Virus record (IMG/VR): IMGVR_UViG_651703099_000001 | Span: 1-64,000 of that record | Strand: one strand, 5' to 3' | DNA: 64,000 nucleotides | DNA from: a virus | Lineage: Duplodnaviria > Caudoviricetes | Shown here: positions 1 through 64,000 of the stretch, in pieces | Layout: each line of letters starts with the position of its first letter | Position numbering within the stretch: the stretch's first letter is position 1 | Program-made: the position numbers and the translations under genes | The notes under the pieces: generated by a model | What the model was told of the DNA's origin: nothing | What the model saw: only the letters and a program-made list of their open reading frames with translations | Databases searched by the model: none

Positions 1-67
1 TCAGATGGGATTCAAGGCCATACCCTGAGAAGATAGAAGGCACACTTCCTGAGCCACGATTTAAGAA

Positions 68-219
68 ATGGGTCAAGATATGAGAAGACAGACCCTCACG
101 AGTTCATTCCTTGGATAGATAAGATGGGGCTGAGATGGGATAAGAGGTCAGAAGATGTTCGCCTTAAGTCCGCACCATTAGAACCTAATTACTTGACATG
201 GGTCAAGATATGAGAAGAC
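68..219 (+). repeat. 22-bp direct repeat ATGGGTCAAGATATGAGAAGAC, two copies 130 bp apart
   Basis: Exact copies at 68-89 and 198-219. Confidence 0.9.
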
Positions 220-296
220 CGACAATCACAGAGATTCTGATAGTCATAGCGTGGATAATTTTCTTCATCGCTATCGTCAATGTGGGAGCGCAATGA
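210..296 (+). CDS. Small single-TM peptide (MRRPTITEILIVIAWIIFFIAIVNVGAQ)
   Basis: Hand-translated; ATG overlaps the previous TGA; hydrophobic core. Confidence 0.55.
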   Translation: MRRPTITEILIVIAWIIFFIAIVNVGAQ

Positions 297-388
297 GGCG
301 TAAAACAACCTTCGAGATAGTCATCAATGTTATAGTGTGGGCTTTAGTGTTGGCAATAGCCATAGCATTGTTCAAACTAAATGCTTAA
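293..388 (+). CDS. Small single-TM peptide (MRRKTTFEIVINVIVWALVLAIAIALFKLNA)
   Basis: Hand-translated; ATGA overlap; resembles the preceding peptide. Confidence 0.55.
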   Translation: MRRKTTFEIVINVIVWALVLAIAIALFKLNA

Positions 389-424
389 TTGCTTATATTT
401 GAAACCGTTACATTAAAGTAGCGG

Positions 425-793
425 ATGAAAGATAGAACAGCCCTTATCATTTCCTTGGCTTTCATAGCCATAATCCTTATAGTTCTGTCATTCGCCTCAG
501 TCATCAAGGAGGGTGAACAGACAAAGGAAACGCTACAAAAGGTAATCGTAGCGAATGATTCCATCCAGACACTTTTAGACAACGCTCTCTCCGAGCTTTC
601 AGTCATTCAATCGCAACTTGATAGGGCTGTGGAACGCTCTTCCAATTCAAGCTCTGTAATACGCTCTAACATCAATTCACAAAGGCAGTCCTATGAAGTG
701 CAAATTCAGTCTATACGCTACCACGAGCCTAGTATTGATAACCTTGTCATCAGTCTCAATGGCTCAATCTACACCTACTATCCTTTCGATTGA
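425..793 (+). CDS. Membrane-anchored coiled-coil protein (i-spanin-like)
   Basis: N-terminal TM then heptad-rich helix; overlaps next ORF by about 100 nt. Confidence 0.55.
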   Translation: MKDRTALIISLAFIAIILIVLSFASVIKEGEQTKETLQKVIVANDSIQTLLDNALSELSVIQSQLDRAVERSSNSSSVIRSNINSQRQSYEVQIQSIRYHEPSIDNLVISLNGSIYTYYPFD

Positions 794-1193
794 GGACTTA
801 CTAGCTCAGAAGGGCGTGAAGCCCGTAGAAGTGGCCTATGACGGAAATCATCCGTACATACGGATGGAAGTAGCTACTGCAATCAGGGTCAATAAGATTT
901 TCGACTATACCAAAGTGGTCGTGAAGGACAGAGAAGAATGCTACGCCAATCTCACAAAGTCAATGGTCTCTGAAGATCAGTTAAGGCGTGAAATATCTGA
1001 GCTATCAATTCAGCTATCCAGCGTATCTGATAAAGTCGAAAAGGCAAAGGACATATCAGAGATGACCTCTGAGGAGATAAAGAAGGAGAACAAGAGGCTA
1101 TTCTGGTCCACTGTTGGAAAGGCAGGGAAAAAGACATTGGAGATAGCCGGATACATCGGTCTAGGATACTTTATAGGAAGCATAGGATTATGA
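693..1193 (+). CDS. Exported coiled-coil protein with hydrophobic C-terminus (possible spanin partner)
   Basis: Signal peptide ending ...SMA-Q, coiled coil, Gly-rich hydrophobic C-terminus. Confidence 0.5.
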   Translation: MKCKFSLYATTSLVLITLSSVSMAQSTPTILSIEDLLAQKGVKPVEVAYDGNHPYIRMEVATAIRVNKIFDYTKVVVKDREECYANLTKSMVSEDQLRREISELSIQLSSVSDKVEKAKDISEMTSEEIKKENKRLFWSTVGKAGKKTLEIAGYIGLGYFIGSIGL

Positions 1194-2323
1194 GCAAACA
1201 GAAAGAAGTAAATGAGTTGGTATTCGCATACCTTGATAAAACAGACGGGGCTAATCTGTCTAGTAATTTCCTGACAGAACTCACTGAATCATTCGATTCA
1301 AGTCGCAGTTCCATGAAGAACATGGCTTCACGCGCTAGGAGGCTATGGGATGTATCAAAAGATCATCCAGGTCTTGTGGCTGAATGTCAGGCTACTGGCA
1401 TACCCGTCGATGGTGTCTCTCAGTATTGGCATAAGTCAAAGCACTACTCTGTCTTTGTAAAGAATCAGCCGAAGTCTTATGAGGAAATAAGAGATGAGAT
1501 CATTCAGGATATGCAGAACTACGCGCCTGAGTACCCAAAGATAGAACGTGAAAGAATCATCGACCCTCATCTATTGGTCATAGACCCTGCTGACATCCAT
1601 ATAGGTAAGCTTTGCGAGGCTATTGAGACGGGGGAGGACTACGACAAACAGATAGCGGTACAACGTGTCAGGAGCGGTGTAAATGGGATACTATCAAAGG
1701 CTTTACCCTTCGGAGTGGATAAGATACTTCTGGTCATTGGTAACGATGTCCTACACGTGGACACGCCTAGAAGGACCACAACGAGTGGAACGCCTCAAGA
1801 TACTACGGGAATGTGGTATTCCAACTTCACAACGGCAAAGAATCTATATGTCGAGATCATAGAGATGTTGACAGCATTTGCAGATGTTCACGTGACATTC
1901 AACCCATCGAATCACGACTACATGAGTGGGTTCTTTTTAGCTGACTCTGTTGCCTCTTGGTTCAACAGAAGCCATAACGTAACGTTTGACGTTAGCCCTA
2001 GTCATAGGAAGTATTTCAGGTATTACGATAATATAATAGGAACGACTCATGGAGATGGGGCAAAGACTCAGGAGCTTCCTTTGTTGATGGCTCAGGAGGC
2101 CGGTGAGGATTGGTTAGCTAAACACAGATATGTGTACACCCACCATGTCCACCATAAGAACAGCAAGGACTTTGGAAGTGTTTGTGTTGAGTCTCTTAGA
2201 AGTCCATCAGGTACGGACTCATGGCATCATCGGAACGGATACCAGCACTCGCCTAAAGCTGTTGAAGGCTTCCTCCACCACAGGCAACATGGACAGGTAG
2301 CGAGGCTGACTCATATCTTTTAG
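1190..2323 (+). CDS. Phage calcineurin-like metallophosphoesterase
   Basis: Motifs DIH, GND, SNHD, HGD, HHVHH. Confidence 0.85.
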   Translation: MSKQKEVNELVFAYLDKTDGANLSSNFLTELTESFDSSRSSMKNMASRARRLWDVSKDHPGLVAECQATGIPVDGVSQYWHKSKHYSVFVKNQPKSYEEIRDEIIQDMQNYAPEYPKIERERIIDPHLLVIDPADIHIGKLCEAIETGEDYDKQIAVQRVRSGVNGILSKALPFGVDKILLVIGNDVLHVDTPRRTTTSGTPQDTTGMWYSNFTTAKNLYVEIIEMLTAFADVHVTFNPSNHDYMSGFFLADSVASWFNRSHNVTFDVSPSHRKYFRYYDNIIGTTHGDGAKTQELPLLMAQEAGEDWLAKHRYVYTHHVHHKNSKDFGSVCVESLRSPSGTDSWHHRNGYQHSPKAVEGFLHHRQHGQVARLTHIF

Positions 2324-2493
2324 CCTTCTATCGGTATCCCATTCACACAGATAATGAACTCACAGTCGGTGAAGCTCTCAAGCCATGCGCCTTTGTTCTT
2401 ATCCTTCAGCCATCTATTCAACTCCTTCTTGGATGGGTATGGAATGGAGTAGTCATCTAGCCCTCTTCTTCCCTGCGTCTTTATTTGATACAT
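2320..2493 (-). CDS. Hypothetical protein, 57 aa (MYQIKTQGRR...)
   Basis: Hand-translated; A-rich leader before ATG; fills the gap. Confidence 0.5.
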   Translation of the reverse strand: MYQIKTQGRRGLDDYSIPYPSKKELNRWLKDKNKGAWLESFTDCEFIICVNGIPIEG

Positions 2494-2506
2494 AGTTTGA
2501 TTTTAT

Positions 2507-2567
2507 GATATGTCACCCTTCGGGCCGCCACATGGCTGACACATATCAGTTCGTTACCTGCAATACT
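2507..2567 (-). mobile_element. attC-like recombination site (truncated) downstream of the methyltransferase
   Basis: Minus strand AGTATTGCAGGTAAC at the stop, followed by a bulged hairpin TGATATGTGTCA...TGACATATCA. Confidence 0.5.
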
Positions 2568-3426
2568 ACGTTAGTGGTATATTTTTAAAGATATGTGCTA
2601 TTACATCTACTGTCCATCCGTTACCTAATAGTTCGTGTCTTTGGTTTAGTGTTAAATCTACATTAGTATAGTTCTTTGGTACGTTTTGAAATTCCTCTAA
2701 TTCGTTTGCGTTAAACTTTCTAACCCTTCCATTTTGCCAAAGCCTTAAAGAATTGTGATGTGGCAATGTTAGTGTTGGAACTTTTCTATCTGTCTTGTAT
2801 TTTTTATTATACACATCAATAGCTGATATTTTAGGGCAATCTTTGAAGTTAATTTTATTTAACAACTGCCAAGTATTTTTAGCCTTCAACCATAAATTAA
2901 AATCTATGCTTTCTTCACTACATACAATATCCTCAATGAATATTCCTTTATCTTTCGGCTGCTCTATATTTGGTATGTTAGTCCAGTAAAGTCTTTTTCT
3001 ATGTGCCGCAGATACTAAACTACTGTTTATTAAAATAGGCTCAACACCTAAAGCATCTGTGATAACTTTCTCCCATTCTTTTTTCATTTTTACATTTTCA
3101 AGCATAAAATACTTTGGTTTAGTTTCTTTTAGCAACCTTACAAACTCCCAAAACAATCCGCTTTGACCATCAAAACCTTTGTTATTTCCTGCATTACTAA
3201 AACTTTGGCAAGGGCTACCTCCAAAAAGCAAATCTATTTTCGGTAAATATTCTCCTTTTACATCTGTAATGCTGCCAATCTGTTTAGTATTTGGGTAGTT
3301 CTTTTGGGTTACCTGTATAGCATACTTGTCTATCTCACTTGCAAAGTAATTGTCATACTTAATTCCTAATTTGTTTAGAGCTATTTGTCCGCAACTCATT
3401 CCATCAAATAATGACAATACATTCAT
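2566..3426 (-). CDS. DNA (cytosine-5)-methyltransferase
   Basis: LSLFDG (motif I), GGSPCQSFS (catalytic PC), ENV, RKRLYW, LGNGW; much more AT-rich than its flanks. Confidence 0.95.
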   Translation of the reverse strand: MNVLSLFDGMSCGQIALNKLGIKYDNYFASEIDKYAIQVTQKNYPNTKQIGSITDVKGEYLPKIDLLFGGSPCQSFSNAGNNKGFDGQSGLFWEFVRLLKETKPKYFMLENVKMKKEWEKVITDALGVEPILINSSLVSAAHRKRLYWTNIPNIEQPKDKGIFIEDIVCSEESIDFNLWLKAKNTWQLLNKINFKDCPKISAIDVYNKKYKTDRKVPTLTLPHHNSLRLWQNGRVRKFNANELEEFQNVPKNYTNVDLTLNQRHELLGNGWTVDVIAHIFKNIPLT

Positions 3427-3450
3427 AATTTTTGTTTTATTCTTTAAATC

Positions 3451-3519
3451 AGTACAGCAGGTAACAACGTGTATATTGCATAGCCATCGGCATACGCACC
3501 ATACACAATACGTTATAAG
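3451..3519 (-). mobile_element. attC-like recombination site upstream of the methyltransferase
   Basis: Minus strand TTATAAC ... imperfect palindrome (GTGTAT/ATACAC arms) ... GTTACCT; contains the stop codon of the upstream gene. Confidence 0.6.
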
Positions 3520-4442
3520 TAAGAACCCAAAGCCGGAACACCTTTACTCCATCCGTTCCAAGACACCTCAGACCTCCACCCCATAGGGTCTTCAAGTTGC
3601 AATATCAAGAATCTGTTAGGAACGAAAGGTAGGCGGTCTATCACACTCATAACCCTTCTCCAATCCTGTTGCTGATGGAACTCACCAAGCTCCGTGACGA
3701 TTCCATTGAATAAGAACGCCAGCCCATTATCATTCTCCATCAACTGAAAGCCAAGAACGTCCGTTCCCTTCACAATCTTACGCATCTCTCTGAACACCCT
3801 TTGTGAACGTTCAAGGAATAGAACGGGGTCTCCATCATACAGCGCACCTGTCTCAATGAACCATCTCTTACGACCATCGAACTCAGGCATCAGATCGAAG
3901 CTGATAGGAATGGGTCTGCATCGGTCGTAGACGTGCATATCGACACCTATATGCAACGGAAGATCGTGTATCTCATCGCACCATCCTTGACGGAACTTAG
4001 TGAACCGTTCATCCTGTTGGTTGGATGGGAAAGGAGCGTTGAAGATGGTCTCATACCCCGCGCCATGAAAGGCTAGGTAATATGGCATGGCCCTGTCTAT
4101 ATAGATGGAAGCCTCAAGTCTACCTCTTGCGTATGCCTTAGAAGGCGGGACTCCTGGAATCTTCACAGAGTTATAATCCTCGTTGCCGATACGTACAGCC
4201 ACTACGTCTATACCGTGCGAAAGATACCTTTCAAGTTCGTCCAATTCCTCAGATATGGAACGAGCCAAGCAAGTCGAGTAGACCATCTTGTATCCAGCCT
4301 GCCCAAGTATCGCCAAGTGTTCATCTTTGGCGAAGTTCAAAGGGTCTTCTGTCCAAGTTCCTCCGTTACAGATGAATCGGCAGTTTATAAGGCTCCATGT
4401 TTCAGTGCTTATGTTGTGTCTTAGTGGTGCGTTTATTATCAT
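3513..4442 (-). CDS. Putative clan GH-A glycoside hydrolase
   Basis: VRIGNE (acid/base-like), DMHVY, FIETG (nucleophile-like) with TIM-barrel spacing. Confidence 0.55.
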   Translation of the reverse strand: MIINAPLRHNISTETWSLINCRFICNGGTWTEDPLNFAKDEHLAILGQAGYKMVYSTCLARSISEELDELERYLSHGIDVVAVRIGNEDYNSVKIPGVPPSKAYARGRLEASIYIDRAMPYYLAFHGAGYETIFNAPFPSNQQDERFTKFRQGWCDEIHDLPLHIGVDMHVYDRCRPIPISFDLMPEFDGRKRWFIETGALYDGDPVLFLERSQRVFREMRKIVKGTDVLGFQLMENDNGLAFLFNGIVTELGEFHQQQDWRRVMSVIDRLPFVPNRFLILQLEDPMGWRSEVSWNGWSKGVPALGSYL

Positions 4443-4567
4443 GATCGTGTTGTTATTGGTTTTTCCTGAACATCCATGCAGATGTCAATACTGCTTTTAC
4501 TTTTTCATTGTTAACACTTGATATAGTCCAACGCAAGCGGTCGCTCAAGCTGGACCATATCAGGACG

Positions 4568-4984
4568 TTAAGACTCAATCTCAATCTCCAAGTACTTGAT
4601 GGCCTTCCTCAAGTCCTCTGACTTATCCCCCTTCTTACCCGCCCTCAAGACGTACTTGATGACATTGCCCAAGCAGAAGTTAAGGTCATGCGCCTTGATT
4701 ATCTTGATGGCCTCGTAGGGGTTGTCCTTGCCTCCGTAGTAGTCGGGTGCTATATCGTCCTCGTTCGGGGTGTCGAACTCGCCTTTTTCAGCCATATGGT
4801 ATACCTTCTCCCAATAGTTACTTCCTTCTGGCGTGTTTTTCCAAATAAATCCAACAGTAAAAGCCTCTGTAAGTGAATGAGCTTCGCCTATATCAACCAC
4901 GCTGTCTATAGTTCTATTGGCTATCGCCTGACTTCTATAAGGCTCTGGCAACTGCTCAAACCATTCTTCTGGTGTCTTTCTCAT
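4568..4984 (-). CDS. DUF3310 (T7 gp1.7-like) domain protein
   Basis: PDYY..EAI...FCLGNVIKYVLRAGKK...EDLRKAIKYL. Confidence 0.85.
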   Translation of the reverse strand: MRKTPEEWFEQLPEPYRSQAIANRTIDSVVDIGEAHSLTEAFTVGFIWKNTPEGSNYWEKVYHMAEKGEFDTPNEDDIAPDYYGGKDNPYEAIKIIKAHDLNFCLGNVIKYVLRAGKKGDKSEDLRKAIKYLEIEIES

Positions 4985-5380
4985 CTGTGTTTTTTTTTAC
5001 TTCCTATACTTGAACTGCATCAGACAGGCGTATGTCGGATTCTCTTCCCTCCACTTCTTTTGATAGTCAGGATTCCTTTTCCGCCATTCCCTACAATAAA
5101 GCATCCGCCTTATCCTAGCCTTCTCTTTGCTGTCAAGCGGGGTTATTACTTCACTCATTGTTTGCTATTTCGCGTACCAACGCACCTAGCGTTTGATCGT
5201 TCGGTGTTGCTCTTACCAATTCTCTAGGCAATAGGATGAAGTCATCATCTTCCATTACTACTTGTTTCTACAATGATACAAATAGTATCGTTATAACCTA
5301 GAAACGATCCAAGAAATTTTTGATTTGTTATTCAAAGACGTATCCTAATGCCAAGCCAAGACAGATACCTATGAATAGAA

Positions 5381-5743
5381 TCATTCCTTATGTGATTTGA
5401 TTAGATCCCTGAAGATGGCTGCCTGTTCGTAATCCTCATCAGCCAATGCAGCATCCATCTGTTCACGAAGTTCCTCCAGGTCGTAGACCATGATGAAGTC
5501 AGCAGGAATGCTGTATGTGATATGGGCATCTCCACATCTGCAAACGTGTACATTCATGGAGTGTTCACCCTCCCATAGTTTCTTGAATGCATAATAAAGC
5601 TCGATGCTCAGAGTGTAGAAATGAAGGTCGTTGTCCCTTGTGTAGCCCAGAAGGACCATAGAATGAGTCAGGTCGTGGATGAATGTCCGCTTCTTTATCA
5701 GGCAGTCGTAGACGTATAGAGGTATTGAAGCGTTAGCCTTCAT
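5381..5743 (-). CDS. Protein with C-terminal UVR (UvrB/C) motif
   Basis: LREQMDAALADEDYEQAAIFRDLI. Confidence 0.8.
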   Translation of the reverse strand: MKANASIPLYVYDCLIKKRTFIHDLTHSMVLLGYTRDNDLHFYTLSIELYYAFKKLWEGEHSMNVHVCRCGDAHITYSIPADFIMVYDLEELREQMDAALADEDYEQAAIFRDLIKSHKE

Positions 5744-5890
5744 AAAAGGTGTACTCTATTGACTGATAGTTTATGTCCAAATGAGTGAACATCCCTATCG
5801 GTAGTGTAATTGTGCAGCACTCGAACCATCCATCCATATAACGAATTTACGCAAATCAAAAGACGGGTCAACATTATTTATGCAATGAAG

Positions 5891-5921
5891 TTTGGACAGT
5901 TACAAAATATAACTATCTTTG
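5891..5921 (+). promoter_or_regulatory. Bacteroidota primary-sigma promoter (-33 TTTG / -7 TAnnTTTG)
   Basis: TTTG at 5891 and TATCTTTG at 5914, 19-nt spacer, upstream of ORF 5944. Confidence 0.7.
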
Positions 5922-5943
5922 ACGAAATCTAAAACAAATCAGC

Positions 5944-6876
5944 GTGTTGAAAATAGGTAAACCGATACCTTCCGAGATTCAAGAACTCCTTCAGAAGTAC
6001 CTTACAAAAGCAGACCTTAAAGGCATCGAGGGTGTCAATGCTAACTATGCTAACATGATTCGCTATGACACTTCCAAGGTGGTGACAGAGAACAATAATG
6101 CGTTTGCGGCATGGGCTACGGCGGTAAATTTGAATGCTGGGATGGCCAGCAGGCAGATTGTTGAGGTATATGATCCAACTCAGGCTACGACTCCCGGTAC
6201 TGACTTTGGGTTTGTCTTCAACATGAAGAAGGCTGACAATAGTGACTTGTTCTTTATGCACTATGTCAGTGGCACAAGTATCTATTTCGGCTTGGGAGAT
6301 GTGCATACTACTGGAGCTACCAATGGTGGATTTGGCACTTTGACGGCGCCTACCTCTGCTGACTGGGCTAGTCCGTCATCTTTCGCGTATATTACTGCGG
6401 ACAACGCTGCTGCTACCGATGTTTGGATTGGTACCAGCACGGTTGACGGTGAGGAGTTCTTTGCTTTGGCCATGACTGATGGAATCAATAGTGGCGATGG
6501 CAACTACTTCATCCTTGGTAAAGATCAAGACAACCAATGGTGTCATCACCAGTACCAGACCACATCCTCATGGAGAGGCAATGGAGTGTATACCGACGGT
6601 ACATTGGCGGAGATTGGTTCCAGCAGCTCTACCAACACTCATCCTTTTACCAGTACTACCTTCCTGACTATTCCGTTCGTTGTCGAACTCAATAATTACA
6701 CCTTCCAGACAGGTCCAGCATACAAGAAGTTCTTTGGGTATGCGAGTCCTGATATTGGCTACTGCCAAAGCATCAGCTACGCTCCTGGTAACTACGTGGA
6801 CATGGGCGACGGAAGCATTTTCGTTGCTCTGATGGCTGACTACGGCCCCTGGATTCGTTACACCCCGACTGTTTGA
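5944..6876 (+). CDS. Apparent chimeric ORF: ~52 aa of a segment A protein joined in frame to a segment B virion-type protein
   Basis: Charged helical N-terminus changes abruptly near ...VVTENN/NAFAAW to G/T/S/aromatic beta-rich sequence; codon usage changes there too. Confidence 0.55.
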   Translation: MLKIGKPIPSEIQELLQKYLTKADLKGIEGVNANYANMIRYDTSKVVTENNNAFAAWATAVNLNAGMASRQIVEVYDPTQATTPGTDFGFVFNMKKADNSDLFFMHYVSGTSIYFGLGDVHTTGATNGGFGTLTAPTSADWASPSSFAYITADNAAATDVWIGTSTVDGEEFFALAMTDGINSGDGNYFILGKDQDNQWCHHQYQTTSSWRGNGVYTDGTLAEIGSSSSTNTHPFTSTTFLTIPFVVELNNYTFQTGPAYKKFFGYASPDIGYCQSISYAPGNYVDMGDGSIFVALMADYGPWIRYTPTV

Positions 6877-7151
6877 TCATGGCAATGACACTTAACCCTG
6901 CCACCAGCGAGTCGTATATTACGACTTGTGATTTCAAAGTGGCTCCATCTGTTGGCAGCCTTCCCAGTACAACGATTGTTTTTAGTGACTCTGAGCCTTA
7001 CGCACCAAGCGCTGTGCTTTACAGTAAGTGGACTGAGATCCTGACTGGTTCGGGGTTCCAGCAGCCTATTAGTGGCACACCTGTGTTTGAAGGTGGCGGT
7101 GGTGGCTCTCCACGTCCCTCTAGCGGTTTTCTCTATCCTCGGGCTTTCTAG
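6873..7151 (+). CDS. Small putative virion protein
   Basis: Beta-rich, ends GGGSPRPSSGFLYPR; coupled to previous stop. Confidence 0.6.
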   Translation: MIMAMTLNPATSESYITTCDFKVAPSVGSLPSTTIVFSDSEPYAPSAVLYSKWTEILTGSGFQQPISGTPVFEGGGGGSPRPSSGFLYPRAF

Positions 7152-7351
7152 GCCAAGCTTTTCAGCCAGTCCCTTTCTGTTGGCGTCAATAGGTAGATGA
7201 GGCGTAGCATCATGGTTTTGAGCTGTTGTTCGTCCATGGTGGTATAGAGCTTGCCCATTAGCTGCAGGCATGCTTCTCTGCTTTGGCAGCGCACCGCCAA
7301 CATCAGTGCCAGGGAGTACTTCAGCACGGTTTTGCTGTCGGCTAGCTTCAC
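7148..7351 (-). CDS. Hypothetical protein
   Basis: ORF; minus-strand GGTACGCTAT motif 31 nt upstream. Confidence 0.6.
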   Translation of the reverse strand: MKLADSKTVLKYSLALMLAVRCQSREACLQLMGKLYTTMDEQQLKTMMLRLIYLLTPTERDWLKSLA

Positions 7352-7416
7352 TTCGTACAGTATACTGGCCCAATAGCGTACCGATCGGCATCCTAGGGGG
7401 ATTCTAGGCGGTCGTC

Positions 7417-7821
7417 ATGGCTCTCGACACTTCTGGCAACTGGGTTGCAGGCGACGACCTGCGTGTTCTGGAGGCTCTGGGCCTTGGTTTCAGCGAGTAT
7501 ATGCTGAAAGGCCTGCAGACCTGCATGAATCAGCTAGAAGGCATCTCTCCTGAAGCGGTTTTAGCCGTCAGGGACGAGCTGACCCGTTATGAAACTGCTA
7601 AGGCAGCAAAAACGGCTGCGGATTTGGCCAATACTGAGTCCAAAACGCTGATCAAGGCCGACGTACTGGAGTGGGAGCCTGGTAAAAGCGGGGAATTGGT
7701 CGGTTTGGATGCTGAAATCGCCGACACGAAGCTCAAAATTGCTAATTACTTTGCGTTTTGCCCGTATACCGCTGGTGCTGGCGGTGGTGCGACTGGAATG
7801 ACGAGCCTGATCCGCTCTTGA
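7417..7821 (+). CDS. Putative head-tail adaptor
   Basis: Size, position before head-closure/tail-completion genes, LIKADVLEW. Confidence 0.5.
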   Translation: MALDTSGNWVAGDDLRVLEALGLGFSEYMLKGLQTCMNQLEGISPEAVLAVRDELTRYETAKAAKTAADLANTESKTLIKADVLEWEPGKSGELVGLDAEIADTKLKIANYFAFCPYTAGAGGGATGMTSLIRS

Positions 7822-7917
7822 TACGGTCCCGATCGGTAAGATTACGGCCATTTTACCATGGACGGCTCTGATTCGTTCCCGATCGGTATCCTGGGTGGAA
7901 TTACGACTGCCTTTTCC

Positions 7918-8103
7918 GTGAACCACCCCGAAGTTGATGGCCCCCTAGGGGAAGCGCTGGCAGAATTCTCCAAAATGGAACTCGTTGACGTGTGGTGCAC
8001 TGGCTGCGGCGCATTTCGTAAGATGAATGCAGCCTTCGCTAAGCACCTCCAGGGCGAAATTGGCTCCTGTGCTAAGTGTCGGGGTCTGAAGTTGAAGAGC
8101 TGA
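7918..8103 (+). CDS. Small Zn-ribbon protein
   Basis: CTGC...CAKC; GTG start inferred from promoter-like GGTATCCTGG at 7885. Confidence 0.55.
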   Translation: MNHPEVDGPLGEALAEFSKMELVDVWCTGCGAFRKMNAAFAKHLQGEIGSCAKCRGLKLKS

Positions 8104-8181
8104 GCGTCGAAGACGCGAAAAGCGGCCGGCGGAGCCGGAAGCTGGGGCGTGGCATCCTAAATAGACTAAAGGACTGCGCTC

Positions 8182-8685
8182 ATGGCTTCCCCATTGCTAA
8201 CGTATGCCAATTCAAGAGTCCTTGTAACTGCTGAAGGCACTGTTTCTAACGTTAATGGGCGTTTTGTAGCCGCAGCAGGGCAGAAGTATTTGGTCAAGTG
8301 CTTCATGAAGAGGGCTCAATATAGCGGGGTGTCCTCTGGGTCCAAGAAGATTCCCCTGGAAAGCCAGTTGGATGGTGCAATGCTGCCCGGTGCCTCGGGT
8401 GATTCGTTCTACTACAGGGGTTACGCCCTTGAGTATGCCCTGGTGGCCTCTAACTTTGAACTAGGCGACAGCGAATCCGCGTTAAGTTGGTTGCAGGTCG
8501 CCGGGCAGCTTGCTTTCTTGCCTGCAGGACGAGAGGTAGAGTTCGGCTTTGGAGACGAAAAGCCGCTTTACGGCAAGGTCGAAAGGTCTAGCGGCGTTTT
8601 TGGTGGGCAAGGCATCGATCAAATTCTCTACCGTGAAATTGGCGGAGTTGAGCTTCAAATTACTGGCGCGGAGCTGCAAGGGTGA
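8182..8685 (+). CDS. Putative head-closure / virion protein
   Basis: Beta-rich, 167 aa, within the head-tail block. Confidence 0.5.
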   Translation: MASPLLTYANSRVLVTAEGTVSNVNGRFVAAAGQKYLVKCFMKRAQYSGVSSGSKKIPLESQLDGAMLPGASGDSFYYRGYALEYALVASNFELGDSESALSWLQVAGQLAFLPAGREVEFGFGDEKPLYGKVERSSGVFGGQGIDQILYREIGGVELQITGAELQG

Positions 8686-9227
8686 ACCAACCAGGCGTAA
8701 AAATAAACAATGACCCAAGCCAAGCAATGGCGGCGAGGCTGAAGCAAGCTATTGCAGGGGTCAAAGAGCAATCAGTTACTGTTAGTAGCTCAGGTCTTTT
8801 GGGTCGTCTTGATATCAAATTTGTGCAGGGCGACACCAAAAATCTTTCAGCAGCATTCCGGGAGGGCACCGAATACGCGCTCTCCGTGGCCCAGGAGGCC
8901 CTCAGAGAGGCTTTGGATGCGGCCGTGGCCTCTTCTGTCTGGCAATGGAATGAAGGCGGCTCCAGGGACATTGTCGACACCGGAGCTTTGCGTAGCAGTC
9001 TTTCGGTCTCAATAAATGGCCAGGAGATTGCGATTGACTACGGCGTCCCGTATGCCGCGTTTGTGCATTACGGTGGATATGTGAAGCCGTATGGCAACGC
9101 CAAGATTGAGGCCGTTTACATTCCCGGCCGGCCATGGATTGATTCCGTCTTGTTTGGTACCGGGCCTGTTCCGGCGCTTAACCTGGATCAAATTATACTT
9201 GACGCAATCGATTCCAAGCTTAGGTAG
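8682..9227 (+). CDS. HK97 gp10-like tail completion protein
   Basis: RDIVDTGALRSS, YAAFVHYG, PGRPW. Confidence 0.8.
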   Translation: MNQPGVKINNDPSQAMAARLKQAIAGVKEQSVTVSSSGLLGRLDIKFVQGDTKNLSAAFREGTEYALSVAQEALREALDAAVASSVWQWNEGGSRDIVDTGALRSSLSVSINGQEIAIDYGVPYAAFVHYGGYVKPYGNAKIEAVYIPGRPWIDSVLFGTGPVPALNLDQIILDAIDSKLR

Positions 9228-9250
9228 ACTAGCTGGCTTTTAAGGCTGGT

Positions 9251-9796
9251 ATGAGCAAGCTTCCTTTTGTTGTAGAGCCTCGTCTGAAGCCAATCATTGA
9301 GATGGTTGGCAGCGACGAATCTGGCAAGATCGAGATTGAGCGTAAGGGGTTTCTCTCTACCGGAGAGAAGGCTTTTGTCTCAAACGGATCGGCGACCGAT
9401 CGAACTTCCGAGTTAATGCTTGCGCTTGTTCGCAGGGCTGCTGGCAGGTTCAAGATTGACAGCCAAGAGGCCTATGATATCATTGCTGGGCTAGTAACCG
9501 GCTCTTCTGATCATAAGCTATCAGACAAGATCAGGGAGCAGTATACGACTGAGCTTGGCGAAATTGCAATGTCTGCTGTTTCAGCCCAGCCTCGAATTGC
9601 ATTCATCAAAGCGTATTGTATGCTCCTCTACAGGGTCGACGCTTCAATTACGGCTGATGAGGCCATGAAGGTTCACCCCGACATTATGGAGGGGCTTGTA
9701 GCGCTTTACGACGACGAGGAGGCCAGGAGTGTTGAACGTCTTCTTGCCGATGTTCAGGAAGAAACCACCAATGTAGAGGATACCACAAAAAAGTAA
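9251..9796 (+). CDS. Tail assembly chaperone (gpG-like)
   Basis: Ends in slippery A AAA AAG immediately before TAA. Confidence 0.75.
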   Translation: MSKLPFVVEPRLKPIIEMVGSDESGKIEIERKGFLSTGEKAFVSNGSATDRTSELMLALVRRAAGRFKIDSQEAYDIIAGLVTGSSDHKLSDKIREQYTTELGEIAMSAVSAQPRIAFIKAYCMLLYRVDASITADEAMKVHPDIMEGLVALYDDEEARSVERLLADVQEETTNVEDTTKK

Positions 9797-10413
9797 GTTC
9801 GGGCGAAGCCGTATACGACTTTGATCGATACTACTGGCAGCTTAAAAGATTCTTCCCCGGAGACCCAGAGTTTTCTTACGAGAACTTTTATAGGCTGCCT
9901 TTTGAGTACGTGATAGAAGCGTATAAGCAGTGCGTTCGCCTTCATCAATACGAGCTGTTTGCTTATGAGCGGCCAATCGCCGTGCAGACCGCACTGCACG
10001 CTAATCTGAATAGAGATCCTAAGAAACGCAAAAAACCGTTCTCGCCAGAGGACTATTATCTTTATCAACCTCGAGAAGACCAAGACTTGCCGGCGGGCCG
10101 CTGTGGCTCTGCTGCGCTTGCTCTTATTCAGGCTGGCAAGTTTCCTTCTTGGGGCTTGTTCTGTTACAAAGAGCTTGCCTCTGCTGCCACAGGCGATCCA
10201 CCGCCATTCCTTGCCTTTATTTCGGAATGTGCTATACTGCTTGCCCCGGTTAAGACGGTTGATGGATACAAGGGCATGTTAATCGCTCAGGAAAGCGCAT
10301 CAGACCGATGGATTTCGTTTATCGGAGACGGAGGGACGGAAGTGGAGCTTTATGTTCCCACCGTCCCAACCAAGACAATAGCGCAGGATAATGTTATGCT
10401 GCGTGCCCGATAG
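9787..10413 (+). CDS. Tail assembly chaperone -1 frameshift extension (gpGT-like)
   Basis: -1 frame is open from the heptamer (VSSGEAVYDFDRYYWQLK...) into track ORF 9910-10413. Confidence 0.75.
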   Translation, partial: KKVSSGEAVYDFDRYYWQLKRFFPGDPEFSYENFYRLPFEYVIEAYKQCVRLHQYELFAYERPIAVQTALHANLNRDPKKRKKPFSPEDYYLYQPREDQDLPAGRCGSAALALIQAGKFPSWGLFCYKELASAATGDPPPFLAFISECAILLAPVKTVDGYKGMLIAQESASDRWISFIGDGGTEVELYVPTVPTKTIAQDNVMLRAR

Positions 10414-10876
10414 GCCAGTCTGAAGCCAGTACTTCGTTGAGGTACTGGTCCACTTTTTTGGCGTCCTCTTCGTCGTAGGCGCCAAAATTGCGCGTGTCAC
10501 CTGAAAGCCACTGGCGGATGCGCCATTCGGCCTCGATTGTATAGAAGGGCTGCATGCGGAACCAGGCCACCCACTCGGTGGATGACTTGGCACTGTTGCA
10601 GGCCGCACAAGCTGGGATCACATTGGTGGTACGATCCTCACCACCGCGTGATTTGGGCTTGACGTGGTCCATGGTTAGCTCGGTCAGGCTCTCATCGTCG
10701 ATGGGAGGCTTTCCGCAGTAGGCACAGCGGTTGTGCCAGGCCTTTTTGATGCTATCCCGCCATTGCTGACGGGCTTCTCGCCGAGTCAGAGCAGACATAT
10801 TAAATAGGTAGTCGGAGATCCTCTCGTATAGGGGGAGGTTTGCCCTGTCGTAGCTCATCCGATCACCAAGTGACAA
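10394..10876 (-). CDS. HNH endonuclease
   Basis: CAYC...DHVKPKSRGG...NVIPACAACN. Confidence 0.9.
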   Translation of the reverse strand: MSLGDRMSYDRANLPLYERISDYLFNMSALTRREARQQWRDSIKKAWHNRCAYCGKPPIDDESLTELTMDHVKPKSRGGEDRTTNVIPACAACNSAKSSTEWVAWFRMQPFYTIEAEWRIRQWLSGDTRNFGAYDEEDAKKVDQYLNEVLASDWPIGHAA

Positions 10877-10982
10877 CGACGGAGAGGCTGAGGCGTTCGA
10901 GGAGCGGGGCCATAAGCGTCTTGCGTTGTCACATACAGTTTACCGACAAAAGGAACCCTAGGACCGATAACTAGAGGGATCA

Positions 10983-11420
10983 GTGGCACAAAATTTCCCG
11001 ACCTCGGCTCAGGTCATCTACGACACGCTGGCTGCCGACTCTAGCTTCCTGTCTCTGCTTGGCACTTACGCTTTTCGGTCTAACAACGGCGCTACTGTTC
11101 CAGCTATTAGCGTGGTTTCGCCCGGCGAAAGCCTGCCTGAGTTAAGAGGCGTTTCTGGCGTTGAATGCGTGATTCACGACGCAGCAAACGCAAGTCGCAA
11201 GGACTATCTCACCAACGCCTCGAGCCAAGTATTTACCTGGCAAGTTTTTCTTATTTGCTGGGACGGCTCAAAAGGTGAAGACATGATGAATGCGCTTTCG
11301 GTTATCCTTAGCAAGTTTTCTGGGGCAACGTCGACTGAGACCGTTGCCGTTTCGGATGGGCTTGGTGCGTTGGCTCAAACCAGGATCTTTATTCCGTCCA
11401 ACATGCCAATAATCGCTTGA
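10983..11420 (+). CDS. Putative tail terminator
   Basis: Size and position directly before the tail tube gene. Confidence 0.55.
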   Translation: MAQNFPTSAQVIYDTLAADSSFLSLLGTYAFRSNNGATVPAISVVSPGESLPELRGVSGVECVIHDAANASRKDYLTNASSQVFTWQVFLICWDGSKGEDMMNALSVILSKFSGATSTETVAVSDGLGALAQTRIFIPSNMPIIA

Positions 11421-11481
11421 TTGGAAATCTAAGAGATGAGAGGGACTACCTCTCGAATAGTCCCTTTCGCGAAAACTGACT

Positions 11482-12096
11482 ATGGCCAACTATTCCGCTG
11501 CCTTCGGGTACGACTGCTACATCATTCCGCTGGCCTCGGCCTCTGTGGATACCACTTTCACAGGCGTTACTGGTGGCGTGGGCGATGGTGCGACCAACTT
11601 TATCGACACCACCACCGTTGTAGCCGCCGACGAGAAGGTTACCTACGCTGCTGGCGTGTTCTCCCTGGGCGCCACCCCCGTGGCTGAGCCGACCGACGGG
11701 ACCATGAATCCCGTGAAGCTGTTTGGTCTGACCAACGCTTCTCTGGAGACCGATACCAACTCCGAGGATGTGCTCACCTATGATGACACCACGAAGGGCT
11801 TCAACACCTCTATCGCTACCTCCAAATCCTGGAGCGTGAGCCTGGCTGGCGTTGCCGACTTCAAGGATGCCGGTTACCAGATCCTGCGTATTACCGAGCA
11901 GAACACCGTGGCTGACAGCCTCCGTGTCAAGTTCGCTCGCGTGGGCCCCACCGGTACCGTTGAGACTGTTTACGGTTACGGCACCCTGACCGGTTATACC
12001 GAGTCCATCGAGGCTGGCTCGATCGTGTCCTGGGAAAGCTCCATCGTCGGCTACGGCCCGTATGTGATTGAGATCGACGAGAACGCTGGTAATTAG
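11482..12096 (+). CDS. Major tail (tube) protein
   Basis: Siphovirus tube-like pattern (SIATSKSWSVSLAG...GYGTL...GYGP), strong codon bias, upstream of TMP. Confidence 0.85.
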   Translation: MANYSAAFGYDCYIIPLASASVDTTFTGVTGGVGDGATNFIDTTTVVAADEKVTYAAGVFSLGATPVAEPTDGTMNPVKLFGLTNASLETDTNSEDVLTYDDTTKGFNTSIATSKSWSVSLAGVADFKDAGYQILRITEQNTVADSLRVKFARVGPTGTVETVYGYGTLTGYTESIEAGSIVSWESSIVGYGPYVIEIDENAGN

Positions 12097-12354
12097 CTGA
12101 CTGGAGGTATCGCCACGGTGGATACGTTAACAACGTCTTCACCGTTTGCTACCTCTCAGAGCGCACTTGCCGTGACTTTGAGTGGTGGCTCTGGTTCTAC
12201 CGCCGAAGGAACCGTCGATACCGACGGCTCTGGCAACATCTCCGCCTTCAATCTCGTCACGCCTGGTATCAATTACCAGGTTGGCGATATTATTACAGTC
12301 GACGAAGATGCTGGCACCGGCCTTGGAACCTTCCGCGTCGCTTCTATCGCCTAA
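12097..12354 (+). CDS. Beta-rich accessory domain in frame with the tail tube gene (amber readthrough, or independent GTG start at 12118)
   Basis: TAG 12094-12096 followed in frame by LTGGIATV...GGSG...PGINYQVGD. Confidence 0.7.
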   Translation: MTGGIATVDTLTTSSPFATSQSALAVTLSGGSGSTAEGTVDTDGSGNISAFNLVTPGINYQVGDIITVDEDAGTGLGTFRVASIA

Positions 12355-12395
12355 TTACTGCAACCGCGATACTTGCAGGTCAAACAAGGTTTACG

Positions 12396-12418
12396 GGCCC
12401 CACAAGGGGCCTTTTTTA
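12396..12418 (+). terminator. Intrinsic terminator
   Basis: GGGCCCC-ACAA-GGGGCC followed by a T run. Confidence 0.8.
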
Positions 12419-12449
12419 TGGGAAGCCTATACGCGAATCTGGGCTGAGC

Positions 12450-15320
12450 ATGGCAGACAAGCAGCTACGTTATTCCGTAAGTCTCGACAATGCTCAGGCT
12501 CTTGCCGAATTTGATGAACTGTTTCGCTACGCGCAAAACGGTAGCGTCGCTGCCGCCAGGGTCCTCAACCAGGAACTTGGAGGTACTGTAAAAACAGTTT
12601 TGGACTGGGAGGTACGTGTTGACGATACTGGCGTAAAACGCCTGCAGCCTGTCGTCAAAGAGGTGCTGACGGAATACGACAAGCTCAACAATAAAGCCTC
12701 TCAGCTTAACAAAACACAAGAGGGCTCTATTACGAACTTAAGGCAGCAAGCAAATCAGGCTAAGCAGGTTCGAGATGGCATCGAAAAAATCGCGAGCAAA
12801 ACTGATGTAGCCGCGAACACGGTAAAAGGTAAGCTGAACCCAGCCTGGGTTGAAGCTGATGCAAACGTCAAAAGAATCAACATTCAACTTGCAGAAGCGG
12901 AAGGCAACTTAATCAACATCGCAAAAGCAAGATTCCCGGAATTTGCTCAATTCCTGTCGCTCGGCAATTCGTTGACGCAAATTGCGCAAGTTGCTAAAAC
13001 AGTGGCGGACGTTTTTGTTCTGGTTAACCAAGCCGTTCAGCCTCTTATTCAACGTGAAAAACAAATTCAAGCCCTCAGTCTTGCATTGAGTGCCTTTATT
13101 ACGGACCAAGGCGACGTAAACGCCGTACTGGCCTCATCAAAAGGCATTGCATTGGAGTATGGTGGCTCGCTGACACAAATCGAACGAGCCTACAAGCGAA
13201 TTGCACCGGCTATTCTTGCGTCTGGCGGCACGCTTAATGACGTTGAGGCAGTCATTGAGTCGCTGACGGCTAAGACGACGCAACTTGGCCTTAACACAGA
13301 ACAGGCCGGCAGGTACATTGAAGCATTTGCCCAGGTTATGGGTAAAGGAAAGTTGCAGTCCGAAGAATTGAACCAGCAATTCTCAGAACTTGATGGTGCG
13401 CTAAGGTCTCAAGTTGCCTTGTACCTCGAGACACGGTACGGAATTACCGACTTGAATGAGGCAATGAAAAACGGCGAGGTTACCGCTGGTCTATTCCGTG
13501 AAGCATTTATTGATGCCGCCCAAAGCGCACGAGATCAGTTGGCCGGCGCTCTTGGGGAGGTGCAGTCCAGGATTGACGAGTTGAACATTCAGCAAATTGA
13601 AAACATCCGAAGCACCCTTAATACCATTTCGCTGGAATCGCTAAACGAATCATTTGCTGGCTTTGGGATGTCTATGCAGGCGATTCAGACCGCGTTTGCT
13701 CAGTTTTTTGCAGCATTGACTACAAACCTTCCCGGCATCAAAAAAGGCTTTACGGATACTTTTACTGTTATTGGAAAGGTGCTAGAATTTGTTGTTATTG
13801 GATTCCTGAATGGACTGCAAGCTATACTTTTTGTTATTGACCAGCTTGTTCAAGGGTTCTACGCGCTAAGAGATGCTATTCTTTCGATTCCTGGTGTCGA
13901 CACGATTGTTCAGTCATTTCAAAGTGCTGGTGTGGCTGTTAGTGAAAGCTTCAGGCAGGGTACTGATGCTATTCTTGGTCTTGGAGCGTCGGTAGATACA
14001 GCAAAAGGGCAGTTTAGCCAATTTGATACTACGCTTGAGCAGTTGAATCAAAAATTTGAAGCCGGCGAAATTAGTCAACAGGATTACGACAAATCTCTTC
14101 GGCAGTTGTATCAAAATGCAACCGATGGATCTAAGGCACTGCTAGACGCCTACAATTCGGAGCAAGAGGCGATCAATACGCTTAAGGAGGCGGTCGATGC
14201 TAAATTCGAGCAGGAAAAAGAACGCATTAACGAGCTGATTGACGCCAAAAAAGAAGCGCTTTCGCAAGAGAAGGAGGATCTCAAGGGAACGCTTGATACG
14301 TTCAAGGATATCTACGACCAGCGAAAGCAGGCTATTGACGACGAAATTACCAAAGTAAAAGATCGCTATGCCGCCGAGCTTGATTTTATCAATGCTCAAA
14401 CACCGGCCCAGCAAGAGCAGATCAAGCTGCGCAAGGAAAAGCTGCAGGCTACTATCAACAGTGCTGAAGCTTCGTATGAAGAGAAGGTCGCGGCTCAAGC
14501 TTCTTTGGATACAATGATCCAACAGGAGAAATCTGCTGAGATTCGCAAAAAGCAAGCGGAAGAATTGAAAACCCTTGAAAAGCAAAAGGCAGAAGAGCAA
14601 AAGAAATACGAAGAAGCTAGAAAAGCCGCTGAAGAGGCTTCTCTTGAGCGCCAAAGGGGCCTGGAAGATGCAATCAAGAGCCTGACGGACGAACTCAAGT
14701 CAAACGAGCAAAAGCAGGCAGACTACAATAAGCAACTTGATGAGTCTGTTCGCCTTAATGACGACTTGATTGATACCGTAGACGACATCCCCGGACTCAT
14801 AGCCCAACAGGTTCAACAAGCTCAAAATGCAAGGGACGCATACTGGGAAGCGGCGACTGCGGCAAACGCCGTAGCGGATGCAATCGAGCGAGCAAACAGA
14901 GCTCGAGCAAATGCTCCAACAACGACTCAGCAGCGCTTTGCTGGCGGCCCCGTTTCAGGTGGTCAAGTCTATACCGTTAACGAGCTTGGCAAGGAAGGCT
15001 TCCTCTCTGCGAGTGGCAAGCTTTCTGCAATCAACGCTCCTGCCTGGGGGCAGTGGAGAGCTCCCGGCGCTGGCACGGTTATCCCTGCGGATGTCTTTGC
15101 TACGGTAAACGCTACTGGATCTGTTGCAGGCGCCTCTATGGCCTCTGCTAACGTTTCTGGTTCGTCTGGAGTGGACAGGCTTGCATCTGTCATTCAAGCA
15201 CTGGCCTCCTCGGGCGGGAACGTTCAAAACAATGTCACTATTCAGTCGGCCAATACGACCAAGGCCGCTAGCGACATTCTGGTTGAGCTGACCAAGATTC
15301 GCCGCCGTCGGTATTCTTGA
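12450..15320 (+). CDS. Tape measure protein
   Basis: 956 aa helical/coiled coil; AFAQVMGKGKLQSEELNQ; C-terminal RFAGGPV...VNELGKE. Confidence 0.95.
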   Translation: MADKQLRYSVSLDNAQALAEFDELFRYAQNGSVAAARVLNQELGGTVKTVLDWEVRVDDTGVKRLQPVVKEVLTEYDKLNNKASQLNKTQEGSITNLRQQANQAKQVRDGIEKIASKTDVAANTVKGKLNPAWVEADANVKRINIQLAEAEGNLINIAKARFPEFAQFLSLGNSLTQIAQVAKTVADVFVLVNQAVQPLIQREKQIQALSLALSAFITDQGDVNAVLASSKGIALEYGGSLTQIERAYKRIAPAILASGGTLNDVEAVIESLTAKTTQLGLNTEQAGRYIEAFAQVMGKGKLQSEELNQQFSELDGALRSQVALYLETRYGITDLNEAMKNGEVTAGLFREAFIDAAQSARDQLAGALGEVQSRIDELNIQQIENIRSTLNTISLESLNESFAGFGMSMQAIQTAFAQFFAALTTNLPGIKKGFTDTFTVIGKVLEFVVIGFLNGLQAILFVIDQLVQGFYALRDAILSIPGVDTIVQSFQSAGVAVSESFRQGTDAILGLGASVDTAKGQFSQFDTTLEQLNQKFEAGEISQQDYDKSLRQLYQNATDGSKALLDAYNSEQEAINTLKEAVDAKFEQEKERINELIDAKKEALSQEKEDLKGTLDTFKDIYDQRKQAIDDEITKVKDRYAAELDFINAQTPAQQEQIKLRKEKLQATINSAEASYEEKVAAQASLDTMIQQEKSAEIRKKQAEELKTLEKQKAEEQKKYEEARKAAEEASLERQRGLEDAIKSLTDELKSNEQKQADYNKQLDESVRLNDDLIDTVDDIPGLIAQQVQQAQNARDAYWEAATAANAVADAIERANRARANAPTTTQQRFAGGPVSGGQVYTVNELGKEGFLSASGKLSAINAPAWGQWRAPGAGTVIPADVFATVNATGSVAGASMASANVSGSSGVDRLASVIQALASSGGNVQNNVTIQSANTTKAASDILVELTKIRRRRYS

Positions 15321-15760
15321 TCAGCGACGCTATCGGTATGTTCTTCTTTGGCAATCCCGAAGACTCCGCGAGGATGTACTGGAACGAAGTCAAAGGGGTC
15401 ACTGGGCCGGCTTTGCCCGAGATCCCTTTAGACGAACAGACAGAGCAAGAGCTGAGGGTTTCGATAACCTATCAGCGTATGGCGATCAAAAAGGCTTGGC
15501 ACGATGGCGCCTCCGATGAAATCCTTGGCGTTTTACTAGAGGAGTACGACAACACCTTTGCTCATCTGGCGGCCGTCAGTGAGAGTTTCCGTGACGACGT
15601 GGAGAAAGGGCGTCACAGGGTGATCGGTGGCTACACCAGGGAGAATCTTGACAAATACAGGCGTCTAGCTGGCCTCGAGGTTATCTTTTACAAGCAAGAA
15701 ACTAAAGAGGACAAAAACGGCGCGACAATCCAGACTACCATTAGCCATTCGGCAAACTAA
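15317..15760 (+). CDS. Hypothetical protein
   Basis: ORF coupled to TMP stop. Confidence 0.55.
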   Translation: MISDAIGMFFFGNPEDSARMYWNEVKGVTGPALPEIPLDEQTEQELRVSITYQRMAIKKAWHDGASDEILGVLLEEYDNTFAHLAAVSESFRDDVEKGRHRVIGGYTRENLDKYRRLAGLEVIFYKQETKEDKNGATIQTTISHSAN

Positions 15761-15778
15761 CCCAGCTACGTCAGGCCG

Positions 15779-16180
15779 ATGTCCCAGATTGGAATATCCT
15801 ACACGCCATCTGGAGGCACGCCTGTGTACAACTTCATTTTTAACGAGTTTCTAAACCAGGAGCTCCCTAGGACATATATCAATAGCGCTAATTTTAACTT
15901 CTCGGCTGGCGGAGCTGCTACTATTAGCGGATCGGCCAATACACAAAAAAGAATATGGGCAATTAGTTCGCCGATTCCAAAGACAAGTGCTGCCACATTT
16001 GACGCCATGTTCCAGGCATGGGATGCTGACCGCGCTTCTGGTTTAGCAGCAGCCGTCGGCATTACGGATACGACATTTGGCGCAACTGTAGACACGGATG
16101 CCGTATTCTCTACCGCGCCGACTTACTCTAAGTTCGGTCCAAACTACATGATCGTTTCGTTCGGCTTGACGGAGGTTTGA
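15779..16180 (+). CDS. Putative distal tail protein
   Basis: 133 aa beta-rich, after TMP, ends FGLTEV. Confidence 0.6.
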   Translation: MSQIGISYTPSGGTPVYNFIFNEFLNQELPRTYINSANFNFSAGGAATISGSANTQKRIWAISSPIPKTSAATFDAMFQAWDADRASGLAAAVGITDTTFGATVDTDAVFSTAPTYSKFGPNYMIVSFGLTEV

Positions 16181-16181
16181 G

Positions 16182-18452
16182 GTGGGATATCTTAACAACA
16201 ATACTCGCGTCTCTTCAGTCAGAATCAACGGAGTCAATCAGACCAATTACCTGGTTCAATTTACTTGCAGCGACGCATCGGCCAATAAGAATGGCCTGGT
16301 CTCAACCGTTGGCCAGGTCCGCCTTGCCGGGTACGGAGAGTCCCCCTCGATGGAGGATTACGACCGCGATAATTTCCGCCGTGGTCAACAGGTAATCATC
16401 GAGATCACACTGCCAAGCGGCAGCATCGTCAGACACCCCCGTGGGCTTCTGTACGTGCTTTCAACCTCGTATGAGCCCGAGGCTGATGAACTGGTGGTGG
16501 AAGTGGGTTGCAGGCTCGCCCTGGCGGCTCTCACGGAGGATGTGAGTGAGATCCTTTCTCTGGTTCCAGTCCCTCTTGATCCCGCCCAGCAGACGTACCA
16601 AAACATCTCTGCCAGCTTCGCAGCAGCAGGCAAATATCTATTCCAGGACAACCAGGGCAACCTGGTCGAAAACTATTTCTTTGGTACTGATTCAACAAAC
16701 TCCATCGAGCCTGGTGAATGGGTCTCTGTCTATGGCGTCACCACCCAGGCTGCTCAGCCACTTGCGGGAACCTCGCCGATTCCAGACCAGATTGAGCTTT
16801 CTTATCAAGTCCCGTCCGATGCACTAACCAGTAATCAAAGCGGCAAAGTCGAGATCACCGAGACTGAGTCACGGTATTTTTTGAGCTATCCTGCGACCAT
16901 GTTTGTCAGGAAGCCAATCGAAAACGGACCTAAGCCGCCTGATCCATCACCTACTCGGAATGCCGGAGGAGGTGGCTGTGGAAATTCGCCGGATATCCCC
17001 GATACAGGACTTCCCGCCAGCGGTCCCTCCTCTTCGCCCACTCCTGGAGGCGGGCAAATTAACTCCTGCTCGGAGGGATACGAGACCAAGCAGCAAACTA
17101 CCTACGTTCCAGCATACAGACAAGAAACTCAACGCACAGAGTACACAGGCCCAGGTGGTCAGGTTGGTCGCGTCTATAGCGAAGTTCGCGGGCCGGCCTA
17201 TGAAGTCAACGGCCAATACTATGCCGACAAGATGGCGTTCTGTCGCGCTTCTCGTGGTACTGCATGCAACCCAAACGGCGGCTGCAGCATGGATGGGCTT
17301 GGCAACATTCTCCAGAGCTATAGTGAGCAGCTAAATTACTACGGAAGCGCCAATGAGCTAATCAAGACAGTAACCGATAATTACGAGACGACTTTGTCTG
17401 GTGCCGTTCCTTCCGATTATCGCTCTGGCGAGGTCAATGGAGAAGGTACTACCTGGAGAGACCTTTCGACAAGCGACATGTACCGAGTGTCTCGCGTCGA
17501 GGTTGTCTACAACTACAAGAAGAATCAGACAATTCAGGACACCTATACCTGGACCAGTAGTACATCCAGAGGCTCTGGCATTCGCGCTGCAAGTATTGAC
17601 GCTCTAAGTGGAATCAAGACAAGTCAGCGCCGCATCTCGACTACTATTACGGCTAATCCAATCAGTCCAGATATCGTAAACACCGTTACCACAAGTACAA
17701 CAGAACGATCTACAAAAATCCTTTTGAGCGATCAGTATATTACGCCGCCAGGAGTTGCTGGTCCGTATGTGCTAAAAGAACAGGTGCCAGTCCCCGTATT
17801 GTTTAACGACGAAACCCAGATCAAAGCAATCGTTGACTCGTATAGTTCGTATTTGAATCGTTTCGTAAGGGGCGATGCGTATGGCATCTCTTTGACGGAA
17901 TCTATGCGAGAAGAGATTGTCTCTAACTGGCGTCCAGGGATGCCGTTCCGTTATCACGATCCAAGAAGTAATCGTATCCTTGCCATGCGCATGGACGCCT
18001 GCGCCTGGGGTCTTGATGCAGAGAACGCGGTAGTAGCAACAAATGGAATCTGGGTAGGCTTCTCAAATGGCACTATGAGCGTACCCAGTAACCTTGTTGG
18101 CAACTCCAGGCCAAACATGGGCAGCGGCGGCGGGCCTGCTCCTGGTGCGGGAACTCCTCCGTCCGTAAACAACGAAACCGCTGTAAACTCTGGCAATTAC
18201 GCCTGGGATGTCAACGTCGACATTGGCCTGTCTTTGGATATGGCGTTTTGGGGCGAGACTGGTGTTCACCCCATCCTGCCGACGGACACCAATTACGAAT
18301 TCTCTTCGACGCTTACGGTGTGGTGTGCTGGGCTCATCGTTAATGCTGGATTCTTGGTCGACACGGATGGTAATGGCGGCATCCCGCTCGAGTACGGTGG
18401 CAACTTGGTCATTAACGGTGCTACCATTATCGATGGAGACGTATTCGCTTAA
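16182..18452 (+). CDS. Tail-tip / baseplate hub protein
   Basis: 756 aa after the Dit-like gene; Pro/Gly linkers and a Cys cluster. Confidence 0.65.
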   Translation: MGYLNNNTRVSSVRINGVNQTNYLVQFTCSDASANKNGLVSTVGQVRLAGYGESPSMEDYDRDNFRRGQQVIIEITLPSGSIVRHPRGLLYVLSTSYEPEADELVVEVGCRLALAALTEDVSEILSLVPVPLDPAQQTYQNISASFAAAGKYLFQDNQGNLVENYFFGTDSTNSIEPGEWVSVYGVTTQAAQPLAGTSPIPDQIELSYQVPSDALTSNQSGKVEITETESRYFLSYPATMFVRKPIENGPKPPDPSPTRNAGGGGCGNSPDIPDTGLPASGPSSSPTPGGGQINSCSEGYETKQQTTYVPAYRQETQRTEYTGPGGQVGRVYSEVRGPAYEVNGQYYADKMAFCRASRGTACNPNGGCSMDGLGNILQSYSEQLNYYGSANELIKTVTDNYETTLSGAVPSDYRSGEVNGEGTTWRDLSTSDMYRVSRVEVVYNYKKNQTIQDTYTWTSSTSRGSGIRAASIDALSGIKTSQRRISTTITANPISPDIVNTVTTSTTERSTKILLSDQYITPPGVAGPYVLKEQVPVPVLFNDETQIKAIVDSYSSYLNRFVRGDAYGISLTESMREEIVSNWRPGMPFRYHDPRSNRILAMRMDACAWGLDAENAVVATNGIWVGFSNGTMSVPSNLVGNSRPNMGSGGGPAPGAGTPPSVNNETAVNSGNYAWDVNVDIGLSLDMAFWGETGVHPILPTDTNYEFSSTLTVWCAGLIVNAGFLVDTDGNGGIPLEYGGNLVINGATIIDGDVFA

Positions 18453-18484
18453 TAGGAATCCTACGACGATTCTGATAACCTGAA

Positions 18485-19213
18485 ATGACGATCGCCGCAA
18501 AGATCTCGCCAGCCGAGCTTGTCGCCCAGGTGACGAATCGTTATGTTGATCAGTATTACGAGGGCCGGCTTATCAACGCCCCTGGTACCGCCTACCAGCC
18601 TGGCGTTACTGACGACTCTACTTTTTTGGCAAATGAAGTTGTTGCAGGTACCGGTGGCTACCAGCGTCAGGTTATCAAGTATATTGGCACTGACGTTGGC
18701 AACTACGCCGATGATGGCATTGCTCTTGCTACCAAGGCGACTATATTTGCTCATGATGGAGGCGCCACTGCACTTCAGTTCTCCCATGTGGCGCTAGTAA
18801 AAGGCAACGGCAACGTCCAGACCCTTGGCGCTGTCACGGGAAAACCCACTGCTGGCGTCAATGGCACCTACACAAACATTCCAGTTACCACGGGCGGATC
18901 TGGGACTGGTTTAACGGTCGACCTAACCGTGGCCAATCTTGGAGCCGCAACTGGCGATTGGACTCTGACTATTGTCAAACCTGGCACTGGATACGTCGCT
19001 GCGGACGGACTTCAAATCGCGGAATCTGTGCTAGAAAGCCTTGGAGCTGTTGCCGCTGGCGCAGGCAACCTGACCTTCTCGGTAGGTACGGCAACGACTG
19101 GCGGTGGCGCTCTCCTTGCTGTTGCACAGACAGCTAACACAGTTTCTCTTACCGCTGGCAACGAAGCAGCTTTCTACTGGAATCTAAAGCAGTACGGTTA
19201 CTTCTCTATTTGA
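18485..19213 (+). CDS. Tail/baseplate protein with inserted beta-domain
   Basis: GGYQRQ...FSHVAL; insert GGSGTGLTVD...PGTGY. Confidence 0.65.
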   Translation: MTIAAKISPAELVAQVTNRYVDQYYEGRLINAPGTAYQPGVTDDSTFLANEVVAGTGGYQRQVIKYIGTDVGNYADDGIALATKATIFAHDGGATALQFSHVALVKGNGNVQTLGAVTGKPTAGVNGTYTNIPVTTGGSGTGLTVDLTVANLGAATGDWTLTIVKPGTGYVAADGLQIAESVLESLGAVAAGAGNLTFSVGTATTGGGALLAVAQTANTVSLTAGNEAAFYWNLKQYGYFSI

Positions 19214-19479
19214 TCATGGCGCTCCTTGATGATGTTTTGCAAATCCAGGCTGCTGACAGAGTGGCTGACGTAGAGCGTCGGTCTACCCAGAAGGGCGTTA
19301 AGGGAGATTTCGAGGGAAGCGTGACTGGGTACTGGGTCAGACTCAGGGAAGATGGAGCCGGAATCGTAAGTTACAACAACAAGCAGTACGTTACCAAGCC
19401 CATTGGGTTTACTTCTTTGCCCGCTGGTCAGGCGGTTGAACTTAGCCATGCAAATGGCGTCTACTACTCTTCCTGGTAA
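19210..19479 (+). CDS. Small tail-region protein
   Basis: Coupled ORF in the tail block. Confidence 0.55.
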   Translation: MIMALLDDVLQIQAADRVADVERRSTQKGVKGDFEGSVTGYWVRLREDGAGIVSYNNKQYVTKPIGFTSLPAGQAVELSHANGVYYSSW

Positions 19480-19481
19480 CC

Positions 19482-19694
19482 ATGGCTATTAGTCCTTCTC
19501 ATTTTAGCGCGGCATCAGTCAAGGACAACAAAGATGTTGTAATCGAAATGCTTGCCTCGAGGCCGACGGTTGACGGAATCTTTTCACCAGCGAGAACCCC
19601 TGGGCTGCTTTGTGGTTACTACAACGCAACTGGAGACTATGTAGAGCTATACATGGTTGCAGCTAGTGGAATTCGATTCTTGAGGATTGGCTGA
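19482..19694 (+). CDS. Small tail-region protein
   Basis: Coupled ORF. Confidence 0.55.
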   Translation: MAISPSHFSAASVKDNKDVVIEMLASRPTVDGIFSPARTPGLLCGYYNATGDYVELYMVAASGIRFLRIG

Positions 19695-20008
19695 TGGCAA
19701 TAGAAAGTAATCGCCTAGCGGTTCAGGCTACACTAAAAAGGTCGCAGACTGCGGTATATTTGCCACTATATCTCTTCAACGAGACCCTTCAGCGATACGA
19801 AAAATACAACGAAGATACTCAACAATGGGACACAGTTGCTTCCCTCGGAAGTGGAGTGGATGGTCAAATTATACTGTTTCAACCGTCCAGTAATGCTTTG
19901 CACGTTCTGAAGGTTTGGTTCAACGGCGACTGGAGAGAAACCAAAATAGCCGCCGTGTTTATCAATCCAGATACTGGCAAGCCATGGAACCCGCTGCAGA
20001 ATTTCTAG
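19694..20008 (+). CDS. Small tail-region protein
   Basis: Coupled ORF (TGATG). Confidence 0.55.
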   Translation: MAIESNRLAVQATLKRSQTAVYLPLYLFNETLQRYEKYNEDTQQWDTVASLGSGVDGQIILFQPSSNALHVLKVWFNGDWRETKIAAVFINPDTGKPWNPLQNF

Positions 20009-20038
20009 GCTGGCATCCTATTCCAGCTAGGTGCTACC

Positions 20039-21541
20039 ATGGGCTGGTCGTTAAACAACTGGGGGTCGTCAAGGGTTGAGGCGGCTAGTGAGTTTTTAAG
20101 GACTGGTGTTGTTGGCACGTCTTTTGGCGGAACTGGCTGCTTTGGTAGCAATCAGTGCGCTGTTGGTTACGCCTGTATCGGTGGGCGTTGCGTAAAAACG
20201 GACGAAGCTGGCGGAGGAAGCGGCGGATCATACAGCGGCAGTAGCAATGGCGCTGGGGGCTACTATCCCGGTGGCAGTTGCGGCTCGGGAACAGACGGTG
20301 GTGTCTCTGGTGATGGCTCTATTGGTACGGGATCTTGCGCAAGTTCCTCTAGTAGCAGCGGCGGCCCTGTAGGATGCACTGTTCCTACATGTGGAGAGGG
20401 CAGCAACGGCTACGGTGGGTTTGACAGCGACTGTTGTGGTACAAGGTGCTGCAGGTATCAGGCCGGTGTTGGCGGGTACCCAACCGTCAACTGTTATTGT
20501 GGCGACTGTCCTGGACTAACTGGTGAACGGTGCTCGAGCGACACTGATTGCCTTTCGGGAGTGTGCATCAACGGCCGATGCGCTGATCCCAAGAAGTGTG
20601 TATCATTTTGCTACGAATACTACGAGGCAAATGGCAGCTTTGCCGCTGGCTGTAATAGTAACGACGTTTGCGACGAGTGTACGGAGTGTGGAGGCACCTC
20701 TGCTGGTGGCGACTACTGCACTCAGAAAGCCGACGCGCCGCCGTGCCATTGCGATCCAGATTCCGTTGGCGATTGTGATCTATGCGCGAACGACGGAAGT
20801 GTTATTCCTGGCGTATGCCTGGAGTGCGCTGAAGTCACAAACCAGCTCTGTACGTGTGGACTTGTAGCAAGCGCTAGGGTATGTGTCGAACAGGGGTCTA
20901 GCGGACTGTCTGTTGTCAATCTTGCTCAGGATGCGGCCAATCAGGCCTGCTTGGACGCATGCAGCGGCCCGACATCTCCCCCTGACAAATGCGCACCCTA
21001 TTGTGTCAGTAAAACGGTCTGCTCGGATGGTGGCTGTCCAGAAAACCCAGAAGATGGTGTTCCTGCGAATGAGGACGGTAAGGTAAACACTTGGAGTGGT
21101 TGCATTGAGGCGGATGGTCAAGCTTGCACTTTGTACTACGAGTGTGATTACTCCATGCTGCCAGACGAATGCAAGGCTTGCGACTGCAACTGTCACAACG
21201 ACTGCCCTTCCTGCCAGCTATGCGGGGCGGACGGAAAGTGCTATACAGACCCAGCTTGCGAGTTAAACTGCTGTAGCGAGGCAGATGTAGCAGCGGGCTA
21301 TATATGCTCGCCTTTTGCCGATTACGTTATCAAGAATACATCCAACGGCTCGACCATAATAAGCTATAGAACCAATGGCTCAATCAGCTTTGAACCAAAC
21401 TCAAATGGCTTTATGTATTATTCTTATACCAACACATGTGGTGTGTATCAGTCCGGGTCAACCGGCGTTGGCGTTGACATCTGGGACAATTACACCGTAG
21501 AAGAAGTGAGTCGTAACATTAGCTGTTTCAACTGCAGCTAG
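20039..21541 (+). CDS. Very cysteine-rich tail-region protein
   Basis: About 59 Cys in 500 aa by hand count; no signal peptide; own promoter motif. Confidence 0.8.
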   Translation: MGWSLNNWGSSRVEAASEFLRTGVVGTSFGGTGCFGSNQCAVGYACIGGRCVKTDEAGGGSGGSYSGSSNGAGGYYPGGSCGSGTDGGVSGDGSIGTGSCASSSSSSGGPVGCTVPTCGEGSNGYGGFDSDCCGTRCCRYQAGVGGYPTVNCYCGDCPGLTGERCSSDTDCLSGVCINGRCADPKKCVSFCYEYYEANGSFAAGCNSNDVCDECTECGGTSAGGDYCTQKADAPPCHCDPDSVGDCDLCANDGSVIPGVCLECAEVTNQLCTCGLVASARVCVEQGSSGLSVVNLAQDAANQACLDACSGPTSPPDKCAPYCVSKTVCSDGGCPENPEDGVPANEDGKVNTWSGCIEADGQACTLYYECDYSMLPDECKACDCNCHNDCPSCQLCGADGKCYTDPACELNCCSEADVAAGYICSPFADYVIKNTSNGSTIISYRTNGSISFEPNSNGFMYYSYTNTCGVYQSGSTGVGVDIWDNYTVEEVSRNISCFNCS

Positions 21542-21568
21542 GCAACCTAGTCTAGCTTCTGTGCAGCC

Positions 21569-22981
21569 GTGGCGGTTTTTCCAGACAAAATAGTCCTAAA
21601 GAACTCCACGGACGCTCAGGCTACGATTGAAAGTCTAATCGGCTCTGGCGGAACGGACGAGATCGACCCTGGCGAACTGGTCGTTGGACGTGAGTCTGGT
21701 GCTGTAAAGCTTTATGCGGTTGACTCTGACGGCGCGATCCAGGTTATTAGCGGCGGCGGTGGGACGGGAGTTGGCTCAATAAATGATTTAAGCGACGTTG
21801 ACACAGCTACCAATCCACCGTCTGTAAACCAGATCCTCATCTGGGACGGGGCCAACTGGGTCCCGCAGGACATCGTATCCGAAGGCAGTATTGTAGAGCA
21901 GACTGGCAATCTGACAGCTTTTCCGCTTCATGGCATTGATGGTTTCTACGCTTCTCAGGCCGCACTGGAAGCGGATGGCTTTACCTATATCGCCAACAGC
22001 GCTAATGCAGATGATGTAGCCCTACCCTTCAGTCCTGGGAGTCAGTGGAATGGAATACAGTTCCTTCAGCACACCCCTACCAGTGCTAATTGGTTCATCA
22101 ACACAAACGGCGGCGTTGGATTTGATCAGGGCAGCAATACGACCACCGGACGTGGCGGAAATGCCGTAAGCGATGCTGCTGTCATTGACCTCTACGTCTC
22201 GCTCTGGAGTCAAGACACTGAAACCCGCCTGGCTGGATATAAAACAATCCAGGAGGGTGCGCTTGACTGGCTTGTTGTTCGCATGGACCAAAAGGTTCCC
22301 TACAATAGCGAAACAAACGGATTTCCTGTCGAGGTTTGGTTCTCATCGGCTGGTACCATATCGGTCCGTTATGGCACTTCTGTTAACGGTGCAAGCTTTA
22401 CAGTTGGAGCGACCAGGAATGCCATCATATCCAACGGAGGCGTTGTTCCCAGTACTTCTGCCCCGTACACTGGGCTAACGGGGAGCGGCGCCTATGGCAT
22501 TTTGTATTCCTTCTCCCCTGGAACAGGTCTTCAGCTTGATTCACTTGGCGATGTAAGCGCTCCAGCCCCCACGAACGGGCAGGTGCTTACATGGGATAAT
22601 GCGACTGGATTCTGGGTGCCTCAAACGCCAGCTCCTGGTGGCGTAACAAGTGTTGACGTTGCTGGCGGCACGGGTCTGACATCTTCTGGTGGCCCGGTCA
22701 CAGCAAGCGGCACGATTACGATTGACCTAGATGACACCGCTGTAACGCCTGGGTCTTACACCAACGCAAACATCACGGTCGACGCACAGGGTCGCATAAC
22801 GGCCGCTGTTAACGGTTCCAGTGGCGAGTTTGGCCGTGGCGATGGTGGAGATCTGGACAGTGGCAGTGTTGCTAGTCCTTTTGCGTTTGGCGTGTACGGC
22901 GGTGGAGATCTGGATACTACCACTGAAGACAAACCCGTTGAACTTGTGTCCTACAATGTAGACGGCGGAGAGATCACCTAG
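21569..22981 (+). CDS. Tail fibre protein
   Basis: GELVV..KLY N-module, DLSDVD..GQVL.W repeats, GSYTNANITVDAQGRIT. Confidence 0.8.
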   Translation: MAVFPDKIVLKNSTDAQATIESLIGSGGTDEIDPGELVVGRESGAVKLYAVDSDGAIQVISGGGGTGVGSINDLSDVDTATNPPSVNQILIWDGANWVPQDIVSEGSIVEQTGNLTAFPLHGIDGFYASQAALEADGFTYIANSANADDVALPFSPGSQWNGIQFLQHTPTSANWFINTNGGVGFDQGSNTTTGRGGNAVSDAAVIDLYVSLWSQDTETRLAGYKTIQEGALDWLVVRMDQKVPYNSETNGFPVEVWFSSAGTISVRYGTSVNGASFTVGATRNAIISNGGVVPSTSAPYTGLTGSGAYGILYSFSPGTGLQLDSLGDVSAPAPTNGQVLTWDNATGFWVPQTPAPGGVTSVDVAGGTGLTSSGGPVTASGTITIDLDDTAVTPGSYTNANITVDAQGRITAAVNGSSGEFGRGDGGDLDSGSVASPFAFGVYGGGDLDTTTEDKPVELVSYNVDGGEIT

Positions 22982-23008
22982 GAATACTAGCCTAGCTGAT
23001 TTTGATCC

Positions 23009-25093
23009 GTGGCAGTACCTTCCAACCGCGTACCAGTAAGAGTCGCCCGCGGCCTGAAGAGTGCGCTGACAGCGAATCTGGCGGATCTACTTGAGGGCGA
23101 ACTTGTATACGCGAAGGACGAAGACAAGCTTTACATGATAGAGGGCGGCACACTTGTCGCCATGGGTGCGGATTTGGCCGCGGCTTCTATCTTGGATCTG
23201 GGTGATGTCGAGCCGAACTCCCTGCCAGACGGCGCTCGCTACGCCCTTGGTGGTGTTCAATTCCCTGGGAATGGCCTATGGTACAGAAGTGGTAGCAGGA
23301 TATCCTGGGGTGCTATTGACGCGGACAGTACTGACAGAACTTCTCAAATTACGGCAGCAAGTGGGTCCATCTTTTGGTCCACCGATGGTGCTACCTGGAA
23401 TGAGATATTCTTTACTGGTTCCCCGCAAACGGTTGGTGATAGCTATTACATCGACATCACCTCTGGGAGCCTCCCGGCTTTAACGGGGGATTTGTATTTC
23501 TCCTTTTCGACTCCGGGAACACCGAGTCCTGCGCCGCTGGCTGACGGCGACTACTTGCGCTTTGATGGAACTGACTTTCGGCCTCAACAGCTTGCAACCG
23601 TAGCCGAGACGGGTGCATATTCCGATCTGTCTGGCACTCCCACCCTTGTCGAAAACATTGACGACCTGACCGATGTAGACACTAGCACTTCTGCTCCGAC
23701 TACGGATCAAGTTCTGGCCTGGAACGGCACTAACTGGGTGCCCTCTGACGTCAGCGCAGTTGGTGGCGGAGTTACTCGTATCCAAGATGCGACAGATTAC
23801 GAGCCAAATACCACACCACCCGCTGGCACCATTTACTATTTCTCCAAGGCTATCGCGAATTTTCCAGAGGATTGGACGTGCCCAGACCGAGGAACATATT
23901 CAACCGATCCCGGCGACGGAACGCAATATAACTTAGCCCGCTACGATAGGGACGGCCGAGATACTCAGTCTGTTTTCCCCAGTAGTGGCTCTATCTGGTG
24001 GACTTTTGATCTGACCCAGCCTTGGACTCAGATGACGTACACCGGCCTCGGCGCTCAGAGTATATGTACCGCCAATAGTAGGAAAGCCTACAACGGCACG
24101 GTCAATGGTTGGCCCCTAGATGGGTCGACAGATAAGATACTCTACGTTGCTCTTAGCGACCTGGGCACTGGCATTCCTATCCCGCTGGCCGCTGGCGACT
24201 ACCTGCGTTACGATGGCGGAGACTTCCGTCCAAAACAGCTAGCTACCGTTGCCGAAACTGGTGCATATTCCGACCTGTCTGGTGCCCCGACCCTTGGCAC
24301 TGCAGCCGCTGCAGCCACTACCGACTTTGCTACCGCAGCTCAGGGCACTCTAGCAGATAGCGCCGTCCAGCCCACGGATTCGATTGACACTCTTGCGGAT
24401 GTCACAGTCACCACCCCATCCAACGGGGAAGCGCTTGTCTGGAACGGGTCGGCCTGGGTCAACAGCACTGTTAGCACTGTCGGCTCGATCGACGATCTGA
24501 CCGATGTTGACACCACGACCTCTGCACCCACCAACGGCCAGGTCCTCGAGTGGAATGGTACCAACTGGGTTCCTGCAACTATTGCCGCTGGTGGTGTTAC
24601 CAGCATCATTGCTGGCACTGGCATCTCTGTCGACCAGGCCACTGGCGATGTGACGATTACGGCAACAGGTGGTGGTGTCTCTGGTATCGGCGTCGCTACT
24701 CGCGTTTCCGACAGCGGAACTGCCGCCTCCGGCGCACTGGCTCTGACCGGCCTCGGCTCTAGCGGCATGCTCCACACGCTGAGCACTGACCTGGATGCCT
24801 GGGTAGTCTTCTACGGCTCTGCAGCAGACCGCACGGCCGACGCGGGCCGCGCATACAACACAGACCCCGCAGCGGGCTCAGGGGTCCTTGCAGAGGCTTA
24901 TGTGACTACGGCTGGTGCCATCTTGTTCACGCCTGGTACTGGTTACATGAACAACGACACTACTGAGACTGCCGCCCTCTACCTTGCGGTGCGAGACCAG
25001 GCGGGTGCGGCTGTCAATGCAACTCTGACTGTTACCGCCTATGTCCAGGGTGGATATGATGGCGTCTCTGGCGGCACTTTTGGTAGCGGTTGA
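23009..25093 (+). CDS. Tail fibre protein
   Basis: LEGELVY..DKLY, LATVA..GAYSDLSG and DLTDVD repeats. Confidence 0.85.
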   Translation: MAVPSNRVPVRVARGLKSALTANLADLLEGELVYAKDEDKLYMIEGGTLVAMGADLAAASILDLGDVEPNSLPDGARYALGGVQFPGNGLWYRSGSRISWGAIDADSTDRTSQITAASGSIFWSTDGATWNEIFFTGSPQTVGDSYYIDITSGSLPALTGDLYFSFSTPGTPSPAPLADGDYLRFDGTDFRPQQLATVAETGAYSDLSGTPTLVENIDDLTDVDTSTSAPTTDQVLAWNGTNWVPSDVSAVGGGVTRIQDATDYEPNTTPPAGTIYYFSKAIANFPEDWTCPDRGTYSTDPGDGTQYNLARYDRDGRDTQSVFPSSGSIWWTFDLTQPWTQMTYTGLGAQSICTANSRKAYNGTVNGWPLDGSTDKILYVALSDLGTGIPIPLAAGDYLRYDGGDFRPKQLATVAETGAYSDLSGAPTLGTAAAAATTDFATAAQGTLADSAVQPTDSIDTLADVTVTTPSNGEALVWNGSAWVNSTVSTVGSIDDLTDVDTTTSAPTNGQVLEWNGTNWVPATIAAGGVTSIIAGTGISVDQATGDVTITATGGGVSGIGVATRVSDSGTAASGALALTGLGSSGMLHTLSTDLDAWVVFYGSAADRTADAGRAYNTDPAAGSGVLAEAYVTTAGAILFTPGTGYMNNDTTETAALYLAVRDQAGAAVNATLTVTAYVQGGYDGVSGGTFGSG

Positions 25094-25126
25094 TCGGAAT
25101 ACTAGCCAAGACGATTCTTAGTTGAA

Positions 25127-27178
25127 ATGGCTGACCTCACTGCTCGTATTAAGCCGAAGAAGAGCAGCACGACTGGTGAGGTGCCCCAGGCTTCGGATCT
25201 GGAAGTTGCAGAACTTGCTGTAAACACTGCAGACGGCAAGCTGTTTGTTAAGCACACCGATAATTCGATCAAGGAGATCAGTGGTGGCGTTGACAGTGTT
25301 AATGGTGAAATAGGCGTCGTGTCCCTTGGTGTCGTGGACATGAACGACTATTCTCCTCGTTATGTGTCTGCAGATCCAGCCTGGTTAATGAGTACAACTT
25401 TCACTAACAGTACACAATTTACTGGTGACGGGCAAGGCTTCCTTACGGGAGGTGGTACTGTTTACGTGTATCTCAGAAAAGTAGACGCCGACGGTATTGA
25501 CAGAACCTCTCAACTCATGGGGCTTCAGATCGGCGATAGCCTCACTTTCTCTTGGAACGGTGGGGCCAATACTAACGTCAAAGACGTTTTCGGAGAAGCG
25601 CCTACAGAGTATACTGATTTTGTAAGAATTAGGGTCAATAACTCTACGGAAAGTTGGAGCGATAATCAGCGGGTTGAGATTAGCGGCGGCACTTTATCGG
25701 CAACACCTACCGAGGTCCCGAAAGCTACTGGGGATTTGTTGACCTGGAATAGCGTCACAAGCAAATTTGAGCCAACGCCAAAGCTGCTAGCCACGGTAGC
25801 CACGACTGGCGCATATTCTGATCTGTCTGGTACACCCACTCTTGTCACGAGTATCAATGATTTAACAGACGTTGACACTACCACCGCTGCGCCTACTACT
25901 GGTCAGTTGCTCGAATGGGACGGCGCCAACTGGGTTCCTGGCGATGCGCCTGCTGGCGCTGTTAGCAGTGTTAATGGTGAAACAGGCGTCGTGTCCCTGG
26001 GCGTTCAGGACATGGATGACTTTAAGCTGAACCAAGTTTTCGGAGGGCTTTCCTGGGCTGGTTACTCTTCTTCGGGAAATTCTGCTTTGACCAGCAACGA
26101 ATGGTGGTCAAACCAATTCAATTTGATTGTCTCTCCAGTCACGACAGCAGGCGATCAGACTTCAGCCCTGCTGGGAATGACTGGCGAAATCATTTTGACC
26201 GACGCCTCTAACGCTACTTTTTCATTTACGCCAACAAACATAACTTCTGATAACAATGGATCTGGAGGAGCTCCTAGAATCCTGATAGCTGGTATTGGCG
26301 CGACTATCGATGGCGCTATTAACAAGTCGGGCGGGCTGACTATCTCGAATATAACCTTTGGCGCGCTTGACGTACCTCTTGCTGAAGGCGAGATTCTTCT
26401 GTGGAACAGCACTGAAAGCAAATTCAAGCCGCAAGCGATAGCCACGGTGGCAACAAGTGGCTCTTACAATGACCTGGCTAACTTGCCTACCCTTGTCACG
26501 AGCATTGATGGCCTGACAGACGTAGACACTTCCACGGCGGCGCCTACGGACGGCCAAGTCTTGACATGGGACAATGCCAACGGTCAGTGGGAGCCCGCAA
26601 CCCCTTCTGGAAGCATCCAGACCGCAAGCGACTTCGAGTTAAATCCTGCTGGTACCGATCTTACTTGGTCTACTTGTCTTGGCGCTACTACAATTTCAAA
26701 TGATCCGCCTGGAAGTTGGGGGGCATTTGAATCAGGTGGAGAGACGACTATTTCAATCGAAGAAGCATCAGACCAGGGTGATGTTACGGCAAAGCTTCAA
26801 GCGATTCAGGTCAATGACGTTATTGCGGTTAACGGTACAAATAGGACAGTTGTTTCTAAATCTGATTTTCTTAGCCTACAAGGCGAGATGAGATTATCAT
26901 TTGCCGGAGTTGGTTACATAGATAATACGGCTGGTGCTAATACGCTCACTCTTTCTGCTGCACAATTCGCTACTGGAACCACCCCCCTGGCTGATGGCGA
27001 TATCCTGCAATATGTTGCAGCCGACTCCGCGTTCAAGCCCGCGCAGATCCCAGTTGACTCCAACATTGCCCAGGCTGGCACGGGTGCCAACGCCATCAAC
27101 AACCTCGTAACCATCTCTCAGGTAGACTACGACGCGCTCGGCACTCCTGACGCCAACACCGTTTACTTTATCGTCTAA
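25127..27178 (+). CDS. Tail fibre protein
   Basis: ELAVNTADGKLF N-module, VSSVNGETGVV repeats, C-terminal SQVDYDALGTPDANTVYFI. Confidence 0.85.
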   Translation: MADLTARIKPKKSSTTGEVPQASDLEVAELAVNTADGKLFVKHTDNSIKEISGGVDSVNGEIGVVSLGVVDMNDYSPRYVSADPAWLMSTTFTNSTQFTGDGQGFLTGGGTVYVYLRKVDADGIDRTSQLMGLQIGDSLTFSWNGGANTNVKDVFGEAPTEYTDFVRIRVNNSTESWSDNQRVEISGGTLSATPTEVPKATGDLLTWNSVTSKFEPTPKLLATVATTGAYSDLSGTPTLVTSINDLTDVDTTTAAPTTGQLLEWDGANWVPGDAPAGAVSSVNGETGVVSLGVQDMDDFKLNQVFGGLSWAGYSSSGNSALTSNEWWSNQFNLIVSPVTTAGDQTSALLGMTGEIILTDASNATFSFTPTNITSDNNGSGGAPRILIAGIGATIDGAINKSGGLTISNITFGALDVPLAEGEILLWNSTESKFKPQAIATVATSGSYNDLANLPTLVTSIDGLTDVDTSTAAPTDGQVLTWDNANGQWEPATPSGSIQTASDFELNPAGTDLTWSTCLGATTISNDPPGSWGAFESGGETTISIEEASDQGDVTAKLQAIQVNDVIAVNGTNRTVVSKSDFLSLQGEMRLSFAGVGYIDNTAGANTLTLSAAQFATGTTPLADGDILQYVAADSAFKPAQIPVDSNIAQAGTGANAINNLVTISQVDYDALGTPDANTVYFIV

Positions 27179-28251
27179 TGGGATACCTCGGAAGTTCTGC
27201 ATTTGCTGGGGTCAAGGCTGGCTCCAGCGACGTGTCCAAGATTTATGTAGGCAGCAGTCTGGCGTGGGAATCAAGCCCATCGTCCGCGTTTAAGCTTTTG
27301 ACCTACACGGGTAATGGAGCTGCACGCTCTATCACTGGTGCTGGGTTTGAGCCTGGACTGGTTTGGATAAACAAAACCAGTAGTTCCTCAAAGCGTGATA
27401 TGATTTTTGACGTAACTAGGGGGCCTACAAAGCTTGTTACCCTTAACTATGCCAGTGCAGAAAACACTAACGTCAATTCATTAACCTCCTTCGACGCGGA
27501 TGGATTTAGCCTAGGTACTGAATATGACACAAACCAAAGCGGCGTAGTGTATCGCGCATTTTGCTGGGGAGGGCTTGGGCCGGCGGCCACAAACAATGAC
27601 GGCACTACTGCTACAAACGTTAGAGTCAGCGCAGGGACTGGCTTTAGCGTATTCACTTATACTGGCAATTCGGTTTCTAATACCACAATCGGCCACGGCC
27701 TCGGAAGCACTCCAGACTTTGTTCTGATTCAATATCGGTTTCCTAACCTTAGCTATCTTAACAGGGTTTACGCTCCTTCGGTCAGTACGGGAAACCAAGT
27801 CTGGACTATTGCGTATCAGTCTGCGCTGACAACGGGCTCAAGCGCGATATTAGCCGTTGGACCAAACACAATTACCTTGTCAAGCAACGGTTCAGTGAAC
27901 GGGACAAACGGCGGAGGGCTGTCGTATGTGGGTTACGCATTTAAGTCGGTTCCTGGTCTCAGTAAATTTGGCGTGGTTACGAACGATGGCAGCGGAGTCG
28001 TCAATGTTGACTGTGGATTTATGCCGCAATTTCTGCTGTTAAAAGCCTATAACGTTTTCCAAAACTGGTACGTGTGCACTCCTACCGGCGGCACTACTGG
28101 CTATGTTACTTTCACTACACCTCCCACCGACCAGGCCAGCAACGTTAGCTCAAACATTGCAATTACGGGCACGGGCTTCAGCCTTGACCCAGGCGCCCCT
28201 GGCAATGTCAGCGGGGGCACGAGCAGCTTGTTCTACATGGCCTACGGCTGA
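27178..28251 (+). CDS. Fibre-tip / receptor-binding-like beta protein
   Basis: YTGNG repeats, GFEPGLVWI, HGLGSTPD; coupled to previous gene. Confidence 0.75.
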   Translation: MGYLGSSAFAGVKAGSSDVSKIYVGSSLAWESSPSSAFKLLTYTGNGAARSITGAGFEPGLVWINKTSSSSKRDMIFDVTRGPTKLVTLNYASAENTNVNSLTSFDADGFSLGTEYDTNQSGVVYRAFCWGGLGPAATNNDGTTATNVRVSAGTGFSVFTYTGNSVSNTTIGHGLGSTPDFVLIQYRFPNLSYLNRVYAPSVSTGNQVWTIAYQSALTTGSSAILAVGPNTITLSSNGSVNGTNGGGLSYVGYAFKSVPGLSKFGVVTNDGSGVVNVDCGFMPQFLLLKAYNVFQNWYVCTPTGGTTGYVTFTTPPTDQASNVSSNIAITGTGFSLDPGAPGNVSGGTSSLFYMAYG

Positions 28252-28282
28252 TCGGCATACTAGCCCAGCGTTTTGATCCGTT

Positions 28283-28702
28283 ATGGACATCGTTGCCGAA
28301 CTCAGTTACGATGGGAAGCAGCCTCTGGGGCCATGTTCCGCTTGGCCGCGAGATAGGCACGAAAAGTTAATGGCGGGCCTGCCTTCGGTTGTCAATGCCG
28401 ACGGCACTGTTGATACTTTTATGCCCGAATTGGCTAGCGGGGGGCGCGTTACACACGCTAAAAAAGTCAACGCTGGTATCGGCAAAATGGCTCGCGGACT
28501 GGTCCGCAACGCTGGGCAGGCTATTATGCACGGCAAGGTGTCGGAGGAAATCAGAAATGAGCGCTACGACACCTGCAAGGCGTGCCCTTTCTTTGTTGAG
28601 GGCAGCAAGCGCTGCTCTGAGTGCGGCTGTTTCATGGAGGCAAAGACTTGGATAGGTGGCGACCCGAACGCGCTGTGCCCCAAGCAGAAGTGGAGTCGTT
28701 GA
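28283..28702 (+). CDS. Cys-cluster protein (DUF6171-like)
   Basis: RYDTCKACP...RCSECGCFMEAKT...CPKQKW. Confidence 0.7.
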   Translation: MDIVAELSYDGKQPLGPCSAWPRDRHEKLMAGLPSVVNADGTVDTFMPELASGGRVTHAKKVNAGIGKMARGLVRNAGQAIMHGKVSEEIRNERYDTCKACPFFVEGSKRCSECGCFMEAKTWIGGDPNALCPKQKWSR

Positions 28703-28703
28703 C

Positions 28704-29429
28704 ATGGCGCTTAAACCACCAGACATGGAAAGCTGCACCCCAAAGGTTGTTTGCCTAGGCGGTGTCAACAACGGAACGGCCTACGATCCATCAGATCCGT
28801 GTCCAGGCGGATTCAACTTTGATTCATCTGCCTGCGACTGCAAGACTGTTTTTCCTCAAACAGGCGGATACTGGAGATGGTCTGGTACGGTTACCTCCAC
28901 TACTCCGAACGGCGACTACGCCAGAGCTGTTATCGTTATTTCAGGCCCTACTGGCAATGAATCTATTGTTGGAGAAGGATACGGGTCTGCTCAGGCGACT
29001 GGCGTAACTCCCTGGAAATTTCTTCCAGTCAACACGGATCCAGAAACTGGAGAAAAGATTCATTATCTTCCAGCAATGCTGGGCCAAGATGCTCCTCCAA
29101 CTTTTGACACCGAACCAAACACTTGGTATGCCCTAAACGCCTCTGGCAGTTCTTACAAGCGAGGTAGTTGCAACGGCGGCTGGAGTACTGGTAGTCCCAG
29201 TGTGCGTCAAGTATCTGATGCTTATGACCCAAACTTTCCGCCACCACCGTTGGCGCTTGGTGCCTACAGCATGGGATTCTCGATTTCAGGAAGTGGGTCT
29301 ACTTGCTACGGCGCCCCGGTCGGATCCCTTACGACCTATAGCGGTGCCTGGCAGTACAGTCCCAACGCAAGCGAAAGCAACATTACCTATGAATACGACA
29401 GCGACCCCTACACCCCACAAAACCCATAG
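28704..29429 (+). CDS. Putative virion protein with Cys-rich N-terminus
   Basis: ATG 28704; C..VC...DPCPGGFNFDSSACDC then a beta-rich domain. Confidence 0.65.
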   Translation: MALKPPDMESCTPKVVCLGGVNNGTAYDPSDPCPGGFNFDSSACDCKTVFPQTGGYWRWSGTVTSTTPNGDYARAVIVISGPTGNESIVGEGYGSAQATGVTPWKFLPVNTDPETGEKIHYLPAMLGQDAPPTFDTEPNTWYALNASGSSYKRGSCNGGWSTGSPSVRQVSDAYDPNFPPPPLALGAYSMGFSISGSGSTCYGAPVGSLTTYSGAWQYSPNASESNITYEYDSDPYTPQNP

Positions 29430-29476
29430 GCATACTACTGGCGTTACTTTCAACGGGTGAGACGCCCGATCACTAA

Positions 29477-30208
29477 ATGTCCGAAGAGAACCAAGCCACC
29501 GAGATGGCGGCAGAAGCTCCTCAATCCACCGCAGGCGCTCCGGCTGCCGATGAGATGATGCCTCGCTCTGAGGCTGAAAATCTCCTGAAGGCGCTTAAGG
29601 CAGAGCGCGAAGCCCGCAAACAGTACGAACGGGAACTCAAGGAGCAAAAGGCTCATCTTGAGAAGTTCGCGGAGATCAATCCCGACGAGTACACGAAGCT
29701 TCAGCAGGAAGCCGCGGAGGCTGCTCGACTGCAGGCACAATGGGGCGAAGCTCGTGATGCTATCGAGCAAAAGTATAGCGTGCAGGCAGAGGCTGCTCTA
29801 AAGGAGGCCCAGTCCGCCAAGGAGTCTCTGGCTGCCTACAAGAAGCGCTATGCTCTCGAGAAGGTCTTCAACGCTGCTGGTGGTCGCATTGACTCCGTAG
29901 ATGGTATCTCCTTCTTCGACTTGATGGCCGACCAAGTTGGCAATCGTTTCCGTCAGGAAGCCGATGGCTCTTTGACTGTAATCGATTCGCAAGGCGATCC
30001 GATCCTTGACAAAGAGAGCGGAAAACGCATCAGCCCGGAGGAGTACATGGCCTCGTTCAAGCTTCACCCCGTTTACGGCACCTTCTTTAAGGGGGCCAAG
30101 GGTTCTGGTGCTGGCATTGGCTACGGTGGCACTGATGCCAACGGTATGGTCATCGAGGACCTGAGTGGGCTCTCTGCTGAAGAGATGTTCCAGCGTGCCT
30201 TTTCTTAG
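29477..30208 (+). CDS. Capsid scaffolding protein
   Basis: Acidic coiled coil (LKALKAERE..K), FKG..GSGAG C-terminus, upstream of MCP. Confidence 0.8.
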   Translation: MSEENQATEMAAEAPQSTAGAPAADEMMPRSEAENLLKALKAEREARKQYERELKEQKAHLEKFAEINPDEYTKLQQEAAEAARLQAQWGEARDAIEQKYSVQAEAALKEAQSAKESLAAYKKRYALEKVFNAAGGRIDSVDGISFFDLMADQVGNRFRQEADGSLTVIDSQGDPILDKESGKRISPEEYMASFKLHPVYGTFFKGAKGSGAGIGYGGTDANGMVIEDLSGLSAEEMFQRAFS

Positions 30209-30250
30209 GCTGGTATGACTGGTATACTGTAAGCAGTTACCCTGCTTGCG

Positions 30251-30769
30251 ATGAAACAGTCTCACCACCCCTTGTACCGCAGGTGGCGCAACATGATTGA
30301 AAGGTGCTACCTGCCCTGTCATAACTCCTACCACAATTACGGTGGTAGGGGTATTTTTGTATGTGAGCGCTGGAGAGAGTCCAAGGGACGGGGAAGTCGT
30401 CAATGGGCGCCAGGCTTCCTTGCATTCCTTGAAGACATGGAGCCGACTTTCAAAAAGGGCCTACAGATAGAGCGCATCGATAACGATGGCCCCTACTCGC
30501 CCGAAAACTGTCGCTGGGCTACAGTCGAGGAGCAGCAGGCCAACAAGCGTCCCAAGCGCAAGTCGGGCACCTACAAGCCCTGTAAACTCAAAAAAGAACG
30601 AGATCTTCCTCGTTGGGTTTACAGGAACAGAACTGGCGAGAAGTACTACGCAAAGGTCAAGCATGCAGACAAGTGGTACAGGACCCAATCTTACATCAAC
30701 CCAGAAGACGCACACATTATGGCTTTAGCTCTTCGTCTAGAGCTTCGGGGTCGCGATATCTTTTCCTGA
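30251..30769 (+). CDS. HNH homing endonuclease (AP2-like C-terminus)
   Basis: WRNMIERC...YGGRGI.VCERW...[19 protein letters not shown]. Confidence 0.9.
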
Positions 30770-30800
30770 TGAACTTCTAACTTACTTCAAATTAGAAGGT

Positions 30801-30822
30801 GGGCCCGCGAGGGCCCTTTTTT
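30801..30822 (+). terminator. Intrinsic terminator
   Basis: GGGCCC-GCGA-GGGCCC followed by a T run. Confidence 0.8.
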
Positions 30823-30963
30823 GTGAATAGGTATTATAGGTATAGATCACCCAGAAGGGAAGTTCCGAGATGGAATGGACTGGAGGGTGTCATGCCGACG
30901 CTTGCGCGAGGCTTGCGTAGGCAATTCACCCAATCTTTGTTCATCCATCCTTAGGTAATTATC

Positions 30964-31866
30964 ATGGCATTGACACTGCTCGAAGCCCAGAAGCATGCTC
31001 GCACTCCCCAGGAACTGGCGGTTGTGACCGAGCTGGCTGCTGGCCCCCTGCTCCAGACCCTGCCTTTCCGTAACATCGAAGGCAACGGCCTTTTCTGGAA
31101 GCGTGAAGAAGCTCTGCCCGACGTGGGTTTCCGTAACTACAACGGCGCCCTGGCTGAGAGCTATGCTGAAGTGAGCCAGCAGTCTGAAAGTCTCAAGCTC
31201 TTCGGTGGCGACATCAAGGTTGATCGCGCTATCGTGGACCTCGAGGGTGCTCAGGCCAAGGCTTACCAGATCCAGAGCCGCGTTCGCGCAATGCGTCTGG
31301 CTTGGGAAGCTCTGTTCATCAAGGGCGATTCCAACCAGTCCCCCTCCGAGTTCGACGGTCTGGCCGCTCGCATTAAGTCTGGCTCCAGCCAGTACTTCCA
31401 GAACGGCACCGCAGGCAACCAGGCACTGAACCTGGGCACCCTTGACGAAGCCATCGATGCTGTGGACGCCCAGGGCGGCCAAAAGTATCTGGTGATGTCG
31501 AAGTCCGCTCGTCGTGCCCTGAGCCGTCAAGCTCGTACCAACACTCAGATCGACATCGTTCGTAACGAGTTTGGCTACCAGCAGATGATTTATGCCGGCC
31601 TGCCCGTGCTCGAGCTGGATCGCGACCACAAGAACGTCGCTATCCTCGACGCTACCCCCACCAGCCAGGACCTGTATGTGGTGTCCTTCGGTAACGACCA
31701 CCTGACCGGCATCCAGAACGGCGGCGTGTCCGTTCGTGAGCTGGGTGAAAGCCACAGCCAGCCTCAGCTCATCACTCGCGTTGAGTGGTACTGCGGCCTG
31801 GCTCTGATCAACGGCCGTGCAGCAGCTCGGGTTGCTGACTTCAACTCCAACCTCGACCCTTCCTGA
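30964..31866 (+). CDS. Major capsid protein (HK97 fold)
   Basis: ALTLLEA..., LP..GFR..N, GGDIKVD, GD...P.EFDGL, RVEWYCGL; strong codon bias. Confidence 0.9.
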   Translation: MALTLLEAQKHARTPQELAVVTELAAGPLLQTLPFRNIEGNGLFWKREEALPDVGFRNYNGALAESYAEVSQQSESLKLFGGDIKVDRAIVDLEGAQAKAYQIQSRVRAMRLAWEALFIKGDSNQSPSEFDGLAARIKSGSSQYFQNGTAGNQALNLGTLDEAIDAVDAQGGQKYLVMSKSARRALSRQARTNTQIDIVRNEFGYQQMIYAGLPVLELDRDHKNVAILDATPTSQDLYVVSFGNDHLTGIQNGGVSVRELGESHSQPQLITRVEWYCGLALINGRAAARVADFNSNLDPS

Positions 31867-31886
31867 TCTAGTCTCCTAGATATCCT

Positions 31887-31909
31887 GGGGCCCTTCGGGG
31901 CCCTTTTTT
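31887..31909 (+). terminator. Intrinsic terminator after MCP
   Basis: GGGGCCC-TTCG-GGGCCC followed by a T run. Confidence 0.85.
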
Positions 31910-31954
31910 CATGGCACAACCTTATTGGCACAATACTTTATCCGCGAGCACCAA

Positions 31955-32269
31955 ATGCTAAGTCCTGCCATCAGGCAAAGGATCGAGTTTATCTGCAGCA
32001 GAATCAGGAACGGGGCTGATGTACCCTATGCAGATATGGTTTGGATTCAGAAATGGGCTGACCACAATCCAAGTGTTGCCACGTGGCTGAGACAGGCTCG
32101 GCGTTCAGCATTTCAGCAGGAGGCTGCCCCAGAGGGGATGGATTCATTTTGCCAGGCCATGGACATAGGAGAGCCGGATCCGTCTGACCACCTAATTGGA
32201 CCACAGGATCCTGTAGAATTGGCGGAGTGGTTTCAGAACAAACAGAAATGGTTCAGGGGTCAGCAATGA
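31955..32269 (+). CDS. Cyanophage-type hypothetical protein
   Basis: MLS..R.R.EFIC..I.NG..V...DM.W pattern recalled from cyanophages. Confidence 0.65.
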   Translation: MLSPAIRQRIEFICSRIRNGADVPYADMVWIQKWADHNPSVATWLRQARRSAFQQEAAPEGMDSFCQAMDIGEPDPSDHLIGPQDPVELAEWFQNKQKWFRGQQ

Positions 32270-32302
32270 TGGAAACCTATAGCTTTCTTATTGCTTAAGA
32301 TT

Positions 32303-32437
32303 ATGAATGAAGACAAAGCGCTCAAGCAGCAACTTCGTATTGTTGAGCTTGTTAATGGTCGGGCTGCTATGCTTGGCGTCATTGCCGCCATCGGAGCTTA
32401 CCTTGTTACCGGGCAGATTGTTCCCGGAATCTTTTAG
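32303..32437 (+). CDS. hli: High-light-inducible protein (44 aa, absent from the ORF track)
   Basis: MNEDKALKQQLRIVELVNGRAAMLGVIAAIGAYLVTGQIVPGIF: ExxNGRxAMxG and TGQIxPGIF. Confidence 0.95.
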   Translation: MNEDKALKQQLRIVELVNGRAAMLGVIAAIGAYLVTGQIVPGIF

Positions 32438-32549
32438 AGAGATTTTCTGGTGAGGCCCCGTCCGTTGATTCGGCATAATAAGGTAGCTAGCCGCGCCACT
32501 ACTCTGCGGGGCGGGCTACCTCTCAACCTTAACATCTGGAGTTTTTTCA

Positions 32550-32918
32550 ATGGCTGCACGTTCTTCTGGTCTTTTCCCTCGCGAAGGCTTTAACCTCGAC
32601 GACGGCTGCAAGATCACCGCTACCGCTACCGGTACCGATGCTCCCATCACCCTGACCTCCGCTAAGACCATTCGCGTGGTCGTGATCGGCGCCAGCGGCA
32701 TCGACGACGCTGGTACCAACAAGATCACCGTGACCCTCGGCGGTCAGGCCGTGGTGTTCAACGCTGCTGACCTCGATGGCAACGGCGTGGGCATCGCTCA
32801 TGTCCGTGGCGCTCTGTGTGACGCAGACGACAACGATGCGTTCTACACCCTGGGTGGCACTGCTGCTATCGCTGGTGGCGTTTACCTGGAGCTGGTTGAC
32901 GGCCCCGGCCGCGGCTGA
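32550..32918 (+). CDS. Putative capsid cement/decoration protein
   Basis: 122 aa beta-rich, strong codon bias, long leader and terminator like MCP. Confidence 0.6.
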   Translation: MAARSSGLFPREGFNLDDGCKITATATGTDAPITLTSAKTIRVVVIGASGIDDAGTNKITVTLGGQAVVFNAADLDGNGVGIAHVRGALCDADDNDAFYTLGGTAAIAGGVYLELVDGPGRG

Positions 32919-32950
32919 TCTAGCTCTCTGACAACTGAATAGGAAAGCTA

Positions 32951-32975
32951 AGGGGTCATTACGGCCCCTTTTTTT
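32951..32975 (+). terminator. Intrinsic terminator
   Basis: AGGGGTC-ATTAC-GGCCCCT followed by a T run. Confidence 0.7.
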
Positions 32976-33323
32976 ATGGCGCACCTCAAGAAGATGCCGA
33001 CCTACTTCGTCAAGGGCGAGGAGCGTCGTGCTGCATATTACACCGTCGATGCCCGCGAGTTGATCGAAGCAGGCTTCGTAGAAGAAGGCGCAGAGCCTGG
33101 TAAGAAGATCGAGGCTCACGAGCCCAAGCCTGTTCCCGAGACTCTGGTAGAGGCTGGTATTGATGCTTTCGATACTGAGGCCGTCAAGGATGAGGGCAGT
33201 GAGACCGACCTTGAGGAAATGACCAAGGCTGAGCTTCTGGAATTTGCCATGGAGCGCGGTCTGGATCTGCCAAACAATGAGCGCAAGGCTGACATTCTTG
33301 CCGAGTGCCGCAAACTTGTTTGA
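32976..33323 (+). CDS. Acidic protein with C-terminal Rho-N/HeH-like motif
   Basis: LEEMTKAELLEFA..RGL......KADIL. Confidence 0.7.
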   Translation: MAHLKKMPTYFVKGEERRAAYYTVDARELIEAGFVEEGAEPGKKIEAHEPKPVPETLVEAGIDAFDTEAVKDEGSETDLEEMTKAELLEFAMERGLDLPNNERKADILAECRKLV

Positions 33324-33354
33324 GACTGACTAGGCTTTTAGGATAAGCTTAAGG

Positions 33355-33379
33355 AACCCTAGCTTGCTAGGGTTTTTTT
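33355..33379 (+). terminator. Intrinsic terminator overlapping a late-promoter motif
   Basis: AACCCTAG-CTTG-CTAGGGTT followed by a T run. Confidence 0.7.
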
Positions 33380-33382
33380 GTT

Positions 33383-33556
33383 ATGGATGTAACATACACT
33401 ACTGGTCCTCGATACATCAATGGTGTCAACATCGATGCAGACGTGCTGGCCTCTGTTGCAGAAGAGCATGAAGTGAGCATTTCTGATCCAGTGACTGGGT
33501 TGAAGGGGCTTGGCTACGAACCAGGTCAAAAGAATTTAGACGGCGGTGATTTGTGA
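33383..33556 (+). CDS. Small protein, 57 aa, ending NLDGGDL (absent from the track)
   Basis: Hand-translated; promoter motif 30 nt upstream. Confidence 0.65.
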   Translation: MDVTYTTGPRYINGVNIDADVLASVAEEHEVSISDPVTGLKGLGYEPGQKNLDGGDL

Positions 33557-33606
33557 CGTAAATTTGAGAAAAATTGCGGTACCCTAGTTGGTACGGATCA
33601 CCGATT

Positions 33607-33918
33607 ATGATTCCTGAATTCGTAATCGGCTTGGTTGGTACGGTTGTACTTGGCTGGGGTACTTTTACGTGGCAGCGTTCGGAACGCGCAATTGAACTTG
33701 CCAAGGCTGCGCAAGATTCTACGGGGAAACTTGAATTGAAACTTGCAGAACAGTATCTTACTAAAGGCGAGTTTGAAGCGCAGATGGAACGCTTGTTCAG
33801 CACGCTAAATCGCTTTGAAGAGAAGCTTGATAACTATGCGTTCAGCCAAGCCCAGACGATCAGTAATTTACAAGGCAAAGTTCAAGCCTTAGACGGGAGG
33901 AAGGATTTCAATGGCTAA
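33607..33918 (+). CDS. TM plus coiled-coil protein (holin/lysis-accessory-like)
   Basis: N-terminal TM; promoter motif 29 nt upstream of ATG 33607. Confidence 0.6.
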   Translation: MIPEFVIGLVGTVVLGWGTFTWQRSERAIELAKAAQDSTGKLELKLAEQYLTKGEFEAQMERLFSTLNRFEEKLDNYAFSQAQTISNLQGKVQALDGRKDFNG

Positions 33919-34225
33919 GAAGCGTTCTACTGCTAACTTCTACAAAAGCAATCCAGAAGCCTATGCTAAGAAGCTTGCTTATGACAAGAAGCGTAACTCG
34001 AAGCCTAGCCGCAAGAAGTACCGTGCTGAACTTGCTCGTGAACGCCGGGCTCGTGGAATCATGGGCAAGGGCGGTCCTGACGTAAGCCATCAAGCCGGCG
34101 GCGGATTTAAGCTTGAGAATGCCAAGAAGAACCGTGCCCGCAACGGGGCTGGTGGCAAGGCCAGGCTTGGCAATGGGACAGGTACCCGGAAGTCGTCGAC
34201 AAAGTACACGCCGCGCAAGAAGTAA
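33911..34225 (+). CDS. Highly basic protein
   Basis: K/R-rich; DVSH...NRARN (degenerate HNH-like). Confidence 0.7.
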   Translation: MAKKRSTANFYKSNPEAYAKKLAYDKKRNSKPSRKKYRAELARERRARGIMGKGGPDVSHQAGGGFKLENAKKNRARNGAGGKARLGNGTGTRKSSTKYTPRKK

Positions 34226-34335
34226 TGCCTTTTAAGTCACCCGAACAGCGCAAGTACTTGTACGCCGCTAAGCCAGCAGTGGCGAAGAAGTTTGCCGCTC
34301 ACCAAAAAAGGAAACCTAAGAAAGGCAAAAAGTGA
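34225..34335 (+). CDS. Small basic protein (MPFKSPEQRKYLYAAKPAVAKKF...)
   Basis: Hand-translated; TAATG coupling. Confidence 0.65.
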   Translation: MPFKSPEQRKYLYAAKPAVAKKFAAHQKRKPKKGKK

Positions 34336-34368
34336 TGCCGTTACCTCTTCTTACCGCACAGCAGGCCA

Positions 34369-34659
34369 ATGGCACCCAAAAAGGACGCAAGACTAACCAA
34401 AAACGGGCTAAGCGGATACAACAAGCCAAAGCGAACCCCAAGTCATCCAACAAAAAGTCACGTCGTTCTCGCTAAAGAAGGCAACAAGACCAAGCTGATC
34501 CGCTTCGGTGAGCAGGGCGCCAAGACTGCTGGCAAGCCCAAGGCTGACGAGTCTGATCGCATGAAGCAGAAGCGTGCAAGCTTTAAGGCCCGCCACGCCC
34601 GCAACATTGCCAAGGGCAAAATGAGCGCTGCCTGGTGGAGTAGCCGCGTGAAATGGTAG
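34369..34659 (+). CDS. Basic phage protein
   Basis: GYNKPKRTP.HP.KSHVVLAK...IRFG...SFKARH...AWW...KW. Confidence 0.8.
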   Translation: MAPKKDARLTKNGLSGYNKPKRTPSHPTKSHVVLAKEGNKTKLIRFGEQGAKTAGKPKADESDRMKQKRASFKARHARNIAKGKMSAAWWSSRVKW

Positions 34660-34704
34660 ACGGTGGTAAGTGGTATACTGGAGGGAGAGATCCCTCCTTT
34701 TTTC

Positions 34705-35154
34705 ATGGCCGCACATCACTCCTACTGGGACAAGCCGTGCCCCAGTTGCGGAATTGTCCGCACCATTCGGAAAGACAGACCCGTAACCCACTGCAGATCC
34801 TGTGCCAGCAAGGCCCGTGCTGCCCTCAGGAAAGAGCAGGGGCTATCGGTCGGTCTCGAGCCGAAATACGGCCTGGGTGTCAAGAAGGATCCCACCTACA
34901 AGGGCGCCTACAGCAGCTACACCAAGGCTAAGCAGCGGTGTAAGACCAACCACAAAGGTGCCTACGCCAACATCGAGTTCCGTTTCGAGTCGTTCGACCA
35001 GTGGTTTGCCGAGCTTGGCCCTCGCCCTGAAGGTATGACGGTCGACCGTATCGACAATAACGGCCACTACGAACCAGGCAATGTTCGCTGGGCCACCCAT
35101 GAGCAGCAGTGCGTCAACAGGGGCCCCAGGGGCAGGCATACTAAGACATGGTAG
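34705..35154 (+). CDS. HNH homing endonuclease with Zn-finger
   Basis: CPSC/CRSC; LGPRPEGMTVDRIDNNGHYEPGNVRWAT. Confidence 0.9.
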   Translation: MAAHHSYWDKPCPSCGIVRTIRKDRPVTHCRSCASKARAALRKEQGLSVGLEPKYGLGVKKDPTYKGAYSSYTKAKQRCKTNHKGAYANIEFRFESFDQWFAELGPRPEGMTVDRIDNNGHYEPGNVRWATHEQQCVNRGPRGRHTKTW

Positions 35155-35336
35155 CCCCCAAGCCCAGTAACCATACTGCCGTTCTCAGCCTGTTGGCAGT
35201 GCTGATGTGTTCACACCTGACATTCCTGGGTCTGAACGCAAAGAACAGTCCCGAGGGACCGCAGCTTTTCCAGCGTGCCTCCGAGACCTACGTTGCCATC
35301 CTGCTGGCTCTACTGACACCCCTCGCGCCTAAGTAG
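35148..35336 (+). CDS. Small two-TM protein
   Basis: Two hydrophobic stretches. Confidence 0.5.
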   Translation: MVAPKPSNHTAVLSLLAVLMCSHLTFLGLNAKNSPEGPQLFQRASETYVAILLALLTPLAPK

Positions 35337-35473
35337 TGGAACACCTGCGACCGATCCTTGACACGATGATCGGCCTGGCACTGATGGAGGTGATTGTTAA
35401 GCCTGTTGTCGTGCGCTACAGCAAGAAACTGCTTAAACTTGTCGACAACCACGTCAAGTGGATTCCTGACTGG

Positions 35474-35665
35474 CTATACAAAAGGCCAGGATAGCTCAAC
35501 ATCCCCTTGCCAGGCATCGTCTGACAGGGGGATTGCTTTTGCGTAAGTGCTAAACACCTCGAACATGGTCTCCGTGGTCAGGCCACACTGCTTGGCTGCA
35601 TTTGGTACGTTGCTTTTACCGCGGAACAGCAGGTCACAGGCTTGTCTCGTCGTCAGCTTTGTCAT
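35474..35665 (-). CDS. Small HTH-like protein
   Basis: NVPNAAKQCGLT. Confidence 0.55.
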   Translation of the reverse strand: MTKLTTRQACDLLFRGKSNVPNAAKQCGLTTETMFEVFSTYAKAIPLSDDAWQGDVELSWPFV

Positions 35666-35945
35666 ACCAGGGCGCTTTAATCTCTAGCATACCACCAAGC
35701 AGTTCCTGGGCCTTACTGCCGTCAGGTTCGTGCTCGATGATGATGGGCTTTGGTTCATCCTTGGCCCATTGTTCTTGAATCTCTTCGACCTGGCGATCCA
35801 CGTCCTGCATGGTCGCGCCAGTCCTGTATTCGACCCAGAAGTCGAACCAGTAGTCATGTACCTTCTGGAGCCACGGGTTTTGGCGATAGTACCCGTAACC
35901 CCATAAGATGCGAATGATCTCTACAGCGAGACCGCGCCAGTTCAC
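35634..35945 (-). CDS. Hypothetical protein
   Basis: ORF in a minus-strand mini-operon. Confidence 0.6.
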   Translation of the reverse strand: MNWRGLAVEIIRILWGYGYYRQNPWLQKVHDYWFDFWVEYRTGATMQDVDRQVEEIQEQWAKDEPKPIIIEHEPDGSKAQELLGGMLEIKAPWYDKADDETSL

Positions 35946-36085
35946 TAGGGCTTCTCGGGGCGAGGGAATGCCTTCATTAGGGCGTTCAGGATGGCTTCCA
36001 CGACACCGTTACCTTTCAGCGGTGTGTATGGGATTATTTCTGAGGAGATGAACAGGATCAGACCTGCGAGAGCGGCGAATTCCAT
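35945..36085 (-). CDS. Small holin-like membrane protein (MEFAALAGLILFISSEIIPYTPLKGNGVVEAIL...)
   Basis: Hand-translated; minus-strand GGCAAACTAT 30 nt upstream. Confidence 0.6.
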   Translation of the reverse strand: MEFAALAGLILFISSEIIPYTPLKGNGVVEAILNALMKAFPRPEKP

Positions 36086-36108
36086 GAGGCGAGCTATATT
36101 CGGCCATA

Positions 36109-36173
36109 GTTTGCCAATCGGCATCCTAGACCTGACGGCCCTGGTTTGCCAATCGGCATCCTAGACCTGACGG
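36109..36173 (+). repeat. 30-bp direct duplication containing the divergent late-promoter motifs
   Basis: GTTTGCCAATCGGCATCCTAGACCTGACGG at 36109 and 36144. Confidence 0.9.
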
Positions 36174-36177
36174 GTTA

Positions 36178-37566
36178 GTGGCCGCAATGATTCTTAGCTC
36201 TGCCGATATCCTGCGCGTTCTCGGCGGCAGCGAGATCATCCGCCTGTCAGCCAAACTCAAAATTGTTGATGCCAAGCCTGCGCTAAGTGGCGCGGAGGGG
36301 CTGTTCATATATATTGGCAAGTTTCCCGAGCTTGAAGAGTTTGAGGCGACCTGGACGATCTGGATTGAGAGCGATGGCAGTGAGCCAGACGACTTGGTGA
36401 TTGCCGAGATCAAGAAGCTCCTGCCCAGGGTGGAGGTGCGCTCCGGCCTGATGGCAGAGGTGACCACAACCGAGTTTCGCACAGAGGGCACTCAGGGCCC
36501 GCCAGAGGCGCCTCAGATTCAAAAAGTAGAAGTAGACCTGACTCAGTACGAAGAGCGCTTCCAGGCCCTCGTAGAGGACGTACAGGATCGAATGCTGCTC
36601 GTTAGCAGCGGAAGGGCTGGGAAGGACGGTCAGGACGGTCGCGATGGTGCCGACGGGCGAGATGGTCGCGACGGACGCGATCTGGTAGCTACCGAAGCCA
36701 ACCTAGAAGATCTGCAGAACGTAGAGGAGGGAATCTTCAAAAAAAAGGGCCAGGTGCTCACTTGGGACGGCTCCAGGTGGACCAACCTGTTCATCCCCCA
36801 GGTCTATTCCGCTGGCGGCGACAATGGCGGCATCGCGAGCGGAAACGATGCCGTTAGCGCAACGGTTCAGTGGAGGTTTCACGAAGAGGGTATCGGCGCC
36901 GAGCCGCACTCGGGTGACTTCCACACCGATTCTCTGGACGGTGAACTTGTAACAAAGATCCACGTCAGCAAGGAGACTAATAGGGGCAACGACATCAGCC
37001 TACTGATTAACGACCTGCTCAGCCAAGGCTACGACCGCCTGTATGTGGCGCAATCGGCCGATCTGTCGCAGGCGCACTTGTATCAGATCACCGGCTATCT
37101 GCCCACGGCCGCTGGTACGGAGCTGACCGTCCTGCACATCCAAACTGCTGGCACAGAGCCAGACTATGTGCCGAACGCGAACTACGAGTTCTATATTAGC
37201 AAGTCGTCCTCGGGTAATGGCATCCCAGAGGCCCCTGTTAATGGCCAGACCTATGTGCGTCAGGATAGCGCTTGGGTGCCAAGAACTATCATCCCAGAGG
37301 CCCCTGTTGATGGCCAGACCTATGTGCGTCAGGATAGTACCTGGGTGCCAAAAACTATCATCCCAGAGGCCCCTGTTGACGGCCAGGCTTATGTGCGCCA
37401 GAATAGCACCTGGGTGCCAACAACTACAGTTCCTGTCGACATCTCCAATAACGCCCTTGGAGAACTGAGCGACGTCAACGTGCCTACTCCGGACGCTGGC
37501 GAGGCCCTGATTTTCAATGGCACCGAGTGGGCTGCTGGTGGCGATTTCAGCGGCGGCAGCTTCTAG
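36178..37566 (+). CDS. Fibre-like virion protein with short collagen-like and IPEAPVDG repeats
   Basis: GxD repeats, three 23-aa repeats, ends GGDFSGGSF. Confidence 0.75.
   Translation: MAAMILSSADILRVLGGSEIIRLSAKLKIVDAKPALSGAEGLFIYIGKFPELEEFEATWTIWIESDGSEPDDLVIAEIKKLLPRVEVRSGLMAEVTTTEFRTEGTQGPPEAPQIQKVEVDLTQYEERFQALVEDVQDRMLLVSSGRAGKDGQDGRDGADGRDGRDGRDLVATEANLEDLQNVEEGIFKKKGQVLTWDGSRWTNLFIPQVYSAGGDNGGIASGNDAVSATVQWRFHEEGIGAEPHSGDFHTDSLDGELVTKIHVSKETNRGNDISLLINDLLSQGYDRLYVAQSADLSQAHLYQITGYLPTAAGTELTVLHIQTAGTEPDYVPNANYEFYISKSSSGNGIPEAPVNGQTYVRQDSAWVPRTIIPEAPVDGQTYVRQDSTWVPKTIIPEAPVDGQAYVRQNSTWVPTTTVPVDISNNALGELSDVNVPTPDAGEALIFNGTEWAAGGDFSGGSF
37222..37426 (+). repeat. Three 69-bp tandem repeats (IPEAPVDGQTYVRQDSTWVP)
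   Basis: Units start at 37222, 37291, 37360. Confidence 0.9.
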
Positions 37567-37606
37567 GGCTTTAGGCATACTATGAAAGATCATTCCCTGA
37601 GTTGCT

Positions 37607-38731
37607 ATGTCCAACGCTATTCGCATTAAAAAAAGAGCGGCTGGCGGCGCTGCCGGAGCTCCATCAGCACTTCGCAGTTCTGAGCTAGCTTTTAACGAGC
37701 AGGATCTAACGCTTTATTACGGCTCTGGCGACGACGGCAGCGCCAATGCCACGTCAATCATTGCAATCGCAGGCGCGGGGGCGTATGTCTCCCTGGGCAC
37801 TACTCAGACCGTCTCTGGCGACAAGACATTTACAGGCTCGGTTGACCTGACAGGCGCAACCGCCACCGCTGCAACTCAGGCCACTGGCACCAACAACACA
37901 ACGATCGCCACAACGGCCTTCGTTGCTGACGCTATCTCCGGGGTCTATGTTGACCCCCTGACCACCGACGGTGACATCGTTGTCCGATCGGGTGGAAGCA
38001 CGACTCGACTGGGTATTGGATCCGCTGGCCAGGTCCTGACCGTTGTTGGTGGCATTCCCGCATGGCAGGACACGGCAAATGCAGGGACCCTCAACATCGC
38101 AGCCGACGGCGCATTCTCTGGCTCTGTCGACCTTGATACCCAGACGCTGTCGATCGTCGGCGGGACTGGCCTGACTACATCTGGCTCAGGGCAAACGATC
38201 ACCGTCGACCTAGACGACACCGCCGTTACTCCAAACTCCTACGGAGCGGCTGGCAGTGTTGCAACATTTACTGTTGACCAGCAAGGCCGTCTGACAGCGG
38301 CGGGAACCACCGCAATCTCTATCACCAGCTCACAAGTTAGTGACCTGGGCACGACCCTCGGGGACTACGTCAGTAAGACCGCCACTGGCACCGAGTCAAT
38401 GGTCGGCTCCCTGACCATCGGCGGGAACCTGACCGTCAACGGCACTACAACCACCATCAACACTCAGGAAGTGTTGGTCGAGGACAAGAACATTGTCCTT
38501 GGCAACGTCACCACGCCGACAGACGTCACGGCAGACGGTGGTGGTATCACGCTTCTCGGCGCTACCAACAAGACCATTAACTGGGTTGATGCTACCGATG
38601 CCTGGACCCTTTCGGAGCATGTCAACATAGCGGCCACCAAAGAATACCGCATGAACGGTACAGCGGTTCTTGCCTACAACGGCGCAACTCGGGTCTTGGA
38701 TAACGTAGAGATCGACGGCGGGACCTTCTGA
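37607..38731 (+). CDS. Fibre protein
   Basis: ELAFNE..LY N-module, TTIATTAFV, GNLTVNGTTTTIN...VEDKNI, ends IDGGTF. Confidence 0.85.
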   Translation: MSNAIRIKKRAAGGAAGAPSALRSSELAFNEQDLTLYYGSGDDGSANATSIIAIAGAGAYVSLGTTQTVSGDKTFTGSVDLTGATATAATQATGTNNTTIATTAFVADAISGVYVDPLTTDGDIVVRSGGSTTRLGIGSAGQVLTVVGGIPAWQDTANAGTLNIAADGAFSGSVDLDTQTLSIVGGTGLTTSGSGQTITVDLDDTAVTPNSYGAAGSVATFTVDQQGRLTAAGTTAISITSSQVSDLGTTLGDYVSKTATGTESMVGSLTIGGNLTVNGTTTTINTQEVLVEDKNIVLGNVTTPTDVTADGGGITLLGATNKTINWVDATDAWTLSEHVNIAATKEYRMNGTAVLAYNGATRVLDNVEIDGGTF

Positions 38732-38797
38732 TTTTCGCTAAAACGGAATACTACAGGGACCGTATATACGGACCTTTTTCATTGCTAGATAGCAGCC

Positions 38798-39916
38798 ATG
38801 GCTAACTTGATCAAACTGCGTCGCAGTGCCGTCCAAGGCAATATCCCTACGACGGCCCAGATCGCACTAGGCGAGCTTGCTTTGAACACATACGACGGCA
38901 AGTTGTATGCAAAGAAGTCGGTTGGCGGTGTTGAGTCAATCGTTGAGCTGAGCGGTGGCGGAGGAGGCGGCGGGACCACCGGTACGCCTCTGCGCTATTT
39001 GCACGTTGACGGCACAACTACTCAGAACCTGTCAACAACAGAAGTCACGCTCGACTTTGACACCACCATCACCTCCTCCGGCGCGGGTGACTTCACCGTA
39101 GGGAGCGGCGGCGAGATCACCGTACTCAACAACGGTACTTACTACGTTGAGTACAGCGCCACAGGCGACCAGACATCAGGCAACAACCGTGTGATAGTGT
39201 TCGCGCACCTTGAGGTGAACGGAACCGTTGTCACGGGCTCGCAGGCCAGTGTTTACTCCAGGAACATAGCTGATGGTGCGTTTAGCGCCGTTGGCTCATC
39301 CGTCGTCAACTTAAACGCAAACGATGTAATTAGGGTTAGGGCAAGCAGTGATATAAACTCGATTATTGCCACCATCGACAACAGCATTTCTGGCTTGTCG
39401 ATATTCAGCCTTAGCGGCTCTGGGCCTCAGGGAGAGCAGGGAATTCAGGGCCCGCAAGGAATTCAAGGCGAGCCAGGAATTCAAGGTGAGCAAGGAATTC
39501 AAGGCCCGCAAGGAATTCAAGGCGAGCCAGGAATTCAAGGTGAGCAAGGAATTCAAGGCGAGCAAGGAATTCAAGGCGAAACCGGTCCGGCCGGGCCAAC
39601 CGGGCCAGCGGGTCCTAGTGATATTCCCCAGAATGCAAAGACCACCTCTTACACGCTTATCAGTAGTGACAATGGCAAGCACATCAGCATTACCACTGGA
39701 GGCGTGACTGTACCCAGCGGGGTATTCAGCTCTGGCAACGTTATCTCTGTCTATAACAACAGCAGCACGGCGCAGACCGTCACACAGGGCACTGGGGTGA
39801 CCTTGCGCACAGGGGGCACCGCCACCACAGGGAACGTGACGCTAAGCCAGAGGGGGTTATGCACGATCCTCTGTGTTTCGTCTAACGAGTTCGTCGTTAC
39901 GGGGCATATTTCCTGA
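38798..39916 (+). CDS. Collagen-repeat fibre protein
   Basis: [19 protein letters not shown]; (G-X-Y)n; C-terminal SYTL..SDNGK domain. Confidence 0.85.
39422..39616 (+). repeat. Collagen-like G-X-Y coding repeat
   Basis: GPQGEQGIQ... with near-identical nucleotide units. Confidence 0.9.
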
Positions 39917-41328
39917 TGGGTATTCACCAGGCACTGTTTGTATCCATCCCGGCTGGAGGCACCGGACCTGCACTTGGCTTATCCGATTCGCTATTGCAGG
40001 TGACTGGATTTGGGACCACTTACACCCAGCGGAGCGTAGACCTAAGCGCCTACGCGAACTCGACCGTCCGGTTGGTCTGGAGGGTTGTTCAAGGCTTTGA
40101 CTCCGCTACTGAGATTCGGATAGACAGTATTGCAATATCAGCAGAGTCAATATCGTATACTTTTAGCGCTGACAACGAATCGTTTGAGACAAGTACAAGC
40201 AGCAATACAAACTATTCAAACATAACATTCTCCTCTGTGCAAAACACGAACACGCAGGGGAGATGGTATAGGAACGCCTTGTTTGGGGGGCAGAATGACA
40301 ACAGCCGCGTAAGCACGGTTTCCCAGACCTTTGGATTTTTCGGGTATAACTTCTGGCTGAGAAGCCCAGAAATCACTTTAGGATCAAGCCCAGGAAGCGC
40401 CACCTTCTATGAGTTGAGGGATCACTCAGACGATGGCACAACGATAGATTTCTACGTTGATGTGATCTCAACCTCCGGCGGCGGTGGCGGCGGTGGCGGC
40501 GGTGGTGGTGGAAGCGCCACACCGGATCACAGCATCTTCACGTCGTCTACATCTTGGACGGTGCCAACAAACGTCACCAGCGTTGCGATTCTGTGTGTCG
40601 GCGCTGGCGGCGGTGGTGGTGGCTGTGATGACGATGATGAGACAGGTGGCGGCGGTGGTGGAGGCGCCCTGGCTTACGCCAACAGCATCTCCACGACTCC
40701 AGGGGAAACGCTCACGATCACGGTTGGAACCGGCGGAAGCGGTGGAGGTTCCGGGGGTGGCAACGGCGGTGCCGGCGGAAACAGCTCTGTTAGTCGTGGC
40801 GCCACCGTTCTTTGCTCAGCCGGCGGCGGTAGCGGCGGTCTAGGCGGGCGGTCGAGCTCAAACGCCGCTGGAGGCACGGTGATTACTGGCACCGGCGGTG
40901 CGGGGGGTGCTGGTGGCAGCGGTTCCAACAGAGACACCAATTTCGCTGGTGGCGGTGGTGGCGCCGGTGGCTACGCCGGATCGGGTGGTGCTGGTGGTAA
41001 CCAGGGCGTCACGAACGGTGCCACCGCCGGCAGCGGTGGTGGCGGTGGTGGTGGTGGTCGCTCCACCGCTCGGGCAAGCATTGGCGCGGGCGGCGGTGTG
41101 GGGATCTACGGCCAGGGCACCAATGGAACAGCCGGACAAGATTTTCAGGATGGGGGCGGCGGTTCCGGCGGTTCCGGCGGCAACGGCATCGGCGGCCTCT
41201 ATGGAGGTGGCGGTGGCGGTGGCCCTGACCAGCAGGCCGGCTACTCCGGCGCTAACGGTGCCGTCCGCATTTTGTGGGGCACCGGCCGCTCGTTCCCGTC
41301 CACCAACGTGAGCAGCGCTTCTGCGTAA
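39916..41328 (+). CDS. Glycine-rich fibre-tip protein
   Basis: WTVP..VTSV...CVGAGGGG and extensive Gly repeats. Confidence 0.85.
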   Translation: MGIHQALFVSIPAGGTGPALGLSDSLLQVTGFGTTYTQRSVDLSAYANSTVRLVWRVVQGFDSATEIRIDSIAISAESISYTFSADNESFETSTSSNTNYSNITFSSVQNTNTQGRWYRNALFGGQNDNSRVSTVSQTFGFFGYNFWLRSPEITLGSSPGSATFYELRDHSDDGTTIDFYVDVISTSGGGGGGGGGGGGSATPDHSIFTSSTSWTVPTNVTSVAILCVGAGGGGGGCDDDDETGGGGGGGALAYANSISTTPGETLTITVGTGGSGGGSGGGNGGAGGNSSVSRGATVLCSAGGGSGGLGGRSSSNAAGGTVITGTGGAGGAGGSGSNRDTNFAGGGGGAGGYAGSGGAGGNQGVTNGATAGSGGGGGGGGRSTARASIGAGGGVGIYGQGTNGTAGQDFQDGGGGSGGSGGNGIGGLYGGGGGGGPDQQAGYSGANGAVRILWGTGRSFPSTNVSSASA

Positions 41329-41367
41329 AGGTGGCCGGCAACTTAGGCGGACGAACAACTGCAGCCG

Positions 41368-41494
41368 GTGACTGAGCACCCAGGTCAACGAAGTAGAAGA
41401 GGCCCCACTTGATGGCGAGTACTATGTTCGCCAAAATGGAGCCTGGGTAAACATTAAGACAGCACTTACTGCCCTTAATGTGACCTGGAGCTAA
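41368..41494 (+). pseudogene. Small ORF with the EAPLDGEYYVRQNGAWV motif, broken by a 1-nt frameshift near its start
   Basis: GTG 41368 is 31 nt after GGCAACTTAG; the motif lies in the +1 frame. Confidence 0.5.
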
Positions 41495-41523
41495 TCGGCA
41501 TCCTAGCGCACTGCTTGCGTGTT

Positions 41524-42675
41524 ATGGAAACCTCCAAGGCTGGACTTGAGCTTATCAAGAGTTTCGAGGGACTTCGCCTGGAGGCGTACCCGGATCCTGG
41601 TACCGGCGGAGAGCCGTGGACCATTGGCTATGGCCATACTGGTGGCGTGAAGCCTGGTACCAAGATCACCAAGGAAAATGCTGAGCAACTACTGAAGCTG
41701 GGCCTGGACCGCTTTGAGCGGGCCGTGGACAAGCTGATCACGGTGCCCTTGACCCAGAATGAGTTCGACGCGCTCGTCAGTTTCACCTTTAACGTGGGCG
41801 AGGGCGCCCTGGAAGACAGCACACTTCGCAAACGCTTAAATAAGGGCGAGCCTAAGGCCACTGTATTAAAGGAAGAGCTGCCTCGCTGGAATAAGGGCGG
41901 CAGTGGTGTAATGGAAGGCCTGGTACGCCGTCGGGCCGCGGAAGTCAAGCTGGCCACCGAGCAAGTCACCGAGCAAGTGTCATTCCTGGAGAAGGCCGCA
42001 ATCCACTACAAGGGCGAGCCTCATCAGTTGGCCGCGTACCGCTGGCTGGAGTCCGTGCTGGACAAAGAAACCCTGGAGGGCTTCAAGGCCCGCTACAGGG
42101 GCGCACAGGCGCCTGTGGTGGAGCGTCCGCCGCTTATCGCTAAGTTCCCGTTAGATGTGCCGTATTTTCACCAGCGAGATAGCAAGACTGGCCACGGTGA
42201 GCGGATGTGCTTCTCCAGCTCCATGGCAATGGCCATTGAGTACCTGGACCCAGAGGCCATCGACGGTGACGACGATACCTACTTGCGTCAAGTATTTAAG
42301 TACGGCGACACTGTCTCCTCTGATGCTCAGATCAAGGCCGCCAGGTCGCTGGGCGTTCCCGCAAAATTCAGGACCGATGGGACCGAAGAGGACCTGGAGC
42401 GTCTGCTCGACGAAGGCATCCCCGTGCCTATCGGCATCTTGCATAAAGGTCATGTTACAAAGCCGACAGGTGGTGGCCACTGGATCTGCCTGATTGGCTA
42501 CGACAAGACCCACTTCTTTGTGCATGATCCGTTCGGGGAGCTAGACCTGGTCAACGGCGGCTATCCCAAGGCGGGTCCCACTGACGGCAAGAACCAGCGC
42601 TACAGCAAAAAGAATCTGCTAGGCCGCTGGCTGATTCGGAGTGATCATGATGGTTGGTTTGTCGAATTTGACTAA
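41524..42675 (+). CDS. Endolysin: GH24 lysozyme plus C39-like peptidase
   Basis: IKSFEG....Y.D....WTIGYGHT, FDALVSFTFNVG, GLVRRRAAE; VPYFHQRD..CFSS..GGGHW..HDPFG. Confidence 0.92.
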   Translation: METSKAGLELIKSFEGLRLEAYPDPGTGGEPWTIGYGHTGGVKPGTKITKENAEQLLKLGLDRFERAVDKLITVPLTQNEFDALVSFTFNVGEGALEDSTLRKRLNKGEPKATVLKEELPRWNKGGSGVMEGLVRRRAAEVKLATEQVTEQVSFLEKAAIHYKGEPHQLAAYRWLESVLDKETLEGFKARYRGAQAPVVERPPLIAKFPLDVPYFHQRDSKTGHGERMCFSSSMAMAIEYLDPEAIDGDDDTYLRQVFKYGDTVSSDAQIKAARSLGVPAKFRTDGTEEDLERLLDEGIPVPIGILHKGHVTKPTGGGHWICLIGYDKTHFFVHDPFGELDLVNGGYPKAGPTDGKNQRYSKKNLLGRWLIRSDHDGWFVEFD

Positions 42676-42709
42676 TTTTTAGGTAACCTTCTGGCGACGT
42701 AGTAAGATC

Positions 42710-42919
42710 ATGAAAGTCCTCGGTTTTCTACCTGGCTACTATTGGACAGGAAGCACGTTGAAAAGCACGGGTTCTGCCCTGTCTCCGACGCAGCACATGG
42801 ACCCAGAGACTGGAGAAGTGTTTTATTACGTCAGACCTTACTTTGACTGCGGCCCTACTGTTGGCCTGTACATCAAGCGGTCTGGACTGATGCGAGCTAT
42901 CGCTGAAGGGCGGGCATGA
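42710..42919 (+). CDS. Hypothetical protein
   Basis: ORF before the convergent terminator. Confidence 0.5.
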   Translation: MKVLGFLPGYYWTGSTLKSTGSALSPTQHMDPETGEVFYYVRPYFDCGPTVGLYIKRSGLMRAIAEGRA

Positions 42920-42947
42920 AAAAAGGGAGCCGAAGCTCCCTCTTTTC
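42919..42947. terminator. Bidirectional terminator
   Basis: A run, GGGAGC-CGAA-GCTCCC, T run, between convergent genes. Confidence 0.75.
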
Positions 42948-42990
42948 TTTCCCCCTTGAACCCCCCACGGGCTCCTCTCCAGTATACTGG

Positions 42991-43437
42991 TCAGTCGTCG
43001 TCTTCGTCGGACTCACGGCCGTAGCTGAGTCCCGTACCTGATTCCACCACGTCCTTGAGGTACTGGTGGACGCTGTCCTCATCCCAGTCGCAGTCGTTGA
43101 GCAGTGCGTTGCCGATTGCGTTCAGGGCCTGGGTGTGCTGGTCGGTCCAGTCGCCGTTCTCGAGGGCGTGCTCCTTGAGCTTGGTTGCATTGGAGAGCAG
43201 TTCCAGTTCGGTGGCCTGCTGCTCGAGTTCGAGTTGGGCCGCCTCTTCTGCGAGCTGCTCCTCGAAGCGCTCCTCGTCAACCTTCTTCATCAGGTAGATC
43301 CCGAGCTTGGCGACACCAGTCCTGGTCAAGCTGCCCAGGAATGCCACCACCCAGAGAATGACCTGGACGCTTTTGTCGATCAGGAAGATCGTAGCAAAGC
43401 TGCCAACGGCGACAGCATCAAAAAGCAGCTTTTTCAT
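42991..43437 (-). CDS. Membrane-associated acidic hypothetical protein
   Basis: Start MKKLLFDAV; hydrophobic N-terminus. Confidence 0.6.
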   Translation of the reverse strand: MKKLLFDAVAVGSFATIFLIDKSVQVILWVVAFLGSLTRTGVAKLGIYLMKKVDEERFEEQLAEEAAQLELEQQATELELLSNATKLKEHALENGDWTDQHTQALNAIGNALLNDCDWDEDSVHQYLKDVVESGTGLSYGRESDEDDD

Positions 43438-45139
43438 GGATCTGGCTGTAGGTGTCGTCGCCTTCGCGACCTTTGAGGATGGAAGAGGTTGGGTGGTTGA
43501 TGCGGATGACAGACTTCTCGATGAAGCCCCTGATCCCTTCAACTGACGAGGTCCGCTCGTTCCAGTAAGCCTGACGGCCACGGGTCTTGGCGTGCCACAG
43601 CTCAAGGTTACCAGTCGACACACGCTGGCCGTTGTCGTCATCGTTCTTCTCCTTGCGGAGAATCCAGACGGCGTGGGAGATATGGGCGATGGCATCGGTG
43701 CCCCGAATCTGGTCCAGGCCAGGGGCCTGCTTGGCGGACAATGAATCCATGCCTACACGGTTCATCTGGGCCAGGGCCACCAGGTCGATGTCCAGTTCCT
43801 TGGCGGCGGTCATCAGCTTATAGGCACGCTCCTCAAGCATGGTTGCCTCGTTGCTGGGCGCCCCCTTGTGGCGAGCCAGGCAGTGGAAGTGATCCAGGAC
43901 TACCAGGCGCAGCTCGGGGTTGCGGGCCTTCATGGATCGCATGGAGCTGACAACCGCGTCAACATCCGCACCCCAGGGAGCCTCCACGAGCAGCTTGCCT
44001 CCACTGGCTTGCAACTGTGCGGCGGCATTGGCAATACGGCCAGTGATCTCATCCTTCTTGGCTTCAGGCGGAGCCATGATCGAACCAGAGAAGATCATGT
44101 CCTGCTGGCAGGTTGCGGTTTGTGCTGTGACGGATGACCACAGGCGGGCGTAGATACTGCCTTCGTCAAGCTCCGCTGAGATGAAGCCAACTGTGACGCC
44201 ACCCAGGGCGGCGGCTGCGGCGATCTGTACACCTACCTGGGTCTTACCATCGCCAGTACGACCGCAGAGGGTGAATACTCGGCCGCCACCCAGATCGTCT
44301 GGACGCAACCCGCCTTCCATATCGATGTCTAGGGCAAGAATCCCAGTCGATACAGGCTTCACGCTGGCGTCGGTATTCCAGATCTTGTCGATAAAACCTG
44401 CGCGGCCCTCGCTGGCGTACAGATCATCGGTCATATCTCGATAATTGCCCTGCTGGCCAACAGATCCGCGGAGCAGGCCCAGGCACTCCATGGAGCGCTG
44501 CTGGAGGAACTCAATGTTCTTCTCTAGCTTGGAGTCGGCGCGTGTCACCTGTTCGGCAACGTGCAGGGTCTCTTTGTACATCGCCTTTACACGCTGTTTG
44601 CGCAGGAGGTCCAGGGCGGTGTTCCACTCGGACTCTTCGGCCCCGTAAGTCTTCATGGTCTCCTTGAGACCCAGCGTTGTGGCCGTCTTGCTCAGCTCTG
44701 ACAAGGGCACCTGATTGAACTGGCTAGCCCCGATGAGGTCGGTGTGCATCGAGATGATAGCCGCTACCGAAATCACCTCGAAGTCGGCATCGCCCAGGAA
44801 GATCTTGTCGACGTAACAACCGATGGAGCGAAACACCCTGGTGGACCAGAAGTACTCTGGGAACGGCTGGCCATGACCGACGCCGATGGCAGCACGCAGC
44901 TCTGACCACAAGTGGCGAGCAACTCCACTGGGAGATGACAGGACACGGCAAAGAACGATCGCCTCCTGGTCTTTGGTGTCGTCCATTTTGGCCGTGGTGG
45001 TCGGCTGCAGCTTCTCGATCAGGCGGGCGGTGCCCATTGCCGTTTCGACGGCCTCCTTGTTGCAGCCCGTGATCTTGCCGCCTTCGGCCTGGAGTAGGCC
45101 CAGGTCGACGGCTTTCTGGATGTAGTGGGGGAAGTTCAT
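43418..45139 (-). CDS. dnaB: DnaB-like replicative helicase
   Basis: GRTGDGKT, FISAE, VVLDHF, LAQMNR, IRGTDAIAH. Confidence 0.9.
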   Translation of the reverse strand: MNFPHYIQKAVDLGLLQAEGGKITGCNKEAVETAMGTARLIEKLQPTTTAKMDDTKDQEAIVLCRVLSSPSGVARHLWSELRAAIGVGHGQPFPEYFWSTRVFRSIGCYVDKIFLGDADFEVISVAAIISMHTDLIGASQFNQVPLSELSKTATTLGLKETMKTYGAEESEWNTALDLLRKQRVKAMYKETLHVAEQVTRADSKLEKNIEFLQQRSMECLGLLRGSVGQQGNYRDMTDDLYASEGRAGFIDKIWNTDASVKPVSTGILALDIDMEGGLRPDDLGGGRVFTLCGRTGDGKTQVGVQIAAAAALGGVTVGFISAELDEGSIYARLWSSVTAQTATCQQDMIFSGSIMAPPEAKKDEITGRIANAAAQLQASGGKLLVEAPWGADVDAVVSSMRSMKARNPELRLVVLDHFHCLARHKGAPSNEATMLEERAYKLMTAAKELDIDLVALAQMNRVGMDSLSAKQAPGLDQIRGTDAIAHISHAVWILRKEKNDDDNGQRVSTGNLELWHAKTRGRQAYWNERTSSVEGIRGFIEKSVIRINHPTSSILKGREGDDTYSQIHEKAAF

Positions 45140-46215
45140 GCGTGCTCCTTCTGGTACCAAGTGTAAGAGTCGACGAGAGGGGTCTCGCGCCATTTGGGTG
45201 AGATCATGTTACGAGGATCGACAAAGTCACGAGGAGTGAGCTGCTGGCCAATATACCCCTCGAAGCACTTGCCAAGAAAGTCCTCGTAACTTTCCGCAAC
45301 ACCGAGCTTGGTTTTTGCCATCTGGATCATGCTGAGCACAACCCTGTCGGCCCTACAGGATGCCCATCCCTCCTTGCGCGTCTTGTCCCAGGCGTCCGCG
45401 ATTTCGTTGAACTCTTCAGTCGTCCGCTTTGCCTCCTCGGCCTGGGCCGCCTCGACCTCGTCCATCTTGCGGAACTCCTCCTCTTGGCGGCGGCGGATCG
45501 CTTCCACGTTGGCAGCACCACGCTGTTCCTTGCGCTCGATGGTCAGGCCGCTCTTGTAGAGCTTCTCGACGTTGAAGAATTTCTTGTCATCGAGGTTCGC
45601 ACCGAACCCGAATACCTTGGTGGCGTTCATGTCCTTACTGCTCCACCAGTCGTCAGCACCGGCACCGCGGAGCACTGCGCCGATGAAGGCGTCGTAGTCG
45701 TCGCGGTCAATGCCCAGGCGCTTGCTCTGGGTGTCGATGGCGATAAGGAGCGGCTTGTTCAGAGAGCCATCGAGCTGCAAGTAGCTCTCGGGCTTGTGCT
45801 TGTTCCATGCTTCCTTGATCCGCTCCCAGCGATCCTTCTCGGTCAGGCCAGTGGGCTTGCGCTTTGGCTGCTCTTCAATCTCGGTCGCAATCAGCTTGGC
45901 CTTCGGCTGCTCTGGCACATACTCGACCAGCTCGGTGTCCTCATCGCCAGAGAACGGCCAAAGCTCGAAGTTGCCATCAGCAAGGCGGACGACACCCTGC
46001 TGCTCCCAAACCTTGATGTACTTTCGCCAGGTGCTGTAGGGGCGTCCAACCCTCTCGCAGTAGGCCTCTTGGCTCTTGAAGCTGAACCCTGCATACGAGT
46101 ACAGCTCGATCAGGGCGTTCCAGGCGGCCGAGTGAGTGCGGCCAGCCTTGTGGCGGGCAACGTCGTTCGCCACCTGGGCGTAGTCGCCAGAGAGCTGGCG
46201 TCTGAGAATCTCCAT
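45136..46215 (-). CDS. Putative replication initiator
   Basis: N-terminal wHTH-like region; directly upstream of the helicase and next to the iterons. Confidence 0.65.
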   Translation of the reverse strand: MEILRRQLSGDYAQVANDVARHKAGRTHSAAWNALIELYSYAGFSFKSQEAYCERVGRPYSTWRKYIKVWEQQGVVRLADGNFELWPFSGDEDTELVEYVPEQPKAKLIATEIEEQPKRKPTGLTEKDRWERIKEAWNKHKPESYLQLDGSLNKPLLIAIDTQSKRLGIDRDDYDAFIGAVLRGAGADDWWSSKDMNATKVFGFGANLDDKKFFNVEKLYKSGLTIERKEQRGAANVEAIRRRQEEEFRKMDEVEAAQAEEAKRTTEEFNEIADAWDKTRKEGWASCRADRVVLSMIQMAKTKLGVAESYEDFLGKCFEGYIGQQLTPRDFVDPRNMISPKWRETPLVDSYTWYQKEHA

Positions 46216-46255
46216 GATTGGAATCCTTGGGGGGCTTTTCCAGTATATCAGGTTA

Positions 46256-46372
46256 TGCCCAGCCAGTGGGCATGTCCACTCACTGGGCATGTCCAGCCAG
46301 TGGGCACCTCTTATGCCCACTCAGTGGACAGTCCCTCTATATATATTAAAAACATATCTTTGAAAACATACT
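46256..46372. repeat. Probable replication origin: four 17-bp dyad iterons plus an AT-rich tract
   Basis: TGYCCA-N5-TGGRCA at 46256, 46273, 46290, 46314; AT-rich 46338-46372. Confidence 0.8.
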
Positions 46373-46714
46373 ATGAGGCTCAGCCATCAGGAAGCAGAAG
46401 CCAGGAGGCAGCTCTACGAGGAGGGCGGGAAGGCCATTGGAGAGCTCCTGTGCACCTACCCCGAGAAGGAGCCGCAGATCTGGAAGCTGGTCGCAGGTGC
46501 TGGCCTGTGGACCCGCAAGGACCTGGCGGCCTTCAAGTCCCTGTGGAGGAGGGACCATCCAGTCGAGTACAGCAGGATCAAGCAGGCCAGGTACGACCGC
46601 AAGCAACTTGCCCGACGGCGGGCCGCTAAACTGGAAAAAACACGGGAGGCCAGCAAGCCGCAGGCCATGCCCACCGAACGCAGACCTCGGAAAGACCTGA
46701 GGGACCGAAAGTGA
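46373..46714 (+). CDS. Basic hypothetical protein
   Basis: ORF divergent from the origin. Confidence 0.55.
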   Translation: MRLSHQEAEARRQLYEEGGKAIGELLCTYPEKEPQIWKLVAGAGLWTRKDLAAFKSLWRRDHPVEYSRIKQARYDRKQLARRRAAKLEKTREASKPQAMPTERRPRKDLRDRK

Positions 46715-46932
46715 GCCAACGACACACGAACATCCTGCGCATGCTGGGCTCTGCTGGCCTTTGCGGTGCGTACCTGCTGATCACCTCGGGGTTGGTATGG
46801 CAAGGGGTGGTGCTGAACTCGATTTGCCAGTTCCTGCTCATGCCCTTTGCGATCCGCACGCGGTCGTGGGACTTCCTGGGCCTGTCTGGTTTCTTCCTCG
46901 GTTACAACCTGAAGTTCTTGCTCGGGTTCTGA
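46711..46932 (+). CDS. Small multi-TM protein
   Basis: Three hydrophobic segments. Confidence 0.55.
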   Translation: MSQRHTNILRMLGSAGLCGAYLLITSGLVWQGVVLNSICQFLLMPFAIRTRSWDFLGLSGFFLGYNLKFLLGF

Positions 46933-46969
46933 CCTGCTATACTGGGTGAGTACCTCTACGAGGAATCGT

Positions 46970-47674
46970 ATGGCTGACATCCCCCAACTGAAAGGTCTGG
47001 TCACCAAGGACATGGTGAAAACCATTGGCACGGGCCGTTACGCGGCCGAGTACGTGCCCTGGAGCAAGATTGCTGAGCTGATGCAAAAGCACGCGCCTGG
47101 CTGGATGCCTGAGTGTGTGCCGAACGCGGACGGAGACGTTCTGCACCGTGCACCTGTCGGCGGCTACTTGCAGATCCGCTTTGTGCACCTCGACGGAACC
47201 GCAACCCCTGCTTACCCGCAGGCAGTTCAGGACAATCGCCACGCTGCCATCCCGTATGAGAAGATCACCGCTCGAGATCTGACCGATACCCAGCGTCGTG
47301 GCTGGTGCCTGGCTGCAGCCGCAGTTTTCGGTATTGGCGTTGAACTCTGGACTCGCGACGCCCTCGAACAGGGCTACAGCAATGCTGAGTTCGCCGCAGA
47401 GACCCTCGAGGCTCCCAAGGCCCCTGCAGCGGCCCCAAAGGCTGCTCCTGCGGCCAAGAAGGCTGCACCGGAGACTACTGGTGGCACTTCTGAGGCGACT
47501 GAGGCCGCATTTCGCGAAGCCGCCCTTGCCAAGGGAGTCGACACCCGCGCCATCGACGCAATCGTCGCCAAGCTCGGCGGTAAGTGGGAGGCAGGTCTCA
47601 AGACCCTCGCAGCCAAGAGCGCAGAGGAGCTCAACGCCAAGTACGCCCCCGCAGAGGACGGCGAGCAGTGGTGA
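46970..47674 (+). CDS. ssDNA annealing protein (DUF1071/Sak3-like)
   Basis: YVPWS...W...DNRHAAI...ITARDLTD..RR.......FGIGVELW. Confidence 0.7.
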   Translation: MADIPQLKGLVTKDMVKTIGTGRYAAEYVPWSKIAELMQKHAPGWMPECVPNADGDVLHRAPVGGYLQIRFVHLDGTATPAYPQAVQDNRHAAIPYEKITARDLTDTQRRGWCLAAAAVFGIGVELWTRDALEQGYSNAEFAAETLEAPKAPAAAPKAAPAAKKAAPETTGGTSEATEAAFREAALAKGVDTRAIDAIVAKLGGKWEAGLKTLAAKSAEELNAKYAPAEDGEQW

Positions 47675-47740
47675 CCCATTAGAGAGCTTTATCCAGTTCT
47701 TCCAGGGCATAGAAATTGATTATCAGGAGGGTTCTGTCGC

Positions 47741-47770
47741 TTGACAGGCCCTCTTTTTTATTGGTATACT
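47741..47770 (+). promoter_or_regulatory. Sigma70-type promoter of the RpoD-like gene
   Basis: TTGACA-18 nt-TATACT with extended TG; SD GGAGG at 47792. Confidence 0.8.
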
Positions 47771-47803
47771 CGCAGAGTAATCAAACCTCATGGAGGTAAC
47801 GCA

Positions 47804-48589
47804 ATGACCGATCCCATCACCGCCTGGCTCAATAACGCTGCTCGCTACGAGCTTCTGACAGCAGAGCAGACCATTGAACTGGGCCGCAAGATTCAAGCCG
47901 CTGAGGAAGGCTCCCCTGAGCGCATCAAGCTGGTCAACAAGCTTTGTCAGCACAACCTGCGCCTGGTGGCCAAATTCACCCGCGCCTACATGAAGGGCGG
48001 CACCCGCAAGCTCACCTGGGGTGGCGACGAGACCATGGACCTCCTGCAAGAGGGCTACTTCGGCCTCCGTCGTGCCGCCAACAAGTTTGACCCCGAGCGC
48101 GGCTACACCTTTGCTACCTATGCCAACGCCTGGGTTCGCCAGGCCCTCGGCAAGTATCATGTTGACAAGCTGAGCCTGATCCGAGTTCCCGAGTCGTCGG
48201 CCCGTGAGATCTTCTACTACGACGCTCATGGCAAGCCCCGCAACAGCAAAACCTCAGCATGGGTAGCAGACGCAGCCCGCGCTGCTCGAGCCGCTTATGG
48301 CCTGGTGTCTTATGACAACAAACTGGCCGACGAGGAGCATTCGGTAATCGACCTGCTCTCTGACGAAAACCGCGTCCATGACGGTAAGTGTGAGATTTCT
48401 TATGATCGCTACGACCAGCTCATGGAGGATGTCGGCATTGACGAAGCTACCCGTCGGGTGATCATCTCATACTGCAAGCGCGGTAATCTCGACACTGCGA
48501 TGGCCAAGCACAAGGTCCCCCAGACCAGCAAGGCCCGCGCCCATATCCGCGGCGCTATTGCCCAGATCAAAGCCCACTGCGGCCAGTAA
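47804..48589 (+). CDS. RpoD-like sigma factor
   Basis: DPITAWL...LLTAEQ (1.2), NLRLV, DLLQEG..GL.RAA.KFDPERGYTFATYA..WVRQA (2). Confidence 0.92.
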   Translation: MTDPITAWLNNAARYELLTAEQTIELGRKIQAAEEGSPERIKLVNKLCQHNLRLVAKFTRAYMKGGTRKLTWGGDETMDLLQEGYFGLRRAANKFDPERGYTFATYANAWVRQALGKYHVDKLSLIRVPESSAREIFYYDAHGKPRNSKTSAWVADAARAARAAYGLVSYDNKLADEEHSVIDLLSDENRVHDGKCEISYDRYDQLMEDVGIDEATRRVIISYCKRGNLDTAMAKHKVPQTSKARAHIRGAIAQIKAHCGQ

Positions 48590-48621
48590 ACTGTAAGTAC
48601 ACCTTTTCAAGGAACCGAACA

Positions 48622-48972
48622 ATGGCATCAATTTCCCTCGCAGGAACCGTCACTGGCAAGCAGGGCGAAGCCCCTGTCTCTGTTAAGACTTTTGACAGCG
48701 GCGACTCCGTAGCCACCTTTTCTGTGGTCGACCGTGAGTACGTCTACGCCAAGAAAGGCGAAGAAAGCCTCGGCCAGTTTTACAGGGTGGAGGTTCGCGG
48801 TAAAGCCGCCCAGATTGCCGCAGACCGCCTGGAGCGTGGTGACAAGGTGGCCGTACATGGCCAGCTCGTCCAACGTGAGTACAACGGCAAGATCTACCTC
48901 GACGTGAAGGGGGCCCGACTGACTTACCTCGAAGCACGAAAAGATACAGGTGGTGGCGACGAGCCCTTCTGA
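48622..48972 (+). CDS. ssb: Single-stranded DNA-binding protein
   Basis: OB-fold pattern, GDKVAVHGQL, acidic C-terminus DEPF. Confidence 0.9.
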   Translation: MASISLAGTVTGKQGEAPVSVKTFDSGDSVATFSVVDREYVYAKKGEESLGQFYRVEVRGKAAQIAADRLERGDKVAVHGQLVQREYNGKIYLDVKGARLTYLEARKDTGGGDEPF

Positions 48973-48984
48973 TCTGCTATGCTA

Positions 48985-49009
48985 AGGGGGTCCCACGAGG
49001 CCCCCTTTT
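48985..49009 (+). terminator. Intrinsic terminator
   Basis: AAGGGGG...CCCCCTTTT. Confidence 0.65.
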
Positions 49010-49012
49010 CTT

Positions 49013-49420
49013 ATGAAAACATGCAACTTTTGCGGACAAAGCAAAGCTCTGGATCTGTTCGCTGTCGACAAGCAGGCTAGGAGTGGAACCAAGTCATACT
49101 GCAAGTCCTGCGCGTCCGAAAAAAGCAAGGAGTGGAGGACAAGAAACCGTGCCAACGCACGCAAGCACAAGTGCGGCCAGCTTCGTCGGGATTACGGCAT
49201 AACGCTTGAACAGTACGAAGAGATGGACCAAAAGCAGGGTGGCGTATGCTCGATCTGTTCCTCCCGCCCTGGGAGCCGCAGACTCTCCGTGGACCACTGC
49301 CATTCGACTGGAAAGGTTCGCGGTCTCTTGTGCAGCAACTGCAACACCGCCATTGGCCTGCTGGGCGATAACCGTGCTATACTGCAGGCTGCCATCACCT
49401 ACCTGGAGGCACACTCATGA
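49013..49420 (+). CDS. Endonuclease VII-type HNH homing endonuclease
   Basis: YGITLEQY...CSIC...LSVDHCH..GKVRGLLC..CN. Confidence 0.9.
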   Translation: MKTCNFCGQSKALDLFAVDKQARSGTKSYCKSCASEKSKEWRTRNRANARKHKCGQLRRDYGITLEQYEEMDQKQGGVCSICSSRPGSRRLSVDHCHSTGKVRGLLCSNCNTAIGLLGDNRAILQAAITYLEAHS

Positions 49421-49866
49421 ACCTACAAGAAGCCGAAATGGCTCCTGGCTACTGCGGTCTTCTTTTTGACGAGACCCCATTACTGACTCATGCGAATGTA
49501 CGGGCTTTTGTTTGGCCGATCCTCCTTTATCGCGGGGCTGTACGGCCCACTGAGGTGGTTGCCTCCCTCACGTCGGTCTGCTCGGTCGAAGACCTTAAGA
49601 CGGGCGCCTGGGACCCGTTCCTGGGTGATTACGGTGACCGTAGCCGTGCGGAGCTCCTGGTTGATGAGGTTCTTGGCGAGATGGTTGGCGAGGGTCTTTG
49701 CCGCTACAACGAGGATCAGGACATCTGGGTTCTGACCCTGGGGGCCAACCGCCAGAACGTCCCTCACGTCATCAACGTGGTGACCGCGCTGGATGCTATG
49801 ATGCCCCAGCACCTGCTGGCCGACCTTGCCAAGGAGGAGCGCGACCGTCTGCCTGTCCCTTTTTGA
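49417..49866 (+). CDS. Hypothetical protein
   Basis: Coupled ORF. Confidence 0.65.
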   Translation: MNLQEAEMAPGYCGLLFDETPLLTHANVRAFVWPILLYRGAVRPTEVVASLTSVCSVEDLKTGAWDPFLGDYGDRSRAELLVDEVLGEMVGEGLCRYNEDQDIWVLTLGANRQNVPHVINVVTALDAMMPQHLLADLAKEERDRLPVPF

Positions 49867-49874
49867 TTTCTTCC

Positions 49875-50180
49875 ATGACACAACAACACCCCACCACCCC
49901 ACCGCCTGAGCTAGTGCAGCAGTGGATTGAGGAAGGGCCACCCCTGAGCCAACCCAAGCACGTAGCTCACTTCATTGCTGACCGCGCCGCCCAATGGGGC
50001 GCTGATCAGGAGCTGGAGGCTTGTTGCGAATGGATCCCGAAGGCGACACCTTGGGATGCTGAGCAACTCCGCGCCGCCCGCCGCCCCAAGCCCCCGAGCT
50101 TGAAGGAAAAACTGACAGAGGCGCTTTACAACGAGAATATCGGTGAAGCGCTCAGACTTGTGGAGCAACTCGATGACTGA
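49875..50180 (+). CDS. Cyanophage-type hypothetical protein
   Basis: TPPPELVQQW...AAQWGADQELEACCEW...RRPKPPSLKE. Confidence 0.7.
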   Translation: MTQQHPTTPPPELVQQWIEEGPPLSQPKHVAHFIADRAAQWGADQELEACCEWIPKATPWDAEQLRAARRPKPPSLKEKLTEALYNENIGEALRLVEQLDD

Positions 50181-50376
50181 ACTTTCACCCGCCGCAATCG
50201 CAGTTGATGACGCCTTGGCTGCTTGCATTCAGCTTCAAGGCGAAATAGTACGGGCTCGCCCTCTCGCCGCCGCCGCCTTGCGGGCTGCTGCGGATCACGT
50301 TGACCACGACTGGTCAGGCTTTAACTGCGTTGATGCTTTGTGCGAAATCGCCGCCGAGCTTGAAGCCAATGACTGA
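50173..50376 (+). CDS. Cyanophage-type hypothetical protein
   Basis: LSPAA.AV...AAALRAAAD...IAAELEA. Confidence 0.65.
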   Translation: MTELSPAAIAVDDALAACIQLQGEIVRARPLAAAALRAAADHVDHDWSGFNCVDALCEIAAELEAND

Positions 50377-50596
50377 TCGAAGCAACAAGCGTGTTCGTCG
50401 GGAGCGCTACCAGCGCAACCTCGAGCGCGACATCCAGGACCATCAGGATCCGCCCTCTGGCGGCATGTACTGTGTGGTCGACAAGAAGACCAAGGAAAAG
50501 CACAAGGGCCTGAGCTTCAAGCAGGCTACGGCCCTGTGGAACACGCTGGAGAGTGCCATCATCCTCCAGGATGAGCATGTGAGGCGCAATGGGTAG
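50369..50596 (+). CDS. Hypothetical protein
   Basis: Coupled ORF. Confidence 0.55.
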   Translation: MTDRSNKRVRRERYQRNLERDIQDHQDPPSGGMYCVVDKKTKEKHKGLSFKQATALWNTLESAIILQDEHVRRNG

Positions 50597-50852
50597 GTTT
50601 CTGAAGGACGGTGAGTTTAAGCCCAAGCCTTCGACCCTGAAGGCCAGCGAGCGCATGCAGCAATCGCCAACCCCATTGCCAATCTTCCGCCGTAACACCA
50701 ACGTGGAGGTGTTTCTTGGCGCTGGCTGGGGCAAAGGCACCGTTGAGCATAGTGATAAGGTTCGTTGCGTGGTCTTCCTCAAGATTGGCCAACGGCGAGT
50801 AACCTGTTATGATGCTCGTAATATCCGCGAGTACACCCCGAACAAAAAATGA
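50589..50852 (+). CDS. Hypothetical SH3/Tudor-like small protein
   Basis: VEVF..GWGKGTV...VVF pattern. Confidence 0.55.
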   Translation: MGRFLKDGEFKPKPSTLKASERMQQSPTPLPIFRRNTNVEVFLGAGWGKGTVEHSDKVRCVVFLKIGQRRVTCYDARNIREYTPNKK

Positions 50853-51460
50853 CCTACGACAGCATCAACCCCAATCACTACCGTGGTGACCGCAAGCACG
50901 AGCCCATCGACGTAATCGAGGACTGGGGCCTGAACTACCGCCTCGGCAACGCTGTGAAGTACGTCTCTCGCAACGGCCGCAAGCCTGGCGAGGATCCCAT
51001 TGAGGGGCTCAAGAAAGCTATCTGGTACCTGGAGCGCGAGATCGAGGCTATCGAGGCCCAGAAGGTCCCCTACGCCGTTACCTACGAGGATGTACTGCAG
51101 GACTATGCCGCTTGCGCAGCCGAGGGCTACGAGTTCAATGCAGAGCGCTCCCTGGACAACCAGTACGCACTGTGGGACGACAGCGTGGGCCCCATAGAGC
51201 CCAATGCCGAGCTGGAGCAGATCCTATTTGGATACCCAACCCCTGTGGTCCATGACTACATTGGGCAATCAGAGTGGGACGAGCCAGACCCTGAAGAGGC
51301 AGCCCTGCGCTATCCCTCCTGTGAGTTCGACGTAGACGAGCTGCACAAGGACCTCGATCAGTTCGAGAAGGACGAGATTGTCAGTACCTTTGAGCGTCGT
51401 GGCATCATCTTTGGCGTCGACAAGGAAGGCCGCACCTACATCCTCGGAGTAGCACAGTGA
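50849..51460 (+). CDS. DUF3310 domain protein
   Basis: INPNHY..EPIDVIEDW..NYRLGNAVKY..R...LKKAIWYL. Confidence 0.85.
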   Translation: MTYDSINPNHYRGDRKHEPIDVIEDWGLNYRLGNAVKYVSRNGRKPGEDPIEGLKKAIWYLEREIEAIEAQKVPYAVTYEDVLQDYAACAAEGYEFNAERSLDNQYALWDDSVGPIEPNAELEQILFGYPTPVVHDYIGQSEWDEPDPEEAALRYPSCEFDVDELHKDLDQFEKDEIVSTFERRGIIFGVDKEGRTYILGVAQ

Positions 51461-52002
51461 GCACCGTAGCGATGTTCGGTTCCGCCAGGCCCAAGCCTGA
51501 AACGGAACTATACTACAACACCGTTCAAGCGGCTCGCCTGCTGGCTTCCAATGGCTGGACAATCGCCACAGGTGGTGGCCCTGGACTCATGGAGGCGGCT
51601 AACGTCGGAGCCAAGCTTGGGTGCGAGGGAAGCACCTGTTCGCTCGGATACTCAATTTACCTGCCATTCGAGTCCGAGACAAACGCAGCGGTGCAGCGTG
51701 ACTCTCACCACGACAATTTCTTTACCAGACTCAAGCAGTTTACTGATGAGTGCGACGCTTTCATTGCTCTTCCTGGTGGCTATGGCACTATGCTGGAAAT
51801 CCTGACGGTAATCCAGTTGCTACAGGTCCGTCACATGGAGAAGAAGCCTCTGATCCTGGTCGGGAACATGTGGCACGACATCATGAACTACGCCTCGAAT
51901 CGAATGTGGCGCGACCGCTTTATCAGTGACGACGAACAGTTCTTCCATTGGAACGCTATGACACCAATGGACGCAGCCGAACGGCTGCTCAGGGCGACAT
52001 GA
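51457..52002 (+). CDS. LOG-family nucleotide monophosphate nucleosidase
   Basis: FGSAR, TGGGPGLMEAAN, PGGYGTMLE. Confidence 0.9.
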   Translation: MSTVAMFGSARPKPETELYYNTVQAARLLASNGWTIATGGGPGLMEAANVGAKLGCEGSTCSLGYSIYLPFESETNAAVQRDSHHDNFFTRLKQFTDECDAFIALPGGYGTMLEILTVIQLLQVRHMEKKPLILVGNMWHDIMNYASNRMWRDRFISDDEQFFHWNAMTPMDAAERLLRAT

Positions 52003-52102
52003 CCTTCCTAGCTTTCACTGGCTTGACTCTGGGTACCGCTATTCTTAGTGGTGCCCTTTTTAGTGGCATCGTGCTGTTCATCACTTACTGGGAGACTCGC
52101 AA

Positions 52103-52474
52103 GTGATCAGCCTGACCATTCACATGGTCCTGTTCTCGAAGGCTCGCCCCAGGGTCACCTCGAGGGGGACCTTCATGCCAAAGGACTACCAGGACAAGCG
52201 CAAGGAAATGTTGCGCCAGATCAAGGAGCAGTACCAGGGCGAGCCGCTCGAGGGGCCCATCCGCTTGGAGTTGGACGTTTACGGCGAGGGCAGGGCCGAT
52301 GCCGACAACATCATCGGCGCCTTCATGGACACTGCCAACAAGGTGCTCTGGGTGGACGATCGCGTGTCGATCATTCCCGAGATCCAGGTGCGCTGGAAGA
52401 AGGCCGCCAGGGGCTCCTCTCGCTGGGAAGTTCGGATCTACCCACTAAACTGTGAGCAGGAACCGCTGTTCTAA
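52103..52474 (+). CDS. rusA: RusA-like Holliday junction resolvase
   Basis: KARPR, DADNIIGAFMD, VDD. Confidence 0.8.
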   Translation: MISLTIHMVLFSKARPRVTSRGTFMPKDYQDKRKEMLRQIKEQYQGEPLEGPIRLELDVYGEGRADADNIIGAFMDTANKVLWVDDRVSIIPEIQVRWKKAARGSSRWEVRIYPLNCEQEPLF

Positions 52475-53315
52475 CGTGGCCGAGACTTGTTTTAATCAGA
52501 GCGACTTCGACTATAGACGCGAGGAAGGCGTCAATCAGTCATCGCTCAAGAAGATCCTGGAGAGCCCTGCGCACTACCAGGCAGCCCTGAAGTTCAAGAT
52601 GATCCCCACTCCCGCAATGGAGATGGGAACTGCTTTGCATTGTAGGGTGCTGGATGGAGCGACGGCATTTGACCGCCAGTACGTCAAGAAGCCTGATGGC
52701 CTGAGCTTGGCAACCAAGGAGGGCAAGGAGTGGAAGGCCGCCTTGGGTCGCAAGAAGGTTTTAGCTGAGGGGGGAAAGGATGATCCCTGGGGTAGCGTGC
52801 AGGGCATGGCTGAGTCCCTGCGCCGCCTGGAATGGTTCTCTGGCACCGATGCGGAGTACATCAAGTACAACGAGGTCTCGATCTACTGGGACTGGGAGGG
52901 TGTCCGCTGCAAGGCCCGCCTGGACCGCGTACTGGTTGACGAAGGTATCGTCCTGGATCTCAAGACCACCGACAGCGTCGAGCCGGACCTGTTCACCAAG
53001 AAGGTAGTTGGCCTGGGCTACGACTTCCAGGCGGCCTACTACGCCAAGGCGGCTGAGGTGGCCTTTGGCAAGCCCTTCAAGTTCATGTTCGCCGCTGTTG
53101 AGCGTAAGGCGCCGTACACCGTCGACATCTTCGACGTGAGTGATGCTATGATGGCCGAAGGCATGGCCAAGTGCACTGCCGCCCTCAGGCTCTATAAGAC
53201 TTGTAACGACCTGGGCCGCTGGCCCAATCGTGAGCCTAGAATCCGCTCACTGGAGTATCCTTCCTGGTACACTCCATACGGCCAACCCACAACCGAGGAG
53301 GAGGACCTGTTTTGA
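52452..53315 (+). CDS. Exonuclease VIII/RecE-like PD-(D/E)XK nuclease
   Basis: NQSSLK, GTALH, KARLD, DLKTT, GYDFQAAYY. Confidence 0.88.
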   Translation: MSRNRCSNVAETCFNQSDFDYRREEGVNQSSLKKILESPAHYQAALKFKMIPTPAMEMGTALHCRVLDGATAFDRQYVKKPDGLSLATKEGKEWKAALGRKKVLAEGGKDDPWGSVQGMAESLRRLEWFSGTDAEYIKYNEVSIYWDWEGVRCKARLDRVLVDEGIVLDLKTTDSVEPDLFTKKVVGLGYDFQAAYYAKAAEVAFGKPFKFMFAAVERKAPYTVDIFDVSDAMMAEGMAKCTAALRLYKTCNDLGRWPNREPRIRSLEYPSWYTPYGQPTTEEEDLF

Positions 53316-53494
53316 AGATCACGATTGAACTCGTCGACGGCTGGTGGGACTGGACCGTAGAGGGCGACGCTAACGCAAGAGCCCCTTACTGCGGTACCGC
53401 CGATACCTTCTTTGGCGCTTACGAAGGCATCGCTAGAACCATCCAGGACAAAAAGCGCCACCCCTACAACCCTAAAGTTCGCACGGAGTACTGA
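53312..53494 (+). CDS. Hypothetical protein
   Basis: Coupled ORF. Confidence 0.5.
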   Translation: MKITIELVDGWWDWTVEGDANARAPYCGTADTFFGAYEGIARTIQDKKRHPYNPKVRTEY

Positions 53495-54180
53495 TGGCCA
53501 TTATCAACACCGACTACACCAAAGCCCTGTTCCCTCGCGTCAACCTCGAGTTTGTCACTCCCAACGCTGAGCGGTTCATGGGCTACGTGGCTCGTGTAAG
53601 CAATCCGCAGAACCAGGAGAACCCCAACGTCGCTGGCCTTCTAAAGTATTGCATCAAGCACGGCCACTGGAGCGTGTTCGAGCATGCTCAAATGACCCTG
53701 CAGATCACCACCACCCTGGACATCGCAACCCAGATCCTGCGCCACCGTAGCTTCTGCTTCCAGCAGCTCTCCAGGCGCTATGCAGGAGAGGCTGAGGCGC
53801 CCCTCAACATCCACCTGCCCCAACTGCGAGCACCACACCCCAAGAACCGCCAGAAGAGCGTAGACGAGCTTCCTAGCGACACTCAGCTCTGGTTCCAAGC
53901 CAAGCTCGATGAGCACTTCCGCCAGGCCGAAGACCTGTACAAGGCAATGCTCGAGCACGGTGTGGCCAAGGAATGTGCAAGGGCCATCCTCCCGCAAGCC
54001 GCAGAGACCACTCTGTACATGACGGGCAACTGCCGCTCGTGGATCCACTACATCTGCCTGCGCTCTGCCAACGGCACCCAGGAGGAACACCAGGCCGTGG
54101 CCCTCAAGGCCAAGGACATCTTCCGCGAGCATTTCCCGTCTGTCGCGGCTGCACTCGATGAACTCAACTGGACAATCTGA
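53494..54180 (+). CDS. thyX: FAD-dependent thymidylate synthase
   Basis: HWSVFEHA, QILRHRSFCFQQLSRRY, GVAKECAR. Confidence 0.97.
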   Translation: MAIINTDYTKALFPRVNLEFVTPNAERFMGYVARVSNPQNQENPNVAGLLKYCIKHGHWSVFEHAQMTLQITTTLDIATQILRHRSFCFQQLSRRYAGEAEAPLNIHLPQLRAPHPKNRQKSVDELPSDTQLWFQAKLDEHFRQAEDLYKAMLEHGVAKECARAILPQAAETTLYMTGNCRSWIHYICLRSANGTQEEHQAVALKAKDIFREHFPSVAAALDELNWTI

Positions 54181-54482
54181 TGGCTGACATTCTTAAGATC
54201 GAACACATCGTCGACGGCAGTTACAGTCTCGACGAGAACTTTCCTGGGTACAAATTCACCTTGAAGACTGAGGTTGATGATTTCTCGGTTACCGACTGGT
54301 TTAAGTTATTCGAGAAAGTGCTACTGTCTGCTGGCTTTAGTGAGTACGTCGTGATGAAGGGCTGCATGGAGCTGGCATTCAACTCGTGGCGAACCACGGA
54401 GAACATGCGGAAGCTCTATGCCGAATACGCCGACGAGCTGGAGGGATTCAAGCCCGCTGGTAAACTACCAGACGAGGAGTGA
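54180..54482 (+). CDS. Hypothetical protein
   Basis: Coupled ORF. Confidence 0.55.
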   Translation: MADILKIEHIVDGSYSLDENFPGYKFTLKTEVDDFSVTDWFKLFEKVLLSAGFSEYVVMKGCMELAFNSWRTTENMRKLYAEYADELEGFKPAGKLPDEE

Positions 54483-55117
54483 TTCCAGTCATGTCAGGCG
54501 ATCCCAGCAGTTGGAAAGAGGCGGAGCCGCCCTACAATCCAGGGCCGATCTACAACTTTCGCAGGGGGTATCGGGTTCGCGAAGCTGGTCGTCACGAGAC
54601 CGACAAGGAGTACCGCGCCTTCCAGACCTACATGAATTTGGGGTCTGGGAGGTCTTATGCTGCGGTGGCAGAGATCGTTGAGCTGACAGAGGCCACCATC
54701 CAGAGCTATGCCGAGCGCTACGAATGGCAGCGCCGTGCCGCTAAGTGGGACCAGAAGCAGCTCACGGCCGCATTCAAGGACGCCAACAAGGTTGAGCGCA
54801 CCCGCCACCGTCAGAGCATCGAAAAGTTCCGCCAGAGCCAGCAGGAGCAGGCTGAGAAGTTCGTTGCCGTGAGCAATGACCTGATGGCGGTGATCCAGAA
54901 GCGCATTGAGAAGGCCGACGCCGAAGGGGAGGAGATCCCGATGGCACTGGTGTCGGGCTTGATGCGGGCCGCGGCCAACATCTCCGAGCAGGGCCGCCAG
55001 GCTTGGGCCACATCCCTGGGCGTCAACGAGCTGATGCAAGTTGTTGACCAGGAGCTGGAGCAGGTTAGCGTCGAGGACGTGACCGACGATACCTACGACA
55101 TTCCCCTCGACGAATAA
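54479..55117 (+). CDS. Putative terminase small subunit
   Basis: HTH-like then W..RA..WD; directly before TerL. Confidence 0.7.
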   Translation: MIPVMSGDPSSWKEAEPPYNPGPIYNFRRGYRVREAGRHETDKEYRAFQTYMNLGSGRSYAAVAEIVELTEATIQSYAERYEWQRRAAKWDQKQLTAAFKDANKVERTRHRQSIEKFRQSQQEQAEKFVAVSNDLMAVIQKRIEKADAEGEEIPMALVSGLMRAAANISEQGRQAWATSLGVNELMQVVDQELEQVSVEDVTDDTYDIPLDE

Positions 55118-55118
55118 A

Positions 55119-56642
55119 ATGGCCCAGAAACTCGGAAAAGACTACCTCCAGAAGGCCGCTTCTGGACAGGATCTGGTCAAGGCCGTCAAGGCCAAGAAGG
55201 CTGAGCGCCAACAGAACGGCAACAAGGTCGTCTTGTGGAAGTTCATCCGTCAGGTGTTCCCTAACTACAAATTCTACAAATTCCATGCAACAGTCATCGA
55301 GCAGCTTCAGCGAGTCCTCGACGGAGAATGCAATCGACTCATACTTCAAGTCCCGCCTCGACACGGAAAGAGTCTATTGGCTTCGCAGCTCCTTCCTGCT
55401 GCTTATCTACTTGCTCATCCCGAGCGTTTTGTGGGTATTAGCTCCTACTCCGCAGAACTCTCTGAAGGATTCTCCCGCAAGGCCCGCGACTACTATCGTG
55501 AGGCAGGCGGCCTCCTGAATCCCTCCTCTCAGGCCGTAAATGCCTGGGGAACAGAGGGTGGCGGTGGCCTGTGGGCTGCTGGTGTTGGTGGTGCCATCAC
55601 TGGTCGTTCTGGTCACCTGCTGATCATCGACGACCCCGTGAAGAACCGCGAGGATGCCGAGAGCCCTCGTATGATGCAAAAGCTCAACGACTGGTACACC
55701 TCAACCCTGTACACACGTCTTGAGCCCCACGTGGGCGCCATTGTCGTGATTCAGACTCGGTGGTCTGAGAATGACATGATCGGGCAACTGCTCGAAAACG
55801 AAATGAACGTCTCGGAGAAGGGCCGTGAAAACTGGACTATCGTGGATCTCCCAGCTCTTTACGAGGACGAGGGTGATCGACCGATCCTGCCGCCACACTG
55901 CGAAACGGTCGCTGACTGGCGTACCGAAGTGGGCGAAGCGCTTTGTCCCCAGCGTTACGACGTGGACGATCTGGAACGAATCCGTGAAGCTGTCGGTTCG
56001 CGAGACTTCGCCTCTCTATACCAGCAAAGGCCCGCCCCCGAGGGTGGCAACATGTTTAATCCTGAATGGTGGCAGTATTACAACCACGATAGCATTATGC
56101 CGAATTTCCAGCGTGTCATGCTGGCGGTTGACGCTACCTTTACAGCTACCAAAAAAAGCGACTATGTCGTTGGGATTGTCGTTGGGCAAGCGGGGAGTCA
56201 GTTTTACGTGCTCGACCTCGTTAGAGAAAAGTTGGACGTGGTCGGTACAATGGCTATGATCGCCCGCATGTACAAACGCCATGCTCTCTCTGGTACTGTT
56301 ATTGAGTTGGCTGCTTCTGGCTATGCTGTCTACCAAATGATGAGCCAGAAGGTGCCTGGGCTGATTGGCTACAAGCCAGACAAGTCAAAGGAGGCCCGCG
56401 CCTCAGGTATTGTACCGATGGTCGAAGCAGGCAATATATACCTGCCCGCTAGCGCACCCTGGCTGGACGCCTTCATTAACGAGTTCTCGCTGTTCCCTGC
56501 GTCGAAAAACGATGACATGGTGGACGCCCTGACGATGGCCGTCAACTACATGGCCCAGCGTACCGCTCCTCAGCTCACAACCGTGACCTGGGGCCGCGGC
56601 GACAAGGCGCTCCCGGAGGTGCCGCAGTACCGAGCTTGGTAA
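55119..56642 (+). CDS. terL: Terminase large subunit
   Basis: PPRHGKS, LLIIDDP, YQQRP, DDMVDA. Confidence 0.95.
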   Translation: MAQKLGKDYLQKAASGQDLVKAVKAKKAERQQNGNKVVLWKFIRQVFPNYKFYKFHATVIEQLQRVLDGECNRLILQVPPRHGKSLLASQLLPAAYLLAHPERFVGISSYSAELSEGFSRKARDYYREAGGLLNPSSQAVNAWGTEGGGGLWAAGVGGAITGRSGHLLIIDDPVKNREDAESPRMMQKLNDWYTSTLYTRLEPHVGAIVVIQTRWSENDMIGQLLENEMNVSEKGRENWTIVDLPALYEDEGDRPILPPHCETVADWRTEVGEALCPQRYDVDDLERIREAVGSRDFASLYQQRPAPEGGNMFNPEWWQYYNHDSIMPNFQRVMLAVDATFTATKKSDYVVGIVVGQAGSQFYVLDLVREKLDVVGTMAMIARMYKRHALSGTVIELAASGYAVYQMMSQKVPGLIGYKPDKSKEARASGIVPMVEAGNIYLPASAPWLDAFINEFSLFPASKNDDMVDALTMAVNYMAQRTAPQLTTVTWGRGDKALPEVPQYRAW

Positions 56643-56650
56643 ACTATTGA

Positions 56651-56765
56651 GTTCCCGCTCTGCCTAGCATCGGGCCCGGTTCAGGAGGCGTCCGTTAACG
56701 TCTCCCCGATAGAGGCCAAGCCTCTGTGCGTCTCCGAGGCGTCTCACGCTTGGTCCATCCTTACT
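56651..56765 (+). ncRNA. Candidate structured non-coding RNA
   Basis: No ORF; GGTAAACTAT motif at 56638; four consecutive hairpins. Confidence 0.5.
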
Positions 56766-56831
56766 CGCTTCGCTAATAAACGCCCGTTATTAACCCGCCT
56801 GGTAGACTGGGTATCAGTTGTTCAGCCAGGT

Positions 56832-57567
56832 ATGGCACGGAAACCCGCCAAGTTCCAGCTCAATACGGAGCAGCAGAAGCTGGCTGCCGACAACCTGAAC
56901 CTGGCTAGGCGGGAAGCGTGGCGTATACAGCGCTCAACTGGTATCGACTACCACACCCTGGAGTCGGTCGCCTTTGAAGGGCTGTGTAAGGCTGCCTACA
57001 GGTACGATGCCAGCAGGCCGCACCCCGTCACCGGCAAGAGCATGAAGTTCTCTTCGCTGGCCATTCCCACTATTCGTGGCGAGCTGCTGCACTGGGTGCG
57101 CGACAGAACGTACTCGATGCGCCTTAGCCACAAGATGCGCGAGCGCTGGGTCAAGGGCCGCAAGCTCCTGTATCGCGGCTCTACCGACATCGAGATCGCT
57201 GCCAGCCTGGGCATCCTTCTCGAGGAGTGGCAGGAAGTGCGTAAGGTATGCTCTGGCCCACCGCTGGAACTGAAGGACCAGGCCACCCCTACGGAGCCCC
57301 TGGAGCCCTCTGAGGTGGACTTCGCCTCGATATACCTGGAACAGGCTAGTAACGCCATGAATGAGCTGCGGGGCGATCTACAGGACTACCTGGGTCAGAT
57401 CGAGCTCTACCTCAACGGCAATGGCAGTCGCGTCCCCCAAGGCCGCTGTTGATGCGCTCCTCTCTACCGCTGGCTGCGCTACCACCGACTGGAGTCAAAT
57501 GGATGTAAACTTACTTGACGGCTGGGAGGACGTTGGCGACGGTCGCCTGCAAGGTTCCCTCTTCTGA
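56832..57567 (+). CDS. SigF/SigB-like sigma factor (regions 2-3, no recognisable region 4; apparent +1 frameshift at 57434-57438)
   Basis: NLNLAR..A...LESVAFEGLCKAAYRYD...KFSSLAIPTIRGELLHWVRD; extra C in GTCCCCCAAG. Confidence 0.85.
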
Positions 57568-57583
57568 CTGATATACTGGAAGC

Positions 57584-59188
57584 ATGGCAGTCTCCCCCGC
57601 GACCCTGCGTGCCATCAAGGCCGCACCCCTTTCTGCGCTTGTCGAAGCTACTGGTGCCCAGCTCAAGCGAGTCGGGCACGAGTTTCTGACGCAATGCCTC
57701 TGGCATGACGACAAGAACCCGTCGCTGACGATCAATGATGACAAAGGCTTTTGCTTTTGCCACGTGTGCCGTGGCGGCGGTGACGCTATCGACTACCTGG
57801 GCCAACGCCGTGGATTGTCTTGGCGCGAAGCTGCAGAAGCGGCCGCCGATATTCTCGGAGTGCGTTTCGAGACAGACGACGAAGACCCAGAGGTAACTGC
57901 TCGTCGTAATGCCGAGCGGAAGGCCGCCATTGCTATCCTGGAGGCCGAGCAAGACGCCTACAAGGCCAACCTGCGTGCACCCCAGGCAGGACGCATCAGA
58001 GACCTGCTCAGGGCCCGTGGACTGACCGCTGAGGCCGCTCGTGAGTTCGGCATCGGCTTTGCTGCCCAGGGCTTTTTCGCTGGACGCATCACGCTACCGA
58101 TCTACAACCACCGCAATGAGCTGGTGGGCTGGACTGGTCGCGCCACCAAGGAAGATCAGACCGCCAAGTACAAGAACACCGAATCGAACGATTTGTTCGA
58201 TAAGAAAACACTAATTTACAACGAGGTTCGCGCCAAGGAAGCCGCCAGGGAAGCAGGCTCGATCATCTTTGTCGAGGGCCATCTGGACGTGGTCAGCATG
58301 TGGCAGGCTGGCATCCGCAACGTGGTCGCAATGCAGGGCACTGGTGCTCCAGATCCCTTGCTGCTACAGCGCCTGACCCGTAACATAAAGAACATTATAT
58401 TATGCTACGACGGTGATGCTGGCGGTCGCAAAGCTACCGAGCAGTTCATCAAGGTGGCTGGCCCCATGGCCCTCGAGGGCAAGGTCAACCTCAGCGTGGC
58501 CACGCTGCCCGAGGGATCCGATCCTGATGAGGTGATCCGTTCTGGTGGCGACCTGTACAACTACCTAGCCAACGCAGACTCCTGGCTGGATTGGGTGATC
58601 GACACCTGGGCTTCCGCCCTGGACAAGAGCGACACGGCCATGGTCACCGAGGTGGAGCAGAAGCTACGTGCCCTCATCGATGGCCTGCGTTCCAAGGCGC
58701 TGCGCACCCATTACATCGACAAGGCCGCCCGCGTCCTGACCGCTACCGAGAAGGAAGCAGAGAAGCTTGCCAAAGAGTGGGGCAACAGGGAGTTCTTCTC
58801 CTCTGAGGCCGAGTGGACGCCCCGCACGCCCCAGGAGGCCCGTCTGGCTGCTGAGCGTCGTCTGCTGCGCCTGTTTGTACACCGCGCTGCCCTGCGCAAC
58901 CAGCTACTGCCTCTGCTCGAGCGCGTGTATCACCCCGCCCTGCGCTGGCTCTCTGCACGCCTGGTGGAACTGCAGGAGAACTGCCCCCGCGACCTGACCC
59001 CTCACAGTGTCATGGCCGTCGCCCTAGTGGCCGAGCCCCACTACATGGAGCAACTGCGCACTCTCGTGATGCCAAATGTAATAATCGATGAAGACGGACC
59101 CGTGCTTCAGCACCTGGCCAGTATCCTGGAAGATGAAGTGCTGTATCCAGCCACAGATGAACCTGACCCCGATCAGCCACCTGCGTGA
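57584..59188 (+). CDS. dnaG: DNA primase
   Basis: CHC2 finger CLWHDD..PS..CHVC; KYKNT; VEGHLDV; YDGDAGG. Confidence 0.95.
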   Translation: MAVSPATLRAIKAAPLSALVEATGAQLKRVGHEFLTQCLWHDDKNPSLTINDDKGFCFCHVCRGGGDAIDYLGQRRGLSWREAAEAAADILGVRFETDDEDPEVTARRNAERKAAIAILEAEQDAYKANLRAPQAGRIRDLLRARGLTAEAAREFGIGFAAQGFFAGRITLPIYNHRNELVGWTGRATKEDQTAKYKNTESNDLFDKKTLIYNEVRAKEAAREAGSIIFVEGHLDVVSMWQAGIRNVVAMQGTGAPDPLLLQRLTRNIKNIILCYDGDAGGRKATEQFIKVAGPMALEGKVNLSVATLPEGSDPDEVIRSGGDLYNYLANADSWLDWVIDTWASALDKSDTAMVTEVEQKLRALIDGLRSKALRTHYIDKAARVLTATEKEAEKLAKEWGNREFFSSEAEWTPRTPQEARLAAERRLLRLFVHRAALRNQLLPLLERVYHPALRWLSARLVELQENCPRDLTPHSVMAVALVAEPHYMEQLRTLVMPNVIIDEDGPVLQHLASILEDEVLYPATDEPDPDQPPA

Positions 59189-60428
59189 CGAGGTGCGTGA
59201 TCTCTACGAAGAGATCGGCTCCTACCTCGGCACTGCAGAGGCTCTCTACGCCCGACACCCTGGCTTGGCTAAACCAAACCAGCTTCGTGGCTACATCAAG
59301 ACCGAGCTGAGCGCCCGCGAAATCGACTTTGAGACCGTCGGCGAGAACGTGCGCCTGGCTAAGCTGGTTCAGCGTCAAGCAGACGAAGCTCGCATCAAGA
59401 ACAAGTCGTTCCGCGAGCACGCCCGCATCGAGAACGCCGTCATCGCCTACAACGAGGCCCTAGTGGCTGAACTGGAGCAGGTGGGCGAGAGCATGCAAGG
59501 CTGCGATCGTCGCAGTGGTCCCCTCGACCCACAGGCTGCCGCCATGGTGATCCACCTGAGCGACAACCACTTCAACGAGCTGGTTAACCTGCCGACCAAC
59601 CGCTTCGACTTCCAGGTCGCAGCAAAGCGTCTGCAACTGCTGGCCCAGAAGGCTAAGACCTTCGGCAAGGCATACGGCGTCGAGCGTGTGGTGGTGTTCT
59701 TCGGGGGCGACCTGATGAACAGCGACCGCCGCCTGGACGAGTTGCTGGCCATGAGCACCAACCGTGCCAAGGCCACCCTGCTGGCAGTCCACCTGTACAA
59801 GCAGTTCCTCCAGGACCTGCGTGCCGACTTCTTTGTCGACTGCTTCGGCGTTACCGGCAACGAGTCCCGCGCCAAGGAGAATCTGGGCTGGGTGGACGTG
59901 GTTGCAACTGACAACTACGACTTCACCATTTTCAGCATGCTGCAGGTGATCTTCGAGGCCGTCGAAGACAAGGGCATGCGGTTCCACGACTTCAACGCCA
60001 ACGAGGTCGTGTTCAGGCTGCACAACGAGACCTTCCTGGGCGTGCATGGCCACCAGGTCAATGCCACCGACCAAAAGAAGTGCCAGGCCATCATCGGCAA
60101 GTATGCTGCCAAGGGGATCAACATCAGCCACATCCTCTGCGGCCACATCCACGCCACCGTTGTCTCCGACTATGTTTCGCGTAACGCTTCCTTGGTTGGC
60201 TCCAATGCCTACTCAGAAGAGGCTCTGGGCTTCGTCAGTAAGGCTGCGCAAAATGTCCACCTTGTTACACCCCAAGGACTGGACGGTATCAAGTGTGACC
60301 TTCAGAACATCGAAGGGGTCGATGGTTACGATATCATCGAAGCACTTGAGGCCTACAATGCTCGTTCGGCCGAAAAGGCTCACGAAGCTATGGTTGAGCC
60401 TCAGACGATTATTCGCGTGGTGATCTGA
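59157..60428 (+). CDS. Phage metallophosphoesterase
   Basis: SDNH, GGD, GNE, HGH, GHIH after an N-terminal coiled coil. Confidence 0.85.
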   Translation: MNLTPISHLRDEVRDLYEEIGSYLGTAEALYARHPGLAKPNQLRGYIKTELSAREIDFETVGENVRLAKLVQRQADEARIKNKSFREHARIENAVIAYNEALVAELEQVGESMQGCDRRSGPLDPQAAAMVIHLSDNHFNELVNLPTNRFDFQVAAKRLQLLAQKAKTFGKAYGVERVVVFFGGDLMNSDRRLDELLAMSTNRAKATLLAVHLYKQFLQDLRADFFVDCFGVTGNESRAKENLGWVDVVATDNYDFTIFSMLQVIFEAVEDKGMRFHDFNANEVVFRLHNETFLGVHGHQVNATDQKKCQAIIGKYAAKGINISHILCGHIHATVVSDYVSRNASLVGSNAYSEEALGFVSKAAQNVHLVTPQGLDGIKCDLQNIEGVDGYDIIEALEAYNARSAEKAHEAMVEPQTIIRVVI

Positions 60429-60910
60429 TGTACACCGTCGTTCACCTGACAGAGGAAGAGAAGCTCCTTGCCAAGGCAGAGGGGCATCGCCGCCAATCGG
60501 TGAACGAGTCCAGTGGGGTCAAGGGCAGGAACCTTGGCCCCGAGAAGGGGGCCGCTGCTCTTCGCATGCACGTTATCGGTGCTGGCGGCGAGATGGCGGT
60601 GGCCTCCTTGCTTGGACTCAAGGACCACCTCTATCTGGACAAGTCTCCGCGCAGGGGGTCAGCAGACCTGCCGGGGCGCATTGATGTTAAGACGAGGGCC
60701 AAACACTATTACGATCTCCTTTGCCAGAAAGACGAGGAGGACGACAAGGTGCTAGTGTTGGTAACCATTGAAAACAAGGAGATCCGAGTTCATGGCTGGA
60801 TAGAGTCCAGCAAAGCCAAGGACCCAGCCTACTGGCAAGAATTCGTCCCAGGCCGGGGCTGCTATGCCGTCCCCCAATCCACCCTCAATCCGATCGAAAC
60901 CCTCAAATGA
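60428..60910 (+). CDS. Putative PD-(D/E)XK nuclease-like protein
   Basis: GEMAVA...D....IDVKTR. Confidence 0.6.
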   Translation: MYTVVHLTEEEKLLAKAEGHRRQSVNESSGVKGRNLGPEKGAAALRMHVIGAGGEMAVASLLGLKDHLYLDKSPRRGSADLPGRIDVKTRAKHYYDLLCQKDEEDDKVLVLVTIENKEIRVHGWIESSKAKDPAYWQEFVPGRGCYAVPQSTLNPIETLK

Positions 60911-61098
60911 CTGCCACCATCCACACCATCCCGAATTGCCCCTGGTGCATCCGCGCCAAGAAGCTCCTGGAGCTGATGGGGGTCGAATATGAAGAAGTGT
61001 CTGGAAAACACCCAGACTGGCCCACCGCCCCCTATATTGTCCTTGACGGGAATCCTATTGGTGGATTCACAGAACTGGCTAACCACGCCAGGTCCTGA
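60907..61098 (+). CDS. Glutaredoxin
   Basis: CPWC, TAPYI, IGGF. Confidence 0.9.
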   Translation: MTATIHTIPNCPWCIRAKKLLELMGVEYEEVSGKHPDWPTAPYIVLDGNPIGGFTELANHARS

Positions 61099-61199
61099 CC
61101 GTCCAAACCACCCGAGACCATTCTCACACCAACGCAGCCCAGGCCCCCCTGGGCTTTTGCGTTAGTCACTGAAATGGTTGTCGGCAACCGAGCCAACCA

Positions 61200-61802
61200 A
61201 TGCGTCTTTATGTATCCGCACTGCCCATCCTCATCCTGAGCGGCCCCGTTTCAACCGCACAGGTCATCCATCCACCCCTTAAAACCAACCCAATCGTTCC
61301 AGTAGCCAACGTCATTGCCAAGGGCGAGGGCAACTGGGATTCCGTCAACCGTGGCCGAGCAGGCGACACCCCAGGCGGAATCAAATCTCTAACTGGCAAG
61401 TCCTTCTCCAGCCACACCGTCGGCGAAGTACGATCCCTCCAGCGCAGCAGGATCTATGCCGTCGGCCGCTACCAGCTCATTCCCAGCACGCTCTCCTACG
61501 CCGTCCAGAAGGCTGGCGTGCAGGCCAGTGAGCGATTCACCCCAGAGGTGCAGAACCGCCTCCTACAGGCCCTCCTGGATCACAAGCGCCCGTCGATCGG
61601 CGCTTACATCCGCGGGGAACATAACAACCTGGACCTGGCCCTCCGCGCCATGGCCCTCGAGTGGTCATCGGTCGCCTGGACCAGTGGCCGCAGCTACTAC
61701 GGTGGCAGCAACCGCTCTCATGTTACGAGAGATGAAGCAGGGGTTGCACTCCGCAGAGCCAGGGATCTATACTCGGGGAGTCCAATGGAGACATCCCAAT
61801 GA
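61200..61802 (+). CDS. Exported lysozyme-like (GH104-type) protein
   Basis: Signal-like N-terminus; E..., AVGRYQLIPSTL, FTPEVQ, EWSS. Confidence 0.75.
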   Translation: MRLYVSALPILILSGPVSTAQVIHPPLKTNPIVPVANVIAKGEGNWDSVNRGRAGDTPGGIKSLTGKSFSSHTVGEVRSLQRSRIYAVGRYQLIPSTLSYAVQKAGVQASERFTPEVQNRLLQALLDHKRPSIGAYIRGEHNNLDLALRAMALEWSSVAWTSGRSYYGGSNRSHVTRDEAGVALRRARDLYSGSPMETSQ

Positions 61803-61954
61803 AAGACTTCACGGTGATCTACCAGGACTGCAACGGCATCAAGCGCGAGTTCTACGTCAAAGCTGACTCGGTCTGCCATGCTACGCTGTCCGCTCGCGAG
61901 CTACTCCCCCAGTGTGTCGAGATTGTCCGCGTATACCACGACCCCAACTGGTAA
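61799..61954 (+). CDS. Hypothetical protein, 51 aa
   Basis: Hand-translated; ATGA coupling. Confidence 0.55.
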   Translation: MKDFTVIYQDCNGIKREFYVKADSVCHATLSARELLPQCVEIVRVYHDPNW

Positions 61955-61959
61955 CCCTT

Positions 61960-62217
61960 ATGGCTAAAGTATTCAAGGATCCCGAAGCCACCAAGCTTTG
62001 CGACGACATCCGATGGCTCTACAATGTCAATCCCAGGGGAGGCTGGGTAGCAAGACCACGCCACGGAGCCAAGCAAATTGTTGTTGGGCATCCTGATTAT
62101 TGTAACGACCTGGACATTTCAACCCAGGTCGACGCCCTGATCTCGTCCATCAACCACCTGGGACTGGCCGAGGCTATCGGCTACACCGTCGTCAACCTCG
62201 CCTACGACCCTTCATGA
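61960..62217 (+). CDS. Hypothetical protein
   Basis: ORF from ATG 61960. Confidence 0.55.
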   Translation: MAKVFKDPEATKLCDDIRWLYNVNPRGGWVARPRHGAKQIVVGHPDYCNDLDISTQVDALISSINHLGLAEAIGYTVVNLAYDPS

Positions 62218-62450
62218 CCCACCTTTACATCTACCTGTTCCTGGGGGCCCTGGTGGTCCTCTTCCCGAAGGATGCTCTGCTGCTTCCTCATTGGGTCGAG
62301 GCCCAGGTTAAACTTCATTACATCAACGCCAAGATGTTCTGGTGCGCCTGGACCATGCACCGTAAACTAAAGAAGGACTTCGGCGCCCAAGGGTGGCCAG
62401 TCCCGCCTTTCAAGTTCATCCCCATCTGGGACCGCGAGGAATTCAAATGA
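62214..62450 (+). CDS. Small membrane protein
   Basis: N-terminal TM. Confidence 0.55.
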   Translation: MTHLYIYLFLGALVVLFPKDALLLPHWVEAQVKLHYINAKMFWCAWTMHRKLKKDFGAQGWPVPPFKFIPIWDREEFK

Positions 62451-62599
62451 GCTACAACGCCATCCGCAAAAACGGCAAGTCCTACGCCCGCGACGGCCAC
62501 ACCCTTGGAGATTTCGCCAAGCGCACCTCCATCGGCAACGGTAAGCGCAAGCGGGGCTCCTTTAACGGCAAGAAGAAGTATCGCGGTCAGGGCCGTTAA
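62447..62599 (+). CDS. Small basic cyanophage-type protein
   Basis: KRTSIGNG...KKYRGQGR. Confidence 0.65.
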   Translation: MSYNAIRKNGKSYARDGHTLGDFAKRTSIGNGKRKRGSFNGKKKYRGQGR

Positions 62600-62764
62600 T
62601 GCTTCCCACTTTTTCTAACCTTTACCGCCTGAACCTCATGGCTTGTAATAAACCAGACCACCTGCGCTGCCCCAAGTGCAAAAAGCAGGAGGAAGACCAA
62701 TCCACTGAGGCCTTCCGTAAGGCCAACGAAGAAAACCCATCTCGTCTCGAGGCCCGTATCTACG

Positions 62765-62956
62765 ATGTTTAAGTTTCTTTTTGGCCGTACACGTGGCCGC
62801 CAACTGTATCGGGTGCTCTACGTCTTGAAAGGTAGTGACTTTTTCCTGACCGCTGTCGTGGCCGCAACTAGCGAATACGAGGCTCAGAGGGAGTTTGACC
62901 GCCTGTATCCTACGGACTACGTCCGCATTCCTTACAGCACAAAGTTAGTTTCATGA
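62765..62956 (+). CDS. Hypothetical protein
   Basis: ORF; pattern similar to 61799. Confidence 0.5.
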   Translation: MFKFLFGRTRGRQLYRVLYVLKGSDFFLTAVVAATSEYEAQREFDRLYPTDYVRIPYSTKLVS

Positions 62957-63258
62957 TCCCAGTAGTAGGGCCAGTGGTGCAAAACCCTTCCATCCGTCAT
63001 CCCGCGGTGGACATAGCCTGCATCCCAGGTTCCGAAGTTCGTGCTATGGCCAATGGTCATGGCACTTTTCACTGGGACCATGACATGGGCTGGGTGTTCA
63101 CTCAGGGCAACATCTCGATCAGCCACCTTGATCACAAGGGAGTCGATCGGTTCTATACTGTTGGCGAGGTCATCTCAGCCTGCGGATCCACGGGTCGCCT
63201 GTCGGCTGGGCCGCACGTCCACATCGAAGGGCCACCTGAAGTCCTATCACGTTTCTAA
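62953..63258 (+). CDS. M23-like peptidase
   Basis: HPAVD, HL, GSTG..AGPHVH. Confidence 0.8.
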   Translation: MIPVVGPVVQNPSIRHPAVDIACIPGSEVRAMANGHGTFHWDHDMGWVFTQGNISISHLDHKGVDRFYTVGEVISACGSTGRLSAGPHVHIEGPPEVLSRF

Positions 63259-63267
63259 ATGTTTCAC

Positions 63268-63290
63268 AGGGGGCCACGAGCCCCCTTTTT
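63268..63290 (+). terminator. Intrinsic terminator
   Basis: AGGGGGC-CACGA-GCCCCCT followed by a T run. Confidence 0.75.
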
Positions 63291-63345
63291 GCTGCTATAC
63301 TGGTAGAGCCGAAAGGCATCCTAACCCTGCGTCCTTAAACCAGAT

Positions 63346-64000
63346 ATGACCGAATTCCGTCCAACGGCTCCCTCCGCTGAAACCGTGTTTCTTCGGACCT
63401 ACAGCCGCCGCAAGGCAGACGGTACTCGGGAGAATTTTGAAGAGGCGATGCTCCGCACGGTCAACGACATTGCGGAGATTGGCAAGCTCACCCAGGAGGA
63501 ATACGCCCTGGTCCGTGAGCAGGCCCTCGCCCAGCACTCCTTCCCCTCTGGCCGCGCCTTCTGGGTAGCGGGCACCGAGTGGGGGAAGAAGCCTGAGAAT
63601 TTCTCCGGGTACTACAACTGCACATCCACCCACATGACCGATACCACTGCCTTCGGGCTGCTGGTGGACCTGGCCATGCAGGGCTCTGGTACTGGCGCCG
63701 TCCTCGAGCAGGACGTGATCGACAAGCTTCCGCCCGTAGTGCGCAACCTGGAGATCAAGCACGTCTCCGAGGTTGGCAAGGTGGTACCAGGCCGCGAAGA
63801 TACCAAGTGCCTGTGGGACCACGAGGATCTGTTCATCATGGTGGGCGACTCCCGCAAGGGCTGGCGCGATGCCTACATGTCCCTGATCCATGAGGCCACC
63901 AGGAAGGAGGAGGGCACCACCCGCGTGTACGTGCTCCTGGACAACGTGCGTTCCTCGGGGGAAAAGCTCAAGGGCTTCGGCGGCACTGCCAACCCCGTGA
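63346..64000 (+). CDS. nrdJ: Class II (B12-dependent) ribonucleotide reductase, truncated at window end
   Basis: Hand-translated: APSAETVFLRTYSR...PSGRAFW...YYNCTS...LAMQGSGTG...GDSRKGW...LKGFGGTANP. Confidence 0.92.
   Translation, partial: MTEFRPTAPSAETVFLRTYSRRKADGTRENFEEAMLRTVNDIAEIGKLTQEEYALVREQALAQHSFPSGRAFWVAGTEWGKKPENFSGYYNCTSTHMTDTTAFGLLVDLAMQGSGTGAVLEQDVIDKLPPVVRNLEIKHVSEVGKVVPGREDTKCLWDHEDLFIMVGDSRKGWRDAYMSLIHEATRKEEGTTRVYVLLDNVRSSGEKLKGFGGTANPV

Follow-up and report, generated by a model that had tools for sequence, protein, structure and literature searches.

The window analyzed here, 64,000 nt of a 72,332-bp genome from a virus of the Caudoviricetes (IMGVR_UViG_651703099_000001), carries a region of structural genes, many of them headed by a short motif that we call the late box, followed downstream by two sigma-like genes. 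The features are given by position, and distances run from the first nucleotide of each box to the start codon.

7374-7382, minus: late box GGTACGCTA, 31 nt to the start at 7351
7387-7395, plus: late box GGCATCCTA, 30 nt to ATG 7417; arranged back to back with its minus-strand neighbor (7374-7382)
8151-8159, plus: late box, 31 nt to ATG 8182
9223-9231, plus: late box, 28 nt to ATG 9251
10952-10960, plus: late box, 31 nt to GTG 10983
11423-11431, plus: late box, 59 nt to ATG 11482, major tail protein (synteny with S-CRES3 gp83)
12421-12429, plus: late box, 29 nt to ATG 12450, tape measure; directly after a strong terminator (12395-12412)
15751-15759, plus: late box, 28 nt to ATG 15779
18455-18463, plus: late box, 30 nt to ATG 18485
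20012-20020, plus: late box, 27 nt to ATG 20039
21541-21549, plus: late box, 28 nt to GTG 21569; overlaps the previous stop codon
22981-22989, plus: late box, 28 nt to GTG 23009; overlaps the previous stop codon
25096-25104, plus: late box, 31 nt to ATG 25127
28254-28262, plus: late box, 29 nt to ATG 28283
29429-29437, plus: late box, 48 nt to ATG 29477, scaffold (synteny with S-CRES3 gp99)
32271-32279, plus: late box, 32 nt to ATG 32303
32942-32950, plus: late box, 34 nt to ATG 32976; terminator-like hairpin (32950-32970) between box and start
33353-33361, plus: late box, 30 nt to ATG 33383; the box forms one hairpin arm, with a T-run after the hairpin
33578-33586, plus: late box, 29 nt to ATG 33607
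34310-34318, plus: late box, 59 nt to ATG 34369
35685-35693, minus: late box GGTATGCTA, 28 nt to the start at 35665; absent from the original prediction
36107-36115, minus: late box GGCAAACTA, 30 nt to ATG 36085
36101-36170, plus: two tandem 35-nt copies, each with GGCATCCTA (36120 and 36155), 58 and 23 nt to GTG 36178, fibritin-like fiber gene
37574-37582, plus: late box, 33 nt to ATG 37607
38745-38753, plus: late box, 53 nt to ATG 38798
41497-41505, plus: late box, 27 nt to ATG 41524, lysozyme/peptidase
47741-48589, plus: second sigma-like gene, 282 aa; RpoD-type regions 1.2 and 2 only; adjoins ssb, as P-SS2 ORF113 does
52103-52474, plus: RusA resolvase, ends QEPLF; apart from the sigma, no other called protein of the genome ends Q-x-x-L-F
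54459-54467, plus: box GGTAAACTA, 32 nt to ATG 54491, terS (start by alignment with S-CRES3); heads terS-terL-sigma; also fits TGnTAnACT
56800-56810, plus: TGGTAGACTGG, 32 nt to the sigma start; sigma-70-like extended -10 class, outside the late class
56832-57567, plus: group-3 SigF-like sigma gene; the ORF as written stops at 57452 (206 aa), with the family C terminus in the next frame
63315-63323, plus: late box, 31 nt to ATG 63346, ribonucleotide reductase (synteny); a terminator and an TGCTATACTGG site at 63293 lie upstream

All 18 plus-strand and both minus-strand pairs of motif and start codon named in the original prediction were found. The motif, GGNANNCTA, has 40 matches in the window, 36 on the plus strand and 4 on the minus strand, against a mean of 24.76 (sd 4.75, largest 36) in 100 dinucleotide shuffles, none of which reaches 40. 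The positional signal is much stronger than this excess in number, with 22 of 43 matches in the whole genome beginning 27 to 34 nt upstream of a called start codon, where random placement puts a mean of 0.26 and at most 3 (5,000 trials). Five starts (28283, 32303, 33607, 36085, and 41524) were fixed to those of the original prediction, and that of terS (54491) was placed by homology in a later step; when all starts come from automatic longest-ORF calls, 17 sites remain at 27 to 34 nt. Unbiased k-mer enrichment in the 50 nt upstream of starts also returned pieces of the motif as its top words (CATCCT, 15 against 1.95 expected, with ATCCTA, ATACTA, and AAACTA), in keeping with the enrichment that had been predicted.

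That the motif precedes almost every structural gene is an overstatement. Among 47 called genes between 7.1 and 42.95 kb, 21 have it at 26 to 37 nt, 6 more only at 38 to 70 nt, and 1 only at 13 nt, leaving 19 without a copy within 70 nt, 9 of which overlap or abut the preceding gene. Longer leaders had been proposed for high-copy genes; they measure 59 nt at the tube gene and 48 nt at the scaffold gene. Upstream of the capsid gene and the gene at 32550, the exact motif is absent and the nearest one-mismatch variants lie at 134 and 78 nt, respectively. The lack of an exact box at the capsid gene is a point against the boxes being late promoters. Shine-Dalgarno sequences are mostly missing at box-headed genes.

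Depletion of the late-box word inside genes on both strands points to a signal in DNA. In 638 long ORFs, the word occurs 59 times on the sense strand, against 130.1 in synonymous-codon shuffles, and 10 times on the antisense strand, against 47.5, a stronger depletion and the lowest antisense ratio among 18 related words. When the A of the box is shifted or swapped, the depletion is gone (ratios of 0.76 to 1.15); as a point against, the related words GGNANNATA and CCNANNCTA are about equally depleted on the sense strand. In its anatomy, the box is an extended -10 element, with G-G at -14/-13, an invariant A at -11, and T at -7, and the -35 position, which had been described as unconserved, holds no information in 21 sites or in 73 + 14 sites from four genomes. 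Enrichment of a pyrimidine followed by purines is seen around the expected start, at box positions +12 to +14. Also counting against a promoter, the boxes at 32942 and 33353 are embedded in terminator-like hairpins, and the latter could serve as terminator, promoter, or both. The arrangement of box, hairpin, and start at 32942 is shared by S-CRES3. Overall, the sequence evidence indirectly supports a motif that behaves as a strand-specific DNA signal with extended -10 anatomy.

The motif recurs, similarly placed, in related phages. S-CRES3 has 32 plus-strand and 5 minus-strand copies and S-CRES1 has 30 and 5, mostly 28 to 33 nt upstream of ORFs, and in P-SS2, with 19 and 3, 14 of the 19 lie 29 to 37 nt before annotated starts. 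The motif is conserved in relatives while its flanks have diverged. Across 60 IMG/VR loci of uncultured relatives that encode the sigma, 251 copies share the strand of the sigma and 18 lie opposite, with 61 and 0, respectively, at 26 to 35 nt before ORF starts. Forty permuted control words average 6.8 in these loci, the highest value being 25; the related loci in such conservation counts are not independent of one another. A single phage served as negative control, the cyanophage Mwe-JY26, which is missing from the sigma tblastn hits and has 7 motif copies in 40.9 kb of structural genes, none of them within 80 nt of its 46 annotated starts. As predicted, motif and sigma co-occur, a group-3 sigma having been found in every box-carrying relative (S-CRES1, S-CRES3, P-SS2, and the 60 IMG/VR loci). 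This co-occurrence fits the phage group-3 sigma, a host SigF/SigJ-type sigma, or the second sigma-like protein of the phage alike.

The gene at 56832 had been called SigF-like, and it does encode a group-3 sigma, matching NF005644 (cyanobacterial SigF; E of 2.7e-20, profile positions 30 to 199 of 258) at a score well under the curated cutoff (73 versus 261 bits), with Pfam region 2 below its gathering score (18.2 versus 24). An AF2 model (pLDDT 81) matches sigma domains 2 and 3 (Z up to 12.9; rmsd of 1.9 over 77 residues). The view that the protein consists of regions 2 and 3 only does not hold, as the 206-aa ORF is cut by one extra C in the run at 57434-57438; the family C terminus is readable in the next frame, ending QGSLF with a stop codon at 57565-57567. 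The protein of the family is 244 aa long; among the 119 other listed homologues, 117 measure 240 to 263 aa and the remaining two 228 and 233. As written, the protein would be without the third C-terminal helix and the tail, and either the sequence contains a homopolymer error or the sigma is impaired in this genome. The family's conserved three-helix C-terminal domain finds its best fold matches among sigma-4 domains, though weak ones (Z at most 5.6), Pfam region 4 was not detected in the sigma, and no basic recognition helix was seen, weakly suggesting that region 4 persists as a degenerate sigma-4-like remnant.

Positive autoregulation had been proposed through GGTAGACTGG, which is present at 56801. 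The element is TGGTAGACTGG, one of six TGnTAnACTG sites heading replication genes, and its version in relatives reads TGGTAGAATG or TGGTAAAATG, a sigma-70-type extended -10, placing it outside the late class. Feedback is possible via the late box upstream of terS (54459 to 54491), which heads terS-terL-sigma. The second sigma-like gene, at 47741-48589, was overlooked in the original prediction. Mostly monocistronic mRNAs had also been envisaged; the plus strand of the late region holds few strong terminators (about six) and most boxes are in contact with the stop codon of the preceding gene, which argues for nested read-through transcripts, and we infer that most transcripts cannot be monocistronic. 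The earlier interpretation is thus supported in part: the strand-specific extended -10-like signal, the SigF-like sigma, and their co-occurrence stand, whereas the sigma regions, the monocistronic mRNAs, and the autoregulation site do not.

The motif had been likened to the -10 element of Bacillus SigF/SigG/SigB-type promoters; the cyanobacterial J-Box, GGGaAtacT, fits better than that consensus. The passages of the Nostoc punctiforme SigJ study that concern the J-Box describe an extended -10 with a weak -35 and a transcription start 10 bp from the center of aAtacT (PMC6495340). Its core, G-G-a-A-t-a-c-T, equals the phage G-G-M-A-W-M-C-T; both place G residues before an A....T -10 element, have a weak or absent -35, and are read by a SigF/SigJ-like group-3 sigma, putatively so in the phage. 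The phage box differs in lacking the first G of the trio, in adding an invariant A after the T, and in being virus borne, with its own much diverged sigma and a start predicted from sequence. The GGTAA -12 region of the Synechocystis PCC 6803 SigF promoter PpilA1-54 partly matches the phage box, and Synechocystis SigF is a group-3 cyanobacterial sigma, the best family match of the phage sigma being the cyanobacterial SigF model. SigF promoters depend on a TAGGC -32 region together with an AG-rich stretch (PMC2532724), whereas the phage boxes are without upstream information. The Prochlorococcus siphovirus P-SS2 encodes a homologous "group 3 sigma factor," ORF003 (47% identity), also after terL, and, like this phage, a second, group-2-type sigma adjoining ssb; a regulon was proposed, and the promoters reported in main-text passages are only BPROM-predicted ones of the sigma-70 type (PMC2784084).

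We consider it probable that GG(C/A/T)A(T/A)(C/A)CTA is the core of the late promoter of cyanosiphoviruses of the S-CRES/P-SS2 type and that it is most likely read by the phage's own group-3 sigma, SigF/SigJ-like and encoded at 56832, on host core RNA polymerase. The promoter would be a single extended -10-type box with no -35 box, in the register G-G at -14/-13, A at -11, and C-T-A at -8/-7/-6, and transcription would start 6 to 7 nt downstream of the T, giving leaders of about 13 to 19 nt. Decay of sigma region 4 to a small three-helix remnant with no recognizable DNA-reading helix would fit the missing -35. With the sigma gene headed by its own sigma-70-like extended -10 site of the replication-gene class, a cascade would run from replication-class promoters to the sigma to the late boxes, the late box before terS possibly reinforcing the sigma and the boxes topping up expression gene by gene through nested read-through transcripts.

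The boxes could be promoters read by another sigma, either a host group-3 sigma of the SigF/SigJ type or the phage RpoD-like protein (47741-48589). The J-Box, as its report describes it, is a host-type element occurring in many cyanobacteria, the phage encodes that second sigma-like gene, and its group-3 sigma gene is frameshifted in this genome. We nevertheless regard this as rather unlikely, as group-3 sigmas were present, according to a passage of the P-SS2 report, in only two Prochlorococcus genomes sequenced by then, MIT9313 (the original P-SS2 host) and MIT9303 (PMC2784084), the TGnTAnACTG class is a better fit for the second sigma, whose region 2 is of the RpoD type, and every box-carrying relative has the group-3 sigma.

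Quite improbable is a box that binds or loads some other phage factor onto DNA or a paused complex, with a few upstream promoters driving transcription; candidates would be a late activator or a NusG/Spt5-like antiterminator loading at an ops-like site. Ops sites are short non-template-strand words, and the element here is asymmetric, strand specific, and located in leaders, with a small "SPT5" protein and a "Rob" regulator annotated in S-CRES records. However, the window's "SPT5" counterpart (50589-50852) has no Pfam or PHROG family match, one loading site per operon would be enough, yet more than 25 are present, and the antisense depletion and the A(-11)/T(-7) pattern are consistent with a -10 element. 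The depletion speaks also against a word that works at the RNA level, either for processing or as a translation signal, since it is not expected of an RNA signal. The near-constant distance to the start codon, the scarcity of Shine-Dalgarno sequences, and the RNase III annotated in S-CRES records would suit such a role, but the boxes share no structure (mean MFE z of -0.24 at 18 sites), no Rfam family matched, and 27 to 34 nt is too distant for a Shine-Dalgarno element, making this very improbable indeed.

Phage sigmas that send host RNA polymerase to middle or late promoters with one dominant element include gp36 of phiEco32 and gp28 and gp34 of SPO1, whose lineages, hosts, and motifs are unrelated to those of the present phage. 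Late transcription in T4 (gp55, gp33, and the gp45 clamp), as outlined in passages of PMC2988020, likewise combines a -10-only promoter with a sigma-family protein that does not read a -35, and both systems have a conserved hydrophobic/acidic C-terminal peptide of a kind shared with replication proteins. Whereas gp55 is sigma-2-like only and needs both gp33, a separate sigma-4 mimic, and the phage clamp, this phage has a single sigma that combines regions 2 and 3 with a putative sigma-4 remnant, no phage clamp was found, and the sigma tail fits the bacterial beta-clamp consensus.

This tail is a new point here. Every one of the 119 close sigma homologues finishes in Q-x-x-L-F, which is the beta-clamp-binding consensus, and so do the RusA relatives of the phage; the P-SS2 sigma differs, having 214 aa and no such tail. 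From its sequence, the sigma tail looks as if it could grip the host DNA sliding clamp. In phage Mu, as reported in PMC12867686, MuC engages the host DnaN clamp via clamp-binding motifs and drives phage late transcription. MuC is an activator working with sigma-70 rather than a sigma factor, and clamp binding has been shown for MuC and is predicted for the phage sigma; the partnership of MuC with the host beta clamp provides a precedent for a clamp-binding role of the sigma tail (PMC12867686).

The window covers 64 kb from the start of a 72,332-bp virus record rated complete, and it comes from a long-tailed cyanophage akin to the Synechococcus phages S-CRES1, S-CRES2, and S-CRES3, with 81-84% DNA identity in the capsid region and 84-92% identity in the capsid protein. 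The Prochlorococcus phage P-SS2 is a more remote relative, at 50% identity in the capsid and 47% in the sigma factor encoded at 56832. Structural, fiber, and lysis genes occupy 7-43 kb, nearly all on the plus strand, and profile matches and synteny place replication and nucleotide genes, terS, terL, and the sigma gene at 43-64 kb. The left end, 1-6000, has genes on both strands and a G+C content of 0.40-0.44, compared to 0.49-0.60 elsewhere; it may be a separately acquired module, and its genes include the two listed below.

Genes of the left-end region
1190-2323: repair exonuclease
2566-3426, minus strand: DNA methyltransferase

Ahead of the late genes lies a box, GG(C/A/T)A(T/A)(C/A)CTA, counted here as GGNANNCTA, and all 20 motif/start pairs listed in the original prediction are present in the sequence. 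The window holds 40 copies, 36 on the plus strand and 4 on the minus strand, compared to 24.8 +/- 4.8 in shuffled windows, none of which reached 40 in 100 shuffles. The real signal of the box is position. Across the whole genome, 22 of 43 copies start 27-34 nt ahead of a called start when five gene starts are set as in the original prediction, against 0.26 for random placement, with a maximum of 3 in 5,000 trials; with purely automatic longest-ORF calls, 17 sites are still at this distance. Enrichment upstream of starts, which the original prediction had offered as a check, is apparent as well, with pieces of the motif being the top words in the 50 nt before starts even when counted blind to the motif (CATCCT, 15 versus 1.95). 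Boxes with one mismatch are weakly enriched at 26-36 nt (8 versus about 4 expected, from 474 genomic sites). That the box precedes almost every structural gene proved too strong a statement, as it is found at 26-37 nt in 21 of 47 late-region genes, at 38-70 nt alone in six, and at 13 nt alone in one. The remaining 19 have no box within 70 nt, and 9 of these overlap or abut the preceding gene. Two further boxes stand beyond the late region.

Boxes beyond the late region
54459: box 32 nt ahead of the terS ATG at 54491
Ahead of the ribonucleotide reductase gene: box at a distance of 31 nt

Several sites have an unusual arrangement. A 35-nt tandem duplication at 36101-36170 carries two box copies ahead of the fiber gene at 36178, and divergent pairs of minus- and plus-strand boxes stand back to back, 4 nt apart, at 7374-7395 and 36107-36128, with the pattern TAGnnTnCC-rATC-GGCATCCTA (regions 7369-7400 and 36101-36170). 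At 32942-32975 and 33353-33382, boxes are joined to terminator-like hairpins and T-runs right before start codons, an arrangement kept in S-CRES3; were transcription to begin within the hairpin, new transcripts would get past a terminator at which upstream ones halt. No exact box precedes the capsid gene (30964) or the gene at 32550, and the variants GGTATTATA (30830-30838) and GGCATAATA (32472-32480) sit 134 and 78 nt upstream of them, respectively, after terminators. The most expressed genes may thus use a hybrid, more TATAAT-like box with long leaders. A late-type box at 56638 overlaps the terL stop and has no start codon behind it.

The box resembles the cyanobacterial J-Box of SigJ-type promoters. 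Both have a G-rich extended -10 immediately before an aAtacT-type -10, and the weak or absent -35 of the J-Box has its counterpart in the phages, where, as the original prediction had observed, no conserved -35 box is seen: no column upstream is informative in 21 aligned sites of this genome, 73 of three S-CRES-type genomes, or 14 of P-SS2. The three free positions prefer C/A, T/A, and C/A, like the J-Box, the letters G-G, A, C, T, and A being invariant by construction because sites were selected on them. The phage box differs in that the first G is missing (that G of the J-Box trio occurs in 1 of 21 phage sites) and one A is added. In promoter register, the G-G pair occupies -14/-13, with the invariant A and T at -11 and -7, respectively; the J-Box authors interpret the Gs as contacting region 3 and the conserved A and T as the bases that sigma region 2 flips out (PMC6495340). 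The mapped J-Box transcription start is 10 bp from the center of aAtacT (PMC6495340). In the phage, box positions +12 to +14, where the start would fall, are enriched for a pyrimidine and then two purines, and such a start would leave leaders of ~13-19 nt. The GGTAA "-12 region" described for Synechocystis SigF is a partial match to the box, whereas the TAGGC -32 region described there has no phage counterpart (PMC2532724).

The distribution of the box within genes argues that it is a DNA signal and not an RNA signal. In 638 long ORFs pooled from the genomes compared here and set against synonymous-codon shuffles, the box is depleted in both the sense (59 versus 130.1) and the antisense (10 versus 47.5) orientation. 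The antisense ratio, 0.21, is the lowest among 18 related words, and the depletion is gone when the A of the box is moved one place or replaced (ratios 0.76-1.15). Avoidance on the strand that does not become mRNA is predicted for a promoter and not for an RNA signal. As the neighbor words GGNANNATA and CCNANNCTA are also depleted, the core A-n-n-(C/A)-T-A may be the element avoided. No RNA structure common to the sites was found at the 18 tested (mean z -0.24), and the window contains no Rfam family.

Comparison to other phages shows that the box is shared across the family and goes with the sigma. There are 32 plus- and 5 minus-strand copies in S-CRES3 and 30 and 5 in S-CRES1, most of them 28-33 nt ahead of ORFs, and across the S-CRES comparison the box is retained though spacers differ, as ahead of the tape-measure gene. 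In P-SS2 the counts are 19 and 3; of the 19 plus-strand copies, 14 stand 29-37 nt before annotated starts, and the consensus is GGAAnSCTA. A set of 60 IMG/VR loci (890 kb) fetched via the sigma protein carries 251 copies on the strand of the sigma gene and 18 on the opposite strand, with 61 and 0, respectively, at 26-35 nt before ORF starts, although these loci are mutually related and the counts are not independent events; forty permuted control words gave a mean of 6.8 and a maximum of 25. The co-occurrence of motif and sigma, a further check set by the original prediction, is seen in S-CRES1, S-CRES3, P-SS2, and the 60 loci. In a single control, the cyanophage Mwe-JY26, which has a related capsid and is absent from the sigma matches, there are 7 copies in 40.9 kb of structural genes and none within 80 nt of 46 annotated starts.

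The gene at 56832 does encode a SigF-like sigma, as predicted. Its product matches NF005644, the model for cyanobacterial SigF (E 2.7e-20, spanning positions 30-199 of a 258-position profile), as well as further models of the SigB/F/G and FliA kinds (TIGR02980, E 1e-10), with scores far under their cutoffs. At 73.1 bits (71 bits in the genome search) against a cutoff of 261, it is a distant relative of the NF005644 family and not an equivalog. Searched against genome contigs, the sigma found one locus, in a bin labeled Proteobacteria. The protein has the region 2 of group 3 sigmas (SigB/SigF/FliA type), responsible for core binding and -10 recognition, with Pfam Sigma70_r2 scoring 18.2 bits, under its cutoff of 24. 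An AF2 model made from a 97%-identical homologue of 244 aa (pLDDT 81) comprises sigma domains 2 and 3, a linker, and three further helices, and aligns with whole sigma factors over residues 8-216. It fits sigma domain 2 with Z 12.9 and an rmsd of 1.9 over 77 residues. Region 3 is present in that model residues 100-141 align with sigma domain 3 of 8ftd_L and 8dy9_F, chains of this type giving Z 11.7-11.9 and an rmsd of ~3 over 122-123 residues; Pfam Sigma70_r3 was not detected in the phage sigma.

The original prediction held that this sigma consists of regions 2 and 3 only. Both regions stand, but "only" is not supported: the 206 aa of the window ORF reflect a frameshift, and the family protein has a C-terminal three-helix domain weakly resembling sigma C-terminal domains. 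Among the other homologues listed, 117 of 119 are 240-263 aa long and the remaining two 228 and 233 aa. An extra C in the C-run at 57434-57438 shifts the frame, and the conserved 41-residue C terminus continues in the neighboring frame to 57567, leaving the third C-terminal helix of the window copy out of frame; the extra base may be a homopolymer error or else a genuine mutation or defect. The C-terminal 90 residues are conserved across homologues. Pfam r4 and r4_2 are absent from the 244-aa family protein, and the C-terminal domain alone (folded, pLDDT 81) had no Foldseek match at E <= 0.001. When 48,161 chains were searched, sigma factors aligned at their own C-terminal domain made up 10 of the 12 top matches, with a Z of just 3.7-5.6, and a greedy profile alignment to true cyanobacterial SigF passes region 4.1 and loses confidence at the expected recognition helix. 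In our reading, region 4 is vestigial rather than absent and shows no sign of DNA reading, which agrees with the missing -35.

How the late genes are transcribed, and what controls the sigma gene, differ from the original prediction. Convincing plus-strand terminators in the late region are few (~12395, 30801, 31887, 32950, 34680, and 42924), and most boxes touch or overlap the preceding stop codon, so that transcripts are expected to be nested, with read-through, and the proposed mostly monocistronic mRNAs are not supported. Positive autoregulation had been proposed on the basis of the element at the sigma gene, with GGTAGACTGG as an autoregulatory late box. We rejected this assignment, since the element is TGGTAGACTGG, one of six sites of a separate class.

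Sites of the TGnTAnACTG(G) class
30220, 46935, 49375, 56800, 57569 (ahead of the primase gene), and 63293: ahead of replication-type genes and the sigma gene

Relatives have TGGTAGAATG, TGGTAAAATG, GGTATAATG, and similar words at the same position. In most of them the element overlaps the Trp-stop end of terL, and where a spacer of 189-369 nt separates terL from the sigma gene (the window and IMG/VR loci L007, L012, L013, L033, and L034) it stays with the sigma gene. The non-coding spacer in the window is 189 nt (56643-56831), compared to ~25 nt in S-CRES1 and S-CRES3 and 200-369 nt in some relatives. By its sequence, the element is a predicted sigma-70-type extended -10, which makes a cascade more likely than autoregulation through this element, while read-through from the late box ahead of terS could still feed back on the sigma. 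Together, these data are probably best explained by a one-box late promoter that is read by the phage group 3 sigma and operates inside a cascade.

A candidate reader of the TGnTAnACTG class is a second sigma-like protein (47741-48589, 282 aa), in which RpoD-type regions 1.2 and 2 are the sole ones detectable and the C-terminal 130 residues have no match. Its gene adjoins ssb, as does P-SS2 ORF113, a "group 2" sigma. At two sites of the class the -10 hexamer lies almost against the start codon, stopping 6 nt short of the primase ATG (57584) and 2 nt short of the called GTG at 46946, which suggests that mRNAs from these two sites are leaderless or nearly so. Beyond the window, at ~71400-71640 of the whole genome record, TAGAATACACACATC-like words occur ~35 nt before two adjoining small genes (71426 and 71633), each word having a Shine-Dalgarno-like AGGAG after it, and may be a third, early promoter type.

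The C terminus of the sigma raises a further possibility. All 119 close homologues end in Q-x-x-L-F after an acidic stretch, with Q, L, and F invariant and the middle two residues varying, and P0131, a homologue at 48% identity whose C-terminal domain is different, has the same end; in the window sigma the motif is out of frame. The beta-clamp-binding consensus is described as Q-L-x-L-F and often C-terminal (PMC4549789). The close homologues have Q1, L4, and F5 of a clamp client at their extreme C terminus, with G, A, or P at position 2 and not the consensus L. Q-x-x-L-F closes 50 of the 5,528 frames in the 60 loci, namely, 44 sigmas, 5 RusA-like proteins, and one DnaG-type primase (L027:1897-3567, ending QQALF). 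The only other called protein of this genome with such an end is the RusA resolvase (52103-52474; QEPLF). Of 120 RusA homologues, 19 end in Q..LF and 46 in Q..L.F; others stop right past the catalytic core, which fits an appended docking peptide. Naturally short sigmas (203-214 aa; P-SS2 and IMG/VR loci L051-L063) still accompany the box and keep the third helix; these P-SS2-type sigmas are without the tail.

Precedents exist in unrelated phages. Both the T4 late sigma, gp55, and the partner protein gp33 bear the clamp-binding tail of the polymerase, and the clamp activates -10-only late promoters (PMC2988020); the Mu activator MuC engages the host clamp via clamp-binding motifs (PMC12867686). 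As in T4, the predicted late promoter here is a -10-type element alone. Unlike T4, with its split sigma (gp55, a sigma-2 core, plus gp33) and its phage clamp, the phage here combines regions 2 and 3 with a sigma-4-like remnant in one protein, and we found no DnaN-type clamp in the genome at E values up to 0.1 and no polymerase among the scanned proteins. We tentatively propose, as an idea somewhat more apt to fail than to hold, that the sigma might dock on host DnaN via the Q-x-x-L-F end of its acidic tail, switching on or boosting late transcription from one-box promoters. The tail would sit at the place of the -35-reading helix of region 4, and host DnaN clamps left on replicating phage DNA would trigger or boost transcription. 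The logic of T4 gp55/gp33/gp45 and of Mu MuC would then be contained in one sigma, in a siphovirus without its own clamp, and RusA and one relative's primase, bearing the same peptide, would join it in a small set of clamp clients.

The kind of system described here is already known: T4 uses a phage sigma at one-box late promoters, and the box itself is of the cyanobacterial J-Box type. The phages phiEco32 and SPO1 also have sigmas with one-box late promoters. The P-SS2 paper named the group 3 sigma and proposed a regulon, and the promoters reported in its main text are of the sigma-70 type, predicted by BPROM (PMC2784084). We found no description of the box in a literature search on S-CRES phages, cyanophage group 3 sigmas and late promoters, and estuarine Synechococcus siphoviruses, a search that did not extend to the S-CRES isolate paper. 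New here are the depletion test, the true length of the sigma and the frameshift that hides it, its apparently vestigial region 4, the second promoter class ahead of the sigma gene, and the clamp-type tail.

These results provide a concrete predicted late regulon, with one sigma, a clear cascade, and some 25-30 promoters predicted in each genome, for widespread cyanobacterial siphoviruses that include the cultured S-CRES phages, P-SS2, and many uncultured ones. The regulon links the viral program to the J-Box/SigF promoter type of the hosts and would make late genes in metagenomic contigs recognizable from DNA alone. If the tail is a real clamp-binding tail, this would be the first sigma factor to dock on a host sliding clamp, and replication-coupled late transcription, known from T4 and Mu, would have a third, unrelated design.
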